NCBI RefSeq assembly: GCF_036365525.1
Contig: NC_090378.1
Coordinates: 115,677,593 to 115,741,592 of the forward strand
Source of the DNA: Heterodontus francisci
Taxonomy: Eukaryota
Direction of reading: 5' to 3'
DNA length: 64,000 nt
The translations under genes and the position numbers were made by a program. Each line of letters starts with the position of its first letter. Within the stretch, counting starts at the first letter, position 1. The notes under the pieces are model-generated. The model was not told the DNA's origin. It did no database searches and saw only the letters and a list, made by a program, of their open reading frames with translations. Positions 1 through 64,000 of the stretch are shown one piece after another.

Positions 1-88
1 CTCTCAATCTCACTGTCTCTCTCTCTCTCTCCCACTGTCTCTCTTTCTCTCTCTCTCTCCCACTGTCACTCTTTCTCTCTCTCTCTGT
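1..88. repeat. CT-rich microsatellite / low complexity
   Basis: (CT)n runs interrupted by cccactgt. Confidence 0.85.
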
Positions 89-339
89 TTGAATTCCATG
101 CTGCCGTGCTTGGGAAAGTTGGGAATTCTACTTGTCGATGATAAATCTTCCAGCTGCTCTTCCCACCACATCAGATGGAAAAGCCTGGAGCCACTCAATT
201 CCTGGAAAATGAAAATCTCCCAGCAAACCGAGCTCACCTGCCTGTGCCCTGGAAAAAAGGGGAGGGGTGTTTCTGTAAATGTGATGTCTCTGTTGCTGAC
301 TCTGCTCTTCCTCATGGACCATTTGAAAAGAGTGAGTTT

Positions 340-800
340 CAGAGTCGGTGGATCATGTCTACATGGAGTGGGAGAGGTTGTGGCCCCTGTTCCATTATTT
401 GAAGGGGCTGCTCCTCATCCTCTGGTTCCAATTCAGGCCCACGCTCCTGATCTTTGGCCACCCAGTGCAGAGGGGAGTGGGCAGGTTGGAGGCCCCTCCT
501 CGTGGGTCTGCTCCTGGGCCTGGCCAAGGTGTCCATCCACAGGCCTGAGTTGGATGGGACCCGTGGGGGTGGTGGCACTGGCTGCCAGTCTCTCTAACAC
601 AGCTTTGTCCCCACTCAGGAGGCCCTGGAGAAGGAGCAGGGGGTGTCTGCTGGGTCACTTGAGGCCTTCAGGCTGCGGTGGGCACCACAGGGACAGGAGT
701 GTGCAGTGGATCGTGAAAATAACATCAGGCTTTAATTTGTTCAGTTTGCTTTCTATTTATGATTTCAATTTTATTCATTTTGACACTTTTCTAAATTGGA
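340..800 (+). mobile_element. Old, degenerate 3' fragment of a Tx1-clade LINE (ORF2 C-terminus)
   Basis: Translates ESVDHVYMEWERLWPLFHYLKGLLLILWFQFRPTLLIFGHPVQRG, matching ESVFHIYTECARLQPLFEYLKGLLLKFWLHFSPTLLIFGHPVRRG in the ORF2 at 57583-61320. Frameshifted downstream; T-rich 3' UTR-like end. Confidence 0.85.
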
Positions 801-1199
801 TTTTGATTGGTGGAAATTGTGTCACCCAGATTGTCCAATCAGATGAGAATAAACCTGTTTCCATAGTAACTGACCTGGGGTGTCTGACCTGGGATGGGGG
901 GTCAATAATAATGATCAATAATTAGTCTGTGCTCATGAAGCGACTCCACCAGAACCCAGAGAGAATCGAATGAAGCAAAATGTCAAATCTCCAGAGCTGT
1001 GAGATTCTCACTGATGAAGACAGCAGCTCCTCGTCCTCTCGAAACTCCTCCATCCTTTCCCAATTCCTCACACCGTTCAGGGGAATGTTTTTGTCAACAC
1101 TCTCATCGACACATGTGGCAGCAATGCACAAAACAGGAAATATTTCCCAGATAGATAAGACAGGAGATTGAAGCAACTGTTTTAATACACCGTCTGTTT

Positions 1200-4100
1200 A
1201 TTATATAATAAATATAACTGTGGGATGTGTCAGTACAGGAGGTGGGACTGTGTGTCCATTATTATATATTATATTTAACTGTGGGATGTGTCAGTACAGG
1301 AGGTGGGACTGTGTGTCCATTATTATATATTATATTTAACTGTGGGATGTGTCAGTACAGGAGGTGGGACTGTGTGTCCATTATTATATATTATATATAA
1401 CTGTGGGATGTGTCAGTACAGGAGGTGGGACTGTGTGTCCATTATTATATATTATATATAACTGTGGGATGTGTCAGTACAGGAGGTGGGACTGTGTGTC
1501 CATTATTATATATTATATATAACTGTGGGATGTGTCAGTACAGGAGGTGGGACTGTGTGTCCATTATTATATATTATATATAACTGTGGGATGTGTCAGT
1601 GCAGGAGGTGGGACCGTGTGTCCATTATTATATATTATATATAACTGTGGGATGTGTCAGTACAGGAGGTGGGACTGTGTGTCCATTATTATATATTATA
1701 TATAACTGTGGGATGTGTCAGTACAGGAAGTGGGACTGTGTGTCCATTATTATATATTATATATAACTGTGGGATGTGTCAGTACAGGAGGTGGGACTGT
1801 GTGTCCATTATTATATATTATATATAACTGTGGGATGTGTCAGTACAGGAGGTGGGACTGTGTGTCCATTATCATAAATTATATATAACTGTGGGATGTG
1901 TCAGTAAAGGAGGTGGGACTGTGTGTCCATTATCATAAATTATATATAACTGTGGGATGTGTCAGTAAAGGAGGTGGGACTGTGTGTCCATTATTATATA
2001 TTATATATAACTGTGGGATGTGTCAGTACAGGAGGTGGGACTGTGTGTCCATTATCATAAATTATATATAACTGTGGGATGTGTCAGTAAAGGAGGTGGG
2101 ACTGTGTGTCCATTATCATAAATTATATATAACTGTGGGATGTGTCAGTAAAGGAGGTGGGACTGTGTGTCCATTATTATATATTATATATAACTGTGGG
2201 ATGTGTCAGTACAGGAGGTGGGACTGTGTGTCCATTATTATATATTATATATAACTGTGGGATGTGTCAGTACAGGAGGTGGGACTGTGTGTCCATTATC
2301 ATAAATTATATATAACTGTGGGATGTGTCAGTAAAGGAGGTGGGACTGTGTGTCCATTATTATATATTATATATAACTGTGGGATGTGTCAGTGCAGGAG
2401 GTGGGACCGTGTGTCCATTATTATATATTATATATAACTGTGGGATGTGTCAGTACAGGAGGTGGGACTGTGTGTCCATTATTATATATTATATATAACT
2501 GTGGGATGTGTCAGTACAGGAGGTGGGACTGTGTGTCCATTATCATAAATTATATATAACTGTGGGATGTGTCAGTACAGGAGGTGGGACTGTGTGTCCA
2601 TTATTATATATTATATATAACTGTGGGTTGTGTCAGTGCAGGAGGTGGGACCGTGTGTCCATTATTATATATTATATATAACTGTGGGATGTGTCAGTAC
2701 AGGAGGTGGGACTGTGTGTCCATTATTATATATTATATATAACTGTGGGATGTGTCAGTACAGGAGGTGGGACTGTGTGTCCATTATCATAAATTATATA
2801 TAACTGTGGGATGTGTCAGTACAGGAGGTGGGACTGTGAGTCCATTATTATATATTATATATAACTGTGGGTTGTGTCAGTGCAGGAGGTGGGACTGTGT
2901 GTCCATTATTATATATTATATATAACTGTGGGATGTGTCAGTACAGGAGGTGGGACTGTGTGTCCATTATTATATATTATATATAACTGTGGGATGTGTC
3001 AGTACAGGAGGTGGGACTGTGTGTCCATTATTATATATTATATATAACTGTGGGATGTGTCAGTACAGGAGGTGGGACCGTGTGTCCATTATTATATATT
3101 ATATATAACTGTGGGATGTGTCAGTACAGGAGGTGGGACTGTGTGTCCATTATTATATATTATATATAACTGTGGGATGTGTCAGTACAGGAGGTGGGAC
3201 TGTGTGTCCATTATTATATATTATATGTAACTGTGGGATGTGTCAGTACAGGAGGTGGGACTGTGTGTCGATTATTACATATTAAATATAACTGTGGGAC
3301 ATGTCAGTACAGGAGGTGGGACTGTGTGTCCATTATTATATATTATATGTAACTGTGGGATGTGTCAGTACAGGAGGTGGGACTGTGTGTCCATTATTAT
3401 ATATTATATATAACTGTGGGATGTGTCAGTACAGGAGGTGGGACTGTGTGTCCATTATTATATATTATATGTAACTGTGGGATGTGTCAGTACAGGAGGT
3501 GGGACTGTGTGTCCATTATTATATATTATATGTAACTGTGGGATGTGTCAGTACAGGAGGTGGGACTGTGTGTCCATTATTATATATTATATATAACTGT
3601 GGGATGTGTCAGTACAGGAGGTGGGACTGTGTGTCCATTATTATATATTATATGTAACTGTGGGATGTGTCAGTACAGGAGGTGGGACTGTGTGTCCATT
3701 ATTATATATTATATATAACTGTGGGATGTGTCAGTACAGGAGGTGGGACTGAGTGTCCATTATTATATATTATATATAACTGTGGGATGTGTCAGTACAG
3801 GAGGTGGGACTGTGTGTCCATTATTATATATTATATATAACTGTGGGATGTGTCAGTACAGGAGGTGGGACTGTGTGTCCATTATTATATATTATATATA
3901 ACTGTGGGATGTGTCAGTACAGGAGGTGGGACTGAGTGTCCATTATTATATATTATATATAACTGTGGGAAGTGTCAGTGCAGGAGGTGGGACTGTGTGC
4001 CCATTATTATATATTATATATAACTGTGGGATGTGTCAGTACAGGAGGTGGGACTGTGTGTCCATTATTATATATTATATGTAACTGTGGGATGTGTCAG

Positions 4101-7100
4101 TACAGGAGGTGGGACTGTGTGTCCATTATTATATATTATATATAACTGTGGGATGTGTCAGTACAGGAGGTGGGACTGTGTGTCCATTATTATATATTAT
4201 ATGTAACTGTGGGATGTGTCAGTACAGGAGGTGGGACTGTGTGTCCATTATTATATATTATATATAACTGTGGGATGTGTCAGTGCAGGAGGTGGGACTG
4301 TGTGTCCATTATTATATATTATATATAACTGTGGGTTGTGTCAGTGCGGGAGGTGGGACTGTGTGTCCATTATTATATATTATATATAACTGTGGGATGT
4401 GTCAGTGCAGGAGGTGGGACTGTGTGTCCATTATTATATATTACATATAACTGTGGGATGTGTCAGTGCAGGAGGTGGGACTGTGTGTCCATTATTATAT
4501 ATTATATATAACTGTGGGTTGTGTCAGTGCAGGAGGTGGGACTGTGTGTCCATTATTATATATTATATATAACTGTGGGATGTGTCAGTGCAGGAGGTGG
4601 GACTGTGTGTCCATTATTATATATTATATATAACTGTGGGATGTGTCAGTACAGGAGGTGGGACAGTGTGTCCATTATTATATATTACATATAACTGTGG
4701 GATGTGTCAGTCGAGGAGGTGGGACTGTGTGTCCATTATTATATATTATATATAACTGTGGGATGTATATTTGCAGGAGGTGGTACTGTGTGTCCATTAT
4801 TATATATTATATATAACTGTGGGATGTATATTTGCAGGAGGTGGTACTGTGTGTCCATTATTATATATTATATATAACTGTGGGATGTATATTTGCAGGA
4901 GGTGGTACTGTGTGTCCATTATTATATATTATATATAACTGTGGGATGTATATTTGCAGGAGGTGGTACTGTGTGTCCATTATTATATATTATATATAAC
5001 TGTGGGATGTATATTTGCAGGAGGTGGTACTGTGTGTCCATTATTATATATTATATATAACTGTGGGTTGTGTCAGTACAGGAGGTGGGACTGTGTGTCC
5101 ATTATTATATATTATATATAACTGTGGGATGTATATTTGCAGGAAGTGGTACTGTGTGTCCATTATTATATATTATATATAACTGTGGGATGTGTCAGTG
5201 CAGGAGGTGGGACTGTGCGTCCATTAATTTATATTATATATAACTGTGGGATGTATATTTGAAGGAGGTGGTACTGTGTGTCCATTATTATATATTATAA
5301 ATAACTGTGGGATGTATATTTGCAGGAGGTGGGACTGTGTGTCCATTATTTTATATTATATATAACTGTGGGATGTGTCAGTGCAGGAGGTGGGACTGTG
5401 CTTCCATTATTATATATTATATATAACTGTGGGATGTGTCAGTACAGGAGTTGGGACTGTGTGTCCTTTATTATATATTATATATAACTGTGGGATGTTT
5501 CAGTAGAGGAGTTGGGACTGTGTGTCCATTATTATGTATTATATATAACTGTGGGATGTGTCAGTACAGGAGTTGGGACTGTGTGTCCTTTATCATATAT
5601 TATATATAACTGTGGGATGTGTCAGTACAGGAGGTGGGGCTGTGTGTCCATTATTATATATTATATATAACTGTGGGATGTTTCAGTAGAGGAGTTGGGA
5701 CTGCATGTCCATTATTATATATTATATATAACTGAGGGATGTGTCAGTACAGCAGGTGGGACTGTGTGTCCATTATTTTATATTATATTTAACTGTGGGA
5801 TGTGTCAGTACAGGAGTTGGGACTGCGTGTCCATTATTATATATTATATATAACCGTGGGATGTTTCAGTAGAGGAGTTGGGACTGTGTGTCCATTATTA
5901 TATATTATATATAACTGTGGGATGTGTCAGTACAGCAGGTGGGACTGTGTGTCCATTATTTTATATTATATTTAACTGTGGGATGTGTCAGTACAGGAGT
6001 TGGGACTGCGTGTCCATTATTATATATTATATATAACTGTGGGATGTGTCAGTACAGCAGGTGGGACTGTGTGTCCATTATTATATATTATATATAACTG
6101 TGGGATGTTTCAGTAGAGGAGTTGGGACTGTGTGTCCATTATTATATATTATATATAACTGTGGGATGTTTCAGTAGAGGAGTTGGGACTGTGTGTCCAT
6201 TATTATATATTGTATATAACTGTGGGATATGTCAGTACAGGAGTTGGGACTGCATGTCCATTATTATATATTATATATAACTGTGGGATGTGTCAGTACA
6301 GGTGTTGGGACTGCGTGCCCATTATTATATATTATATATAACTGTGGGATATGTCAGTACAGGAGTTGGGACTGCATGTCCATTATTATATATTATATAT
6401 AACTGTGGGATGTTTTAGTAGAGGAGTTGGGACTGCGTGTCCATTATTATATATTATATATAACTGTGGGATGTTTCAGTAGAGGAGTTGGGACTGTGTG
6501 TCCATTATTATATATTATATATAACTGTGGGATGTTTCAGTAGAGGAGTTGGGACTGTGTGTCCTTTATTATGTATTATATATAACTGTGGGATGTTTCA
6601 GTAGAGGAGTTGGGACTGTGTGTCCATTATTATATATTATATATAACTGTGGGATGTTTCAGTAGAGGAGTTGGGACTGCGTGTCCATTATTATATATTA
6701 TATATAACTGTGGGATGTGTCAGTAAAGCAGGTGGGACTGTGTGTCCATTATTTTATATTATATATAACTGTGTGATGTGTCAGTACAGGAGTTGGGACT
6801 GCGTGTCCATTATTATATATTATATATAACTGTGGAATGTTTCAGTAGAGGAGTTGGGACTGCGTGTCCATTATTATATATTATATATAACTGTGGGATG
6901 TTTCAGTAGAGGAGTTGGGACTGTGTGTCCATTATTATATATTATATATAACTGTGGGATGTTTCAGTAGAGGAGTTGGGACTGTGTGTCCATTATTATA
7001 TATTATATATAACTGTGGGATGTGTCAGTACAGCAGGTGGGACTGTGTGTCCATTATTATATATCATATATAACTGTGTGATGTGTCAGTACAGGAGGTG

Positions 7101-10100
7101 GGACTGTGCTTCCATTATTATATATTATATATAACTGTGGGATGTGTCAGTACAGGAGTTGGGACTGTGTGTCCTTTATTATATATTATATATAACTGTG
7201 GGATGTTTCAGTAGAGGAGTTGGGACTGTGTGTCCATTATTATATGTAACTGTGGGATGTTTCACTAGAGGAGTTGGGACTGCGTGTCCATTATTATATA
7301 TTATATATAACTGTGGGATGTGTCAGGACAGCAGGTGGGACTGTGTGTCCATTATTTTATATTATATATAACTGTGTGGTCAGTACAGTAGTTGGGACTG
7401 CGTGTCCATTATTATATATTATATATAACTGTGGGATGTTTCAGTAGAGGAGTTGGGACTGCGTGTCCATTATTATATATTATATATAACTGTGGGATGT
7501 TTCAGGAGAGGAGTTGGGACTGTGTGTCCATTATTATATATTATATATAACTGTGGGATGTTTCAGTAGAGGAGTTGGGACTGTGTGTCCATTATTATAT
7601 ATTATATATAACTGTGGGATGTTTCAGTAGAGGAGTTGGGACTGTGTGTCCATTATTATATATTATATATAACTGTGGGATGTTTCAGTAGAGGAGTTGG
7701 GACTGTGTGTCCATTATTATATATTATATATAACTGTGGGATGTTTCAGTAGAGGAGTTGGGACTGCGTGTCCATTATTATATATTATATATAACTGTGG
7801 GATGTGTCAGTGCAGGAGTTGGGACTGCGTGTCCATTATTATATATTATATATAACTGTGGGATGTTTCAGTAGAGGAGTTGGGACTGTGTTTCCATTAT
7901 TATATATTATATATAACTGTGGGATGTGTCAGTACAGGAGGTGGGACTGTGTGTCCATTAATATATATTATACTTAACTGTGGGATGTGTCAGTACAGGA
8001 GTTCGGACTGTGTGTCCATTATTATATATTATATATAACTGTGAGATGTCAGTAAAAGAGGTGGGACTATTTGTCCATTATTATATATTATATATAACTG
8101 TGGGATGTGTCAGTCCAGGAGTTGGGACTGTGTGTCCATTATTATATATTTTATATAACTGTGAGATGTCAGTACAAGAGGTGGGACTGTGTGTCCATTA
8201 TTATATATTATATATAACTGTGAGATGTCAGTACAAGAGGTGGGACTGTTTGTCCATTATTATATATTATATATAACTGTGGGATGTGTCAGTACAGGAG
8301 TTGGGACTGTGTGTCCATTATTATATATTATATATAACTGTGAGATGTCAGTACAAGAGGTGGGACTGTTTGTCCATTATTATATATTATATATAACTGT
8401 GGGATGTGTCAGTAGAGGAGTTGGGACTGTGTGTCCATTATTATATATTATATATAACTGTGAGATGTCAGTACAAGAGGTGGGACTGTCAGTGCATTGT
8501 TATATATTATATATAACTGTGGGATGTGTCAGTGCCGCAGGTGGGACAGTGTGTCCATTACTATATATTATATTTAACTGTGGGATGTGTCAGTGCAGGA
8601 GGTGGGACTGTGCGTCCATTATTATATATTGTATATAACTGTGTGATGTGTCAGTACAGGAGGTGGGACTGTGTGTCCATTATTATATTTAATATGTAAC
8701 TGTGGGATATGTCAGTACAGGAGGTGGGACTGTGTGTCCATTATTATATATTGTATATAACTGTGTGATGTGTCAGTACAGGAGGTGGGACTATGTGGCC
8801 ATTATTATATTTAATATGTAACTGTGGGTTGTGACAGTACAGGAGGTGGGACTGTGTTTCCATTATTATATATTATATATAACTGTGCAATGTGTCAGTA
8901 CAGGAGGTGGGACTGTGTGTCCATTATTATATATTATATATAACTGTGCGATGTGTCAGTACAGGAGGTGGGACTGTGTGTCCATTATTATATATTATAT
9001 ATAACTGTGCGATGTGTCAGTACAGGAGGTGGGACTGTGTTTCCATTGTTATATATTATATATAAAAGTGCGATGTGTCAGTACAGGAGGTGGGACTGTG
9101 TTTCCGTTGTTATATATTATATATTACTGTGGGATGTGTCAGTCGAGGAGGTGGGACTGTGTGTCCATTATTATATATTATATATATCTGTGGGATGTGT
9201 CAGTACAGGAGGTGGGACTGTGTGTCCATTATAATGTATTATATATAACTGTGGGATGTGTCAGTACAGCAGGTGGGACCATGTGCCCATTATTATTTAT
9301 TATATATAACTGTGGGATGTGTCAGTACCTGAGGTGGGACTGTGTGTCCATTATTATATATTATATATAACTGTGGGACGTGTCAGTACAGGAGGTGGGA
9401 CTGTGTTTCCATTATTATTTATTATATATAACTGTGGGATGTGTCAGTACAGGAGGTGGGACTGTGTGTCCATTATTATTTATTATATATAACTGTGGGA
9501 TGTGTCAGTACCTGAGGTGGGACTGTGTGTCCATTATTATATATTATATATAACTGTGGGATGTGTCAGTACAGGAGGTGGGACTGTGTGTCCATTATTA
9601 TATATTATATATAACTGTGGGATGTGTCAGTACAGGAGGTGGGACTGTGTGTCCATTATTATATATTATATATAACTGTGGGATGTGTCAGTACATGAGG
9701 TGGGACTGTGTGTCCATTATTATATATTATATATAACTGTGGGATGTGTCAGTACAGGAGGTGGGACTGTGTGTCCATTATTATATATTATATATAACTG
9801 TGGGATGTGTCAGTACATGAGGTGGGACTGTGTGTCCATTATTATATATTATATATAACTGTGGGATGTGTCAGTACAGGAGGTGGGACTGTGTGTCCAT
9901 TATTATATATTATATATAACTGTGGGATGTGTCAGTACATGAGGTGGGACTGTGTGTCCATTATTATATATTATATATAACTGTGGGATGTGTCAGTACA
10001 GGAGGTGGGACAGTGTGTCCATTATTATTTATTATATATAACTGTGGGATGTGTCAGTACAGGAGTTGGGACTGCGTGTCCATTATTATATATCATATAT

Positions 10101-13100
10101 AACTGTGGGATGTTTCAGTCGAGGAGTTGGGACTGCGTGTCCATTATTATATATTATATATAACTGTGGGATGTTTCAGTAGAGGAGTTGGGACTGTGTG
10201 TCCATTATTATATATTGTATATAACTGTGGGCTGTGTCAGTCGAGGAGTTGGGACTGCGTGTCCATTATTATATATTATATATAACTGTGGGATGTTTCA
10301 GTAGAGGAGTTGGGACTGTGTGTCCATTATTATATATTGTATATAACTGTGGGATGTGTCAGTACAGGTGTTGGGACTGCATGTCCATTATTATATATTA
10401 TATGTAACTGTGGGATGTTTCAGTAGAGGAGTTGGGACTGTGTGTCCATTATTATATATTGTATATAACTGTGGGCTGTGTCAGTACAGGAGTTGGGACT
10501 GCGTGTCCATTATTATATATTATATATAACTGTGGGATGTGTCAGTGCAGGAGGTGGGACTGTGTGTCCATTATTATATATTATATATAACTGTGGGATG
10601 TTTCAGTACAGGAGGTGGGACTGCGTGTCCATTATTATATATTATATATAACTGTGGGATGTGTCAGTGCAGGAGGTGGGACTGTGCGTCCATTAATTTA
10701 TATTATATATAACTGTGGGATGTATATTTGAAGGAGGTGGTACTGTGTGTCCATTATTATATATTATAAATAACTGTGGGATGTATATTTGCAGGAGGTG
10801 GGACTGTGTGTCCATTATTTTATATTATATATAACTGTGGGATGTGTCAGTGCAGGAGTTGGGACTGTGTGTCCTTTATTATATATTATATATAACTGTG
10901 GGATGTTTCAGTAGAGGAGTTGGGACTGTGTGTCCATTATTATGTATTATATATAACTGTGGGATGTGTCAGTACAGGAGTTGGGACTATGTGTCCTTTA
11001 TCATATATTATATATAACTGTGGGATGTTTCAGTAGAGGAGTTGGGACTGCGTGTCCATTATTATATATTATATATAACTGTGGGATGTGTCAGTACAGG
11101 AGGTGGGGCTGTGTGTCCATTATTATATATTATATATAACTGTGGGATGTTTCAGTAGAGGAGTTGGGACTGCGTGTCCATTATTATATATTATATATAA
11201 CTGTGGGATGTGTCAGTACAGCAGGTGGGACTGTGTGTCCATTATTTTATATTATATTTAACTGTGGGATGTGTCAGTACAGGAGTTGGGACTGCGTGTC
11301 CATTATTATATATTATATATAACTGTGGGATGTTTCAGTAGAGGAGTTGGGACTGCGTGTCCATTATTATATATTATATATAACTGTGGGATGTTTCAGT
11401 AGAGGAGTTGGGACTGTGTGTCCATTATTATATATTGTATATAACTGTGGGATATGTCAGTACAGGAGTTGGGACTGCATGTCCATTATTATATATTATA
11501 TATAACTGTGGGATATGTCAGTACAGGAGTTGGGACTGCATGTCCATTATTATATATTATATATAACTGTGGGATGTGTCAGGACAGGTGTTGGGACTGC
11601 GTGCCCATTATTATATATTATATATAACTGTGGGATATGTCAGTCCAGGAGTTGGGACTGTGTGTCCATTATTATATATTATATATAACTGTGGGATGTT
11701 TCAGTAGAGGAGTTGGGACTGCGTGTCCATTATTATATATTATATATAACTGTGGGATGTTTCAGTAGAGGAGTTGGGACTGTGTCCATTATTATATATT
11801 ATATATAACTGTGGGATGTTTCAGTAGAGGAGTTGGGACTGTGTGTCCTTTATTATGTATTATATATAACTGTGGGATGTTTCAGTAGAGGAGTTGGGAC
11901 TGTGTGTCCATTATTATATATTATATATAACTGTGGGATGTGTCAGTACAGGAGGTGGGACTGTGCTTCCATTATTATATATTATATATAACTGTGGGAT
12001 GTTTCAGTAGAGGAGTTGGGACTGTGTGTCCATTATTATATATTATATATAACTGTGGGATGTTTCAGTAGAGGAGTTGGGACTGCGTGTCCATTATTAT
12101 ATATTATATATAACTGTGGGATGTGTCAGTAAAGCAGGTGGGACTGTGTGTCCATTATTTTATATTATATATAACTGTGTGATGTGTCAGTACAGGAGTT
12201 GGGACTGCGTGTCCATTATTATATATTATATATAACTGTGGAATGTTTCAGTAGAGGAGTTGGGACTGCGTGTCCATTATTATATATTATATATAACTGT
12301 GGGATGTTTCAGTAGAGGAGTTGGGACTGTGTGTCCATTATTATATATTATATATAACTGTGGGATGTTTCAGTAGAGGAGTTGGGACTGTGTGTCCATT
12401 ATTATATATTATATATAACTGTGTGATGTGTCAGTACAGGAGGTGGGACTGTGCTTCCATTATTATATATTATATATAACTGTGGGATGTGTCAGTACAG
12501 GAGTTGGGACTGTGTGTCCTTTATTATATATTATATATAACTGTGGAATGTTTCAGTAGAGGAGTTGGGACTGAGTTGGGACAGAGGCGCAAGGGGAGAG
12601 CCAACTGTGCAACAGCCCCAACAAACAAATTTCTCTGCAGCACCTGTGGAAGAGCCTGTCACTCCAGAATTGGCCTTTATAGCCACTCCAGGCGCTGCTT
12701 CACAAACCACTGACCACCTCCAGGCGCGTATCCATTGTCTCTCGAGATAAGGAGGCCCAAAAGAAAGAAAGAAAAAAGAATATATAACTGTGGGATGTTT
12801 CAGTAGAGGAGTTGGGACTGTGTGTCCATTATTATATATAACTGTGGGATGTTTCAGTAGAGGAGTTGGGACTGCGTGTCCATTATTATATATTATATAT
12901 AACTGTGGGATGTGTCAGGACAGCAGGTGGGACTGTGTGTCCATTATTTTATATTATATATAACTGTGTGGTCAGTACAGGAGTTGGGACTGCGTGTCCA
13001 TTATTATATATTATATATAACTGTGGGATGTTTCAGTAGAGGAGTTGGGACTGCGTGTCCATTATTATATATTATATATAACTGTGGGATGTTTCAGGAG

Positions 13101-16100
13101 AGGAGTTGGGACTGTGTGTCCATTATTATATATTATATATAACTGTGGGATGTTTCAGTAGAGGAGTTGGGACTGTGTGTCCATTATTATATATTATATA
13201 TAACTGTGGGATGTTTCAGTAGAGGAGTTGGGACTGTGTGTCCGTTATTATATATTATATATAACTGTGGGATGTTTCAGTAGAGGAGTTGGGACTGTGT
13301 GTCCATTATTATATATTATATATAACTGTGGGATGTTTCAGTAGAGGAGTTGGGACTGCGTGTCCATTATTATATATTATATATAACTGTGGGATGTGTC
13401 AGTGCAGGAGTTGGGACTGTGTGTCCATTATTATATATTATATATAACTGTGGGATGTGTCAGTACAGGAGGTGGGACTGTGTGTCCATTATTATATATT
13501 ATACTTAACTGTGGGATGTGTCAGTACAGGAGTTGGGACTGTGTGTCCATTATTATATATTATATATAACTGTGAGATGTCAGTAAAAGAGGTGGGACTA
13601 TTTGTCCATTATTATATATTATATATAACTGTGGGATGTGTCAGTCCAGGAGTTGGGACTGTGTGTCCATTATTATATATTTTATATAACTGTGAGATGT
13701 CAGTACAAGAGGTGGGACTGTGTGTCCATTATTATATATTATATATAACTGTGAGATGTCAGTACAAGAGGTGGGACTGTTTGTCCATTATTATATATTA
13801 TATATAACTGTGGGATGTGTCAGTACAGGAGTTGGGACTGTGTGTCCATTATGATATATTATATATAACTGTGAGATGTCAGTACAAGAGGTGGGACTGT
13901 TTGTCCATTATTATATATTATATATAACTGTGGGATGTGTCAGTACAGGAGTTGGGACTGTGTGTCCATGAATATATATTGTATATAACTGTGGGATGTG
14001 TCAGTACATGAGGTGGGACTGTCTGTGCATTGTTATATATTATATATAACTGTGGGATGTGTCAGTGCCGGAGGTGGGACTGTGTGTCCATTACTATATA
14101 TTATATTTAACTGTGGGATGTGTCAGTGCAGGAGGTGGGACTGTGCGTCCATTATTAAATATTATATATAACCGTGGGATATGTCAGTACAGGAGGTGGG
14201 ACTGTGTGTCCATTATTATATATTGTATATAACTGTGTGATGTGTCAGTACAGGAGGTGGGACTGTGTGTCCATTATTATATTTAATATGTAACTGTGGG
14301 ATATGTCAGTACAGGAGGTGGGACTGTGTGTCCATTATTATATATTGTATATAACTGTGTGATGTGTCAGTACAGGAGGTGGGACTATGTGTCCATTATT
14401 ATATTTAATATGTAACTGTGGGTTGTGACAGTACAGGAGGTGGGACTGTGTTTCCATTATTATATATTATATATAACTGTGCGATGTGTCAGTACAGGAG
14501 GTGGGACTGTGTGTCCATTATTATATATTATATATAACTGTGCGATGTGTCAGTACAGGAGGTGGGACTGTGTTTCCATTGTTATATATTATATATAAAA
14601 GTGCGATGTGTCAGTACAGGAGGTGGGACTGTGTTTCCATTGTTATATATTATATATAACTGTGGGATGTGTCAGTCGAGGAGGTGGGACTGTGTGTCCA
14701 TTATTATATATTATATATAACTGTGGGATGTGTCAGTACAGGAGGTGGGACTGTGTGTCCATTATTATGTATTATATATAACTGTGGGATGTGTCAGTAC
14801 AGCAGGTGGGACCATGTGCCCATTATTATTTATTATATATAACTGTGGGATGTGTCAGTACCTGAGGTGGGACTGTGTGTCCATTATTATATATTATATA
14901 TAACTGTGGGACGTGTCAGTACAGGAGGTGGGACTGTGTTTCCATTATTATTTATTATATATAACTGTGGGATGTGTCAGTACAGGAGGTGGGACTGTGT
15001 GTCCATTATTATTTATTATATATAACTGTGGGATGTGTCAGTACCTGAGGTGGGACTGTGTGTCCATTATTATATATTATATATAACTGTGGGATGTGTC
15101 AGTACAGGAGGTGGGACTGTGTGTCCATTATTATATATTATATATAACTGTGGGATGTGTCAGTACATGAGGTGGGACTGTGTGTCCATTATTATATATT
15201 ATATATAACTGTGGGATGTGTCAGTACAGGAGGTGGGACTGTGTGTCCATTATTATATATTATATATAACTGTGGGATGTGTCAGTACATGAGGTGGGAC
15301 TGTGTGTCCATTATTATATATTATATATAACTGTGGGATGTGTCAGTACAGGAGGTGGGACTGTGTGTCCATTATTATATATTATATATAACTGTGGGAT
15401 GTGTCAGTACATGAGGTGGGACTGTGTGTCCATTATTATATATTATATATAACTGTGGGATGTGTCAGTACATGAGGTGGGACTGTGTGTCCATTATTAT
15501 ATATTATATATAACTGTGGGATGTGTCAGTACAGGAGGTGGGACTGTGTGTCCATTATTATATATTATATATAACTGTGGGATGTGTCAGTACATGAGGT
15601 GGGACTGTGTGTCCATTATTATATATTATATATAACTGTGGGATGTGTCAGTACAGGAGGTGGGACTGTGTGTCCATTATTATATATTGTATATAACTGT
15701 GGGCTGTGTCAGTCGAGGAGTTGGGACTGCGTGTCCATTATTATATATTATATATAACTGTGGGATGTTTCAGTAGAGGAGTAGGGACTGTGTGTCCATT
15801 ATTATATATTGTATATAACTGTGGGATGTGTCAGTACAGGAGTTGGGACTGCATGTCCATTATTATATATTATATGTAACTGTGGGATGTTTCAGTAGAG
15901 GAGTTGGGACTGTGTGTCCATTATTATATATTGTATATAACTGTGGGCTGTGTCAGTACAGGAGTTGGGACTGCGTGTCCATTATTATATATTATATATA
16001 ACTGTGGGATGTGTCAGTGCAGGAGGTGGGACTGCGTGTCCATTATTATATATTATATATAACTGTGGGATGTTTCAGTCGAGGAGTTGGGACTGTCTGT

Positions 16101-19100
16101 CCATTATTATATATTATATATAACTGTGGGATGTTTCAGTACAGGAGGTGGGACTGTGTGTCCATTATTATATATTGTATATAACTGTGGGATGTGTCAG
16201 TACAGGAGTTGGGACTGCATGTCCATTATTATATATTATATGTAACTGTGGGATGTTTCAGTAGAGGAGTTGGGACTGTGTGTCCATTATTATATATTGT
16301 ATATAACTGTGGGCTGTGTCAGTACAGGAGTTGGGACTGCGTGTCCATTATTATATATTATATATAACTGTGGGATGTGTCAGTGCAGGAGGTGGGACTG
16401 CGTGTCCATTATTATATATTATATATAACTGTGGGATGTTTCAGTCGAGGAGTTGGGACTGTGTGTCCATTATTATATATTATATATAACTGTGGGATGT
16501 GTCAGTACAGGAGGTGGGACTGTGTGTCCATTATTATATATTGTATATAACTGTGTGATGTGTCAGTACAGGAGGTGGGACTATGTGTCCATTATTATAT
16601 TTAATATGTAACTGTGGGTTGTGACAGTACAGGAGGTGGGACTGTGTTTCCATTATTGTATATTATATATAACTGTGCGATGTGTCAGTACAGGAGGTTG
16701 GACTATGTGTCCATTATTATATTTAATATGTAACTGTGGGTTGTGACAGTACAGGAGGTGGGACTGTGTTTCCATTACTATATATTATATATAACTGTGC
16801 GATGTGTCAGTACAGGAGGTGGGACTGCGTGTCCATTATTATATATTATATATAACTGTGGGATGTGTCAGTGCAGGAGGTGGGACTGCGTGTCCATTAT
16901 TATATATTATATATAACTGTGGGATGTTTCAGTCGAAGAGTTGGGACTGTGTGTCCATTATTATATATTATATATAACTGTGGGATGTGTCAGTACAGGA
17001 GGTGGGACTGTGTGTCCATTATTATATATTGTATATAACTGTGTGATGTGTCAGTACAGGAGGTGGGACTATGTGTCCATTATTATATTTAATATGTAAC
17101 TGTGGGTTGTGACAGTACAGGAGGTGGGACTGTGTTTCCATTATTATATATTATATATAACTGTGCGATGTGTCAGTACAGGAGGTGGGACTATGTGTCC
17201 ATTATTATATTTAATATGTAACTGTGGGTTGTGACAGTACAGGAGGTGGGACTGTGTTTCCATTACTATATATTATATATAACTGTGCGATGTGTCAGTA
17301 CAGGAGGTGGGACTGTGTGTCCATTATTATATATTATATATAACTGTGCGATGTGTCAGTACAGGAGGTGGGTCTGTGTTTCCATTGTTATATATTATAT
17401 ATAAATGTGCGATGTGTCAGTACAGGAGGTGGGACTGTGTTTCCATTGTTATATATTATATATAACTGTGGGATGTGTCAGTCGAGGAGGTGGGACTGTG
17501 TGTCCATTATTATATATTATATATAACTGTGGGATGTGTCAGTACAGGAGGTGGGACTGTGTGTCCATTATTATGTATTATATATAACTGTGGGATGTGT
17601 CAGTACAGCAGGTGGGACCGTGTGCCCATTATTATTTATTATATATAACTGTGGGATGTGTCAGTACCTGAGGTGGGACTGTGTGTCCATTATTATATAT
17701 TATATATAACTGTGGGACGTGTCAGTACAGGAGGTGGGACTGTGTTTCCATTATTATTTATTATATATAACTGTGGGATGTGTCAGTACAGGAGGTGGGA
17801 CTGTGTGTCTATTATTATTTATTATATATAACTGTGGGATGTGTCAGTACCTGAGGTGGGACTGTGTGTCCATTATTATATATTATATATAACTGTGGGA
17901 TGTGTCAGTACATGAGGTGGGACTGTGTGTCCATTATTATATATTATATATAACTGTGGGATGTGTCAGTACAGGAGGTGGGACTGTGTGTCCATTATTA
18001 TATATTATATATAACTGTGGGATGTGTCAGTACATGAGGTGGGACTGTGTGTCCATTATTATATATTATATATAACTGTGGGATGTGTCAGTACAGGAGA
18101 TGGGACTGTGTGTCCATTATTATTTATTATATATAACTGTGGGATGTGTCAGTACAGGAGTTGGGACTGCGTGTCCATTATTATATATCATATATAACTG
18201 TGGGATGTTTCAGTAGAGGAGTTGGGACTGCGTGTCCATTATTATATATTATATATAACTGTGGGATGTTTCAGAACAGGAGTTGGGACTGTGTGTCCAT
18301 TATTATATATTGTATATAACTGTGGGCTGTGTCAGTACAGGAGTTGGGACTGTGTGTCCATTATTATATATTGTATATAACTGTGGGCTGTGTCAGTACA
18401 GGAGTTGGGACTGCGTGTCCATTATTATATATTATATATAACTGTGGGATGTTTCAGTAGAGGAGTTGGGACTGTGTGTCCATTATTATATATTATATAT
18501 AACTGTGGGATGTTTCAGTAGAGGAGTTGGGACTGTGTGTCCTTTATTATATATTATATATAACTGTGGGATGTTTCAGTAGAGGAGTTGGGACTGTGTG
18601 TCCATTATTATATATTATAGATAACTGTGGGATGTGTCAGTACAGCAGGTGGGACTGTGTGTCTATTATTATATATTATATATAACTGTGTGATGTGTCA
18701 GTGCAGGAGGTGGGACTGTGCTTCCATTATTATATATTATATATAACTGTGGGATGTGTCAGTACAGGAGTTGGGACTGTGTGTCCTTTATTATATATTA
18801 TATATAACTGAGGGATGTTTCAGTAGAGGAGTTGGGACTGTGTGTCCATTATTATATATTATATATCACTGTGTGATGTCTCAGTACAGGAGTTGGGACT
18901 GTGTGTCCATTATTATATATTGTATATAACTGTGGGATGTGTCAGTACAGGAGGTGGGTTTGTGTGTCCATTCTTACATATTATATATAACTGTGTGATG
19001 TCTCAGTACAGGAGGTGGGACTGTGTGTCCATTATTATATATTATATGTAACTGTGTGATGTCTCAGTACAGGAGTTGGGACTGTGTGTCCATTATTATA

Positions 19101-22100
19101 TATTGTATATAACTGTGGGATGTGTCAGTACAGGAGGTGGGTTTGTGTGTCCATTCTTACATATTATATATAACTGTGGGATGTGTCAGTACAGGAGATG
19201 GGACTGTGTGTCCATTATTATTTATTATATATAACTGTGGGATGTGTCAGTACAGGAGTTGGGACTGTGTGTCCATTATTATATATTGTATATAACTGTG
19301 GGCTGTGTCAGTACAGGAGTTGGGACTGCGTGTCCATTATTATATATTATATATAACTGTGGGATGTGTCAGTACAGGAGTTGGGACTGCATGTCCATTA
19401 TTATATATTATATGTAACTGTGGGATGTTTCAGTAGAGGATTTGGGACTGCGTGTCCATTATTATATATTATATATAACTGTGGGATGTTTCAGTAGAGG
19501 AGTTGGGACTGCGTGTCCATTATTATATATTATATATAACTGTGGGATGTTTCAGTAGAGGAGTTGGGACTGCGTGTCCATTATTATATATTATATATAA
19601 CTGAGGGATGTGTCAGTGCGGGAGGAGGGACTGTGTGTCCATTATTATATATTATATATAACTGTGGGATGTGTCAGTACAGCAGGTGGGACTGTGAGTC
19701 CATTATTTTATATTATATATAACTGTGTGATGTGTCAGTACAGGAGTTGGGACTGTGTGTCCATTATTATATATTATATATAAATGTGAGATGTTTCAGT
19801 AGAGGAGTTGGGACTGCGTGTCCATTATTTTATATTATATATAACTGTGGGATGTTTCAGTAGAGGAGTTGGGTCTGTGTGTCCATTATTATATATTATA
19901 TATAACTGTGGGATGTTTCAGTAGAGGAGTTGGGACTGTGTGTCCTTTATTATATATTATATATAACTGTGGGATGTTTCAGTAGAGGAGTTGGGACTGT
20001 GTGTCCATTATTATATATTATAGATAACTGTGGGATGTGTCAGTACAGCAGGTGGGACTGTGTGTCCATTATTATATATTATATATAACTGTGTGATGTG
20101 TCAGTGCAGGAGGTGGGACTGTGTGTCCTTTATTATATATTATATATAACTGTGGGATGTTTCAGTAGAGGAGTTGGGACTGTGTGTCCATTATTATATA
20201 TTATAGATAACTGTGGGATGTGTCAGTACAGCAGGTGGGACTGTGCTTCCATTATTATATATTATAAATAACTGTGGGATGTGTCAGTACAGGAGTTGGG
20301 ACTGTGTGTCCTTTATTATATATTATATATAACTGAGGGATGTTTCAGTAGAGGAGTTGGGACTGTGTGTCCATTATTATATATTATATATAACTGTGTG
20401 ATGTCTCAGTACAGGAGTTGGGACTGTGTGTCCATTATTATATATTGTATATAACTGTGGGATGTGTCCGTACAGGAGGTGGGTTTGTGTGTCCATTCTT
20501 ACATATTATATATAACTGTGTGATGTCTCAGTACAGGAGATGGGACTGTGTGTCCATTATTATATATTATATGTAACTGTGGGATGTGTCAGTACAGGAG
20601 TTGGGACTGTGTGTCCATTAATTTATATTGTATATAACTGTGTGATGTCTCAGTACAGGAGGTGGGACTGTGTGTCCATTATTATATATTATATATAACT
20701 GTGTGATGTGTCAGTACAGGAGGTGGGACTGTGTGTCCATTATTATATATTATATATAACTGTGGGATGTGTCAGTACAGGAGGTGAGACTGTCTGTCCA
20801 TTATTATATATTATATATAACTGTGGGATGTTTCAGTAGAGGAGTTGGGACTGTGTGTCCTTTATTATATATTATATATAACTGTGGGATGTTTCAGTAG
20901 AGGAGTTGGGACTGTGTGTCCATTATTATATATTATAGATAACTGTGGGATGTGTCAGTACAGCAGGTGGGACTGTGTGTCCATTATTATATATTATATA
21001 TAACTGTGGGATGTGTCAGTACAGGAGTTGGGACTGTGTGTCCATTATTATATATTATATATAACTGAGGGATGTTTCAGTAGAGGAGTTGGGACTGTGT
21101 GTCCATTATTATATATTATATATAACTGTGTGATGTCTCAGTACAGGAGTTGGGACTGTGTGTCCATTATTATATATTGTATATAACTGTGGGATGTGTC
21201 AGTACAGGAGGTGGGTTTGTGTGTCCATTCTTACATATTATATATAACTGTGTGATGTCTCAGTACAGGAGGTGGGACTGTGTGTCCATTATTATATATT
21301 ATATGTAACTGTGGGATGTGTCAGTACAGGAGTTGGGACTGTGTGTCCATTATTTTATATTGTATATAACTGTGTGATGTCTCAGTACAGGAGGTGGGAC
21401 TGTGTGTCCATTATTATATATTATATATAACTGTGTGATGTGTCAGTACAGGAGGTGGGACTGTGTGTCCATTATTATATATTATATATAACTGTGGGAT
21501 GTGTCAGTACAGGAGGTTTGACTGTCTGTCCATTATTATATATTATATATAACTGTGGGATGTGTCAGTACAGGAGGTGGGACTGTGTGTCCATGATTAT
21601 ATATTATATTTAACTGTGGGATGTGTCAGTGCATGAGGTGGGACTGTCTGTCAATTATTATATATTATATATAACTGTGGGATGTGTCAGTACATGAGGT
21701 GGGACTGTGCGTCCATTATTATGTATTATATATAACTGTGGGATGTGTCAGTACATGAGGTGGGACTGTGCGTCCATTATTATGTATTATATATAACTGT
21801 GGGACGTGTCAGTGCAGCAGGTGGGACTGTGTGTCCATTCTTATATTTTATATATAACTGTGGGATGTGTCAGTACCGGAGGTGGGACTTTGTGTCCATT
21901 ATTATATTTTATATATAACTGTGGGATGTGTCAGTACCAGAGGTGGGACTGTGTGTCCATTAATATATATTATATATAACTGTGGGATGTGTCAGTACAG
22001 GAGCTGGGAGTGTGTGTCCATTATTATATATTATATATAACTGTGGGATGTGTCAGGACAGGAGGTGGGACTGTGTGCCCATTATTATATATTATATCTC

Positions 22101-25100
22101 ACTGTGGGATGTGTCAGTACAGGAGGTGGGACTGTGTGCCCATTATTATATATTATATATAACTGTGGGACGTGTCAGTACAGGAGGTGGGACTGTGTGC
22201 CCATTATTATATATTATATATAACTGTGGGACATGTCAGTACAGGAGGTGGGACTGTGTGTCCATTATTATATATTATATATAACTGTGGGATGTGTCAG
22301 TACAGGCGGTGGGACTGTGTGCCCATTATTATATATTATATATAACTGTGGGATGTGTCAGTACAGGAGGTGGGACTGTGTGCCCATTATTATATACTAT
22401 ATATAACTGTGGGATGTGTCAGTACAGGAGGTGGGACTGTGTGCCCATTATGATATATTGTCTATAACTGTGGGACGTGTCAGTCCAGGAGGTGGGACTG
22501 TGTGTCCATTGTTATATATTATATATAACTGTGGAATGTGTCAGTACAGGAGGTGGGACTGTGTGTCCATTATTATATTTAATATGTAACTGTGGGTTGT
22601 GACAGTAGATGAGGTGGGACTGTGTGTCCATTATTATATATTATATATAACTGTGGGATGTGCCAGTACAGGAGGTGGGACTGTGTGCCCATTATTATAT
22701 ATTATATATAACTGTGGGATGTGTCAGTACAGGAGGTGGGACTGTGTGTCCATTATTATATTTAATATGTAACTGTGGGTTGTGACAGTAGATGAGGTGG
22801 GACTGTGTGCCCATTATTATATATTATATATAACTGTGGGATGTGCCAGTCCAGGAGGTGGGACTGTGTGCCCATTATTATATATTATATATAACTGTGG
22901 GATGTGCCAGTACAGGAGGTGGGACTGTGTGCCCATTATTATACATTATATATAACTGTGGGATGTGTCAGTACAGGAGGTGGGACTGTGTATCCATTAT
23001 TATATATTATATATAACTGTGGGATGTGTCAGTACAGGAGGTGGGACTGTGTGTCCATTATTATATATTATATATAACTGTGGGATGTGTCAGTACAGGA
23101 GGTGGGACTGTGTGTCCATTATTATATTTAATATGTAACTGTGTTATGTGTCAGTGCAGGAGGTGGGACTGGGTGTCCATTATTATATATTGTATCTAAC
23201 TGTGGGATGTCTCAGTACAGGAGGTGGAACTGTGTTTTCATTATTATGTATTATATATAACTGTGGGATGTGTCAGTGCAGGAGGTGGGACTGTGTGTCC
23301 ATTAATATATATTGTATATAACTGTGGGATGTCTCAGTACGGGAGGTGGGACTGTGTGTCCATTATTAGATATTATATATAACTGTGTTATGTGTCAGTG
23401 CAGGAGGTGGGACTGGGTGTCCATTATTATATATTGTATCTAACTGTGGGATGTCTCAGTACAGGAGGTGGAACTGTGTTTTCATTATTATGTATTATAT
23501 ATAACTGTGGGATGTGTCAGTGCAGGAGGTGGGACTGTGTGTCCATTAATATATATTGTATATAACTGTGGGATGTCTCAGTACGGGAGGTGGGACTGTG
23601 TGTCCATTATTAGATATTATATATAACTGTGTGATGTGTCAGCACAGGAGTTGCGACTGTGTTTCCATTGTTATATATTATATATAACTGTGGGATGTGT
23701 CAATACAGGAGGTGGGACTGTGCGTCCATTATTATGTATTATATATAACTGTGGGATGTGTCAGTGCAGGAGGTGGGACTGTGTGTCCATTAATATATAT
23801 TGTATATAACTGTGGGATGTCTCAGTACAGGAGGTGGGACTGTGTGTCCATTGTTATATATTATAAAAAACTGTGGGATGTGTCAATACATGAGGTGGGA
23901 CTGTGTGTCCATTATTATATATTATATATAACTGTGGGATGTGTCAGTACAGGAGTTGCGACTGTGTTTCCATTGTTATATATTATATATAACTGTGGGA
24001 TGTGTCAGTACAGGAGGTGGGACTGTGTGTCCATTATTATGTATTATATATAACTGTGGGATGTGTCAGTGCAGGAGGTGGGACTGTGTGTCCATTATTA
24101 TGTATTATATATAACTGTGGGATATGTTAGTACAGGAGGTGGGACTGTGTGTCCAATATTATATATTATATATAACTGTAGGATGTGTCAGTGCAGGAGG
24201 TGGGACTGTGTGTCCATTAGTTTATATTATATATAACTGTGGGATGTGTCAGTACAGGAGGTGGGACTGTGTGTCCATTATTATATATTATATATAACTC
24301 TGGGATGTGTCAGTACAGGTGGTGGGACTGTGTGTCCATTATTATATATTATATATAACTGTGGGATGTGCCAGTACAGGAGGTGGGACTGTGTGCCCAT
24401 TATTATATATAACTGTGGGATGTGTCAGTACAGGAGGTGGGACTGTGTGTCCATTATTATATATTATATATAACTGTGGGATGTGTCAGTGCGGGAGGTG
24501 GGACTGTGTGTCCATTATTATATATTATATATAACTGTGGGATGTGTCAGTACAGGAGGTGGGACTGTGTGTCCATTATTATATATTATATATAACTGTG
24601 GGATGTGTCAGTGCAGGAGGTGGGACTGTGTGTCCATTATTATATATTATATATAACTGTGGGATGTGTCAGTACAGGAGGTGGGACTGTGTGTCCATTA
24701 TTATATATTATATATAACTGTGGGATGTGCCAGTACAGGAGGTGGGACTGTGTGCCCATTATTATATATAACTGTGGGATGTGTCAGTACAGGAGGTGGG
24801 ACTGTGTGTCCATTATTATATATTATATATAACTGTGGGATGTGTCAGTGCGGGAGGTGGGACTGTGTGTCCATTATTATGTATTATATATAACTGTGGG
24901 ATGTGCCAGTACAGGAGGTGGGACTGTGTGCCCATTATTTATATTATATATAACTGTGGGATGTGTCAGTACAGGAGGTGGGACTGTGTGTCCATTATTA
25001 TATATTATATATAACTGTGGGATGTGTCAGTACAGGAGGTGGGACTGTGTGTCCATTATTATATATTATATATAACTGTGGGATGTGTCAGTACAGGAGG

Positions 25101-28100
25101 TGGGACTGTGTGTCCATTATTATATATTATATATAACAGTGGGATGTGTCAGTACAGGAGGTGGGACTGTGTGTCCATTATTATATATTATATATAACTG
25201 TGGGATGTGTCAGTACAGGAGGTGGGACTGTGTGTCCATTATTATATATTATATATAACTGTGGGATGTGTCAGTACAGGAGGTGGGACTGTGTGTCCAT
25301 TATTATATATTATATATAACAGTGGGATGTGTCAGTACAGGAGGTGGGACTGTGTGTCCATTATTATATATTATATATAACTGTGGGATGTGTCAGTACA
25401 GGAGGTGGGACTGTGTGTCCATTATTATATATTATATATAACTGTGGGATGTGTCAGTACAGGAGGTGGGACTGTGTGTCCATTATTATATATTATATAT
25501 AACTGTGAGATGTGCCAGTACAGGAGGTGGGACTGTGTGCCCATTATTATATATTATATATAACTGTGGGATGTGTCAGTACAGGAGGTGGGACTGTGTG
25601 TCCATTATTATTTATTATATATAACTGTGGGACGTGTCAGTACAGGAGGTGGGACTGTGTGTCCATTATTATATATTATATATAACTGTGGGACGTGCCA
25701 TTACAGGAGGTGGGATTGTGTGTCCATTATTATATATTATATATAACTGTGGGATGTGCCAGTACAGGAGGTGGGACTGTGTGCCCATTATTATATATTA
25801 TATATAACTGTGGGATGTGTCAGTACAGGAGTTGGGACTGTGTTTTCATTATTATGTATTATATATAATTGTGGGATGTGTCAGTCCAGGAGTTGGGACA
25901 GTGTGCCCATTATTATATATTATATATAACTGTGGGACGTGTCAGTACAGGAGGTGGGACTGTGTGCCCATTATTATATATTATATATAACTGTGGGACG
26001 TCTCAGTACAGGAGGTGGGACTGAGTTTTCATTATTATGTATTATATATAACTGTGGGATGTGTCAGTGCAGGAGGTGGGACTGTGTGTCCATTAATATA
26101 TATTATATATAACTGTGGGATGTCTCAGTACAGGAGGTGGGACTGTGTGTCCATTGTTATATATTATATATAACTGTGGGATGTGCCAGTACAGGAGGTG
26201 GGACTGTGTGCCCATTATTATATATTATATATGACTGTGGGATGTGCCAGTACAGGAGGTGGGACTGTGTGTCCATTGTTATATATTATATATAACTGTG
26301 GAATGTGTCAGTGCAGGAGGTGGGACTGTGTGTCCATTAATATATATTGTATATAACTGTGGGATGTCTCAGTACAGGAGGTGGGACTGTGTGTCTATTA
26401 ATATATATTGTATATAACTGTGGGATGTCTCAGTACAGGAGGTGGGACTGTGTGTCCATTAATATATATTGTATATAACTGTGGGATGTCTCAGTACAGG
26501 AGGTGGGACTGTGTTTTCATTATTATATATTGTATATAACTGTGGGATGTCTCAGTACAGGAGGTGGGACTGTGTTTTCATTATTATGTATTATATATAA
26601 CTGTGGGATGTGTCAGTGCAGGAGGTGGGACTGTGTGTCCATTAATATATATTGTATATAACTGTGGGATGTCTCAGTACAGGAGGTGGGACTGTGTGTC
26701 TATTAATATATATTGTATATAACTGTGGGATGTCTCAGTACAGGAGGTGGGACTGTGTGTCCATTAATATATATTGTATATAACTGTGGGATGTCTCAGT
26801 ACAGGAGGTGGGACTGTGTGTCTATTAATATATATTGTATATAACTGTGGGATGTGTCAGTACAGGAGGTGGGACTGTGTGTCCATTAATATATATTGTA
26901 TATAACTGTGGTATGTCTCAGTACAGGAGGTGGGACTGAGTTTTCATTATTATGTATTATATATAACTGTGGGATGTGTCAGTGCAGGAGGTGGGACTGT
27001 GTGTCCATTAATATATATTGTATATAACTGTGGGATGTCTCAGTATAAGAGGTGGGACTGTGTGTCCATTATTATATATTATATATAACTGTGGGATGTG
27101 TCAGTATAGGAGGTGGGACTGTGTGTCCATTATTATATATTATCTATAACTGTGGGGTGTGTCATTCCAGCAGGTGGGACCATGTGACCATTATTATATA
27201 TTATATATAACTGTGGGATGTGTCAGTATAGGAGGTGGGACTGTGTGTCCATTATTATATATTATATATAACTGTGGGATGTGTCTGTACAGGAGGTGGG
27301 ACTGTGCGTCCATTATTATATATTATATATAACTGTGGGATGTGTCAGTATAGGAGGTGGGACTGTGTTTCCATTATTATATATTATTTATAACTGTGGG
27401 ATGTGTCAGTATCGGAGGTGGGACTGTGTTTCCATTATTATATATTATATATAACTGTGGGATGTGTCAGTATAGGAGGTGGGACTGTGTTTCCATTATT
27501 ATATATTATTTATAACTGTGGGATGTGTCAGTATCGGAGGTGGGACTGTGTTTCCATTATTATATATTATATATAACTGTGGGATGTGTCAGTGCAGGAG
27601 GTGGGACTGTGTGTCCATTATTATATATTATATATAACTGTGGGATGTGTCAGTATAGGAGGTGGGACTGTGTTTCCATTATTATATATTATATATAACT
27701 GTGGGATATGTCAGTACAGGAGGTGGGACTGTGTGTCCATTATTATGTATTATATATAACTGTGTGATGTCTCAGTACAGGAGGTGGGACTGTGTTTCCA
27801 TTATTATATATTATATGTCATTGTGTGATGTCTCAGTACAGGAGGTGGGACTGTGTGTTTATTATTATATATTGTATATAACTGTGGGATGTGTCAGTAC
27901 AAGAGGTGGGACTGTGTATCCATTATTATAAATTATATATAACTGTGGGATGTGTCAGTACAGGAGGTGGGACTGTGTGTCCATTATTATATATTATATA
28001 TAACTGTGGGATGTGTCAGTATAGGAGGTGGGACTGTGTTTCCATTATTATATATTATATATAACTGTGGGATGTGTCAGTACAAGAGGTGGGACTGTGT

Positions 28101-29505
28101 ATCCATTATTATAAATTATATATAACTGTGGGATGTGTCAGTACAAGAGGTGGGACTGTGTATCCATTATTATATATTATATATAACTGTGAGATGTGTC
28201 AGTACAGGAGGTGGGACTGTGTATCCATTATTATAAATTATATATAACTGTGGGATGTGTCAGTACAAGAGGTGGGACTGTGTATCCATTATTATAAATT
28301 ATATATAACTGTGGGATGTGTCAGTACAAGAGGTGGGACTGTGTGTCCATTATTATAAATTATATATAACTGTGGGATGTGTCAGTACAGGAGGTGGGAC
28401 TGTGTGTCCATTATTATATATTATATATAACTGTGGGATGTGTCAGTACAAGAGGTGGGACTGTGTGTCCATTATTATAAATTATATATAACTGTGGGAT
28501 GTGTCAGTCCAGGAGGTGGGACTGTGTGCCCATTATTATAGATTGTATATAACTGTGGAATGTGTCAGTGCAGGAGTTGGAACTTTGTGTCCATTGTAAT
28601 ATATTATATCTAACTGTGGGATGTGTCAGTGCAGGAGGTGGGACTGTGTGTCCATTATTATATATTATATCTAACTGTGGGATGTGTCAGTACAGGAGGT
28701 GGGACTGTGTGTCCATTATTATATATTATATATAACTGTGGGATGTGTCAGTGCAGGAGGTGGGACTGTGTGCCCATTATTATATATTATATATAACTGT
28801 GGGATGTGTCAGTGCAGGAGTTGGAACTTTGTGTCCATTGTAATATATTATATCTAACTGTGGGATGTGTCAGTGCAGGAGGTGGGACTGTGTGTCCATT
28901 ATTATATATTATATATAACTGTGGGATGTGTCAGTACAGGAGGTGGGACTGTGTGCCCATTATTATATATTATATCTAACCGTGGGATGTGTCAGAGCAG
29001 GAGGTGGGACTGTGTGTCCATTATTATATATTATATATAACTGTGGGATGTGTCAGTGCAGATGGTGGGACTGTGTGCCCATTATTATATATTATATATA
29101 ACTGTGGGATGTGTCAGTGCAGGAGTTGGAACTTTGTGTCCATTGTAATATATTATATCTAACTGTGGGATGTGTCAGTACAGGAGGTGGGACTGTGTGC
29201 CCATTATTATATATTATATCTAACCGTGGGATGTGTCAGTGCAGATGGTGGGACTGTGTGCCCATTATTATATATTATATATAACTGTGGGACGTGTCAG
29301 TACAGGAGGTGGGACTTTGTGTCCATTATTTTATATTATCTGTAACTCTGGGATGTCTCAGTTCAGGAGGTGGAACTGTCTGTCCATTATTATATATTAT
29401 ATATAGCTGCGGGATGTGTCATTACAGGAGGTGGGACTGTGTTTCCATTATTATATATTATATATAACTGTGGGATGTGTCAGTACAGGAGGTGGGACAG
29501 TGTGT
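1200..29505. repeat. 61-bp tandem satellite, ~460 units, ~28.3 kb
   Basis: Consensus AACTGTGGGATGTGTCAGTACAGGAGGTGGGACTGTGTGTCCATTATTATATATTATATAT repeated continuously. Variants cluster regionally; occasional 54/57/59-bp units. Confidence 0.99.
12573..12780 (+). mobile_element. 5'-truncated RTE-clade LINE 3' end inserted in the satellite
   Basis: Encodes FLCSTCGRACHSRIGLYSHSRRC (C-terminal Cys/His motif typical of RTE-clade ORFs). Short 3' UTR, (GAAA)n tail, and a ~39-bp target-site duplication (12534-12572 / 12781-12819, 1 mismatch). Confidence 0.8.
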
Positions 29506-29510
29506 ATTGA

Positions 29511-29538
29511 GGTTTTTGTAAGGCTCTGTTTCACTGTG
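29511..29538 (-). promoter_or_regulatory. V(D)J recombination signal sequence with 12-bp spacer
   Basis: Minus strand reads CACAGTG-aaacagagcctt-ACAAAAACC: consensus heptamer and nonamer, exactly 12-bp spacer, directly 3' of the V coding end. Confidence 0.98.
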
Positions 29539-29836
29539 TAGGGGCTGCTGTATCCTTGCATACAGTAATAATTTGCAACATCCTCACTCTGTACATTACT
29601 GATTGTCAGAGTGTATTTGGTGTTCTGTTGACTGCCGGTGAATCGGTCAGATGTTCCTGTGAAACGATATGTTCCAGCATTGATCAGGAGAGTGGGTTTC
29701 TGACCTTCTCGTTGCTGATACCAAGAAACAAAATTGCTAACGTACTCGCTGGCCGTACAGGTGATAGTTGCGGTCTGTCCCAGTCTCACTGACAGTGTCG
29801 GTGGAGACTGGGTCATGATGATGTCTCCACTGATAC
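29539..29836 (-). CDS. IGKV: Immunoglobulin light-chain V exon, kappa (type III/NS4-like), germline unrearranged
   Basis: Acceptor ...ccctcag|GT ATC AGT GGA. Translates (G)ISG-DIIMTQSPPTLSVRLGQTATITCTASEYVSNFVSWYQQREGQKPTLLINAGTYRFTGTSDRFTGSQQNTKYTLTISNVQSEDVANYYCMQGYSSP, with both Cys, WYQQ and YYC intact. A 12-RSS is the kappa configuration. Confidence 0.95.
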
Positions 29837-30022
29837 CTGAGGGGTAACAGAGAAACAGAGTGAAGTAAGAACTGTGACAGAAATACCCTGCAAAATGAGA
29901 TATTGTTAGAGACAGTAACCGTTCCTCTTGTTTCAGCATTTTCCCTCCAATCACAAGTCAGTAGAATTGGACTGAAATAAACAGCAGGAAAATATTAACC
30001 GTGGAAGGAGAGAGATTTGTAC

Positions 30023-30071
30023 CTGCGACGCAGAATGCCAGAGGCCAGATCAGCTGGATGGGTGAAATCAT
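30023..30071 (-). CDS. IGKV: Ig kappa leader exon (MISPIQLIWPLAFCVA-G)
   Basis: 49-bp exon from ATG to GCA G|gtacaa, phase-1 donor. A 186-bp intron (29837-30022) splices in frame to the V exon; hydrophobic signal peptide. Confidence 0.92.
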
Positions 30072-30131
30072 GGTGCCTGCTCCTGTCTCTGTGCCTGGTT
30101 ACTGATAAACTCTCCCTTCTCTGGGCTCTGC

Positions 30132-30183
30132 TTTATAAAGCTGCAGCCTGAGAGTCTGACTGCCTGTTTCTCAGTATGTAAAT
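30132..30183 (-). promoter_or_regulatory. IgL V promoter: TATA box (30132-30137) and octamer variant ATTTACAT (30176-30183)
   Basis: TATAAA ~60 bp upstream of the ATG, and a one-mismatch ATTTGCAT octamer ~40 bp further upstream in light-chain orientation. Confidence 0.75.
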
Positions 30184-30214
30184 GGTATCACCCAGAGAAA
30201 GACACGTCAGCAAC

Positions 30215-30815
30215 TCTCACTTCCTCTTCTCTCTTTCTGTTTCCCTCACTCCCTCCCTCTCTTTCTCCCTCTCTGTCCATTTCTATCCATTTCGTTCCCT
30301 CTTTTGCACTCTCCCTCTCACTTGCTCAGTCTGTCTCTCTGTCTCCCACACTCTTGCAGTCACTCCCACTCCCCTGCCTCTTTCTCCTTTTCTCTCTCAC
30401 GCTCCTTCTCACTTTGTCTCTTTCTCTCTTTTTCTGTCTCTCTCCATCCCTATCTCTCAATCTCTATCTTTTTCCCCATCTCTCTGTCCCTCTCTCTGTC
30501 TGTTTGTCTCTCTGCCAACTCATCTCTGTCTCCATCACTGTCTGCCTGTCATGTTCTTCCAATCGCACTCTCCCTGTTTTGCTCTCTCTACCTCCCTCTT
30601 TCATTCCCTCCCTCTCCCTCTTTCCCTCTCTATTTTTTTCTCTCTGCTAACTCATCTCTCTCTCCCCCCTCCATTGTTCTGTAATTCTGTGACTGATCTC
30701 TATAACAGGAGTTATTACTGGAGACTGGAACACTTTGAGGCCTGGTGCAGCAGTTAAATGTCTCCCTCTCTCTCTCACTCTGACTCACAGCCTCCACCTC
30801 ACTCTCTCTTTCCCA
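30215..30815. repeat. Degenerate CT-rich polypyrimidine tract
   Basis: Nearly pure C/T low-complexity sequence. Confidence 0.85.
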
Positions 30816-30998
30816 CAGTCTCCCAGGTGGAACACAGTTAAATGAAGGGTAAAACTCCCTCTGCTCTGCCCCACCAATGGATGTTAAGCCTTGACCTCAG
30901 AAACATGCCTTCTCCTGGAGTAAGGCCCCATTCCCCACAGTGACCATGCTTTGACCTCTCTCAGTAAGACTGGCAGATTATTGTCAAATTTAGGACAG

Positions 30999-33059
30999 TG
31001 TGGAGCTTATTCAAGGAGCAGCTAATGCGTGTCCTTGATAAGTATGTACCTGTCAGGCAGGGAGGAAGTTGTCGAGCGAGGGAGCCGTGGTTTACTCAAG
31101 AAGTTGAAGCGCTTGTCAAGAGGAAGAGGGCGGCTTATGTTAGGATGAGACGTGAAGGCTCAGTTAGGGCGCTTGAGAGTTACAAGCTAGCCAGGAAGGA
31201 TCTAAAGGGAGGGCTAAGAAGAGCAAGGAGAGGACACGAGAAGTCATTGGCGGATAGGATCAAAGAAAACCCTAAGGCTTTCTATAGGTATATCAGGAAT
31301 AAACGAATGATAAGAGTTAGAACAGGGCCAATCAAGGATAGTAGTGGGAAGTTGTGTGCGGAATCAGAGGAGATAGGGGAAGCGTTAAATGAATATTTTT
31401 CGTCAGTATTTACAGTAGAAAAAGAAAATGTTGCTGAGGAGATTACTGAGATACAGCCTACTAGGCTAGATGGGATTGAGATTCACAAGGAGGAGGTGTT
31501 AGCAATTTTGGAAAGAGTGAAAATAGATAAGTCCCCTGGGCCAGATGGGATTTATCCCAGGATTCTCTGGGAAGCCAGGGAAGAGATTGCAGAGCCGTTG
31601 TTGTTGATCTTTATGTCGTCATTGTCGACAGGAGTAGTGCCGGAGGACTGGAGGATAGCAAATGTTGTCCCCTTGTTCAAGAAGGGGAGTAGAGACAGCC
31701 CTGGTAATTATAGACCTGTGAGCCTTACTTCGGTTGTGGGTAAAATGTTGGAAAAGGTTATAAAAGACAGGATTTATAATCATCTTGAAAAGAATAAGTT
31801 CATTTGCGATAGTCAGCACGGTTTTGTGAAAGGTAGGTCGTGCCTCACAAACCTTATTGAGTTTTTCGAGAAGGTGACCAAACAGGTGGATGAGGGTAAA
31901 GCCGTGGATGTGGTGTATATGGATTTCAGTAAGGCGTTTGATAAGGTTCCCCACGGTAGGCTATTGCAGAAAATACGGACGTATGGGGTTGAAGGTGATT
32001 TAGAGCTTTGGATCAGAAATTGGCTAGCTGAAAGAAGACAGAGGGTGGTGGCTGATGGCAAATGTTCATCCTGGAGTTTAGTTACTAGTGGTGTACCGCA
32101 AGGTTCTGTTTTGGGGCCACTGCTGTTTGTCATTTTTATAAACGACCTGGATGAGGGTGTAGAAGGGTGGGTTAGTAAATTTGCGGATGACACGAAGGTC
32201 GGTGGAGTTGTGGATAGTGTCGAAGGGTGTTGTAGGGTACAGAGGGACATAGATAGGCTGCAGAGCTGGGCTGAGAGATGGCAAATGGAGTTTAATGCGG
32301 AGAAGTGTGAGGTGATTCACTTTGGAAGGAGTAACAGCAATGCAGAGTACTGGGCTAATGGGAAGATTCTTGGTAGTGTAGATGAGCAGAGAGATCTTGG
32401 TATCCAGGTACATAAATCCCTGAAAGTTGCTACCCAGGTTAATAGGGCTGTTAAGAAGGCATATGGTGTGTTAGCCTTTATTAGTAGGGGGATCCAGTTT
32501 CGGAGCCACGAGGTCATGCTGCAGCTGTACAAAACTCTGGTGAGACCGCACCTGGAGTATTGCGTGCAGTTCTGGTCACCGCATTATAGGAAGGATGTGG
32601 AAGCTTTGGAAAGGGTGCAGAGGAGATTTACTAGGATGTTGCCTGGTATGGAAGGAAGGTCTTACGAGGAAAGGCTGAGGGACTTGGGGTTGTTTTCGTT
32701 AGAGAGAAGGAGGAGGAGAGGTGACTTAATAGAGACATACAAGATAATCAGAGTGTTAGATAGGGTGGATAGTGAGAGTCTTTGTCCTCGGATGAGGATG
32801 GCAAACACGAGGGGACATAGCTTTAAGTTGAGGGGTGAAAGATATAGGACAGATGTCAGAGGTAGTTTCTTTACGCAGAGAGTAGTAGGGGCGTGGAACG
32901 CCCTGCCTGCAACAGTAGTAGACTCGCCAACTTTAAGGGCATTTAAGTGGTCATTGGATAGACATATGGATGTAAATGGAATAGTGTAGGTCAGATGATC
33001 GGCGCAACATCGAGGGCCGAAGGGCCTGTACTGCGCTGTAATATTCTAATTCTAATTCT
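30999..33059 (+). mobile_element. 5'-truncated young CR1 LINE (RT domain and 3' UTR)
   Basis: 663-aa open frame with NYRPVSLTS, DFSKAFD, PQGSVLGP and FADD. (ATTCTA)n tail. About 98% aa identical to the full-length copy at 43098-47504. Confidence 0.97.
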
Positions 33060-33344
33060 GTGCTGTTGGCCTAATCTCACTGGGACTGGTTTGGACAGAA
33101 AGCTCATTTCATTAAGGCCCAGCAGAGAGAGGAGATCCTCACCCCATCAGTGTGAGCTGGAGGGACAGGACAGGGTCTGACCCACTGCCCCATCCTGTCA
33201 GCTCATAACATGCTCTAATCCCTTCCCCTCTCCATCCCCTTCCATGGTCAGGCTCCGGGTCATGGAGTTTTACTGGGATGAGGGGCGGACAATCAAACAT
33301 TTACAACATAAAGGAACTGTCCACCACATCAACCAAAGTGTCCA

Positions 33345-35193
33345 TGTTCCACTGACCTCCAATAGGGACCAGTAAACATGGGCCTCGTTCTCACTGGACC
33401 TCCAATAGGGACCAGTAAACATGGGCCTCGTTCTCACTGGACCTCCAATCGGGACCAGTAAACATGGGCCTCGTTCTCACTGGACCCTTCAATAGGAACC
33501 AGTAAACATGGGCCTCCTTCCCACTGGACCTCCAATAGGGACCAGTAAACATGGGCCTCGTTCTCACTGGACCTCCAATAGGGACCAGTAAACATGGGCC
33601 TCGTTCTCACTGGACCTCCAATAGGGACCAGTAAACATGGGCCTCGTTCTCACTGGACCCTTCAATAGGGACCAGTAAACATGGGCCTCGTTCCCACTGG
33701 ACCCTTCAATAGGAACCAGTAAACATGGGCCTCCTTCCCACTGGACCCTTCAATAGGAACCAGTAAACATGGGCCTCCTTCCCACTGGACCCTTCAATAG
33801 GAACCAGTAAACATGGGCCTCCTTCCCACTGGACCCTTCAATAGGAACCAGTAAACATGGGCCTCCTTCCCACTGGACCCTTCAATAGGAACCAGTAAAC
33901 ATGGGCCTCCTTCCCACTGGACCCTTCAATAGGAACCAGTAAACATGGGCCTCCTTCCCACTGACCTCCAATAGGGACCAGTAAACATGGGCCTCGTTCT
34001 CACTGGACCCTTCAATAGGAACCAGTAAACATGGGCCTCCTTCCCACTGGACCCTTCAATAGGAACCAGTAAACATGGGCCTCCTTCTCACTGGACCCTT
34101 CAATAGGAACCAGTAAACATGGGCCTCCTTCCCACTGGACCTCCAATAGGGACCAGTAAACATGGGCCTCCTTCCCACTGGACCCTTCAATAGGAACCAG
34201 TAAACATGGGCCTCCTTCCCACTGGACCCTTCAATAGGAACCAGTAAACATGGGCCTCCTTCCCACTGGACCTCCAATAGGGACCAGTAAACATGGGCCT
34301 CCTTCCCACTGGACCCTTCAATAGGAACCAGTAAACATGGGCCTCCTTCCCACTGGACCCTTCAATAGGAACCAGTAAACATGGGCCTCCTTCCCACTGG
34401 ACCTCCAATAGGAACCAGTAAACATGGGCCTCCTTCCCACTGGACCCTTCAATAGGAACCAGTAAACATGGGCCTCCTTCCCACTGGACCCTTCAATAGG
34501 AACCAGTAAACATGGGCCTCCTTCCCACTGGACCCTTCAATAGGAACCAGTAAACATGGGCCTCCTTCCCACTGACCTCCAATAGGGACCAGTAAACATG
34601 GGCCTCGTTCTCACTGGACCCTTCAATAGGAACCAGTAAACATGGGCCTCCTTCCCACTGGACCCTTCAATAGGAACCAGTAAACATGGGCCTCCTTCCC
34701 ACTGGACCCTTCAATAGGAACCAGTAAACATGGGCCTCCTTCCCACTTGACCCTTCAATAGGAACCAGTAAACATGGGCCTCCTTCCCACTGGACCCTTC
34801 AATTGGAACCAGTAAACATGGGCCTCCTTCCCACTGACCTCCAATAGGGACCAGTAAACATGGGCCTCGTTCTCACTGGACCCTCCAATAGGGACCAGTA
34901 AACATGGGCCTCGTTCTCACTGGACCCTTCAATAGGAACCAGTAAACATGGGCCTCCTTCCCACTGGACCCTTCAATAGGAACCAGTAAACATGGGCCTC
35001 CTTCCCACTGGACCCTTCAATAGGAACCAGTAAACATGGGCCTCCTTCCCACTGGACCCTTCAATAGGAACCAGTAAACATGGGCCTCCTTCCCACTGGA
35101 CCCTTCAATCGGAACCAGTAAACATGGGCCTCCTACCCACTGGACCCTTCAATAGGAACCAGTAAACATGGGCCTCCTACCCACTGGACCTCC
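33345..35193. repeat. 43-44-bp minisatellite, ~42 copies
   Basis: Unit AATAGGAACCAGTAAACATGGGCCTCCTTCCCACTGGACCCTTC with alternating variants. Confidence 0.97.
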
Positions 35194-35199
35194 AGTAGC

Positions 35200-35910
35200 T
35201 GAGCTTCAAACCCCACATCCTCTCATCACTTGGCCTTTTATTTCCATCTCCACAACGTTGCCTGTCTCTACACTACATCAGTCGCTTAACCACAGGAACC
35301 CTTATCCCTGCTTGTCTTCTCTCCAAACTCGAATATTCTCATGTCCTCTACCGGCTTCTTTCATCCACGTTCCATAAACCCCGACTTGTCTGAAATGCAG
35401 TGCTCAGTCCCCTGTCACACACCAAGTGATGTTCTAACACTACCCCTGACCTCACTTACCTGTTACTCCTGTTACCACTGTCTGACACCAAGTGCCTTTC
35501 CACACGACCCCTGACCTCAATGACCTGTTACTCAGGACCTCACTAACCTGTTACCCCTGACCTCACTGACCTCTGTTTCCCTTCATGGCCTCACTCCTCC
35601 CTAGCTCTGCCTCCTGCTGCAGACTCACATTCCTTCTCTCACTCTTTCATCTTCTGACTCTCCTCTCCTGCCCATCGCTGCTTCCTGCATCCCACCATTG
35701 ACAGCAGAGTCTTCAGACGCCTCGGCCCTGCTCTCTGAATTCCCGCCCTTAAGCCCTCTCCCTCGCCAGGTCTCTCTCTCCTCCATCAAACTCCATCATT
35801 TCACAGAAGCCTTCTTCCTAAAGACACCTCACCCTTTCCCCGTTGCTCTTACTGCAGCTCTGTGAAGCATCTTGTGACGCTTTGTACATTAAAGGCGTTA
35901 TATAAATGCA
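35200..35910 (+). mobile_element. Highly degenerate L2-like LINE 3' fragment
   Basis: Pyrimidine-rich relic similar to the L2-like pieces at 36590-37215 and 38520-38937. Ends in acattaaaggcgttatataaatgcaa. Confidence 0.45.
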
Positions 35911-36214
35911 AATTCGGTGTGGCTTTCAGGTGGGGACATGGTGGTGATGGCCCCTTTGGTCAAATATCCTGCTGACAGGATCCAGGCTTACATACACAGA
36001 ATGTGGAAGTGGGTGAGGTAGGAATGTGTTGTCGGGGCCCATGGAACTGTCACCCCAGCATGAAGTGTCCCTCAGGAGGGGAGAGGGAATGTTCCGAGTC
36101 CTGAGCTCCATTTCCCACACCAGGCATTTTGTCTTCCAATGAATGAATGAGATGCCAATTTTGAGCCCAGGTTCGGGGCAGTCTCGTGCTGTGGGCCCAG
36201 GTCTCGAAGAGGGA

Positions 36215-36342
36215 ATTGGAGATATACCTGAAAAGGAAAGATTTGCTGGGTTATGGGGCTACAGAGGGGCAGTGGGACTAATTGGGTAGCTCACAGGCAC
36301 GATGGGCTGAATGGCCTCCTTCTGTGCTGTAAAATTCTAGAT
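36215..36342 (+). mobile_element. Short CR1-type 3' UTR/tail fragment
   Basis: gatgggctgaatggcctccttctgtgctgtaaaattcta, resembling the CR1 3' ends elsewhere in the window. Confidence 0.6.
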
Positions 36343-36589
36343 AGTGTGTGCGGTTCACAGTTTTCTCCCGTGTCATTAACAAACGTCCAGCTGCTCCGAG
36401 CTCCTTCTTTCACTTCCTCTGTTGGTTTAGTTTTAATCTTCCGATCTGACAGTCTTTGCAGTTATTTTTTACATTGGGGATTTGTGCTGTGGTCGGAGTC
36501 TCTAATAATAACTGTCCAATCAGTGAAAATAACAGCAGCTAAGACCAGTCAGCACTGAGGACCCAGTCTCACTGGGGGACACATTGGGA

Positions 36590-37215
36590 AGATCAAAGCC
36601 ATTGTCTTCAGTTCCTGGTACAAACTCCATCCCTCTCCCTGAACACTGTCTGCTGCCGAACCAGACTCTTTACAACCTTAGTCTCATCTTTGACCCTGAT
36701 CTGACCCCAAATCCTCCACATCTCAATGATTATCCACTTCCCCCTCTGTAACATTGCCCATCTCTGCCCCTCCCTCACTCCTTCCACTACTGAAACTCTT
36801 CTTCATGTCTTTGTCACCTCTAACTTTACTATTCCAGTGCTCTCCTGACCAGACTGCCATCCTCCACTCTCTGTATTCTTCAGCTCATCCGAAGCTCTGC
36901 TCTCTATATCCTGTTCCAAACCAAGTCTTGTTCACCATCACCCCCGTCCATGCTGACCTACATTGGGCTTCCATCCCCCAACACCCTCAAATTTCAATGT
37001 AAAATTCTACTCTCTGGATTGAAATCCCTCCGTAGTCTTGACCCACCCCCGTATCTAGAACCTCCTTTAACCTTGGTCTCCTTGAAACACTTCACCCTCC
37101 TTAAAACCCACATCTTTAACCAAGCATTTGGTCACCCCTCCTAATCTCTCTATTACTTGTGTCTGTTTTCCTGATGTCATGTGAGGTGGCGTGCGATGTT
37201 TCTCTACATTAAAGA
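36590..37215 (+). mobile_element. Degenerate L2-like LINE fragment
   Basis: Remnants of ETL..F.TS.L.YS, PITPVHADLHW and LKTHIFNQAF motifs typical of the L2 ORF2 C-terminus. Confidence 0.6.
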
Positions 37216-37714
37216 GGTGACTTGTTGCTGATATATATCGATGATTTGGTCTTGGACAGAGGGAGCACGATCATTGGAATGTGCTGATTACACAGAAGGA
37301 GAGGTTTGACAAACAGGGAGGAGAAGAGACAAAGACTCGGGGAGAGGGATCAGGGAAGGGACAGATCGGAGACTGACACAATTCAATGTCGAGGGGTTTG
37401 AGATGATGGGTTTTGGAAGGAAAAGGAGTGAAAAGCTGATGAAGGATGTGTAGAAGCAGAGAGATCTCGGGTTCAATTACATCATTCCTTGAAAGTGGAA
37501 ATGCAGATCGATAAACCCTTGAATTAAAACAATCAACAGCGTTTGGTAACTAAAAACTACAGATAGTAGAAATCTGAAATCAAAACCGAGAATTCACTAA
37601 ACATTCAGCAGCCTCTCGGGGATTAAACTTCAGGTTTTTATTCAAATTGTATTCAATAAACATGTGAATCTGAGGAGAATACAGGACTATGGGGATAGAG
37701 CAGGGTAGTGGGAT

Positions 37715-39420
37715 TGGGAATATAGGAACAGGAGGAGGCTGTTCAGCCCATCGAGCCTGTTCTATCCTCCAGTTAGATCAGCTGATCTGTATCTGATCTC
37801 CATCTCCCTGCCTTGGTCCCATAACCCACAATACCCCGACCCAACAAAATCTATCAAGCTCATTGTTAAATATTTAAATTGATCTTTAGCCTCAACAGCT
37901 TTATGACGGAGAGAGTTCCCGATTTCCACTCGCCTTTATGTGAAGAAATGCCTCCTGACATCACCCCGAGCTCTAATATTAAGACTATGTCTCCTTGTTC
38001 TCGACTCCCCCACCAGAGGAAACAGTTTCTCTCTATCTCTCCGAATCATCTTAATCCTTTATTCATCTTAAATACCTCAATGAGATCACCCCTAAATTCT
38101 CTAAACTCAAGGGAATACAAGCCTAGTCTATACAGTCTGTCCTGATAATTTAACCCTTTCAGTCCCGGTATCATTCTGGTGAATCTGTGCTGCACCCCCT
38201 CCAAGGCCAATCTCTCCTTCCTGAGGTGTGGGGCCCAGAACTGAACACAGTTACTCCAGATGTAGTTAAACCAGAGCTTTATACAACTGGAGTAAAACCC
38301 CTTTGTATTCCAGTCCCCTTGATAGAAAGACCAACATTCCATTAGCCTTATTCAATATGTTTTGTACCTGTCACTAGATTTTAATGCTTTCTGTACTTGG
38401 ACCCCTAAATCTCTCTGTTCCTCCACAGTTCTCAGCTTCTCACCATTTAGAAATTACTCTGATTTATCTTTCTCGGGTCCAAACTGGATGACCTCACACT
38501 GTCCACATTGAACTCCATCTGCCATTGTCTTCGGTCCCCGTCACAAACTCCATTCCCGAGCCACTGATTCCATCCCTCTCCCAGGGACTGTCTGAGACTG
38601 AACCAGGCAGTTCACAGCCATGGTGTTGTATTTGACCCTGAGATGTGTTACTGACCAATTAAACCACATCATCATTAAAACCACCTATTTCCACCTCCGT
38701 AACCTCGCCCGAGTCCTCCCTGCCTCAGCTCATCTACTGCTGAAACCCTCATCCATGCCTTTGTTACCTCGAGACTTGACTATTCCAATGTTCTCCTGTT
38801 TGCATCACAGTTACCGTCATCTATAAACTAGAGCTGATCCAAAACTCTGCTGCCCATGTCCGAACCCAGACCATGTCACATTCTCCCATCACTGTGATCA
38901 CTGACCTACATTGGCTCCTGTTCCAGCAACACCTCGATGTTGCCTCATCTTGGATATTTGTGTCATCAGCAATCTTGGATAGATGTCTCTATTCGTTCAT
39001 CCAAGTCATTGATCAATACAGTGAAAAGTTGAGGCTCCAGCACAGATCCCTGGGGACACCACGATTCACATCTTGCTAACTGGAGTAAATACACATTATC
39101 CCTACTCTTTGTCTCCTACCTCCTAAACAATTCCTTACCCATGTCAAAACATTTCCTCACATTCCATTTGCTTCCATTTTGCGAACAGTCTCTTGTGTGG
39201 AACCTTCTCAAATGCCTTCTGGAAATCCATATAAATAACATCCATAGACATTCCCTTATCTACCACATTAGTGACCGCTTCAAAAAATACAACTCGGTTA
39301 GTTAAACATGTTTCACCCTTTTTAAATCTGTGCTGACTCTCTCTGATCAGTTTATATTTGTTTGTCATTCTGTCCCTAATAACAGATTCAAATAACTTCC
39401 CCACAACAGATTTTAAACTG
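37715..39420 (-). mobile_element. Old CR1 LINE fragment (RT to 3' UTR), interrupted by an L2-like fragment
   Basis: Minus-strand translations include GKLFESVIRD, DVIYMDFQKAFEKVPH and CVQFWAPHLRKE.LALEGVQHRFTRMIPGL; frameshifted. Confidence 0.85.
38520..38937 (+). mobile_element. L2-like LINE fragment nested in the old CR1
   Basis: YFHLRNLAR, AETLIHAFVTSRLDYSN, ELIQNSAA and PITVITDLHWL motifs. Confidence 0.75.
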
Positions 39421-40039
39421 AGATGTTAATTGTGAATTACTCGAGCAAACAGCTGGCAGAGAGATGAGGGGCTGAACGGCCTCCTCCTGTGCTGTAGAAT
39501 TTGCGGCTCTTTGGCTGAAACATGTGGATTGGAACAGGAGGTGTGCTGGAGTTTAAACAATGAGTTAAATATGGACGTAGTGTCATTAGTGGGTAATGCA
39601 CAGTCTACATTGTGTCCAGGACCCTCTCTAAAAGATGTCTTTCTCTTTTTCCTTTTTCAGGTCCAGGGCTGTAATTAAGGAGCTGAAAGAATATTTAGTG
39701 AAGAAGTTTCCGGACTGTGCGGTGTGTGTGAAGGTGTTCGGCAGTGACTGAAGATTACAGCTCCTTGTTCAGTCTGCTCCGCCCTCACCACTGATCAAGC
39801 CATGTAACCTCCTGTCACACTGAGTGAAATTACAATCGATATCATAGTGTCAGTCACAGAAAACAACAGCATCACAGTCTGAGTCACTGGGACAGACATC
39901 ACTGCCTCACATCGAAGAACAGACCCCTTATCCCCTCTCACCATGTTCATAAACCATACAGTAGAGAAAATATACTGACAAACACCACCTTATATTAAAC
40001 ACTCACATCCATAGAACACCTTCAGATGTAGAAGACAGG

Positions 40040-40080
40040 ATAGAGATTGAGAGAGAGATAGATAGAAAGAGAGGGGGTGA

Positions 40081-40112
<32 letters not shown>
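40040..40112. repeat. (GA)n microsatellite
   Basis: Direct inspection. Confidence 0.9.
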
Positions 40113-40114
<2 letters not shown>

Positions 40115-40129
40115 CTGTGTCAGCTCCTG

Positions 40130-40745
40130 TACATGTAAGAGTGAAGAAGTCTTATTGCAGTTGGATCGGACCTTGCTGAGACCACACCTGGTGAACTGTG
40201 GACAGTTTTGCTCTCTTTACCTAAGGAAGGATATACTGGCCTTGGAAGGAGAGCAGCAAAGATTCACCAGACTGATTGCTGGGATGAGGGGATTGTCCTA
40301 TGAGGAGAGATTGAATAGACTGGGACATTATTCCCTGGAATTTAGAATAAGAAGAGATGATCTCATTGAAACATATAAAATTTGTAATGTGATTGACAGG
40401 GTAGCTACTGGGAGGATGTTTTCCTCTGGCTGGGGAATCTCGAACTAGGGGTCACAGTCTCAGAATAAGGGGTCGGCCATTTCGGACTGAGATCAGGAGA
40501 AATTTCTTCACTCAAGGGGTTGTGAATCTTTGAAATCTTTGGAATTCTGTACCCCAGAGAGCTGTGGATGCTCAGTCCTTGAGTTTATTGAAGACAGGGG
40601 TCCATAGATGTTTGGTTACTGTGGCAATTAATGAATATGGGGATAGTACGGGAAGGTGGAATTGAGATAGAAGATCAGCCATGATCATATTGAATGGTGG
40701 AGCAGATTCCGTGGGCTGAATGGCCTACTCCTGCTCCTATTTCTG
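40130..40745 (+). mobile_element. Old CR1 LINE 3' fragment
   Basis: LLRPHLVNCGQFCSLYLRKDILALEGEQQRFTRLIAGMRGLSYEERLNRLG followed by a CR1-like 3' UTR (gggctgaatggcctactcctgctcctattt). Confidence 0.88.
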
Positions 40746-40822
40746 AAGTGATTATAATTGTGTCAGTGTGTGTTAATGATAAATGGGTTTCCTTTGGTTA
40801 CACTGGTCATTATTTAATGAGC

Positions 40823-41258
40823 ACCGTTCATCCAGTGCAGTCTCCAGCCAGAGCTCCGTTCATCCAGTGCGGGCTCTGTTCATCCATTGCAGTCTCCAGC
40901 CAGGGCTCCGTTCATCCAGTGCGGGCTCCGTTCATCCAGTGCAGTCTCCAGCCAGGGCTCCGTTCATCCAGTGCAGTCTCCAGCCAGGGCTCCGTTCATC
41001 CAGTGCAGTCTCCAGCCAGGGCTCCGTTCATCCAGTGCAGTCTCCAGCCAGGGCTCCGTTCATCCAGTGCAGTCTCCAGCCAGGGCTCCGTTCATCCAGT
41101 GCAGTCTCCAGCCAGGGCTCCGTTCATCCAGTGCAGTCTCCAGCCAGGGCTCCGTTCATCCAGTGCAGTCTCCAGCCAGGGCTCCGTTCATCCAGTGCAG
41201 TCTCCAGCCAGGGCTCCATTCATCCAGTGCAGTCTCCAGCCAGGGCTCCGTTCATCCA
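40823..41258. repeat. 32-bp minisatellite, ~13 copies
   Basis: Unit TCCGTTCATCCAGTGCAGTCTCCAGCCAGGGC. Confidence 0.95.
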
Positions 41259-41389
41259 TCATGTCAGTAAAAAGTACAAGGTGAAAACCATCTAACTGTA
41301 GTGGAGTCTGTCCGCAGGATGGGGGAGCAGGGAGCTGCATGGATTGGTGAAGGGACTTCCTCTTTCCTCTCAGATACACACCTCCCTGA

Positions 41390-41570
41390 GCTCCATCCCT
41401 TCCTCCGTCTGAACTCCATCCCTTCCTCCGTCTGAACTCCATCCCTCCCTCTCTCTGATCTCCATCCCTCCCTCTCTCTGATCTCCATCCCTCCCTCTCT
41501 CTGATCTCCATCCCTCCCTCTCTCTGATCTCCATCCCTCCCTCTCTCTGATCTCCATCCCTCCCTCCATC
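41390..41570. repeat. 23-bp minisatellite, ~8 copies
   Basis: Unit TCCATCCCTCCCTCTCTCTGATC. Confidence 0.9.
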
Positions 41571-42049
41571 TGTTCTCCATTCCTCCTTCTCTCTATTTCA
41601 GCTGCTGGGAGTCAGATCTGAGCTAGTTACAGTCAATACCATTCAGAATAATGACTGCATATTTTAAATGTAAGTTTGATGAAGTAAATTTGAACAGCAC
41701 CAAAAACATTACAAATGGTTTCTACATACAGCAAAGCAGAAACCAGAGCTTTCTGCAAATAAACACAGAATGGATGAAAGATACAATAAAAGAATTATGA
41801 AGATGATTATCAGAGATGTGTCATTATTATAGTTAAAAAGGTCTCCTTCTCAGTGAAGATATATCCTGCTGAATAATATATACAGACAGGCTGTGCTAAA
41901 GTTGGACAATGTTGAGATGTAGATTTTATATTTTACCAAAAAGCAGAATTGAGTAAACAAGATGTGAACAAGATGATTAGAAATTGTTTACAGACACTGA
42001 TGACAGTCTCTGTGTTCCTCAGGCGGTCCCAGTCGTGTTGTTCACAAAC

Positions 42050-42731
42050 CATGGGGGGAGTTTTATTCCCTCCCACATGGCAGGTTTGGAGGTGGGAGAG
42101 CCGATAATCAGGTGGGATGGTGACGGGGGAGGGACCACCTCCAATTGAGGCTCTTTAGAGGGTAATTAATTCCCAATTACCTCATTGCACTGCCACCACA
42201 ATTAGCCCAGCTGTGGGCGGGGCCTGTCGCCACACGGGAAGCATGACAAGAAAAACCGTGTGAGTTACTTCCTGGCTCCGTTTGGGGAGGGGAGAGTCCC
42301 TTGTTAAAAGACACTTTGAGCCTGAACACGGAACCCAGTATCGGGAATGGGGGCCCGCTGAGAGCTACCCCCCTGCCCTTGATACTGACCCCCCTACACA
42401 CCCCTTCCTTGTGACCCCCCACCCCGCGAGACCCTCCTGCCCTGACCTACCTGATTCCTGCACCGCTCCGAGGCCTCGGGTAGGTTCTCCACTGTCAGTA
42501 GCCCCTGCCTCCGCAGTGGCGTTGCTCAGTTCCTCTGATTGGCTGGCAGCTCTCAGAGGGCGGGACTTCAGTTTCCAGGGTCCTTGATCCTGTGAAAGGC
42601 CCACTGCTGTCCAGTTACGTGTTTAATTGGAACTTTATTTGGCGGGCCTCCCACAGAAGGGGAAACGCGGGGTTCTTGGTGGGTCTTTTGCTGGAGGTCA
42701 AGGCCCTGTTGTCTGGATAATATCCCAGCCC
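42050..42731. mobile_element. Possible degenerate non-autonomous DNA transposon (MITE-like)
   Basis: GC-richer ~680-bp block bounded by imperfect inverted ends (ggggggagttttat ... ataatatcccagccc); no coding motif. Confidence 0.3.
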
Positions 42732-43170
42732 ATGTTTTGCAGCCAGCCTGCTCTTCTTAAAGGCAGGCTGTCCCTTTTAAAGGAAATATGAACTGAATAA
42801 TATTGATGTAATTTAAATGGTTTCAAACTGAATGCCAGGGGAGAAAAGGTTCCAGGGTGATGGATGTGATGCTTGAGGCATTAGCGGTAGAGGAGGGTCA
42901 GAGGAGCGATATCATGGATCCTTGGTGGGGGGGGGGGGGGTTGGTGGGCATGGTGTTCAGGAGGCATTGGTGGGAGTGTGAGGATGAGGTGCAGTATCTG
43001 ACTGTCAGAAGTGAATCCTGAGTGCCAGGGATTGGTATTGGGTGAGTGATGGGGGTATGGTACTCTGAGCAGCGGGAGAGGTTGGTGCTGTGCGGAGATT
43101 AGAATTAGAATTAGAACATTACAGCGCAGAACAGGCCCTTCGGCCCTCGATGTTGCGCCGATCATCTGAC

Positions 43171-46068
43171 CTACACTATTCCATTTTCATCCATATGTCT
43201 ATCCAATGACCGCTTAAATGCCCTTAAAGTTGGCGAGTCTACTACTGTTGCAGGCAGGGCGTTCCACGCCCCTACTACTCTCTGCGTAAAAAAACTACCT
43301 CTGACATCTGTCCTATATCTTTCACCCCTCAACTTAAAGCTATGTTCTCTCGTGTTTGCCATCATCATCCGAGGAAAAAGACTCTCACTATCCACCCTAT
43401 CTAACCCTCTGATTATCTTGTATGTCTCTATTAAGTCACCTCTCCTCCTCCTTCTCTCTAACGAAAACAACCCCAAGTCCCTCAGCCTTTCCTCGTAAGA
43501 CCTTCCTTCCATACCAGGCAACATCCTAGTAAATCTCCTCTGCACCCTTTCCAAAGCTTCCACATCCTTCCTATAATGCGGTGACCAGAACTGCACGCAA
43601 TACTCAAGGTGTGGCCTCACCAGAGTTTTGTACAGCTGCATCATGACCTCGTGGCTCCGAAACTCGATTCCCCTACTAATAAAAGCTAACACACCATATG
43701 CCTTCTTAACAGCCCTATTAACCTGGGTAGCAACTTTCAGGGATTTATGTACCTGGACACCAAGATCTCTCTGCTCATCTACACTACCAAGAATCTTCCC
43801 ATTAGCCCAGTACTCTGCATTGCTGTTACTCCTTCCAAAGTGAATCACCTCACACTTCTCCGCATTAAACTCCATTTGCCATCTCTCAGCCCAGCTCTGC
43901 AGCCTATCTATGTCCCTCTGTACCCTACAACACCCTTCGACACTATCCACAACTCCACCGACCTTCGTGTCATCCGCAAATTTACTAACCCACCCTTCTA
44001 CACCTTCATCCAGGTCATTTATAAAAATGACAAACAGCAGTGGCCCCAAAACAGAATCTTGCGGTACACCACTAGTAACTAAACTCCAGGATGAACATTT
44101 GCCATCAACCACCACCCTCTGTCTTCTTTCAGCTAGCCAATTTCTGATCCAAAGCTCTAAATCACCTTCAACCCCATACTTCCGTATTTTCTGCAATAGC
44201 CTACCGTGGGGAACCTTATCAAACGCCTTACTGAAATCCATATACACCACATCCACGGCTTTACCCTCATCCACCTGTTTGGTCACCTTCTCGAAAAACT
44301 CAATAAGGTTTGTGAGGCACGACCTACCTTTCACAAAACCGTGCTGACTATCGCAAATGAACTTATTCTTTTCAAGATGATTATAAATCCTATCTCTTAT
44401 AACCCTTTCCAACATTTTACCCACAACCGAAGTAAGGCTCACAGGTCTATAATTACCAGGGCTGTCTCTACTCCCCTTCTTGAACAAGGGGACAACATTT
44501 GCTATCCTCCAGTCCTCCGGCACTACTCCTGTCGACAATGACGACATAAAGATCAACAACAACGGCTCTGCAATCTCCTCCCTGGCTTCCCAGAGAATCC
44601 TAGGATAAATCCCATCTGGCCCAGGGGACTTATCTATTTTCACTCTTTCCAAAATTGCTAACACCTCCTCCTTGTGAATCTCAATCCCATCTAGCCTAGT
44701 AGGCTGTATCTCAGTAATCTCCTCGGCAACATTTTCTTTCTCTACTGTAAATACTGACGAAAAATATTCATTTAACGCTTCCCCTATCTCCTCTGATTCC
44801 GCACACAACTTCCCACTACTATCCTTGATTGGCCCTGTTCTAACTCTTATCATTCTTTTATTCCTGATATACCTATAGAAAGCCTTAGGGTTTTCTTTGA
44901 TCCTATCCGCCAATGACTTCTCGTGTCCTCTCCTTGCTCTTCTTAGCCCTCCCTTTAGATCCTTCCTGGCTAGCTTGTAACTCTCAAGCGCTCTAACTGA
45001 GCCTTCACGTCTCATCCTAACATAAGCCGCCCTCTTCCTCTTGACAAGCGCTTCAACTTCTTGAGTAAACCACGGCTCCCTCGCTCGACAACTTCCTCCC
45101 TGCCTGACAGGTACATACTTATCAAGGACACGCATTAGCTGCTCCTTGAATAAGCTCCACATTTCGATTGTGCCCATCCCCTGCAGTTTCCTTCCCCATC
45201 CTACACATCCTAAATCTTGCCTAATCGAGTCATAATTTCCTTTCCCCCAGCTATAATTCTTGCCCTGCGGTATATACCTGTCCCTGCCCATCGCTAAGGT
45301 AAACCTAACCAAATTGTGATCACTATCGCCAAAGTGCTCACCTACATCTAAATCGAACACCTGGCCGGGTTCATTACCCAGTACCAAATCCAATGTGGCA
45401 TCGCCCCTGGTTGGCCTGTCCACATACTGTGTCAGAAAACCCTCCTGCACACACTGGACAAAAACAGACCCATCTAAAGTACTCGAACTATAGTATTTCC
45501 AGTCAATATTTGGAAAGTTAAAGTCCCCCATAACCACTACCCTGTTACTCTCGCTCCTGTCGAGAATCATCTTCGCTATCCTTTCCTCTACATCTCTGGA
45601 ACTATTCGGAGGTCTATAGAAAACTCCCAACAGGGTGACCTCTCCTCTCCTGTTTCTAACCTCGGCCCATACTACCTCAGTAGACGAGTCCTCAAACGTC
45701 CTTTCTGCCGCTGTAATACTTTCCTTGATTAACAATGCCACACCTCCCCCCCCCCCTCTTTTACCCTCTTCTCTGTTCTTACTGAAACATCTAAATCCCG
45801 GAACCTGCAACATCCATTCCTGCCCCTGCTCTACCCATGTCTCTGAAATGGCCACAACATCAGGATCCCAGGTACCAACCCATGCTGCAAGCTCACCCAC
45901 CTTATTCCGGATGCTCCTGGCGTTGAAGTAGACACACTTTAAACCAAGTTCTTGCTTGCCAGTGCCCTCTTGCGTCCCTGTAACCTTATCCCCTACCTCA
46001 CTACTCTCAACAGCCTGGACACTGGAACTACAATTTAGGTTCCCATTCCCCTGCTGATTTAGTTTAAA
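43171..46068 (-). CDS. CR1 ORF2p (APE endonuclease + reverse transcriptase); frame open from 46068 with no upstream ATG
   Basis: YFNARSI, ISETW, GDFN and SDH endonuclease motifs; DFSKAFD and FADD RT motifs. PQG is mutated to PQD in this copy. The frame is stop-free up to the ORF1 overlap. Confidence 0.92.
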   Translation of the reverse strand, partial: FKLNQQGNGNLNCSSSVQAVESSEVGDKVTGTQEGTGKQELGLKCVYFNARSIRNKVGELAAWVGTWDPDVVAISETWVEQGQEWMLQVPGFRCFSKNREEGKRGGGGGVALLIKESITAAERTFEDSSTEVVWAEVRNRRGEVTLLGVFYRPPNSSRDVEERIAKMILDRSESNRVVVMGDFNFPNIDWKYYSSSTLDGSVFVQCVQEGFLTQYVDRPTRGDATLDLVLGNEPGQVFDLDVGEHFGDSDHNLVRFTLAMGRDRYIPQGKNYSWGKGNYDSIRQDLGCVGWGRKLQGMGTIEMWSLFKEQLMRVLDKYVPVRQGGSCRAREPWFTQEVEALVKRKRAAYVRMRREGSVRALESYKLARKDLKGGLRRARRGHEKSLADRIKENPKAFYRYIRNKRMIRVRTGPIKDSSGKLCAESEEIGEALNEYFSSVFTVEKENVAEEITEIQPTRLDGIEIHKEEVLAILERVKIDKSPGPDGIYPRILWEAREEIAEPLLLIFMSSLSTGVVPEDWRIANVVPLFKKGSRDSPGNYRPVSLTSVVGKMLERVIRDRIYNHLEKNKFICDSQHGFVKGRSCLTNLIEFFEKVTKQVDEGKAVDVVYMDFSKAFDKVPHGRLLQKIRKYGVEGDLELWIRNWLAERRQRVVVDGKCSSWSLVTSGVPQDSVLGPLLFVIFINDLDEGVEGWVSKFADDTKVGGVVDSVEGCCRVQRDIDRLQSWAERWQMEFNAEKCEVIHFGRSNSNAEYWANGKILGSVDEQRDLGVQVHKSLKVATQVNRAVKKAYGVLAFISRGIEFRSHEVMMQLYKTLVRPHLEYCVQFWSPHYRKDVEALERVQRRFTRMLPGMEGRSYEERLRDLGLFSLERRRRRGDLIETYKIIRGLDRVDSESLFPRMMMANTREHSFKLRGERYRTDVRGSFFTQRVVGAWNALPATVVDSPTLRAFKRSLDRHMDENGIV

Positions 46069-47000
46069 CCCCCCCGAAGAGCACTAACAAATCTCCCCCC
46101 CAGGATATTGGTACCCCTCTGGTTCAGGTGAAGACCATCCTGTTTGTAGAGGTCCCACCTACCCCAGAAAGAGCCCCAATTATCCAGGAAACCAAAACCC
46201 TCCCTCCTACACCATCCCTGCAGCCACGTGTTCAACTCCTCTCTCTCCCTATTCCTCTCTTCGCTAGCACGTGGCACGGGCAACAACCCAGAGATAACAA
46301 CTCTGGTTGTTCTCGCTCTAAGCTTCCACCCTAGCTCCCTGAATTTCTGCCTTAAATCCCCATCTCTCTTCCTACCTATGTCGTTGGTGCCTATGTGGAC
46401 CACGACTTGGGGGTGCTCCCCCTCCCCCTTAAGGATCCCAAAAACACGATCAGAGACATCACGTACCCTGGCACCTGGGAGGCAACACACCAACCGTGAG
46501 TCTCTCTCGTTCCCACAGAACCTCCTATCTGTTCCCCTAACTATGGAGTCCCCAATGACTAATGCTCTGCTCCTCTTCCCTTTTCCCTTCTGAGCAACAG
46601 GGACAGACTCTGTGCCAGAGACCTGCACCCCATTGCTTACCCCTGGTAAGTCGTCCCCCTCAACAGTATCCAAAACGGTATACCTGTTGTTGAGGGAAAC
46701 GGCCACAGGGGATCCCTGCACTGCCTGCTGGTTCCCTTTCCTTCCCCTGACGGTAACCCATCTACCTTCTTCTTTTACCTGAGGTGTGACTGCCTCCCTA
46801 TAACTCCTGTCAATAATCCCCTCCGCCTCCCGAATGATCCGAAGTTCATCCAGCTCCAGCTCCAGTTCCCTAACGCGGTCTGCGAGGAGCTGGAGTTGGG
46901 TGCACTTCCCGCAGATGCAGTCAGCAGGGACACTCTTGGCGACCCCTACCTCCCACATTCTGCAGGAGGAACATACAACTGCCTTTACCTCCATTCCCAC
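46059..47000 (-). CDS. CR1 ORF1p (N-terminal Cys zinc finger, coiled coil, SGNH esterase domain), 313 aa
   Basis: CSSC...CGKC, VRELELELDEL, VIGDSIVR, HIGTND and DGLHLN motifs. Confidence 0.93.
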   Translation of the reverse strand: MGMEVKAVVCSSCRMWEVGVAKSVPADCICGKCTQLQLLADRVRELELELDELRIIREAEGIIDRSYREAVTPQVKEEGRWVTVRGRKGNQQAVQGSPVAVSLNNRYTVLDTVEGDDLPGVSNGVQVSGTESVPVAQKGKGKRSRALVIGDSIVRGTDRRFCGNERDSRLVCCLPGARVRDVSDRVFGILKGEGEHPQVVVHIGTNDIGRKRDGDLRQKFRELGWKLRARTTRVVISGLLPVPRASEERNREREELNTWLQGWCRREGFGFLDNWGSFWGRWDLYKQDGLHLNQRGTNILGGRFVSALRGGLN

Positions 47001-47504
47001 TATTCTAGATTCCCAACAAATCTACTGAAAAACCAAACGAAAAAAAAAAAGTCAAAACTTGTTCGCTTAGCAATCCGACGGACTGAACTTTTTAAATAAA
47101 AAGCTTACCTTTTCAACACACCAGAGTCCTTTTTTTTTTGGTTAGAGGAGGAGGGTGGGTGGGAGACACTACACGTGTAGTGTCTCGGGTACTGCCACTG
47201 CCCAAATAAATAGTTTTCCCTTACCCAGCAGTCCCCTGGTCCTCCGAAACAAAAGGGGATTAACTTGTAACTTACACTGAAATTGACCGCTCAGCTGTAC
47301 GTTCGCTCCGCACCTCGTTCTGTCAAAGCTGCTCCTCGCAAAAAGAAAAAGATTTTAAAACTGCCCAAATAAATAGTTTTCCCTTACCCAGCAGTCCCCT
47401 GGTCCTCCGAAACAAAAGGGGATTAACTTGTAACTTACACTGAAATTGACCGCTCAGCTGTAAGTTCGCTCCGCACCTCGTTCTGTCAAAGCTGCTCCTC
47501 GCAA

Positions 47505-50356
47505 AAATCTGCGGTGAGACCCCCTGCTGCCGATGATGTTGAGGCTGGCTATGGTTATCTTCATGTCAAAGGTACTTAAAACCCATCACCAACAGCTCAC
47601 TGTGAGGAGGGAGTGGAAGTGCACCTGGCCAGGAGCACTTCCACTCCCCCAGCAACCCATTGAGGAACACATTAAAACGGCGCCTCTCAACCAGTTTCAC
47701 GCCCGCGCGCTTGCCCGTTACCTTCAGGGCAGCACGGACAGACTGGATGATCAGCGCCAGATTCGACGAGCGGTCGAGGGCCAGCTGAACTTTATTGCGG
47801 GAGCCCCTGCAAACCGTGAGGAAATCCCGGAGTTCCGCCATGGGGATGAGAGGAGATTCGGTGGGAGGCACGAGGGACTCCACCACCTCACTGGCGATGG
47901 AATCAGGATCATCCTCCGTGCCCCACACCGAATCCCCATCCTCCTCCGGGTCGTCACCGCCAGCGGCCGACACGCCCACCGCACACTGTGGGGTGGACGT
48001 CCTGGCCGCGCCAGCTGGTCCCGCCTCCGTCACGATCCCACCCCCAGGATCGATGGCGGAGGAGTCCTCTCTGGGTTCTATTGTGAAACTGGAGCCTGTA
48101 GGCACCAGCGGTTCAGGACCTCCCTCTACCTCCGTCCCCAGGCCAATGAGTGGTCCAGGGGAGACAGACGTTCCCGACTCCGGAAAACCAGCCGGAGCCG
48201 AGACTGGAGGCGGAGAGAGGAGGCCATCTCCCGCTCCGCCTGCACCCACAGGCCCAGCAGATGGGGCAGCATTCTCGGTTATAACCGGGTCGGGTGTCTC
48301 TTGGTTGGTTGTGGACTCCAGCTGGGAGGGCCGACCCTCTGGGGCCTCGCCCTCCCCTTCACCCAGGGCACCCGACCCAGTAGCAGTGGCGGAATGGTCG
48401 GAGTCCCCAGGCTCCCCCACCACAAGCAGGGCCCCACTTACTCCTTCAGGATGGGGCCTCATGTACCGGGGCCTTCCCCTCCCCTCCATCCTGAGGAATA
48501 GGGAGCTCCTGCCCAGACTTTGTAGCCTTGGTGGTGGTGGTAGGGGAAACCTGGGGACCTGAGACAGGAGACAGCTCCCCTCCAACAGATGGGCCCTGCG
48601 CCTCAGGGCCCCTTATTACGTCTGTGGAGGGATGCCTTCTCCTCTTTTTCCCACCAGGGCGCAGAGGCTCAGAGACCTCCATGTCATCAGAGGCCTCCGC
48701 CTCCGAACTCTCTTTTTTCTTATTCACCCTGGGCCTGAGCCCACCCCTGGGGCAAATTGACTCCCCGAGATCGGGCTTTTCGCTGCGCTCAGACTCTGGT
48801 AGTGTTATGGTGTCCAGGGGACGCGCCTCTCGATGTTTATTTCTCCTCCGCGCCTTCCTTCCAGTTGGACGGTCACCCACCTCCCTGCCGGAGGCCGTGA
48901 AAACCACAGCCTCCGGTACCGACTGAATGGTATCTGGTGGAGGTGTGGGGTGGGAGGAGGTGCAGCTGCGCCACCCTGGGCCGCCAAGTTGGAGGTGGCA
49001 GCCGGGAGGTTGGGGCAGTTCTTACGAACATGCCCCACCCCCTTACAGACATGGCACCGCGGCCCATCCAAGGTCCAGAAGACGCGGTAGGCCGTCCCCT
49101 GGAATGCTACATTAAAGTGGCCCTCTGTCACCTCCTCCCGTGCCAGCTGCATGAATAACTGGCGGCGGAAGGAGTACACATGTCGGAGGCTGTTCTCCCG
49201 AAGACCGAGCGGGACTGGGGTGAGCCCCGTCTTTACCTCCCCCAGATGGTGCAGGTGGGGAAGGAGGAGCTCACCAGGAATGAAGGGCGGGACGTTGGAT
49301 AAAATGACCCTATGCGCAGTGGCCTCCAGGGGGTCCACTGGCAGAAAGGTCCCGCCCACGGTGAGCCCCTTGCTCAGAGCCAGGGACACCGCCCGCTCGG
49401 TCTTCAGGAATAACACTGCCTTCCCATACATTTTAGAGGCTGCAACAATAGCCGAAGGGCTGACAACCTCAGCCATTGCTTTCACACATGCCTCGATAGT
49501 CATGTTCGGGTGGACGTAGCTCTTGACTCCATGCTTAGATGTTATTAGCGCAAACGGTGACGGGGCAATAGGTGCAGCTGCAGCAGCCGCAGCAGCATAT
49601 GAATGGGAAGGCCCCGCCACCGGCGAAGAGGGGCTTGCCATGGGGTCGCAGAGCTACGCCCACCCCCAAGAAACAAAGCACACGACAGTTTTCTTTAACA
49701 CAAACAATATGATGGGGGAGGGGGGGATGGGAATAGAGGAGGATAGGGCTGAAAAGGACAAGGAGAGGAGAGGATAGGTGGCCGAGTGATGGAAGAGAGA
49801 GAACAGCTGCAAGGATGTTTCTTCAATTGGTGGTTGGAGCACCTTCCTGCAGAGTCGACAGTCCACTCTTCCAGTTAGGGGAGGGTTCTCGCCCGGGTCG
49901 GTTAGAGCCGCCCGATTCTCTCCCTTTTCTGTTGTTGTATAAGGATTTTCTTCAGCCGGGGAGCTCCAGCCGTCCCGAGCCACACAGTCGGGGGTGGGGA
50001 GGGAGCCCCTTTTGTGCAGGATGGCAGATAAACACAAGAGCTAGTACAGGGGCTCCCTATAGAATTTGGCAGCCCCACCCCTGGATCTTCCGGTGCCTTC
50101 TCCCTCCCCCAACAGTCCAAACAACCAACAGTTCTCTGGTGCTCCAACACCCACCTCTCCAAAATGACTCTCAGGTCTTCTTAGTCTTGAAAATGTGCAA
50201 CAGTTCCACAGTAAATACAGCTGTCTCCACTCGACAGTCACCTCTCTGCAGTAACTCCAGTCTCCTCGCTCCTCTCCAGTTGCAGTTGCAGCAACACAGG
50301 TGCAGCTGCTCCCCCTGATTGCAGACAGGAAGTGCTTCACAAATTGCCCAGCCAAT
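47505..50356 (-). mobile_element. Tx1-clade LINE copy A: 5' UTR, frameshifted ORF1, first ~20 codons of ORF2; 3' part lost at the CR1 junction
   Basis: ORF1 from 49641 (MASPSSPVAGPS..., CHVCKGVGHVRKNC zinc knuckle) is broken into three frames. ORF2 start MKITIASLNI at 47564. 5' end ATTGGCT abuts CCCG of the target repeat. Confidence 0.93.
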
Positions 50357-50428
50357 CCCGTGCTGTACCTGTCCTGGGAGTGTTTGATGGGGACAGTGGA
50401 GAGGGAGCTTTACTCTGTATCTAACCCA
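50357..50428. repeat. ~68-bp target repeat, unit 1
   Basis: CCCGTGCTGTACCTGTCCTGGGAGTGTTTGATGGGGACAGTGGAGAGGGAGCTTTACTCTGTATCTAACCCA; recurs at 51557-51622 and 57396-57440. Confidence 0.93.
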
Positions 50429-51538
50429 TTTTTTTTTTTATCTGGCCTTCAAGTCATTTATTGAGCAGATCAATTCAAAGCCCCAACACTTTCACCCCAG
50501 GACATAATCAAGGCAACTCCAAAGTGCAATTAGCAGCATCTAAATGACTGAGTCGACAAATCAAGTTTTGCATTAACTGTTTCCCAGAACAAGGTACATC
50601 ACTGCCATGAAATGTCAGCACTTCACCATGCAATTAATTATTAACCCATTCTATGCAATTTGGCTTTTTCTGTCAAGAGGAAGTGTTAACAGTTGAACAC
50701 AGGAACAATTAACAATTAAACTCCAAGAGTCTCTAAACAATTACATTAATACAATTAAGGCCACACCTTGGCCAAGTTTTATAGAAATCTGTATTGCTGC
50801 AAAATGAACATTTAAACATATCAGCACTATACAGACGTTACAGATAGAAATAAGCCATAATAGATTAAGACTGCATCAAAGTGTTGAAAAGAGTTTGCTC
50901 AGAAAACAGTTCCCGCCATGGACAATGAGGTCCTGCCAAAATCGATTTGCTTCAATTCCCACCTCCAAAGACATCATGGTATTGTTGTTGGTGGTGTTCT
51001 TGTTTTATGATTTGCAATGCCTGAAACACGCCAGCGGACAACATCACGATGAAGATTAGGAAGACAAGGATGCTCAGCACTGTGGTTGCAATGTTGAGTG
51101 CCCGGGCTGTAGACGCATAGTGCCGAGCTCCTTCGACATCTCCCACAACTTTCCGATCTCTAGACATGACCGAGAAAACCAGCGCCACGAATCCAAGGCA
51201 GCAGAAATTCATGTAGAAGAAGCTGAAGAGAGACCAGAGCAGGTGGTCCCGGATCGGGCGAACATTTGGGGCCAGGTTAATGATGGTGGACGGGACCGAC
51301 TGACCGTCCTCCTTCAGGCACTGGTAAGGGGAGGTGTGGCGATTCATCGGCACTTGGTCCGCTCTGTACTCCATCCTGGATACAGTGTCAGTGGGAGAGC
51401 GAAGTGCATGTGAAGCGCTCCCGATTCGGCAATTTATAGACTGGGGTGGAGCAAGAGACTGGAACCACCTCCAACAAACCAACTGACAGAGTCTGTCATG
51501 CTCCTGAGTTTTAATCAATCAGTTTACTTTCAGAATGT
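50429..51538 (-). other. Processed retrocopy of an IFITM-family mRNA (upstream segment, CDS, 3' UTR, poly(A))
   Basis: AATAAA at 50457-50462, 17 nt before an A11 tail (50429-50439). TAACCCA(T...) is duplicated on both sides (50422 / 51539). No intron. Confidence 0.88.
50952..51374 (-). CDS. IFITM: Interferon-induced transmembrane protein (IFITM/CD225 dispanin family), 140 aa, intact and intronless
   Basis: RDHLLWSLFSFFYMNFCCLGFVALVFSVMSRDRKVVGDVEGARHYASTARALN is the CD225 core, with the CC pair and GxxxG. N-terminal YQCL (YxxPhi) motif and C-terminal TM helix. Confidence 0.93.
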   Translation of the reverse strand: MEYRADQVPMNRHTSPYQCLKEDGQSVPSTIINLAPNVRPIRDHLLWSLFSFFYMNFCCLGFVALVFSVMSRDRKVVGDVEGARHYASTARALNIATTVLSILVFLIFIVMLSAGVFQALQIIKQEHHQQQYHDVFGGGN

Positions 51539-51556
51539 TAACCCATTTGTTTTTAT

Positions 51557-51622
51557 CTGTACCTGCCCTGGGAGTGTTTGATGGGGACAGTGCAGAGGGA
51601 GCTTTACTCTGTATCTAACCCG
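51557..51622. repeat. ~68-bp target repeat, unit 2
   Basis: CTGTACCTGCCCTGGGAGTGTTTGATGGGGACAGTGCAGAGGGAGCTTTACTCTGTATCTAACCCG followed by a T-tract. Confidence 0.93.
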
Positions 51623-51641
51623 TTTTTTTTTAATCTAACCC

Positions 51642-54600
51642 TATTTTTATTTCCAAGGTGGCCTTGATACCCAAGGCCCCTTTTATATATTCTATGTCGA
51701 GGGGGCCTTTATTCCTCAGGCCCCCTTTATAAACATACTTATATATTTTTTAATAACTTTATTAAAACCAGAAATAAACAAAAACTCAAATTAAAATGCC
51801 ATTCTCGGCGTCGACAATGCACTCCAGTCCCTGCGGTGCCCACCGGTCGCGGAAGGCCTCAAGCGTACCGGCGGACACCGCATGCTCCTTTTCCAGGGAC
51901 ACCCGGGCGCGAACGTAACCGCGGAAGAGGGGCAGGCAATCGGGGAGGACGGAACCCCCGATGGCCCGCAACCTGGACCTGTGAATTGCCACCTTGGCCA
52001 GGCCCAGGAGCAGACCGACGAGGAGATCCTCCTCCCGGCCCAAGCCCCTCCGCACCGGGTGCCCAAAGATCAGGAGCGTGGGACTGAAGTGCAGCCAGAA
52101 TTTGAGGAGCAGCCCCTTCAGATACTCAAAGAGGGGCTGCAACCTCGCACACTCCGTATAAACGTGGAAAACGGACTCGTCCAGGCCGCAGAAAGTACAG
52201 GCGGCCTGGGAGTCCGTGAACCTACTTAAAAGTCTATTGCACGGGACTGCTCTGCGCAGCACCCTCCATCCCAGGTCCCCGATGTAAATGGGGAAGACTC
52301 CCGCGTAGAGAGACCTCCATCGGGGTTTCCCCTCGCCGCCAGATGGCAACGCGGACCGCCAGGGCGTGTCCGGCCGGCTGACGAGGGCGAGGAAGTGGAG
52401 AGTGTGCAGGAGCAGCCCGTACAGGAAACCCCTCCGCACCGATTGGAATGGCACGGAGGGCATTTCCGAGAGGCGGCTCGGGTTGTGCGGGACCGGCTCC
52501 CAAGGAGGGACTCGGGGCCTGGGTCCGATGAGCAGTTCCGGCCAAGCGGGGGTCAGCTCGGCCGGGTTCGCTCCGCACTCCCGAGCCCCCTCGCAACCCG
52601 CAGTGAGGGGCGTCCCGGGGGTTTCGGCTACTCCTCCGCCCGCCGGACCGTCCCCGGAGTCGGCTGCCCGGACGGCCGAGGCGCTCTCCTCCGCCGGCAG
52701 TGGAGCGCCCTGACTGGAGGCGACCATGTTCCAGACTCGGAAAAGATCCCGGTAAAAGACAGGCAACTCCCTCAGAGAGGCGCGGCTAACATACTCCACC
52801 GGGAGCTGCGTGTCGTCTTGAAGGCAGTGACACTGGCGGAAAAAATACGTCGCCAGTGCACACCATCTGGGAGGACGATCGACGTACAAGTATCTCTGCA
52901 GGGTCCGAAGGCGGAGAGTCGCAGCCTGGGTGCGGACGCACACCAGCGACTGACCGCCCTCCTCAATCGGGAGACTCAGGACCGCGGCAGAGACCCAGTG
53001 TTTCCTCTTGCCCCAGAGGAAATCGACGAGTTTCTTCTGGATCTTGGTGGCAAATACAGGGGGCGGGGCCAAAGTGACCAACCGGTACCACAACATGGAG
53101 GCCACCAGTTGGTTTATGACCAACGCTCGGCCCCTGTAGGAAAGCACTCGGAGCATTCCTGTCCAGCGCCCCAGCCGAGCGGTGACTTTCGCCTCCAACT
53201 CCTGCCAGTTTGCAGGCCAGGCTTCCTCAGCGGGGCTAAGGTGGACTCCCAGATAGAGGAGGTGCGTGGTGCTCCACGCAAAAGGTGTCATCTCCTCCGG
53301 CAGGGAGTCCACCCGCCACTGACCCACTAGGAGTCCGTAACATTTCTCCCAGTTGATCCTCGCAGAGGACGTGGCAGAAAAGGTCTGCTGGCAGTCGCGC
53401 ACCCTCCGCAAGTCAACGGGATCTGTGATTGCGAGGAGCACGTCGTCGGTGTAAGCCGAGAGGACGACCCGCATGGCCGGCTCGCGCAGAGCCAATCCCG
53501 TCAACCTCCTGCGAAGCAGGCACAGGAAGGGCTCCACGCAGATGGTATACAATTGGCCGGACATGGGGCATCCCTGACGCACTCCTCTCCCAAAGCGAAC
53601 GGGCGCCGTCAAGGACCCGTTAACTTTGACTAGACACTCTGCGGCGGCGTATAAAAGTCGGACCCAGGCCAAAAAACGAGTCCCGAAATCGCTCGTCCTC
53701 CAGCAGCCGGTTGTTAAAGTGTCGGTACGCGGACCCCGCCCGCGTGCGGAGCGGCGTGAACTCAGACCACACCAAGCGGTGGTCCGAGCACGGCACCAGC
53801 CGCATGGAGGCCATTGAGACGCGGGAGGCGTACGCCTGCGAAATGTAGAGGCGGTCGATTCGCGACCCTCCTCTTCCAGACCTCCACGTGAAGGCGCTGG
53901 AGGCGGGATGGAGATTCCGCCAGACGTCCACCAAGTTAAGGGAGCTGATCAGTCCCCTCAACTTCTCCACCGACGCTTGGCCGTGCTGGGGACCGGAGCG
54001 ATCCCCCACCTCGAGGGTGCAGTTAAAATCCCCCCCGAGGATGATGCACTCGCCGCTATCGATGGAGCTCAAGAGAGCGGACACTTCTTCAAAGTAGCAC
54101 GCTTGCAACGCGCTAGGCCTGGGCGCGTGCACATTCACAAAGTGGAGCGGCACGCTACCCAGGCGAACGGCAAGGTGGAGCAAGCGGCCCGGCACTAGCT
54201 CCTTGACCCCCAAGATCTCCGGCTGAAAAGTCGGGGCCAACAAGATAGCCACCCCACTAGAAATAGGGGTGAGGTGACTTATGTAGACCCCACCCTGCCA
54301 CTCCAGGAGCCAGGTGGCTTCGTCTCCCGGAACGGTGTGGGTTTCCTGCAAAAAGCTCACCGCGTATCTCCCTTCCCTGAGGACTGAGAGATTGTGAAAT
54401 CTGCGGTGAGACCCCCTGCTGCCGTTGATGTTGAGGCTGGCTATGGTTATCTTCATGTCAAAGGTACTTAAAACCCGTCACCAACAGCTCACTGTGAGGA
54501 GGGAGTGGAAGTGCACCTGGCCTTCCACTCCCCCAGCAACCCATTGAGGAACACATTAAACCGGCGCCTCTCGACCAGTTTCACGCCCGCGCGCTTGCCC

Positions 54601-57148
54601 GCTTTCATAAGGGCGGCACGGACGGACTGGATGATCAGCGCCAGATTCGACCAACGGTCGAGGGCCAGCTGAACTTTATTGTGGCAACCCCTGCAAATCG
54701 CGAGGAAATCCCGGAGTTCCGTCGTAGGGATGAGGGGAGATTCGGTGGGAGGCATGAGGGACTCCACCACCTCACTGGCGATGGAATCAAGGTCATCCTC
54801 CGTGCCCCACACCGAATCCCCAGCCTCCTCCGGGTCGTCACCGCCAGCGGCCGACACATCCACCACACACTGTGGGGCGGACGTCCTGGCTGCACCAGCT
54901 GGTCCTGCCTCCGTCACGATCCCACCCCCAGGATCGATGGCGGAGGAGTCCTCTCTGGGTTCTACTGTGAAACTGGAGCCTGTGGGCGCCAGCAGTTCAG
55001 GACCCCCCTCTACCTCCGTCCCCAGGCCAATGAGTGGTCCAGGGGAGACAGAAGTTCCCGACTCCGGAAATCCAGCCGGAGCCGAGACCGGAGGCGGAGA
55101 GAGGAGGCCATCTCCCGCTCCGCCAGCACCCACAGGCCCAGCTGATGGGACAGCATTCTCGGTTATAACCGGGTCGGGTGTCTCCTGGTTGGTGGTGGAC
55201 TCCGGCTGGGAGGGCCGACCCTCTGGGGCCTCGCCCTCCCCTTCACTCAGGGCACCCGACCCAGTAGCAGTGGCAGAATCTGCCGCGTCCTCAGGCTCCC
55301 CCACCACAAGCAGGGCCCCACTTACTCCTTCAGGAGGGGCCTCATGTACCGGGGCCTTCCCCTCCCCTGCATCCTGAGGAATAGGGTGCTCCTGCCCGGA
55401 CTCTGTAGCCTTGGTGGTGGCGGTAGGGGAAACCTGGGGACCCGAAACAGGAGACAGCTCCCCTCCAACAGATGGGCCCTGCGCCTCAGGGCCCCTCGTT
55501 ACCTCTGTGGAGGGGTGCCTTCTCCTCTTTTTACCACCAGGGCGCAGAGGCTCAGAGACCTCCATGTCATTAGAGGCCTCCGCCTCCGCACCCTCCTTTT
55601 TTTTAGTCACCCTGGGCCTGAGCTCAGCCCTGGGACAGGTGGATTCCGTGACAACGGGCTTTGGGCTGAGCTCAGGCTCGGGTTGTTTCAATGTGTCCAG
55701 GGAACGCGCCTCTTGATGTTTCTTTTGCCTCCGCGTCTTCTTTCCACTCTGACGGGCACTCCCCTCCCCGCTGGAGGCTGTGAAAACCACAGCCTCCAGA
55801 ACCGACTGAGCGGTGTCTGTTAGATTGGTGAGGGGAGTGGGAGGAGGTACTGTGGAACCACCCTGGGCCGCCGAGGTGGAGCTGGCGGCCGGGAGGTTGG
55901 GGCAGTTCTTACGAACATGCCCCACACCTTTGCAGACGTGGCACCGCGCCCCGTCCGAGGTCCAAAAGACGCGGTCGGCCGTCCCCTGGAACTCCACATT
56001 AAATTGGCCTTCCGAGTCCTCCTCCTGCGCCAGCTACATAAATAACTGGCGGCGGAAGGAGTAGTTGGAGGCTGTGTTCCCGAAGACCAAGCCGGACTGG
56101 GGTCTTCCCCGATCTCACCTCCCCCATGTGGTGCAGGTGGGGAAGGAGGAACTCACTGGGAATAAAGGGCGGGACGTTTGATAACATTATCCGCTGCGCA
56201 GTGGCCCCTAGAGGGTCCACCGGCAGGAAAGTCCCACCCACAGTGAGCCCTTTATTCAGGGCCAGGGACACAGCCCGCTTGGTCTTCAGGAAGAACATAG
56301 CCTTCCCGTACATTTTTGAGGCTGCCACAATGGCCGAGGGGCCGACAACCTCGACCATTGCCTTTACACAGGCCTCTATAGACATATTGGGGTGGGGATA
56401 GCTCTTTACCCCATGGCTTGAAGTAATTAATTTAAAAGGTGACGGGGCCACACGGGCGGCCACAGAGGCTACAGCCGCATCGGTATGAGAAGGCCCCGCC
56501 ACCGGTGATGATGGGCTTGCCATGGCTCAAGAGCCAAACCCACCCCCAAATTGCAGGCAAGCAAACAAACAAACCAACTAGGAGGTTTGGGGAGAGGCTG
56601 AGGGTATACAGGAAATTGGAAAGACAGGCTGCAAGCGATGACTTTGCTTTTTTTTTCTCCTTAAAGGGTGGTACTCAGAGCACTGTAAACACTCCTGGTC
56701 TTCCGGTCTTTCGGTCTTCTGGTTGTGGGAGGGGTCTTCACCTGGGTCAGCCGAAAGCTGCCCAGGCTCTCGTTCAATCTTTATGTCTCTGTGGCCAGGC
56801 AGCTTCAGCTGACCCAGGCTGGGCAATTAGGGTGGGGAGGGAGCTTCCTTGTGTATTCAGTGTAATTGCACAGCTCCCTATAGTATTGTACAGCCCCCAC
56901 CCCTTGTTGTTCCGGCCTCTTCCACCTCCCACAACGCTCCAAATGAAATGAAAGTTTGGTGCTCGACACCCACCTCGAAATACAGCTTTTTTGTCCAAGT
57001 CTTTCCTCTGCAGCAAAGGCTGTTGAAAGGTTTTTTGCAGTTCCTTCCTCAGCACTCCCTCTCCAGCAGCACCTCCAGCAACTGACTGCAGCACTATCAG
57101 CTGCACCTCGTTGAGGCACTCAGTATTCCCAATCACCGAGGAGCCAAT
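51642..57148 (-). mobile_element. Tx1-clade LINE copy B, both ends present but defective
   Basis: 5' end ATTGGCT. ORF1 (56523-54489) has a 5-bp deletion near 56064. ORF2 (54456-51786) has a ~1.07-kb internal deletion at ~53673 and YADD changed to YTDD. 3' UTR and A-rich tail present. Confidence 0.95.
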
Positions 57149-57153
57149 CCCCG

Positions 57154-57372
57154 TTTTTTTTTTTAACTTTGCAAAACATAGCTTTATTTGTCGTGCAGAT
57201 ACACCGACAGTTTATGCAGTGCTGGAGGAAGCCATTGCGGTGCGTCTGGGCTTTGGGGTGGTCCCTTCACGGAATCCATTCCTGAATCTGCGATACACCA
57301 CCTTCAAGTGCCTCATGCGGCCTGTACCAGTTGTATTTCTCCTTTTGGCTTTAGTACTCCAGTTGTACTTCC
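57154..57372 (-). pseudogene. RPL37: 5'-truncated processed pseudogene of 60S ribosomal protein L37
   Basis: 57370-57212 translates [52 protein letters not shown] (C-terminal half of eL37). AATAAA at 57183-57188, A11 tail at 57154-57164, flanking TCCCCG duplication. Too short to appear in the ORF track. Confidence 0.95.
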
Positions 57373-57395
57373 CCGTTTTTTTTTAATTTTATTTT

Positions 57396-57440
57396 ATGGG
57401 GGACAGTGTAGAGGGAGCTTGACTCTGTATCTAACACCCG
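57396..57440. repeat. ~68-bp target repeat, partial unit 3
   Basis: ATGGGGGACAGTGTAGAGGGAGCTTGACTCTGTATCTAACACCCG followed by the T9 tail of copy C. Confidence 0.9.
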
Positions 57441-57582
57441 TTTTTTTTTAAGGTGACCTTTATACCCCAGGCCCCTTTTATATATTTTTTGTCGAGGGGG
57501 CCTTTATTCCTCAGGCCCCCTTTATATACACGCTTATATTTTTAAAATAACTTTATTAAAACCAGATAAATAAAGAAAAAAC

Positions 57583-60500
57583 TCAAATTAAAATGCCATT
57601 CTCGGCGTCGACAATGCGCTCCAGTCCCTGCGGTGCCCACCGGTCGCGGAAGGCCTCAAGCGCACCGGCGGACACCGCATGCTCCTTTTCCAGGGACACC
57701 CGGGCGCGAACGTAACCGCGGAAGAGGGGCAGGCAATCGGGGAGGACGGAACCCCCGACGGCCCGCAACCTGGACCTGTGAATTGCCACCTTGGCCAGGC
57801 CCAGGAGCAGACCGACGAGGAGATCCTCCTCCCGGCCCAAGCCCCTCCGCACCGGGTGCCCAAAGATCAGGAGCGTGGGACTGAAGTGCAGCCAGAATTT
57901 GAGGAGCAGCCCCTTCAGATACTCAAATAGGGGCTGCAACCTCGCACACTCCGTATAAATGTGGAACACGGACTCGTCCAGGCCGCAGAAAGTACAGGTG
58001 GCCTGGGAGACCATGAACCTACTTAAAAGCCGATTGCACGGGACTGCTCTGTGCAGCACCCTCCACCCCAGGTCCCCGATGTAAAGGGGGAAGACTCCTG
58101 CGTAGAGAGACCTCCATCGGGGTTTCCCCTCGCCGCCAGATGGCAACGCGGACCGCCAGGGCGTGTCCGGCCGGCTGACGAGGTCGAGGAAGTGGAGAGT
58201 GTGCAGGAGCAGCCCGTACAGGAAACCCCTCCGCGCCGATTGGAATGGCACGGAGGGCATTTCCAAGAGGCAGCTCGGGTTGTGCGGGACCGGCTCCCGA
58301 GGAGGGTTTCGGGGCCTGGGTCCGATGAGCAGTTCCGGCCGAGGTGACACCCGCTCGGCCGGGATCGCCCCGCACTCCCGAACCCCCTCGCCACCTGCAG
58401 TGAGGGGCGTCCCGGGGGTTTCGGCTACTCCTCCGCCCGCCGGACCGTCCCCGGAGTCGACCGCCCGGACAGCCGAGGCGCTCCCCTCCGCCGGCGGGGG
58501 AGCGCCCTGACTGGAGGCGACCATGTTCCAGACTCGGAATAGATCCCAGTAAAAGACAGGCAACTCCCTCAGAGAGGCGCAGCTAACGGACTCCACCGGG
58601 AGCTGCGTGTCGTCTTGAAGGCAGTGACACTGGCGGAAAAAATACGTCGCCAGCGCACACCATCTGGGAGGACGCTCGACGTACAGGTATCTCTGCAGGG
58701 TCCGAAGGCGGAGAGACGCAGCCTGGGTGCGGACGCACACCAGCGACTGACCGCCCTCCTCGATCGGGAGACTCAGGACCGCGGCAGAGACCCAGTGTTT
58801 CCTCTTGCCCCAGAAGAAATCGACGAGTTTCTTCTGGATCTTGGTGGCAAATACAGGGGGCGGGGCCAAAGTGACCAACCGGTACCACAGCATGGATGCC
58901 ACCAGTTGGTTTATGACCAACGCTCGGCCCCTGTAGGAAAGCACTCGGAGCAGTCCTGTCCAGCGCCCCAGCCGAGCGGTGACTTTCGCCTCCAACTCCT
59001 GCCAGTTTGCCGGCCAGGCTTCCTCAGCGGGGCTAAGGTGGACTCCCAGATAGAGGAGGTGCGTGGTACTCCACGCAAAAGGTGTCATCTCCTCCGGCTG
59101 GGAGTCCACCCGCCACTGACCAACCAGGAGTCCGGAACATTTCTCCCAATTGATCCTCGCGGAGGACGCGGCAGAAAAGGTCTGCTGGCAGTCGCGCATC
59201 CTCCGCAAGTCAACGGGATCTGTGATTGCGAGGAGCACGTCGTCGGCGTAAGCCGAGAGGACGACCCGCATGGCCGGCTCGCGCAGAGCCAATCCCGTCA
59301 ACCTCCTGCGAAGCAGGCACAGGAAGGGCTCCACGCAGATGGTATACAATTGGCCGGACATGGGGTACCCCTGACGCACTCCTCTCCCAAATCGAAGGGG
59401 CGCCGTCAAGGACCCGTTAACTTTGACTAGACACTCTGCGGCGGCGTATAAAAGTCGGACCCAGGCCACAAAATGCGGCCCGAGTCCGAAAGCGCGCAGA
59501 GTCCCGAAAAGATAATCGTGATCCACCCTGTCGAACGCCTTCTCCTGATCGAGGGAGAGAAAGGCGACCGACTGACCAGTCCTCTGGGAAAGATGGATCA
59601 GGTCCCGGACCAGGTGGATGTTGTCCTGGATGGACCGGCCCGGGACCGTGTAGGACTGGTCGGGGTGGATCATGTGGGCCAGCACGGAGCCCAGGCGGGT
59701 AGACATAGCCCGGGCAAAGATCTTATAATCCGTGCTGAGGAGGGAGACCGGACGGCAGTTTTTAAGGAGGCGGAGATCGCCCCTCTTCGGCAGCAGGACG
59801 ATGACCGCCCTGCGCCACGAGAGGGGCATCTCCCCGGTCGCCAGGCTTTCCCCCAGGACCCGCGCGTAATCGTCCCCCAGGACGTCCCAGAACGCCCTGA
59901 GGAACTCCACGGTCAACCCATCCAGCCCTGGGGATTTGCCCCTCGAGAGCTGGTGGAGGGCACCAGTCAGTTCCGCCAACGTGAGCGGAGCCTCCAATCC
60001 TTCGGCGCTCTCATGGCTGACCTGCGGCAGGTCCTCCCACAAAACTCTGCGCGCATCCTCGCTGGACGGATCCGGAGAGAACAACGCACTGTAATAAGTC
60101 CGGACCAGGAGGCCCATTCCCTCCGGATCCATGATGGAGGATCCGTCGTCGGCCAGCAGCTCGACGAGCTGCTTACGGACCCCCCGCCATTTTTCCAGCG
60201 AGTAGAAGAAGGGTGAGGCGCGGTCCAAATCTTCCAGGATCTGGATCCGCAACCTCACGTACGCGCCTCGGGACCCTATGAGCTGCAGTTCCCTCAGCGC
60301 GCCCTTCTTCTCTTTGTACACCTGCCACAGGGCCGGGTCCACGACGGCATGACCGAGGCGGGACTCCAAGTCGAGCACCTCCCTCTCAAGGCGCCCGATC
60401 TCGGCTTCCCGCCTCTTGGTCGACCCCTTCGCGTACTCCTGACAGAAGACGCGGATGTGAGTCTTGCCCACATCCCACCATAGCCTCAAGGAGGGGAAGC

Positions 60501-61320
60501 CCCCCTGCTTCCTTCCCCCGTCGGCCCAGAATCGACAGAACGAGTCCCGAAATCGCACGTCCTCCAGCAGCCGGTTGTTAAAGTGCCAGTACGCGGACCC
60601 CGCCCGCGTGCGGAGCGGAGTGAACTCCGACCACACCAGGCGGTGGTCCGAGCACGGCACCAGCCGCATGGAGGCCGCCGAAACGCGGGAGACGTACGCC
60701 TGCGAAATGTAGAGGCGGTCGATTCGCGACCCCCCTCCTCCAGACCTCCACGTGAAGGCGCTGGAGTCGGGATGGAGATTCCGCCAGACGTCCACCAAGT
60801 TAAGGGAGCTGATCAGTCCCCTCAACTTCTCCACCGACGCTTGGCCGCGCTGGGGACCGGAGCGATCCCCCACCTCGAGGGTGCAGTTAAAATCCCCCCC
60901 GAGGATGATGCACTCGCCGCTATCGATGGAGCTCAAGAGAGCGGACACTTCTTCAAAGAAGCGCGCTTGCAACGCGCCGGGCCTGGGCGCGTACACATTC
61001 ACAAAGTGGAGCGGCACGCTACCCAGGCGAACGGCGAGGTGGAGCAAGCGGCCCGGCACTAGCTCCTTGACCCCCAAGATCTCTGGCTGAAAAGTCGGGG
61101 CCAACAAGATAGCCACCCCACTAGAAATAGGGGTGAGGTGACTCATGTAGACCCCACCCTGCCACTCCAGGAGCCAGGTGGCTTCGTCTCCCGGAACGGT
61201 GTGGGTTTCCTGCAGAAAGCTCACCGCGTATCTCCCTTCCCTAAGGACTGAGAGATTGTGAAATCTGCGGTGAGCCCCTCTGCTGCCGTTGATGTTGAGG
61301 CTGGCTATGGTTATCTTCAT
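57583..61320 (-). CDS. Tx1 ORF2p, 1245 aa: APE endonuclease, reverse transcriptase, C-terminal CCHC
   Basis: SLNING, LQETH, GGDFN, RIDR, SDH; SPGLDGL, DQEKAFD, RQG, YADD; CTFCGLDESVFHIYTEC. Confidence 0.96.
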   Translation of the reverse strand: MKITIASLNINGSRGAHRRFHNLSVLREGRYAVSFLQETHTVPGDEATWLLEWQGGVYMSHLTPISSGVAILLAPTFQPEILGVKELVPGRLLHLAVRLGSVPLHFVNVYAPRPGALQARFFEEVSALLSSIDSGECIILGGDFNCTLEVGDRSGPQRGQASVEKLRGLISSLNLVDVWRNLHPDSSAFTWRSGGGGSRIDRLYISQAYVSRVSAASMRLVPCSDHRLVWSEFTPLRTRAGSAYWHFNNRLLEDVRFRDSFCRFWADGGRKQGGFPSLRLWWDVGKTHIRVFCQEYAKGSTKRREAEIGRLEREVLDLESRLGHAVVDPALWQVYKEKKGALRELQLIGSRGAYVRLRIQILEDLDRASPFFYSLEKWRGVRKQLVELLADDGSSIMDPEGMGLLVRTYYSALFSPDPSSEDARRVLWEDLPQVSHESAEGLEAPLTLAELTGALHQLSRGKSPGLDGLTVEFLRAFWDVLGDDYARVLGESLATGEMPLSWRRAVIVLLPKRGDLRLLKNCRPVSLLSTDYKIFARAMSTRLGSVLAHMIHPDQSYTVPGRSIQDNIHLVRDLIHLSQRTGQSVAFLSLDQEKAFDRVDHDYLFGTLRAFGLGPHFVAWVRLLYAAAECLVKVNGSLTAPLRFGRGVRQGYPMSGQLYTICVEPFLCLLRRRLTGLALREPAMRVVLSAYADDVLLAITDPVDLRRMRDCQQTFSAASSARINWEKCSGLLVGQWRVDSQPEEMTPFAWSTTHLLYLGVHLSPAEEAWPANWQELEAKVTARLGRWTGLLRVLSYRGRALVINQLVASMLWYRLVTLAPPPVFATKIQKKLVDFFWGKRKHWVSAAVLSLPIEEGGQSLVCVRTQAASLRLRTLQRYLYVERPPRWCALATYFFRQCHCLQDDTQLPVESVSCASLRELPVFYWDLFRVWNMVASSQGAPPPAEGSASAVRAVDSGDGPAGGGVAETPGTPLTAGGEGVRECGAIPAERVSPRPELLIGPRPRNPPREPVPHNPSCLLEMPSVPFQSARRGFLYGLLLHTLHFLDLVSRPDTPWRSALPSGGEGKPRWRSLYAGVFPLYIGDLGWRVLHRAVPCNRLLSRFMVSQATCTFCGLDESVFHIYTECARLQPLFEYLKGLLLKFWLHFSPTLLIFGHPVRRGLGREEDLLVGLLLGLAKVAIHRSRLRAVGGSVLPDCLPLFRGYVRARVSLEKEHAVSAGALEAFRDRWAPQGLERIVDAENGILI

Positions 61321-61352
61321 GTAAAAGGTACTTAAAACCCTTCACAAACACC

Positions 61353-63391
61353 TCACTGTGAGGAGGGAGTGGAAGTGCACCTGGCCCTCCACTCCCCCAG
61401 CAACCCATTGAGGAACACATTAAAACGGCGCCTCTCAACCAATTTCACGTCCGCACGCTTGCCCGCTTTCTTCAGGGCGGCACGGACGGACTGGATGATC
61501 AGCGCCAGATTCGACCAACGGTCGAGGGCCAGCTGAACTTTATTGCGGCAACCCCTGCAAGCCGCGAGGAAATCCCGGAGTTCCGCCGTGGGGATGAGAG
61601 GAGATTCGGTGGGAGGCATGAGGGACTCCACCACCTCACTGGCGATAGAATCAAGGTCATCCTCCATGCCCAACACTGAATCCCCATCCTCCTCCGGGTC
61701 GTCACAGCCAGCGGCCGACACATCCACCACACACTGTGGGGCGGACGTCCCGGCTACGCCAGCTGGTCCTGCCTCCGTCATGATCCCACCCCCAGGATCG
61801 ATGGCGGAGGAGTCCTCTCTGGGTTCTGTTATGAAACTGGAGCCTGTGGGCGCCAGCAGTTCAGGACCCCCCTCCACCTCCGCCCCCAGGCCAATGAGTG
61901 GTCCAGGGGGGACAGACGTTCTCGACTCCGGAAATCTAGCCGGAGCCGAGACCGGAGGCGGAGGGAGGAGGCTACCTTCCGCTCCACCAGCACCCACAGG
62001 CCCAGCAGATGGGGCAGCATTCTCAGTTTTCACCAGGTCGGGTGTCTCCTGGTTGGTGGTGGACTCCGGCTGGGAGGGCTGGCCCTCTGGGGCGTCGCCC
62101 TCCCCTTCATTTAGGGCACCCGACCCAATAGCAGTGGCGGAATGGGCGGCTTCCCCAGGCTCCCCCACCACAAGCAGGGCCCCACTTACTCCTTCAGGAG
62201 GGGCCTGTGTACCGGGGCCATCCCCTCCCCTCCATCCTGAGGAATAGGGAGCACCTGCCCGGACTTTGTAGCCTTGGTGGTGGCAGTAGGGGGAACCTGA
62301 GGACCAGAAACAGGAGACAGCTCCCCTCCAACAGATGGGCCCTGCACCTCAGGGCCCTGTGTTATTTCTGTGGAGGGGTGCCTTCTCTTTTTCGCACTTG
62401 GGCGCGGAGACTCAGAGACCTCCATGTCATCAGAGGCCTCCGCCTCCACTTTCTTTTTTTCCTTTCTTGTCACCCTCGGCCTGAGCCCAGCCCTGGGACA
62501 GGTGGATTCCATGGGAATGGGCTTTGGGCTGAGCTCAGGCTCGGGTTGAGTCAAAGTGTCCAGGGGACGCGCCTCATGATGTTTCTTTTTTCCCCGCGTC
62601 TTCCTTCCGCTCGGATGGACGCTCCCCTCCCCGCCGGAGGCTGTGAAAACCACAGCCTCTGGAACCGACTGAGCGGTGTCTATTGGATGTGTTGGGGGAG
62701 TGGGAGGAGGTGCTGTGGAACCACTCTGGGCCGCCGAGGTGGAACTGGCGGCCGGGAGGTTGGGGCAGTTCTTACGAACATGCCCCACCCCCTTGCAGAC
62801 GTGGCACCGCGCCCCGTCCAAGGTCCAAAAGACGCGGTAGGCCGTCCCCTGGAACTCCACATTAAATTGGCCCTCCGTGTCCTCCTCCCGCGCCAGCTGC
62901 ATAAATAACTGGCGGCGGAAGGAGTAGACATGTTGGAGGCTGTGCTCCCGAAGACCAAGCCGGACTGTGGTGATCCCCGACCTCACCTCCCCCAGATGGT
63001 GCAGGTGGGGGAGGAGGAGCTCACTGGGAATGAAGGGTGGGACGTTGGACAACATTATCCGATGCACAGTGGCCCCCAGAGGGTCCACTGGCAGGAAGGT
63101 CCCCCCCACAGTGAGCTCTTTACTCAGGGCCAAGGACACCGCCCGCTCGGTCTTCAAAAAGAACACAGCCTTCCCAAACATCTTTGAGGCCGCAACAATG
63201 GCCGAGGGGCCGACAACCACGGCCATTGCCTTAACGCAGGCCTCAATAGACATGTTGGGGTGGGGATAGCTCTTCACCCCATGGCTGCATGTCAACAATT
63301 TAAAGGGTGACGGGGCCACGTGGGCAGCCACAGAAGCTGCAGCTGCGTAGGTAGTAGAGGGCCCCGCCACCGGTGATGAGGGGCTTGCCAT
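61353..63391 (-). pseudogene. Tx1 ORF1 (zinc-knuckle protein), interrupted by a 1-bp deletion near 62206
   Basis: The 401-aa and 272-aa ORFs join into one ORF1 when aligned to copy B (ggcctcatgtacc versus ggcctgtgtacc). CHVCKGVGHVRKNC knuckle present. Confidence 0.9.
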
Positions 63392-64000
63392 GATCTAAGA
63401 GCTAAACCCACCCCAAATTGTGGACTTGCACACAAATATCAGCGATTCACCAAAAATATTGAATGTGTATTGAAACAAAGCAAACAACAACAGGTTAGTG
63501 GAGAGGCTGAGGTAATAGAGGAGAGGCAAAGGCAGGCTGTATGGGATGACTTGCTTTCCGGAGGTGGTGCTCACAGTACACTTAAAACAGTCTTTGAAGT
63601 TGGTCTTCCGGTCTTCTGGTTGGGGGAGTCGTCTTCACCTGGGTCAGCTGAAGCTGCCCAGGCACTATCTATCCCCTTCCGTCTGTTTAGCTGGGCAGCT
63701 TCAGCTGACCAAGGCTTGGCAATTGGGGTGGGGAGGGAGCTTTCCTGTGTGCTTGTGCAGCAGCACAGATTCCTGTTGAATTGGCAGCCCCACCCCTTGT
63801 TGTTCCAGCCACTTGTTCCTCCCCCAACAGTCCAAAGTAAATTACTGGTGTTCAGCACCCACCTCCAGACAAAGCCTTGTTTCCAAAAAAATGTCTCTTT
63901 CTTCTCTTTAATGGAGACTGTTGTTGAAGTTTCACCTCTGCTTAGTTGTAGCTGCTCTCCCTTGCTCAGTGTAGCTCCTCTCTCCACCTCTGCAACCTCC

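Follow-up and report, generated by a model that had tools for sequence, protein, structure and literature searches.

The 64,000-nt stretch of Heterodontus francisci DNA analysed here (the window) carries an immunoglobulin kappa V gene that is separated from its J by a tandem array of 61-bp units. On balance, we favour the view that this is an expressed, intact Ig-kappa V-J-C minicluster whose spacer is filled by a kappa-specific satellite, likely of single origin, likely inherited and likely a tolerated passenger. The usual textbook case for joining over a few hundred bases, without long-range folding, is that of shark antibody genes, as presented in excerpts of PMC2435157. Here, a whole isotype rearranges over 7.5-217 kb of a single repeat.

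An intact kappa cluster divided by a satellite

The features of the cluster are collected in Table 1. The first-pass annotation had described a V with an intact open frame, splice sites and a perfect RSS, all of which were borne out, and a domain search identified a V-set Pfam domain (E 1.7e-16). This V belongs to cluster 1 of 28 and is the most divergent, at ~90% to its nearest paralogues. Examination of the adjacent DNA for J and C, as had been proposed, located both to the left of the window. The V-J distance is 31,261 bp, in agreement with the suggestion that a spacer repeat had pushed J more than 29 kb away. The alternative offered, an orphaned V, is ruled out, as an intact J and C adjoin the left edge of the window and pieces specific to this V are present in RNA contigs. 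The 29.5 kb downstream of V were reported to lack J and any 23-RSS; the window indeed contains neither a J motif nor a 23-RSS in J orientation, but the array holds 23-spacer RSS-like sites on the V strand. At the C exon, identity reaches 94-98% with named Heterodontus francisci kappa light chains and 84% with a nurse-shark light chain, and the C domain is 81-88% identical to other shark kappa-like chains. The assignment of the gene to Ig-kappa is thus supported by sequence identity, with chain names taken as the sources give them and not from a tree. A PDB sequence search did not tell the isotypes apart.

Table 1. Features of the kappa cluster in and beside the window (window positions unless marked C8)
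Feature	Position	Strand	Details
Non-array tail, start	1..1197	-	~2.9 kb separating the array from J; homologous across clusters; runs on outside the window
61-bp satellite	1198..29505	-	TRF: one array, period 61, ~465 copies, 92% matches
186-bp retrotransposon 3' fragment inside array	~12570..12780	.	approximate coordinates
12-RSS	29511..29538	-	perfect heptamer and nonamer, CACAGTG-12-ACAAAAACC
V-kappa exon	29539..29836	-	open frame, no stops; GSQQNTKY present
Leader intron	29837..30022	-	186 nt, GT..AG; skipped in spliced contigs
V-kappa leader exon (MISPIQLIWPLAFCVA)	30023..30071	-	spliced leader-V contigs in runs X5/X6 skip 186 nt
J 23-RSS and J (FTFGKGTKLRLS)	C8:115675908-115675830		~1.7 kb left of base 1
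J 23-RSS			GGATATTGT-23-CAGTGTG; outside the window, at the end of the non-array tail
C-kappa exon	~C8:115667886-115668203		~9.4 kb left of the window

The 28-kb array described beside the V nonamer is real, although it begins only 5 nt away, slightly under the ~10 nt first given. On the V strand the modal unit reads CACAGTT-23 nt-ACACAGTCC followed by 22 nt. It thus mimics a 23-RSS, with 4 mismatches, and is oriented like the V RSS; the array contains 326 such V-strand sites with at most 4 mismatches. An internal block of ~5.4-5.5 kb is duplicated; block duplications of this kind are only local, and no fixed higher-order repeat was found. The 186-bp insert ends in the same sequence as longer, RT-bearing inserts of paralogous arrays. 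Because the RSSs of V and J point toward one another, a join removes the array, as had been anticipated.

The satellite across the kappa locus and beyond

Matches to V, J and C numbered 28 each, at 115.7-124.8 Mb of C8. V and J alternate strictly across the locus, with a single V, a single J and a single C per cluster. All 28 V frames are open, no cluster is germline-joined, and in every cluster a V with a 12-RSS faces a J with a 23-RSS. The array is likewise present in 28/28 clusters, always starting 5 nt behind the nonamer. The arrays span 3.3-211 kb and comprise 55-3,387 units per cluster (~24,000 in total); V-J distances run from 7,537 to 216,649 bp with a median of 48,950 bp, a 29-fold spread. 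The first-pass annotation had expected one to a few units in paralogous spacers. Finding 55 or more in every cluster instead places the expansion in the whole isotype rather than in the window's cluster and rules out a single-cluster accident.

The repeat is close to exclusive to these spacers. Counting exact matches to three unit stretches over 6 Gb placed 3,194/3,200, 10,403/10,464 and 11,068/11,086 of them inside the 28 spacers (99.4-99.8%), leaving 6, 61 and 18 outside. These three exact-match counts rule out a dispersed or generic satellite, and the expected specificity for kappa V-J spacers held. A second species, represented by one 501-nt contig of X8, also has the unit behind its V RSS, and tandem copies occur under two to three other organism labels, X7 and X17 among them. 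In X19 (organism E), contigs cover the RSS and reach 31 nt into the unit; missing coverage in an RNA run does not speak against the array being present there.

An assembly artefact, with arrays over-expanded or clusters falsely multiplied, would account for four twin pairs (6/12, 9/23, 10/22 and 11/21) that show 0 differences in V and tail. Because of this identity the pairs may be false duplications, which would leave 24 distinct clusters. As an explanation of the satellite itself we regard such an artefact as very improbable: the 1.59 Mb of kappa spacers contain no N, 4,374 distinct unit variants occur in an order specific to each cluster, transposon inserts are independent, and the unit recurs in the contig and labels of other organisms. 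Unit variants are common mainly to sister clusters, and between sisters with 1-7 V differences array length differs up to 3.4-fold. We propose that the satellite arose by tandem duplication of sequence directly behind the V nonamer, likely once, that cluster duplications likely passed it on, and that arrays would have grown and shrunk by unequal exchange or slippage.

Joining across the array, and what the array may do

Spliced, V-J-joined kappa transcripts were found in contigs of runs X5 and X6, which were judged to be RNA by their spliced joints. In both runs, loose ends at the end of V continue into J without heptamer remnants, which marks these junctions as recombination joins; the same feature rejects splicing through the heptamers, the route drawn in two gene models from databases. 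At one junction the J is a variant present in only 2/28 clusters, with V-J distances of 22.6 and 28.5 kb. The making of such joined transcripts indicates that these shark kappa genes recombine over long distances. A search of RNA for the window V, also proposed earlier, recovered three pieces identical to it and with 6-9 mismatches to any other V; its junction evidence consists of 3 unaligned letters in one contig (X5 record 15). Since the runs represent one sample stored as contigs, with few junctions assignable to a single cluster, they give no ranking of cluster usage.

V and J would be brought into synapsis across 7.5-217 kb through long-range folding, whether loop extrusion or diffusion of the mouse Igk kind, and the array would leave as a large excision circle. 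Tolerance of the array is likely, since each V-J join would have it removed by RAG. In this passenger scheme the array would have no selected function, and longer arrays would probably lower the joining rate of their cluster as a side effect; the array may slow or bias gene use. Its RSS-like columns behave neutrally, being no better conserved than the others (0.056 vs 0.068, p=0.27), and column conservation detected no selection on the RSS mimic. Neutral behaviour also shows in the rapid length change between sisters, in the sharing of variants mainly by sisters, in an unremarkable CTCF-core match and in the 26 transposon-type inserts that the arrays tolerate. Against a passenger stand the absence of any array-free cluster (0/28; minimum 55 units), the fixed start and the unit behind the second species' V RSS; retention, fixed start and second-species presence also fit selection.

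These observations, together with the near-exclusive location, also speak for a different and rather unlikely reading: each array would be a selected, self-deleting brake on its cluster, acting through distance and repressive chromatin from a position like that of mouse Cer/Sis. Such a throttle would keep the rearrangement chance per cluster low, set usage by length, guard against germline joining and help a B cell with ~56 kappa alleles to express one. Cer and Sis do sit in the mouse V-J interval and are lost at primary joining, according to excerpts of PMC12820099. Germline-joined kappa genes number 0/28 here vs at least 5 in nurse shark, where spacers are ~500 bp, and horn-shark type III genes were reported as all split (both from portions of PMC2193156), but this link to germline joining comes from two lineages only. 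Array length, moreover, varies 29-fold and shifts fast between sisters, which counts against a brake. A reading of the array as a CTCF array was not supported: the best core matched 11/14 positions of a core consensus, 198/3,000 shuffles were as good, and no tail contained a core with at most 1 mismatch. Array contigs and unrearranged V-RSS-array contigs are present in the RNA runs, so any silencing of the array is incomplete.

The resemblance of the unit to a 23-RSS raises a further, improbable explanation, in which the V 12-RSS joins an array unit by inversion, inactivating the cluster and thinning the live kappa clusters per cell, much as the mouse RS element does but from inside the V-J interval. 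In the arrays, 15,968 V-strand sites carry CAC and depart from the ideal 23-RSS at no more than 4 positions (864 at no more than 3), compared with 0 on the opposite strand and 1-3 per strand in the flanking 120 kb; the real J RSS itself has 3 mismatches. In the available part of PMC11153149, strong off-target RSSs are set aside by a threshold of no more than 4 mismatches, and an excerpt of bioRxiv 10.64898/2026.04.12.717890 describes the mouse RS 23-RSS joining V-kappa. In shuffles the resemblance is rare, with 30/5,000 as good (a post hoc comparison). In the mimic nonamer, however, only one of the three central A residues is present, and the RSS columns show neither extra conservation nor drift toward consensus. 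Among the joints listed for 1,729 and 1,320 V-end contigs, none runs from V to the array with a change of strand, a weak test because contigs drop rare variants.

Unlikely as we judge it, each array could be a selected self-excising regulator, a length-variable brake built from distance, chromatin and perhaps thousands of 23-RSS decoys able to invert V. Cluster usage would in that case follow array length, which would also enforce one light chain per cell (~56 alleles) and block germline joining, and within-cluster distances reaching the between-cluster scale would offer miniclusters a path to a translocon. The 24-28 near-identical clusters constitute a natural dose series for the effects of distance and intervening chromatin on RAG joining and light-chain exclusion, as their RSSs are nearly the same while V-J distance differs 29-fold. 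Two distances from V to the J of the next cluster (105 and 107 kb) fall below three within-cluster distances (124, 124 and 217 kb), making the rule of within-cluster joining directly testable. Arrays of this kind would hinder resolution of the kappa locus by short reads or germline PCR; an earlier description of the spacer satellite was not found in the literature searched, a 1994 horn-shark paper lying outside that search.

Comparison with known antibody loci

Elasmobranch Ig-kappa clusters (horn-shark type III, nurse-shark NS4) have, like those described here, one V with a 12-RSS, one J with a 23-RSS and one C. Type III horn-shark kappa genes are all split in the account given in part of PMC2193156, as are the present 28 clusters. 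The same source, in the part available, gives nurse-shark V-J distances of 502-524 bp, in contrast to the 7.5-217 kb of satellite found here, and three other split V-J loci measured 303-506 bp. A short spacer of ~0.5 kb, typical of elasmobranch kappa but not defining it, is therefore absent here.

The V-J interval of mouse Igk, with Cer and Sis, is likewise long and deleted at primary joining, and tens to hundreds of kb are bridged there too. Mouse Igk forms one translocon that has four CTCF sites, whereas the shark locus consists of 28 one-V clusters with tandem arrays and no significant CTCF core. As with mouse RS and the human kappa-deleting element, a 23-spacer signal could remove the V-kappa 12-RSS from productive use. 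RS, however, consists of one canonical RSS, located downstream of C, and deletes C, while the thousands of degenerate putative sites here lie upstream of J and could only invert.

Shark IgM miniloci share the cluster organisation, and the IgH cluster compared here fits V-D-D-J into 1,238 bp. Nurse-shark IgM, in excerpts of PMC2435157, has intersegment distances of ~400 bp and rearranges without long-distance recombination or locus contraction. The present kappa spacers, in contrast, reach the scale of at least 120 kb that, in the same excerpts, separates whole nurse-shark IgM miniloci.

The window V gene and its spacer

The array of 61-bp units in the window starts 5 nt behind the V nonamer, and a search for a J across the window found none. 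The first-pass annotation had described an array behind a perfect V RSS with no J in the window, and both observations were borne out on re-examination. Its suggestion that the V might be an orphan did not hold, as 120 kb fetched leftward revealed a J (FTFGKGTKLRLS) with a 23-RSS ~1.7 kb and an open C exon ~9.4 kb beyond the left window edge. This J lies 31,261 bp from the V heptamer. Since the V and J RSSs face each other, the array is lost when V joins J. Identity of the C exon to Heterodontus francisci proteins named kappa light chain is 94-98%, and the 28 clusters described below belong to the elasmobranch kappa family. The spacer is what sets these clusters apart.

Features of the window, with positions therein
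Feature	Position	Strand	Details
61-bp unit array	1198-29505		465 copies, 92% matches; only array of this unit in the window
Insert in the array			186 bp; only one within this array
12-RSS	29538-29511	minus	perfect; directly 3' of V exon
V exon	29539-29836	minus	open frame
V leader intron		minus	186 nt, GT..AG
V leader	30023-30071	minus	
Tandem array, 44-bp unit	33349-35190		upstream of V; smaller, unrelated
Tandem array, 32-bp unit	40824-41258		upstream of V; smaller, unrelated
Tandem array, 23-bp unit	41382-41594		upstream of V; smaller, unrelated
Separate LINE	43171-47021		esterase-like ORF1
~6.87-kb tandem unit	47500-64000		three GC-rich copies with endonuclease-RT LINE frame
LINE frame of ~6.87-kb unit	57583-61341		1,252 aa

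Array-filled spacers in 28 kappa clusters

Genome searches found 28 V, every frame open, with 28 J on chromosome C8 and 28 C within 9.2 Mb. V and J alternate strictly, and 15 clusters lie on the minus and 13 on the plus strand. All 28 V-J intervals were retrieved whole and contained no N. The array begins at the same point in every cluster, 5 nt behind the nonamer, and 2.8-5.4 kb separate its far end from J. V-J distances are 7,537-216,649 bp (median 48,950), and the arrays, of 3.3-211 kb each, total about 24,000 units or 1.49 Mb. Four cluster pairs are near-identical twins, which may have arisen by recent duplication or in the assembly; merging them leaves 24 clusters with a median of 46.5 kb. 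That the arrays or clusters are an assembly artefact is very improbable; the arrangement is real, and the whole kappa isotype is built with array-filled V-J spacers.

Exact genome-wide counts of three unit stretches were 3,200, 10,464 and 11,086 (reversed controls, 0), with 3,194, 10,403 and 11,068 matches, respectively, inside the 28 V-J intervals. The 15 control loci comprised three split V-J loci (303, 373 and 506 bp), one IgH V-D-D-J locus spanning 1,238 bp, five germline-joined genes (four light-chain-like, one heavy-chain-like) and six others (one orphan J, two V arrays and three without a recognised V-J pair). The array was absent from all 15, the sole trace being an isolated 16-nt motif match in one locus (L252). 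The 61-bp repeat is thus specific to kappa V-J spacers.

The 22,525 regular units represent 4,374 distinct variants, shared chiefly between sister clusters. Sister clusters whose V sequences differ at 1-7 of 330 nt have arrays that differ 1.1- to 3.4-fold in length. This fits arrays that were inherited via cluster duplication and then probably reshaped by rapid unequal exchange. The 26 inserts make up 1.5% of array sequence, several with long open reverse-transcriptase-like frames. One young LINE family, presumably RTE-like from its appearance, has repeatedly inserted in the AT-rich part of the unit (clusters 1, 7, 9, 10, 13, 17, 22, 23 and 28). Its inserts reach up to 3.4 kb, with a 1,069-aa open frame in cluster 13, and some were subsequently copied together with array blocks.

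The kappa locus (G000:C8:115.67-124.82 Mb) is two-armed, with the minus-strand clusters followed by the plus-strand ones. Clusters 9-10-11 are mirrored as 23-22-21, with V and tail (the non-array stretch before J) identical and arrays a few units apart, reflecting either a recent inverted duplication or an assembly duplicate. All 28 clusters share one J 23-RSS nonamer, which departs from the canonical form by 2 mismatches; the cluster 13 J has one additional heptamer change. Two distances from a V to the next cluster's J, 105 kb (C8:117096925 to 116991926) and 107 kb (C8:123936671 to 124043318), are shorter than the within-cluster distances of clusters 10, 22 and 28, and inter-cluster deletional joins are therefore geometrically plausible. 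On a different chromosome (G000:C2:125446302), an orphan J-kappa (L070/L250) has a decayed 23-RSS and neither V nor array in the 7.8 kb upstream; its similarity to the kappa clusters ends shortly past J.

Contigs of other organisms also carried the unit. One 501-nt contig of organism C (run X8) covers V, RSS and 39 nt of unit with 66 differences and 5 gaps, and 16 contigs go on in unit sequence. Contigs of organism D (X17) include an exact 61-nt tandem and those of organism E (X19) an RSS with the initial 31 nt of the unit; in organism B (X7), array contigs and V contigs are not linked to each other. The motif behind the V RSS in other organisms indicates that it is older than Heterodontus francisci.

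Transcripts and V-J joining

Two runs, X5 and X6, represent one sample with a guessed RNA label, as contigs that cannot rank cluster usage. Both contain leader-V contigs skipping the 186-nt intron. Loose contig ends at the V end run directly into J without heptamer remnants, clearly in four rows and partially in two consensus rows. Because the assembly contains no pre-joined kappa gene, any such junction must bridge 7.5 kb or more of germline sequence. A J variant present only in clusters 19 and 25 (V-J 22.6 and 28.5 kb) appears in one of them, though a single mutation or added base might imitate it. The spliced leader-V and V-J-joined contigs show that kappa genes with array-filled spacers function. 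Three RNA pieces match the window's V exactly, the next paralogue being 6, 8 and 9 mismatches away; one window-V piece reaches the final V base and its last 3 letters diverge from the heptamer, a weak hint that the window's own cluster rearranges. Contigs reading from V through the RSS into the array were also present, consistent with germline transcription.

Two database gene models (P0002, P0003) join germline V to J with the array as an intron and are probably prediction artefacts. One takes its splice donor GT from the V heptamer and its acceptor AG from the J heptamer, giving the in-frame junction YPLHMWFTF; no junction of this type was among those seen in X5 and X6.

Possible roles of the array

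On the V strand the unit resembles a 23-RSS with 4 mismatches; the real J RSS has 3. Such sites number 15,968 on the V strand and 0 on the other (12-spacer sites, 14). Given their orientation, any joint between one of them and the V RSS would have to be an inversion, inactivating the cluster. Shuffles were as RSS-like as the unit in only 30 of 5,000 cases (post hoc), and the abundance of these mimics would fit a decoy field for RAG. However, the unit nonamer is weak, the RSS-like columns are no better conserved than others (p=0.27) and no strand-changing V-to-array joint was listed among the V-end contigs of the RNA runs, and we consider decoys unlikely. CAC trinucleotides in the arrays are concentrated on the V strand (96,286 versus 1,037) and therefore face the J RSS. 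In mouse, CAC sites facing an RSS take very low-level off-target joins in RAG scanning (PMC11153149).

The unit was not supported as a CTCF site, as its 11 of 14 matches to a core consensus were equalled by 198 of 3,000 shuffles. At two other loci, L249 (C761) and L254 (C407), a V with a 23-RSS is followed ~35 nt on by a far better CTCF-like motif.

The main competing explanation is that the array is a selected throttle that helps exclusion or prevents germline joining. Array loss and germline joining were each found in 0 of 28 clusters, and the short-spacer nurse-shark kappa has been germline-joined at least five times (PMC2193156). These observations point towards a throttle, which we regard as possible but doubtful. 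We somewhat favour a tolerated passenger that is deleted at joining, with RAG bridging the distance via long-range folding. Removal at V-J joining would make the array tolerable. RAG would span the V-J distance by folding of the kind described for mouse Igk (PMC12820099, PMC11153149), and sharks may, by analogy, do the same.

No description of a satellite-filled kappa spacer was found among the titles and abstract openings listed for shark light chains, spacers and satellites, although the founding paper on horn-shark type III (Rast 1994) may hold a partial observation; the available portions of PMC5192425, PMC12227049 and PMC13320880 do not mention one. The horn-shark V-J distances of 7,537-216,649 bp contrast with the 502-524 bp given for the orthologous nurse-shark NS4 spacer in PMC2193156. 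They also contradict the picture drawn from nurse-shark IgH, in which rearrangement is short-range and contraction-free (PMC2435157).

Follow-up and report, generated by a model that had tools for sequence, protein, structure and literature searches.

In the genome of the shark Heterodontus francisci, a Tx1L-like LINE quite probably nicks a repeat at AACCC(C)R^TGCTG and primes there on poly(A) RNAs, host mRNAs included, so that stacks of insertions build up. The enzyme would cut the plus strand within a dispersed repeat of 68/69 bp and start reverse transcription on any bound poly(A) RNA: its own, that of a SINE, a host mRNA, or a read-through transcript of the repeat. The short duplication would keep CC(C)R^TGCTG behind the insert and the primer-side half in front of it; since both half-sites are kept, the locus could be hit again, in a single orientation, and the stack would grow. 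Looser ^TG or ^TTG sites elsewhere would be cut by the same enzyme. Transcripts running past the element's short tail would be polyadenylated inside the repeat, and would move target pieces, units and small stacks.

The window is the whole stretch of 64,000 nucleotides that was analysed, and its positions 47505-64000 hold the stack laid out in Table 1. The plus-strand order of inserts and their coordinates, as proposed in an earlier note on this DNA, agree with the sequence throughout. So does the proposal that each poly(A) tail starts after TAACCC(C)G/A or a duplicated CCCCG: the five tails of the window all directly follow AACCC(C)R, AACACCCG or CCCCG (5/5), and the remaining three T tracts of at least eight bases, together with the sole A tract, are internal to elements. 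The repeat is real, with a length of 68-69 bp and not the uniform 68 bp first given. At the unit 50361-50428, an intact site at 50360^50361 is unused, the used site being 50428^. The stack extends about 0.9 kb beyond position 64000: the 5' end of Tx1-C comes about 70 bases on, and beyond it lie repeat units, a micro-insert and a ubiquitin-RPS27A retrocopy. An Rfam scan of 46500-64000 for the target repeat as an RNA gene (snRNA, rRNA, tRNA) gave nothing near the gathering score; two weak microRNA matches in that scan, far below the cut-off, were set aside.

Table 1. Features of the stack, in plus-strand order.
Feature	Position	Strand	Remark
Tx1-A	47505..50356	-	5' UTR, broken ORF1, first ORF2 bases; 3' part absent
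CCCG duplication and one repeat unit (unit 50361-50428)	50357..50428	+	unit same as in pure arrays
T11 tail and IFITM retrocopy (IFITM 50440-51539)	50429..51539	-	Pfam CD225; exons found on C14
AACCCA 6-bp duplication, short T-tract TTTGTTTTTA, unit 51557-51622	51540..51622	+	unit resumes 2 bases into site
T9, 12-base target piece AATCTAACCCTA, T-rich Tx1-B tail	51623..51654	-	probably Tx1-B 3' transduction
Tx1-B	51655..57148	-	both ends present; internal deletion; ORF1 broken
CCCCG, T11, 5'-truncated RPL37 retrocopy (57165-57370), CCCCG	57149..57375	-	parent's exon junction spanned
T9 and AT-rich piece (micro-insert), then 44-base part unit 57397-57440 ending AACACCCG	57376..57440	+	
T9 and Tx1-C (Tx1-C from 57450)	57441..64000	-	open ORF2 57583-61320; frameshifted ORF1
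Ubiquitin-RPS27A retrocopy, 5'-inverted	window-equivalent 64283-64875		third host copy, same repeat coordinate

Genome-wide counts establish the site and its polarity at the level of sequence. The nick position in the dispersed 68/69-bp repeat is AACCC(C)R^TGCTG: T8 tracts stand there in 4,988 of the 34,715 exact half-sites, against 41 in total at 30 other unit positions, 14 of which read as shortened units, all these counts being inflated by re-amplified tandem arrays (contigs C8 and C19). The single polarity claimed for the inserts is near absolute, with only 2 tracts in the opposite orientation.

Both host inserts of the window are processed retrocopies, with intron lost, untemplated poly(A) and flanking duplication. 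The IFITM copy unites two exons of contig C14, the break at query 379/381 having splice ends on both sides, and holds an intact reading frame of 140 aa (50952-51374; CD225 E-value 1e-25). The parent gene was sought in the assembly, where the best matches reach only 90-91%; a closer copy appears in sample contigs. The X5 and X6 contigs, from runs guessed to be RNA, carry the letters of another IFITM copy at many places, and leave 51381-51521 without cover. The two other tailed IFITM copies are both at the site (2/2). The RPL37 copy, 98% identical to other copies with 4 private changes, unites two exons that lie 5.7 kb apart on contig C36, and the 3' end of its parent gene has no genomic A-tract; a Pfam search with the 52-aa piece in the window gave no match. 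Three of the 15 other RPL37 copies are at the site; they differ in their 5' ends and represent two parent states.

The enrichment of host mRNA retrocopies at the repeat, which the earlier note expected genome-wide, appears in a gene-first test on several genes. Its blind version used three ribosomal-protein genes: RPL38 has 2/10 copies on site, RPL36 2/10 and RPS21 0/3, that is 4/23, about 3,000-fold above chance (p about 1e-13 against 100,000 sites, and 2e-7 even for a landing anywhere in 200,000 units). Pfam or family search put names to at least nine different genes at the site; loci L097 and L117, for which Pfam gave no match, we take to be RPL30 and RPS3A. At L152, L124 and L050 the duplication repeats the local variant of the site, which indicates that the copies landed in place.

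The open ORF2 of Tx1-C, 1245 aa long, encodes an APE endonuclease and a reverse transcriptase, PF03372 and PF00078 both scoring above the cut-off. It is nearer to Tx1 than to L1: a search gives Tx1L an E-value of 2.6e-277, with 55% identity over residues 1-800, and human L1 ORF2p 1e-76. A poly(A) 3' end and an upstream ORF1 are present; ORF1 is broken in all three window copies, by a frameshift in Tx1-C, and its Pfam search gave no match. Judged by ORF2 identity (54% over 947 aa), the LINE stands close to Xenopus Tx1L, within the Tx1 clade, and the two are also alike in domains and in inserting into another repeat. Tx1L itself was considered and rejected: the hairpin loop of the endonuclease has 7 residues (WRSGGGG) in the shark, not 11 with RDGH, and the target is not Tx1D (PMC1950540, PMC4494074). 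ORF2 of Tx1-C departs from Tx1L at two conserved positions, so that its enzyme activity is only putative.

Tx1-A, 87-88% identical to Tx1-B and Tx1-C, is missing 3.8 kb at its 3' end and shows no tail within the window, while Tx1-B has lost 1.05 kb at 53675-53686. Identities to the nearest fetched copy (89% for Tx1-A, 97% for Tx1-B, 98% for Tx1-C) are too coarse for ordering. Copies are 84% to 98% identical to Tx1-C, which points to several subfamilies. On-target copies number 26/51 on contig C1 and 32/70 overall, the classes being visual judgements that often relied on the left flank alone, and some copies sharing one stack; the family is thus target-specific in the sense of Kojima, for whom more than 20% of flanks lie in one sequence. 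Strict targeting does not hold: the targeting is a preference, since roughly half of the Tx1 copies are off target, and of the retrocopies about four in five (19/23 in the blind set). Since retrocopies are off target more than Tx1 copies, other enzymes probably contribute. According to the parts of PMC1950540 available to us, the Tx1L endonuclease is, by contrast, sequence-specific in vitro and nicks almost only its own site; nor do the descriptions of Tx1L there and in PMC4494074 include host-mRNA capture.

Off target, Tx1 copies and retrocopies have a common signature. The junctions resume with TG or TTG in 17/20 Tx1 copies (p = 9e-12) and 7/9 retrocopies (p = 5e-5), against a background of 0.15, the test having taken 20 of 35 off-target Tx1 copies and 9 of 29 off-site retrocopies (12 with a duplication call, 3 dropped). 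Resumption with TTT+A occurs at 0/29 of these sites (0/20 and 0/9): the canonical L1 nick TTTT/AA was not encountered, and on target the nick falls at CC(C)R^TG. The shared on-site position, together with the off-site signature, suggests mobilisation of host mRNA in trans, and we infer that the ORF2p of the Tx1 family made the host copies.

One or more sister Tx1 families, whose target coincides or overlaps, could have made the host copies, the family of the window being one user. This would agree with the existence of several subfamilies, with the greater off-target share of retrocopies, and with the presence there of further, unclassified poly(A) elements (L104; also behind L056 and L150). 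We consider it rather unlikely: among identified occupants, the window family ranks first in both samples of 30 loci, and its off-target signature is that of the retrocopies.

It was also proposed in the earlier note that a canonical L1-type endonuclease re-cuts, at TTTT/AA, the T-tracts of earlier inserts. In its favour, the 5' duplication is followed by a T-tract in both window retrocopies, a parse of RPL37 with a 14-16 bp duplication that ends in T9-AA is feasible, and a T^AA junction occurs at L049, an off-site copy. However, the check suggested with that proposal, a search for retrocopies with no T-tract after the 5' duplication, finds 7/11 gene-first and 8/10 site-first, or 15/21 of the on-site host copies. 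Re-cutting of old tails fails as an explanation because most copies have no such tail behind them, and 0/9 off-site copies show TTT+A. As for RPL37, in most of its other copies the AA that follows T11 belongs to the end of the mRNA itself, and the proposed parse would leave a tail of 2 bases, T11 being within the normal length (8-11). The idea is largely refuted and very improbable.

We give equally little credit to a scenario of hitchhikers, in which a few landings were multiplied by 3' transduction or stack duplication. Stacks do travel as blocks (L114, L140), and local duplication is seen at L117/L118 and L135/L136, but the variety of genes at the site, the agreement of duplications with the local site variant, and the spread of RPL37 copies over five contigs, differing in their ends and in parent state, all argue for separate landings. 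That faulty assembly of repeat-rich DNA produced the stack is hardly credible, even if short-read contigs fully bridge a single junction, since the divergence among the three Tx1 copies is 5-13%, every insert has its own duplication, and dozens of loci spread over many contigs repeat this layout. The bridging DNA contig, from the best-matching sample, crosses the IFITM 5' junction (51254-51580) without differences; a second spans the 3' junction, extending just 27 letters into the repeat, in a comparison that covered 50300-51700 and whose runs may be the assembly's own sample.

Under the proposed Tx1 mechanism, the site is used again and again. The repeated hits claimed earlier are indeed found; their explanation by survival of the primer side is not supported in that form. 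Inserts for which no more than CC(C)G plus the downstream half-site is left (RPL37 in the window, L033, L082, L084 and L118) suggest that reuse often proceeds through the downstream half-site, besides the primer side. Nor is there support for every micro-insert being a separate event: the piece at 51623-51654 reads better as target DNA that Tx1-B probably brought along by 3' transduction. It has CCCTA, unlike the 5' duplication of Tx1-B, CCCCG, and the layout of T9 and target piece recurs inside unrelated duplications at L087, L092 and L168.

Such transduction of the target is established, as far as junction sequences can do so, in 11/51 Tx1 copies on C1, 8 of them enclosed by a duplication of unrelated DNA, with further loci at L114, L140 and L137, the last with an array enclosed by a T-tract and a duplication; matches at L171 and L190, which do not adjoin the insert, were not counted as duplications. 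Off-target copies bear target pieces, and one five-site array was relocated whole, so that the pad itself has been retrotransposed. Micro-inserts resume 21-37 bases before the site in 19/23 cases (isolated T-led pieces, 16/30), in a search that detected only pieces of at least 18 bases. The AGTAAA of the unit may set their length, which fits 19/23, and they would originate as in the proposed mechanism; true retrocopies at L095, L106 and L130 also resume deep in the unit. With somewhat less than even confidence, we suggest that the LINE, together with the repeat, makes up a landing-pad system that propagates itself, in which ORF2p spreads the arrays, fills them, and steers about one in six new retrocopies to a single nucleotide of the repeat.

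The closest known system would be, by analogy, Tx1-Mar/SINEU of crocodilians. As Kojima 2015 (PMC4494074) presents it in the sections at hand, Tx1-Mar prefers a repeat, the Mariner transposon, and SINEU, inferred to be mobilised in trans, shares this preference; tandem inserts sandwiching a duplication are found in both systems. Their cargo is dedicated SINE families, whereas the shark cargo consists of spliced mRNAs of many genes; and the shark target, in place of Mariner, is a short tandem repeat, itself moved by retrotransposition. In anole, the excerpts of PMC11406177, PMC5753468 and PMC10088271 give telomeres as the Tx1 target. We found no report of the shark repeat, the LINE family or site-targeted mRNA retrocopies in the literature searched, which was without Repbase Reports and most subscription papers.

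Mammalian L1 shows 3' transduction, and 5' inversion by twin priming; the shark has one 5' inversion and 3' transduction as well. Poly(A)-dependent mRNA capture, short duplications and 5' truncation are also common to both, going by the portion of PMC3747384 at hand. L1 has a loose consensus, TTTT/AA, with several hundred thousand sites in the account of PMC1950540, whereas the shark site takes about one in six retrocopies at one position and orientation, and its transduction copies the target itself. Retrocopies are usually viewed as lying on such loose sites; here, capture of RNA as in L1 would be joined to a choice of target as in Tx1. The opposite RNA stringency is found in TRE5-A of Dictyostelium, likewise an L1-like non-LTR element with targeted insertion, which depends on its own 3' end; the authors describe the genome as free of processed pseudogenes (PMC3159450, in part). 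A vertebrate survey (bioRxiv 10.64898/2026.06.26.734816), in the part seen, has CR1 or Tx1 sustaining retrocopies outside mammals, with 14,081 in cartilaginous fishes; it proceeds by correlation with genome content, and target sites are absent from that part, whereas the shark junctions give direct sequence support for Tx1, and bear on which enzyme makes retrocopies outside mammals.

If the proposed mechanism is true, an enzyme writes poly(A) RNA of any kind at a defined site, some of the retrocopies, IFITM and RPL36 copies among them, having intact reading frames. The open ORF2 of Tx1-C possibly unites relaxation toward RNA and specificity toward DNA in one enzyme, of relevance to RNA-templated gene insertion, a promise limited by the off-target rate of about 50%. 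A target-specific element that duplicates its own target to new loci is one way in which targets could arise and spread. Each stack would also be an ordered record of insertions: the local order in the window was presumably Tx1-B, then RPL37, then the micro-insert.

The stack of Tx1 LINEs and host retrocopies is real, and so is the genome-wide system of sites to which it belongs. Each part that the earlier note had listed lies in the window where it was reported, and the five poly(A) tails start behind AACCCA, AACCCG, CCCCG, CCCCG and AACACCCG. Past the window edge are found the 5' end of Tx1-C, further repeat units, one more T-tract insert and a retrocopy of ubiquitin-RPS27A, which has its 5' part inverted and a duplication of 13 bp. 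This brings the stack to three copies of Tx1 and three of host genes. The IFITM and RPL37 copies each span an exon junction of a gene located elsewhere; short-read contigs, compared at the two junctions of the IFITM insert, span one of them completely and reach 27 letters across the other. At 51405-51539, the IFITM copy reaches about 100 bases upstream of TATAAAT (51425-51431, minus strand), which we take to be a TATA-like motif. Since this upstream part is collinear with genomic DNA 5' of an exon 1 on contig C14, the copy may have brought along a core promoter of its own.

The insertions share one position and one polarity in the 68/69-bp repeat unit, whose target site is AACCC(C)R^TGCTG. Genome-wide there are 34,715 exact matches to the left half-site, and in 4,988 of them T8 follows within 1-3 bases; these numbers count matches and not events, because arrays on contigs C8 and C19 re-amplified T-bearing units. 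Thirty other unit positions gave 41 T8 matches in total, as a raw count, and 14 of the 41 we read as shortened units ending at the same site. The opposite orientation gave 2. The listed sites cluster near contig ends, and the TAACCC just before the nick is one vertebrate telomere hexamer; an anole Tx1 targets telomeres. The unit is also very deep in two sequencing runs guessed to be RNA.

For Tx1 itself, the 20-base tail motif has 1,713 genome matches. Sorted by eye, 26 of the 51 on contig C1 are on target, 11 are off target and bring along a piece of the unit, 12 are plainly off target and 2 are ambiguous; once 15 of the 25 on C2 and 4 selected on C3 are added, these four classes number 32, 18, 18 and 2 (n=70). 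Tx1-A lacks its 3' part and Tx1-B has a 1.05-kb deletion; Tx1-C keeps an open ORF2 of 1245 aa with endonuclease and RT domains, and its ORF1 is frameshifted. The shark ORF2 is 54% identical to that of Xenopus Tx1L over 947 residues, human L1 ORF2p being far more distant. The endonuclease hairpin loop of the shark element has 7 residues against 11 in Tx1L, a difference that may be tied to looser targeting.

We now turn to host genes. RPL38, RPL36 and RPS21, picked before flanks were looked at, gave 11, 11 and 4 matches, one per gene being the parental exon. Among the 23 retrocopies, four (L148, L150, L152, L153) are on site and point the same way. If 100,000 sites are assumed, the chance expectation is about 6e-5 per insertion, which makes this an excess of about 3,000-fold (p 1e-13). 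For RPL37, 3 of 15 other copies are on site, and a fourth, without its 3' end, adjoins the repeat; for IFITM, 2 of 2 other tailed copies are on site and seven tailless fragments are not. All these gene-first sets are samples, since the searches scored best candidates only. The tailless fragments (L039-L045), some inside CR1-like DNA, all have their ends within some 20 bases of a single mRNA position shortly after the stop codon, which suggests a second copying route. Tails of RPL37 retrocopies (L046-L057) are mostly short, 8-11 T; L148 is an RPL38 fragment polyadenylated within coding sequence, between Tx1 copies, and the RPL36 copies L152 and L153 have open full-length frames.

In the other direction, the pattern of site, tail and poly(A) signal has 307 matches genome-wide, from which 14 loci were added to 30 others. 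This site-first sample included RPS26, RPS14 (twice), RPS27, RPL37 and ubiquitin-RPS27A, weak matches to RPL35A and a cation ATPase, two copies that look like RPL30 and RPS3A, inserts resembling SINEs and a number of unnamed 3' ends. One copy, L095, has a near-full RPS26 frame.

Which enzyme made these copies? Off target, the DNA after the duplication resumes with TG or TTG, just as it does at the target, in 17 of the 20 Tx1 sites scored and in 7 of the 9 scored for retrocopies; the background in flanking DNA is 0.15. TTT+A was found at none of these 20 and 9 sites. They were drawn from 35 off-target Tx1 copies and 29 off-site retrocopies; of the latter, 12 had a duplication call, and L055, L063 and L149 were set aside as weak or distant. 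At L152, L124 and L050, the duplication matches the local variant of the site. The simplest reading is that a single Tx1-type enzyme, which has one strong site and falls back on looser ones, would have made both Tx1 and host copies; a sister Tx1 family could also have made the latter. The proposal that an L1-type endonuclease re-cut T-tracts left by earlier inserts is disfavoured, since 7 of 11 on-site host copies in the gene-first set, and 8 of 10 in the site-first set, pass straight into the repeat with no T-tract at their 5' end, and old tails are thus not required.

The site is reused, as had been supposed, but survival of its primer-side half is not a requirement. Only CC(C)G of that half is left at the Tx1 5' junctions holding RPL37 (window), IFITM (L033) and Tx1 (L082); L084 has AACCCA only on its left, and in L118 a Tx1 fills CCCG^TGCTG, a site still empty in the duplicate L117. 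Consequently, the downstream half plus a short duplication suffices, and the likely order in the window is Tx1-B, then RPL37, then the micro-insert. L140 and L148 would also allow re-cutting of the primer-side half that precedes an old tail. In L025, L081 and L111, a T-tract is followed at once by the first 15-60 bases of the Tx1 5' end, then repeat.

The target itself also moves. Unrelated DNA is duplicated around a T-tract, a unit piece, a T-tract and Tx1 at L087, L089, L092, L168-170, L185, L187-189, L191, L205 and L206, implying that the RNA continued past the tail and acquired its poly(A) within the repeat; at L188 the piece carried is a whole unit. At both L114 and L140, a single duplication encloses a small stack. 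At L137, a 12-bp duplication, after which the DNA resumes with TTG, encloses a T-led array of 607 bp in which five sites are intact and the Tx1 tail motif is absent. Judged from such structures, retrotransposition is one route of array spread and not the sole one, since most sampled arrays have no starting T-tract (129 of 159 isolated repeat blocks).

The shark system is a new form of Tx1 targeting, its enzyme being inferred from sequence. A literature search outside Repbase, where family and target may be catalogued, found no report of this system, nor of its two unusual features, host mRNA capture directed to a site and retrotransposition of the target. Going by the accessible parts of each account, the nearest case is crocodilian Tx1-Mar with SINEU (PMC4494074), TRE5-A is targeted yet makes no processed pseudogenes, and a 2026 preprint ties retrocopy numbers to Tx1 and CR1 content, with no site data in those parts.

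An immunoglobulin V gene, CR1 elements and a protein match of 92% from a shark indicate that the window comes from a cartilaginous fish. Other features are collected in the table; in the CR1 copy at 43101-46994, the ORF2 frame spans 880 aa and ORF1 is of the GDSL-esterase type.

Features of the window and of related arrays (window positions unless a contig is named)
Feature	Location	Strand	Remark
Window	G000:C8:115,677,593-115,741,592		Genome 6.0 Gb
Old Tx1 3' fragment	342-701	+	74% to Tx1-B/C; away from repeat
61-bp satellite	1198-29505		~465 copies; ends at immunoglobulin V gene
Immunoglobulin V-set gene segment	29451-29939	-	Light-chain-like
Two young CR1 copies	30999-33059 and 43101-46994		98% alike, inverted
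44-bp tandem array	33349-35190		
16/32-bp tandem array	40819-41258		
23-bp tandem array	41382-41594		
163-bp tandem duplication	47197-47507		Adjoins broken end of Tx1-A
Higher-order tandem arrays of units with T-tract inserts	G000:C8:114.33-114.35 Mb and C19:88.26-88.28 Mb		Re-amplified

Follow-up and report, generated by a model that had tools for sequence, protein, structure and literature searches.

Retrogenes derived from IFITM3 occur in many copies per genome in primates and rodents, some of them with intact ORFs, and IFITM retrogenes are common in primates, according to passages of PMC10415907. In part of PMC4772013, about 3% of the expressed retrocopies of human and mouse are reported to have inherited a parental promoter, by a route in which transcription begins at an upstream promoter, so that the RNA includes a second promoter further downstream, which later drives the retrocopy. 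Tx1 elements are described as target-specific in a section of PMC3747384, and crocodilian SINEU-3, which depends on Tx1, forms sequential tandem insertions at one target repeat in the account given in passages of PMC4494074. Non-mammalian retrocopies were attributed to CR1 or Tx1, by correlation of their counts with Tx1/CR1 content, in the 2026 preprint 10.64898/2026.06.26.734816, the relevant passages of which are silent on site specificity. For human IFITM3, passages of PMC8994042, PMC9813432 and PMC9716219 identify SVKSRD (residues 81-86) as a Golgi-egress motif, report Golgi accumulation of the single mutants from S81 to D86, and describe K83 as ubiquitinated and PIP3-binding. Retrogenes of IFITM, promoter inheritance and Tx1 elements with a specific target are thus known individually; in the open-access literature searched, we found neither host mRNAs described at a Tx1 target nor the ~68-bp repeat considered below.

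Here we describe an IFITM locus in the window, by which we mean the whole stretch of 64,000 nucleotides of shark DNA that was analysed. The locus is a processed retrocopy of a shark IFITM. The reading that we prefer, and regard as quite probable, is a spliced and transcribed retrocopy, likely made by Tx1 reverse transcriptase and inserted in trans at the junction of a repeat unit, likely with a TATA promoter inherited from its parent. The copy consists of the following features:

50952..51374, minus strand: IFITM (CD225/dispanin A) ORF, 140 aa, intronless (ORF list, domain match and parent alignment)
50440..50951, minus strand: 3' UTR of 512 nt, matching exon 2 of parent A (contig C14) up to the cleavage site
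50462-50457, minus strand: AATAAA poly(A) signal (from the sequence)
50429..50439, minus strand: poly(A) tail of 11 nt, not in the genomic DNA of the parent (from the sequence and comparison with the parent locus)
51375..51539, minus strand: parent-derived 5' UTR and proximal promoter (match to parent A)
51438-51433, minus strand: TATAAA, with the predicted start near 51411
51531-51521, minus strand: imperfect ISRE-like site, one base short of consensus

Genome searches with the window IFITM gave 22 protein and 25 DNA matches, and a cluster of two-exon IFITM genes, parent A among them, was found on contig C14. The exons of parent A lie ~20 kb apart with the ends AAG/GT...AG/TCT, and its intron falls exactly at SVK/SRD, the Lys codon preceding the donor and Ser-Arg-Asp following the acceptor; in the window copy the lost-intron junction lies between 51165 and 51164. 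The DNA of parent A beyond AATAAA contains no A-tract. The first-pass annotation had proposed a retrogene with a 3' UTR of ~510 nt, AATAAA and poly(A), and this was borne out by the intron-bearing parent on C14, the exact intron loss and the non-genomic poly(A), the three end features being found as 512 nt, 50462-50457 and 11 A at 50439-50429. The opposite case, a natively intronless parent with an encoded A-tract, was also checked, and neither part of it holds.

The uninterrupted ORF of 140 aa was found, as claimed, at 51374-50952 on the minus strand and contains a CD225 domain (PF04505, E 1e-25, 90 bits) at residues 40-108; its product is already in the protein collection as a predicted protein. 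Three further proteins in the databases, labelled Heterodontus francisci by their sources, are identical to translations from the genome searched, two of them to C14 genes and one to a copy on C9. The CC pair, GDVEG, SPYQCL and the Met in SVMSRD are all present as first reported, and C58, C59, G78 and G82 are the majority residue among the 120 homologues listed. The N-terminal YxxPhi motif reads Y17-Q-C-L in the window copy and Y-Q-G-L in the parent, with a new Cys at position 19, and the second Tyr of the parent, Y15, is gone. The codon of the K70M change lies at 51167-51165 on the minus strand, and the SVKSRD Golgi-egress motif of the window copy is not intact at Met70. Lys was found at position 70 in 119 of the 120 homologues listed and Met in the window copy alone. 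As this near-invariant lysine is gone, the retention of antiviral motifs that had been claimed stands in part only, for CC, GxxxG and Y17. The His/Gln-rich C-terminal extension noted earlier is present as well; it is also found in the parents, sibling copies and other shark IFITMs and is thus ancestral and not specific to the copy.

Judged by the motif, Lys70 corresponds to K83 of human IFITM3, and by analogy with the human K83A mutant the K70M change likely slows exit from the Golgi. The human mutants carry an engineered alanine, whereas the shark change from Lys to Met is natural. The product of the ORF is most likely a membrane-inserted IFITM with altered sorting. Membrane insertion would proceed through the intact amphipathic helix, the CC pair and GxxxG, and a block of viral fusion is possible. 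We consider the chances about even that the protein is made and selected.

Compared with parent A, the window copy showed ~91% identity (BLAST), 93% over aligned CDS columns, with a dS of 0.11 and a dN/dS of 0.56. On the lineage of the copy we counted 6 synonymous and 9 nonsynonymous changes (p 0.21 relative to the numbers of sites), and the ten sibling copies together have 28 and 68, respectively (p 0.39 against the window lineage). Since these ten siblings show 4 disruptions in 2052 nt, the chance of an intact 420-nt frame by drift is 0.44. Purifying selection on the ORF was non-significant by pairwise dN/dS, lineage dN/dS and the sibling survival control, all of which have low power at 140 codons. 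In a tree of the IFITM copies (13 rows, each of 190 nt or more, with most forks open) the terminal branch of the window copy measured 0.039, compared to 0.018-0.065 for siblings, and among the 120 homologues listed there was no Met-bearing orthologue. The earlier wording of a young or selected retrogene fared poorly on both counts. Youth is weak at ~91% identity and dS 0.11, where an RPS27a retrocopy of the same LINE array reaches 98-99%; for selection, dN/dS of ~0.5 was non-significant and the intact-frame chance was 0.44.

These values bear directly on the alternative that survives best, namely that the locus arose in this way and with this promoter, yet is a retropseudogene that is transcribed while it drifts neutrally, K70M being a loss of function and the protein useless. 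To this we give slightly less than an even chance. An intact frame at a chance of 0.44 by the sibling control, a dN/dS not significantly below neutral, a terminal branch similar to those of the siblings and the loss of a lysine kept in 119 of the 120 homologues listed would all be in keeping with drift; the dN/dS of ~0.5 and the intact CC, GxxxG, Y17, TATA and poly(A) signal argue in the other direction, as do Gln-repeat alleles in DNA and RNA, with the copy seemingly on both haplotypes and both transcribed.

On both sides the copy is bordered by units of a ~68-bp repeat, and further out by LINEs:

51557..51621, minus strand: upstream unit of the ~68-bp repeat
51539..51556, minus strand: 5' junction, an 11-nt A-rich filler (51556-51546), after which the repeat start recurs over 7 bp (51545-51539)
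50357..50428, minus strand: downstream unit of the ~68-bp repeat, with the 5' end of Tx1 copy 3 directly after it
57441..64000, minus strand: Tx1-clade LINE copy 1, running slightly beyond the window end, its 3' end at a partial repeat unit
61341-57583, minus strand: ORF2 of copy 1, open over 1252 aa, EN and RT
51630..57165, minus strand: Tx1-clade LINE copy 2, ORF2 split over two frames, 5' end approximate
47505..50356, minus strand: Tx1-clade LINE copy 3, with 5' UTR, ORF1 and the start of ORF2, truncated

One 38-mer of the repeat unit has 13,961 exact occurrences in the 6.0-Gb genome, mostly in short tandem runs, and this number is a lower bound on unit copies; the reversed 38-mer, used as a control, gave 0 matches in the same genome. 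The flanking duplication that had been described does exist as a 75-bp match (96%) between 51631-51557 and 50437-50363. It consists of two units of the repeat, and we did not accept it as the target-site duplication, given the 13,961 or more exact 38-mer copies of that unit; a match of 65-75 bp is indistinguishable from pre-existing repeat units. Only 7 bp resemble a true duplication, and from the sequence the target-site duplication is likely 51545-51539 with its partner at 50428-50422. In RNA-like runs the repeat is hugely abundant, with a summed contig depth near one million, and therefore appears to be widely transcribed. An array of at least 52 kb was observed on contig C19 (88260912-88313341; L058-L079), in which the first ~20 bases of the unit alternate with short A-tracts, a pattern such as recurrent insertion of poly(A) alone into the target might leave.

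All three Tx1 copies of the window have one end at the repeat, the 3' end in copies 1 and 2 and the 5' end in copy 3, and they form a head-to-tail array with repeat units between them. The poly(A) end of copy 2 abuts the upstream repeat unit, and beyond the window end, past copy 1, lie three repeat units and the RPS27a retrocopy. The ORF2 of these LINEs is Tx1-related and contains an APE endonuclease and an RT; in comparison with Xenopus Tx1 ORF2, identity was 64% in the RT region and 54% and 46%, respectively, in the two main blocks, and a protein-family atlas search returned RT and EN families as the sole names. Judged from these matches, the flanking LINEs are of the target-specific Tx1 clade. 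The frameshifts ascribed to the neighbouring LINEs were seen in copy 2, with ORF2 over two frames, but not in copy 1, where ORF2 is open for 1252 aa.

The repeat was found at the 5' junction of all four poly(A)-tailed IFITM copies (window, L002, L007 and L042). Beyond the IFITM tail follows a Tx1 5' region in L002 and L042, and the repeat in the window copy and L007. L002 (C9:10087792-10088426) is a near-full IFITM retrocopy between the repeat and the Tx1 5' region, and is annotated as a protein (P0005) by one source, though its first Met is missing and its CC pair reads CS. By comparison, 0 of 9 ribosomal-protein retrocopy loci (L048, L094-L098, L102, L103 and L106), ascertained independently of the repeat, contain the unit (Fisher p 0.0014 for 4/4 against 0/9). 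The young RPL21 and RPL29 retrocopies (L048 and L102) are among these nine loci, and a family search with PF00428 returned one exon only. The proposal that all retrocopies use the repeat was rejected on the 0/9 result, and for the same reason there are at least two retroposition routes.

Additionally, a pattern search for AATAAA, poly(A) and the repeat start gave 53 matches. Of these, 38 belong to one satellite array on C19, one is the window copy, five resemble Tx1 tails as judged by the matched text alone, and nine were examined in their flanking DNA. Seven of the nine proved to be ends of host-like mRNAs, flanked by the repeat on either side; one was repeat-derived and one consisted of Tx1 pieces. 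These seven extra inserts were ascertained through the repeat on their 3' side, and on the 5' side the flank ends exactly at the last bases of the unit in four, 13-16 bases into the next unit in two, and a few bases short in one. RPS27a and Asterix were the inserts at the repeat named by Pfam, and two further ones we take to be RPL29- and RPS13-like, with no Pfam match on pieces of 28 aa; the RPL29-like piece showed a 97% match to a last exon with a splice acceptor. The RPS27a retrocopy (L084:875-1453, C8) lies ~280-860 bp beyond position 64000, at the head of the same Tx1 array, has an inverted ubiquitin part, and is 98-99% identical to its intron-bearing parent over the part searched. The retrocopy of Asterix, of the PAT complex (L086:834-1616), lies between units and has an inverted coding part and an open frame of 101 aa. 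At L082 (C29, ~20558000-20559000) two successive poly(A)-ended inserts were observed between repeat units.

Other mRNA ends at the same position point to site-specific trans-mobilisation by Tx1. The main mechanistic rival is template switching, in which the Tx1 RT jumps from its own RNA to the IFITM poly(A) tail and a single chimera is inserted. Such a chimera would account for L002 and L042, where the IFITM tail leads directly into a Tx1 5' region, and the Tx1 5' end in the window lies one repeat unit downstream of the copy; but that unit stands whole between the copy and Tx1 copy 3, and L007 and most of the remaining mRNA inserts (L080, L081, L083 and L087) have the repeat on both sides with no Tx1 body in the DNA examined. 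Sequential tandem insertion is moreover known for the Tx1-dependent SINEU-3 (passages of PMC4494074), and we consider template switching unlikely.

Under trans-mobilisation by Tx1, the Tx1 ORF2p would nick at the start of a repeat unit and prime on the poly(A) tail of the mRNA. The template would be a long-leader parental transcript from the second TATA box of the parent at -465, i.e. 465 nt before the ATG, and the cDNA would have been truncated at -165. A broader proposal is that in sharks the Tx1 LINE acts as a site-directed gene-copying machine with the 68-bp repeat as a genome-wide landing pad for retrogenes, and that the window copy was born with an interferon-type promoter as an IFITM variant in the Golgi-exit motif. 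This we put forward tentatively, as somewhat more likely to be wrong than right.

Similarity to parent A extends upstream to 51539, ~100 nt beyond the TATA box, so that the copy holds ~165 nt of parental upstream DNA. The ISRE-like site at 51531-51521 is identical in the window copy and parent A. At -510 to -450 from the ATG of parent A (L090) we observed a partial duplicate of the core promoter, including a TATA box; a run of short repeated motifs stands between this duplicate and the main IFITM promoter.

Transcription was assessed in the contigs of runs X5-X8, which come from one sample of one study and whose RNA status was guessed. These runs behave as RNA, since the bins at 51442-51549 had zero cover in all four, compared to a depth of 5.5-7.5 in both DNA runs, and since spliced Lys-type contigs occur at great depth. 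The share of the copy's words found was 51% in X5, 49% in X6, 21% in X7 and 13% in X8, where all other IFITM loci examined could together supply 16%; in runs X9-X16, from two other organisms, it was 4-11%. Substitution-free contigs of X5 and X6 cover 50596-51357 in pieces, two of the X5 pieces having small gaps that also occur in DNA, and an X5 contig (51069-51196) spans the Met codon. RNA cover reached 51398 (X7), a little short of the TATA box on its downstream side, and never went beyond the 51388-51441 bin. As a hint of level only, the contig depth of copy-type against parent-type was 1827 against 1011 in X5 and 2511 against 4963 in X6, and, again as a mere hint, the copy-type depth was far lower in X7 (227) and X8 (49). 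No copy-type RNA contigs over 50440-50595 were found in X5 and X6, which may reflect earlier polyadenylation or filtering. A check for copy-specific transcripts thus turned up copy-type sequence, including the Met codon, in X5-X8. From the position of the TATA box and the cover, the parental TATA promoter likely drives the copy.

On either side, contigs from DNA pass without a break out of copy-type sequence into the flank (X1, 50985-50413 and 51254-51578). The RNA alleles were also found on DNA contigs, namely an extra base at 50664 and a 3-nt Gln-repeat variant at 50980, the latter in both states, and because two Gln-repeat alleles occur in DNA and RNA, each haplotype seems to bear the copy and to transcribe it. 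No DNA contig across the exon junction with the Met base was seen among the contigs listed. An origin of the Met-type RNA in a twin gene with an intron, outside the assembly, the window copy being silent, is very improbable: the window copy does group with other retrocopies apart from the present parent A (an open fork, 82/82), and no listed DNA contig spans the junction with the Met base, but the DNA depth is flat (~5-8) over unique parts with contigs unbroken at both insertion junctions, there is no loose end at 51164/51165, the RNA allele with the extra base at 50664 sits on a contig with the poly(A) and the repeat, and the distal UTR and ISRE-like region are shared with parent A alone. It is the unbroken DNA contigs of flat depth carrying the alleles of the RNA that disfavour such a twin.

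Eleven IFITM fragments without poly(A) were observed on different contigs, with varied 5' ends and unrelated flanks (L003, L004, L006, L010, L012, L013, L014, L016, L021, L043 and L044). Ten of them end within the window-equivalent positions 50925-50920, 27-32 nt past the stop codon; the splice junction is spanned in 4 of the 11, and the repeat is nearby in none. The shared end suggests a fixed site of RNA cleavage or priming and a second retroposition route, and in folding of the region at the fragment ends a structural boundary was not evident. The fragments resemble the tailless retropseudogenes described for therians and a lizard in passages of PMC5322556.

Elsewhere in the window, the Ig V gene that had been noted near the retrocopy was confirmed by one exon:

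29532-29846: Ig V-set exon (domain match)

Nothing that we observed ties it to the window copy beyond proximity. Directly downstream of this exon lies a 28-kb tandem array (1198-29505) of a 61-bp unit with 465 copies and 92% matches. Two LINE RT segments (30999-33059 and 43101-45161), 98% identical and inverted, surround a 44-bp tandem array. The element of 43101-45161 has an ORF1 with a GDSL-esterase domain and adjoins Tx1 copy 3 at a 163-bp duplication (47197-47507).

Taken in combination, the observations point to a vertebrate route of retroposition that delivers host mRNAs to a predictable sequence. It can now be tested which reverse transcriptase makes the retrocopies of non-mammalian vertebrates, and whether a target-specific LINE takes any poly(A) RNA in trans; a near-intact ORF2 and a defined 68-bp target offer a ready assay system. 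For immunology, the locus provides a shark IFITM that is expressed and in which the K83-equivalent has changed naturally; work on this position has otherwise relied on engineered mutants.

With the mammalian IFITM3 retrogenes, as presented in passages of PMC10415907, the shark copy shares the intronless structure, AATAAA, poly(A), a target-site duplication and a place off the canonical cluster. It differs from them in that it is found in a shark, at a fixed repeat site beside Tx1 rather than scattered by L1, and in that it carries the parental promoter and has lost the K83-equivalent. Similarly to the retrocopies described in part of PMC4772013, parental sequence lies upstream of the start of the copy, whereas the start was here taken from contig cover and not from CAGE, and the promoter is TATA-type with an ISRE-like site. 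As in Tx1 and SINEU-3, insertion is sequence-specific and into a multicopy repeat, arrays are split by pieces of the target, and non-autonomous RNAs use the same target. Unlike in those systems, it is host mRNAs that are carried here (IFITM, RPS27a, Asterix and others), and they go to a shark tandem unit of ~68 bp that did not turn up in the papers searched.
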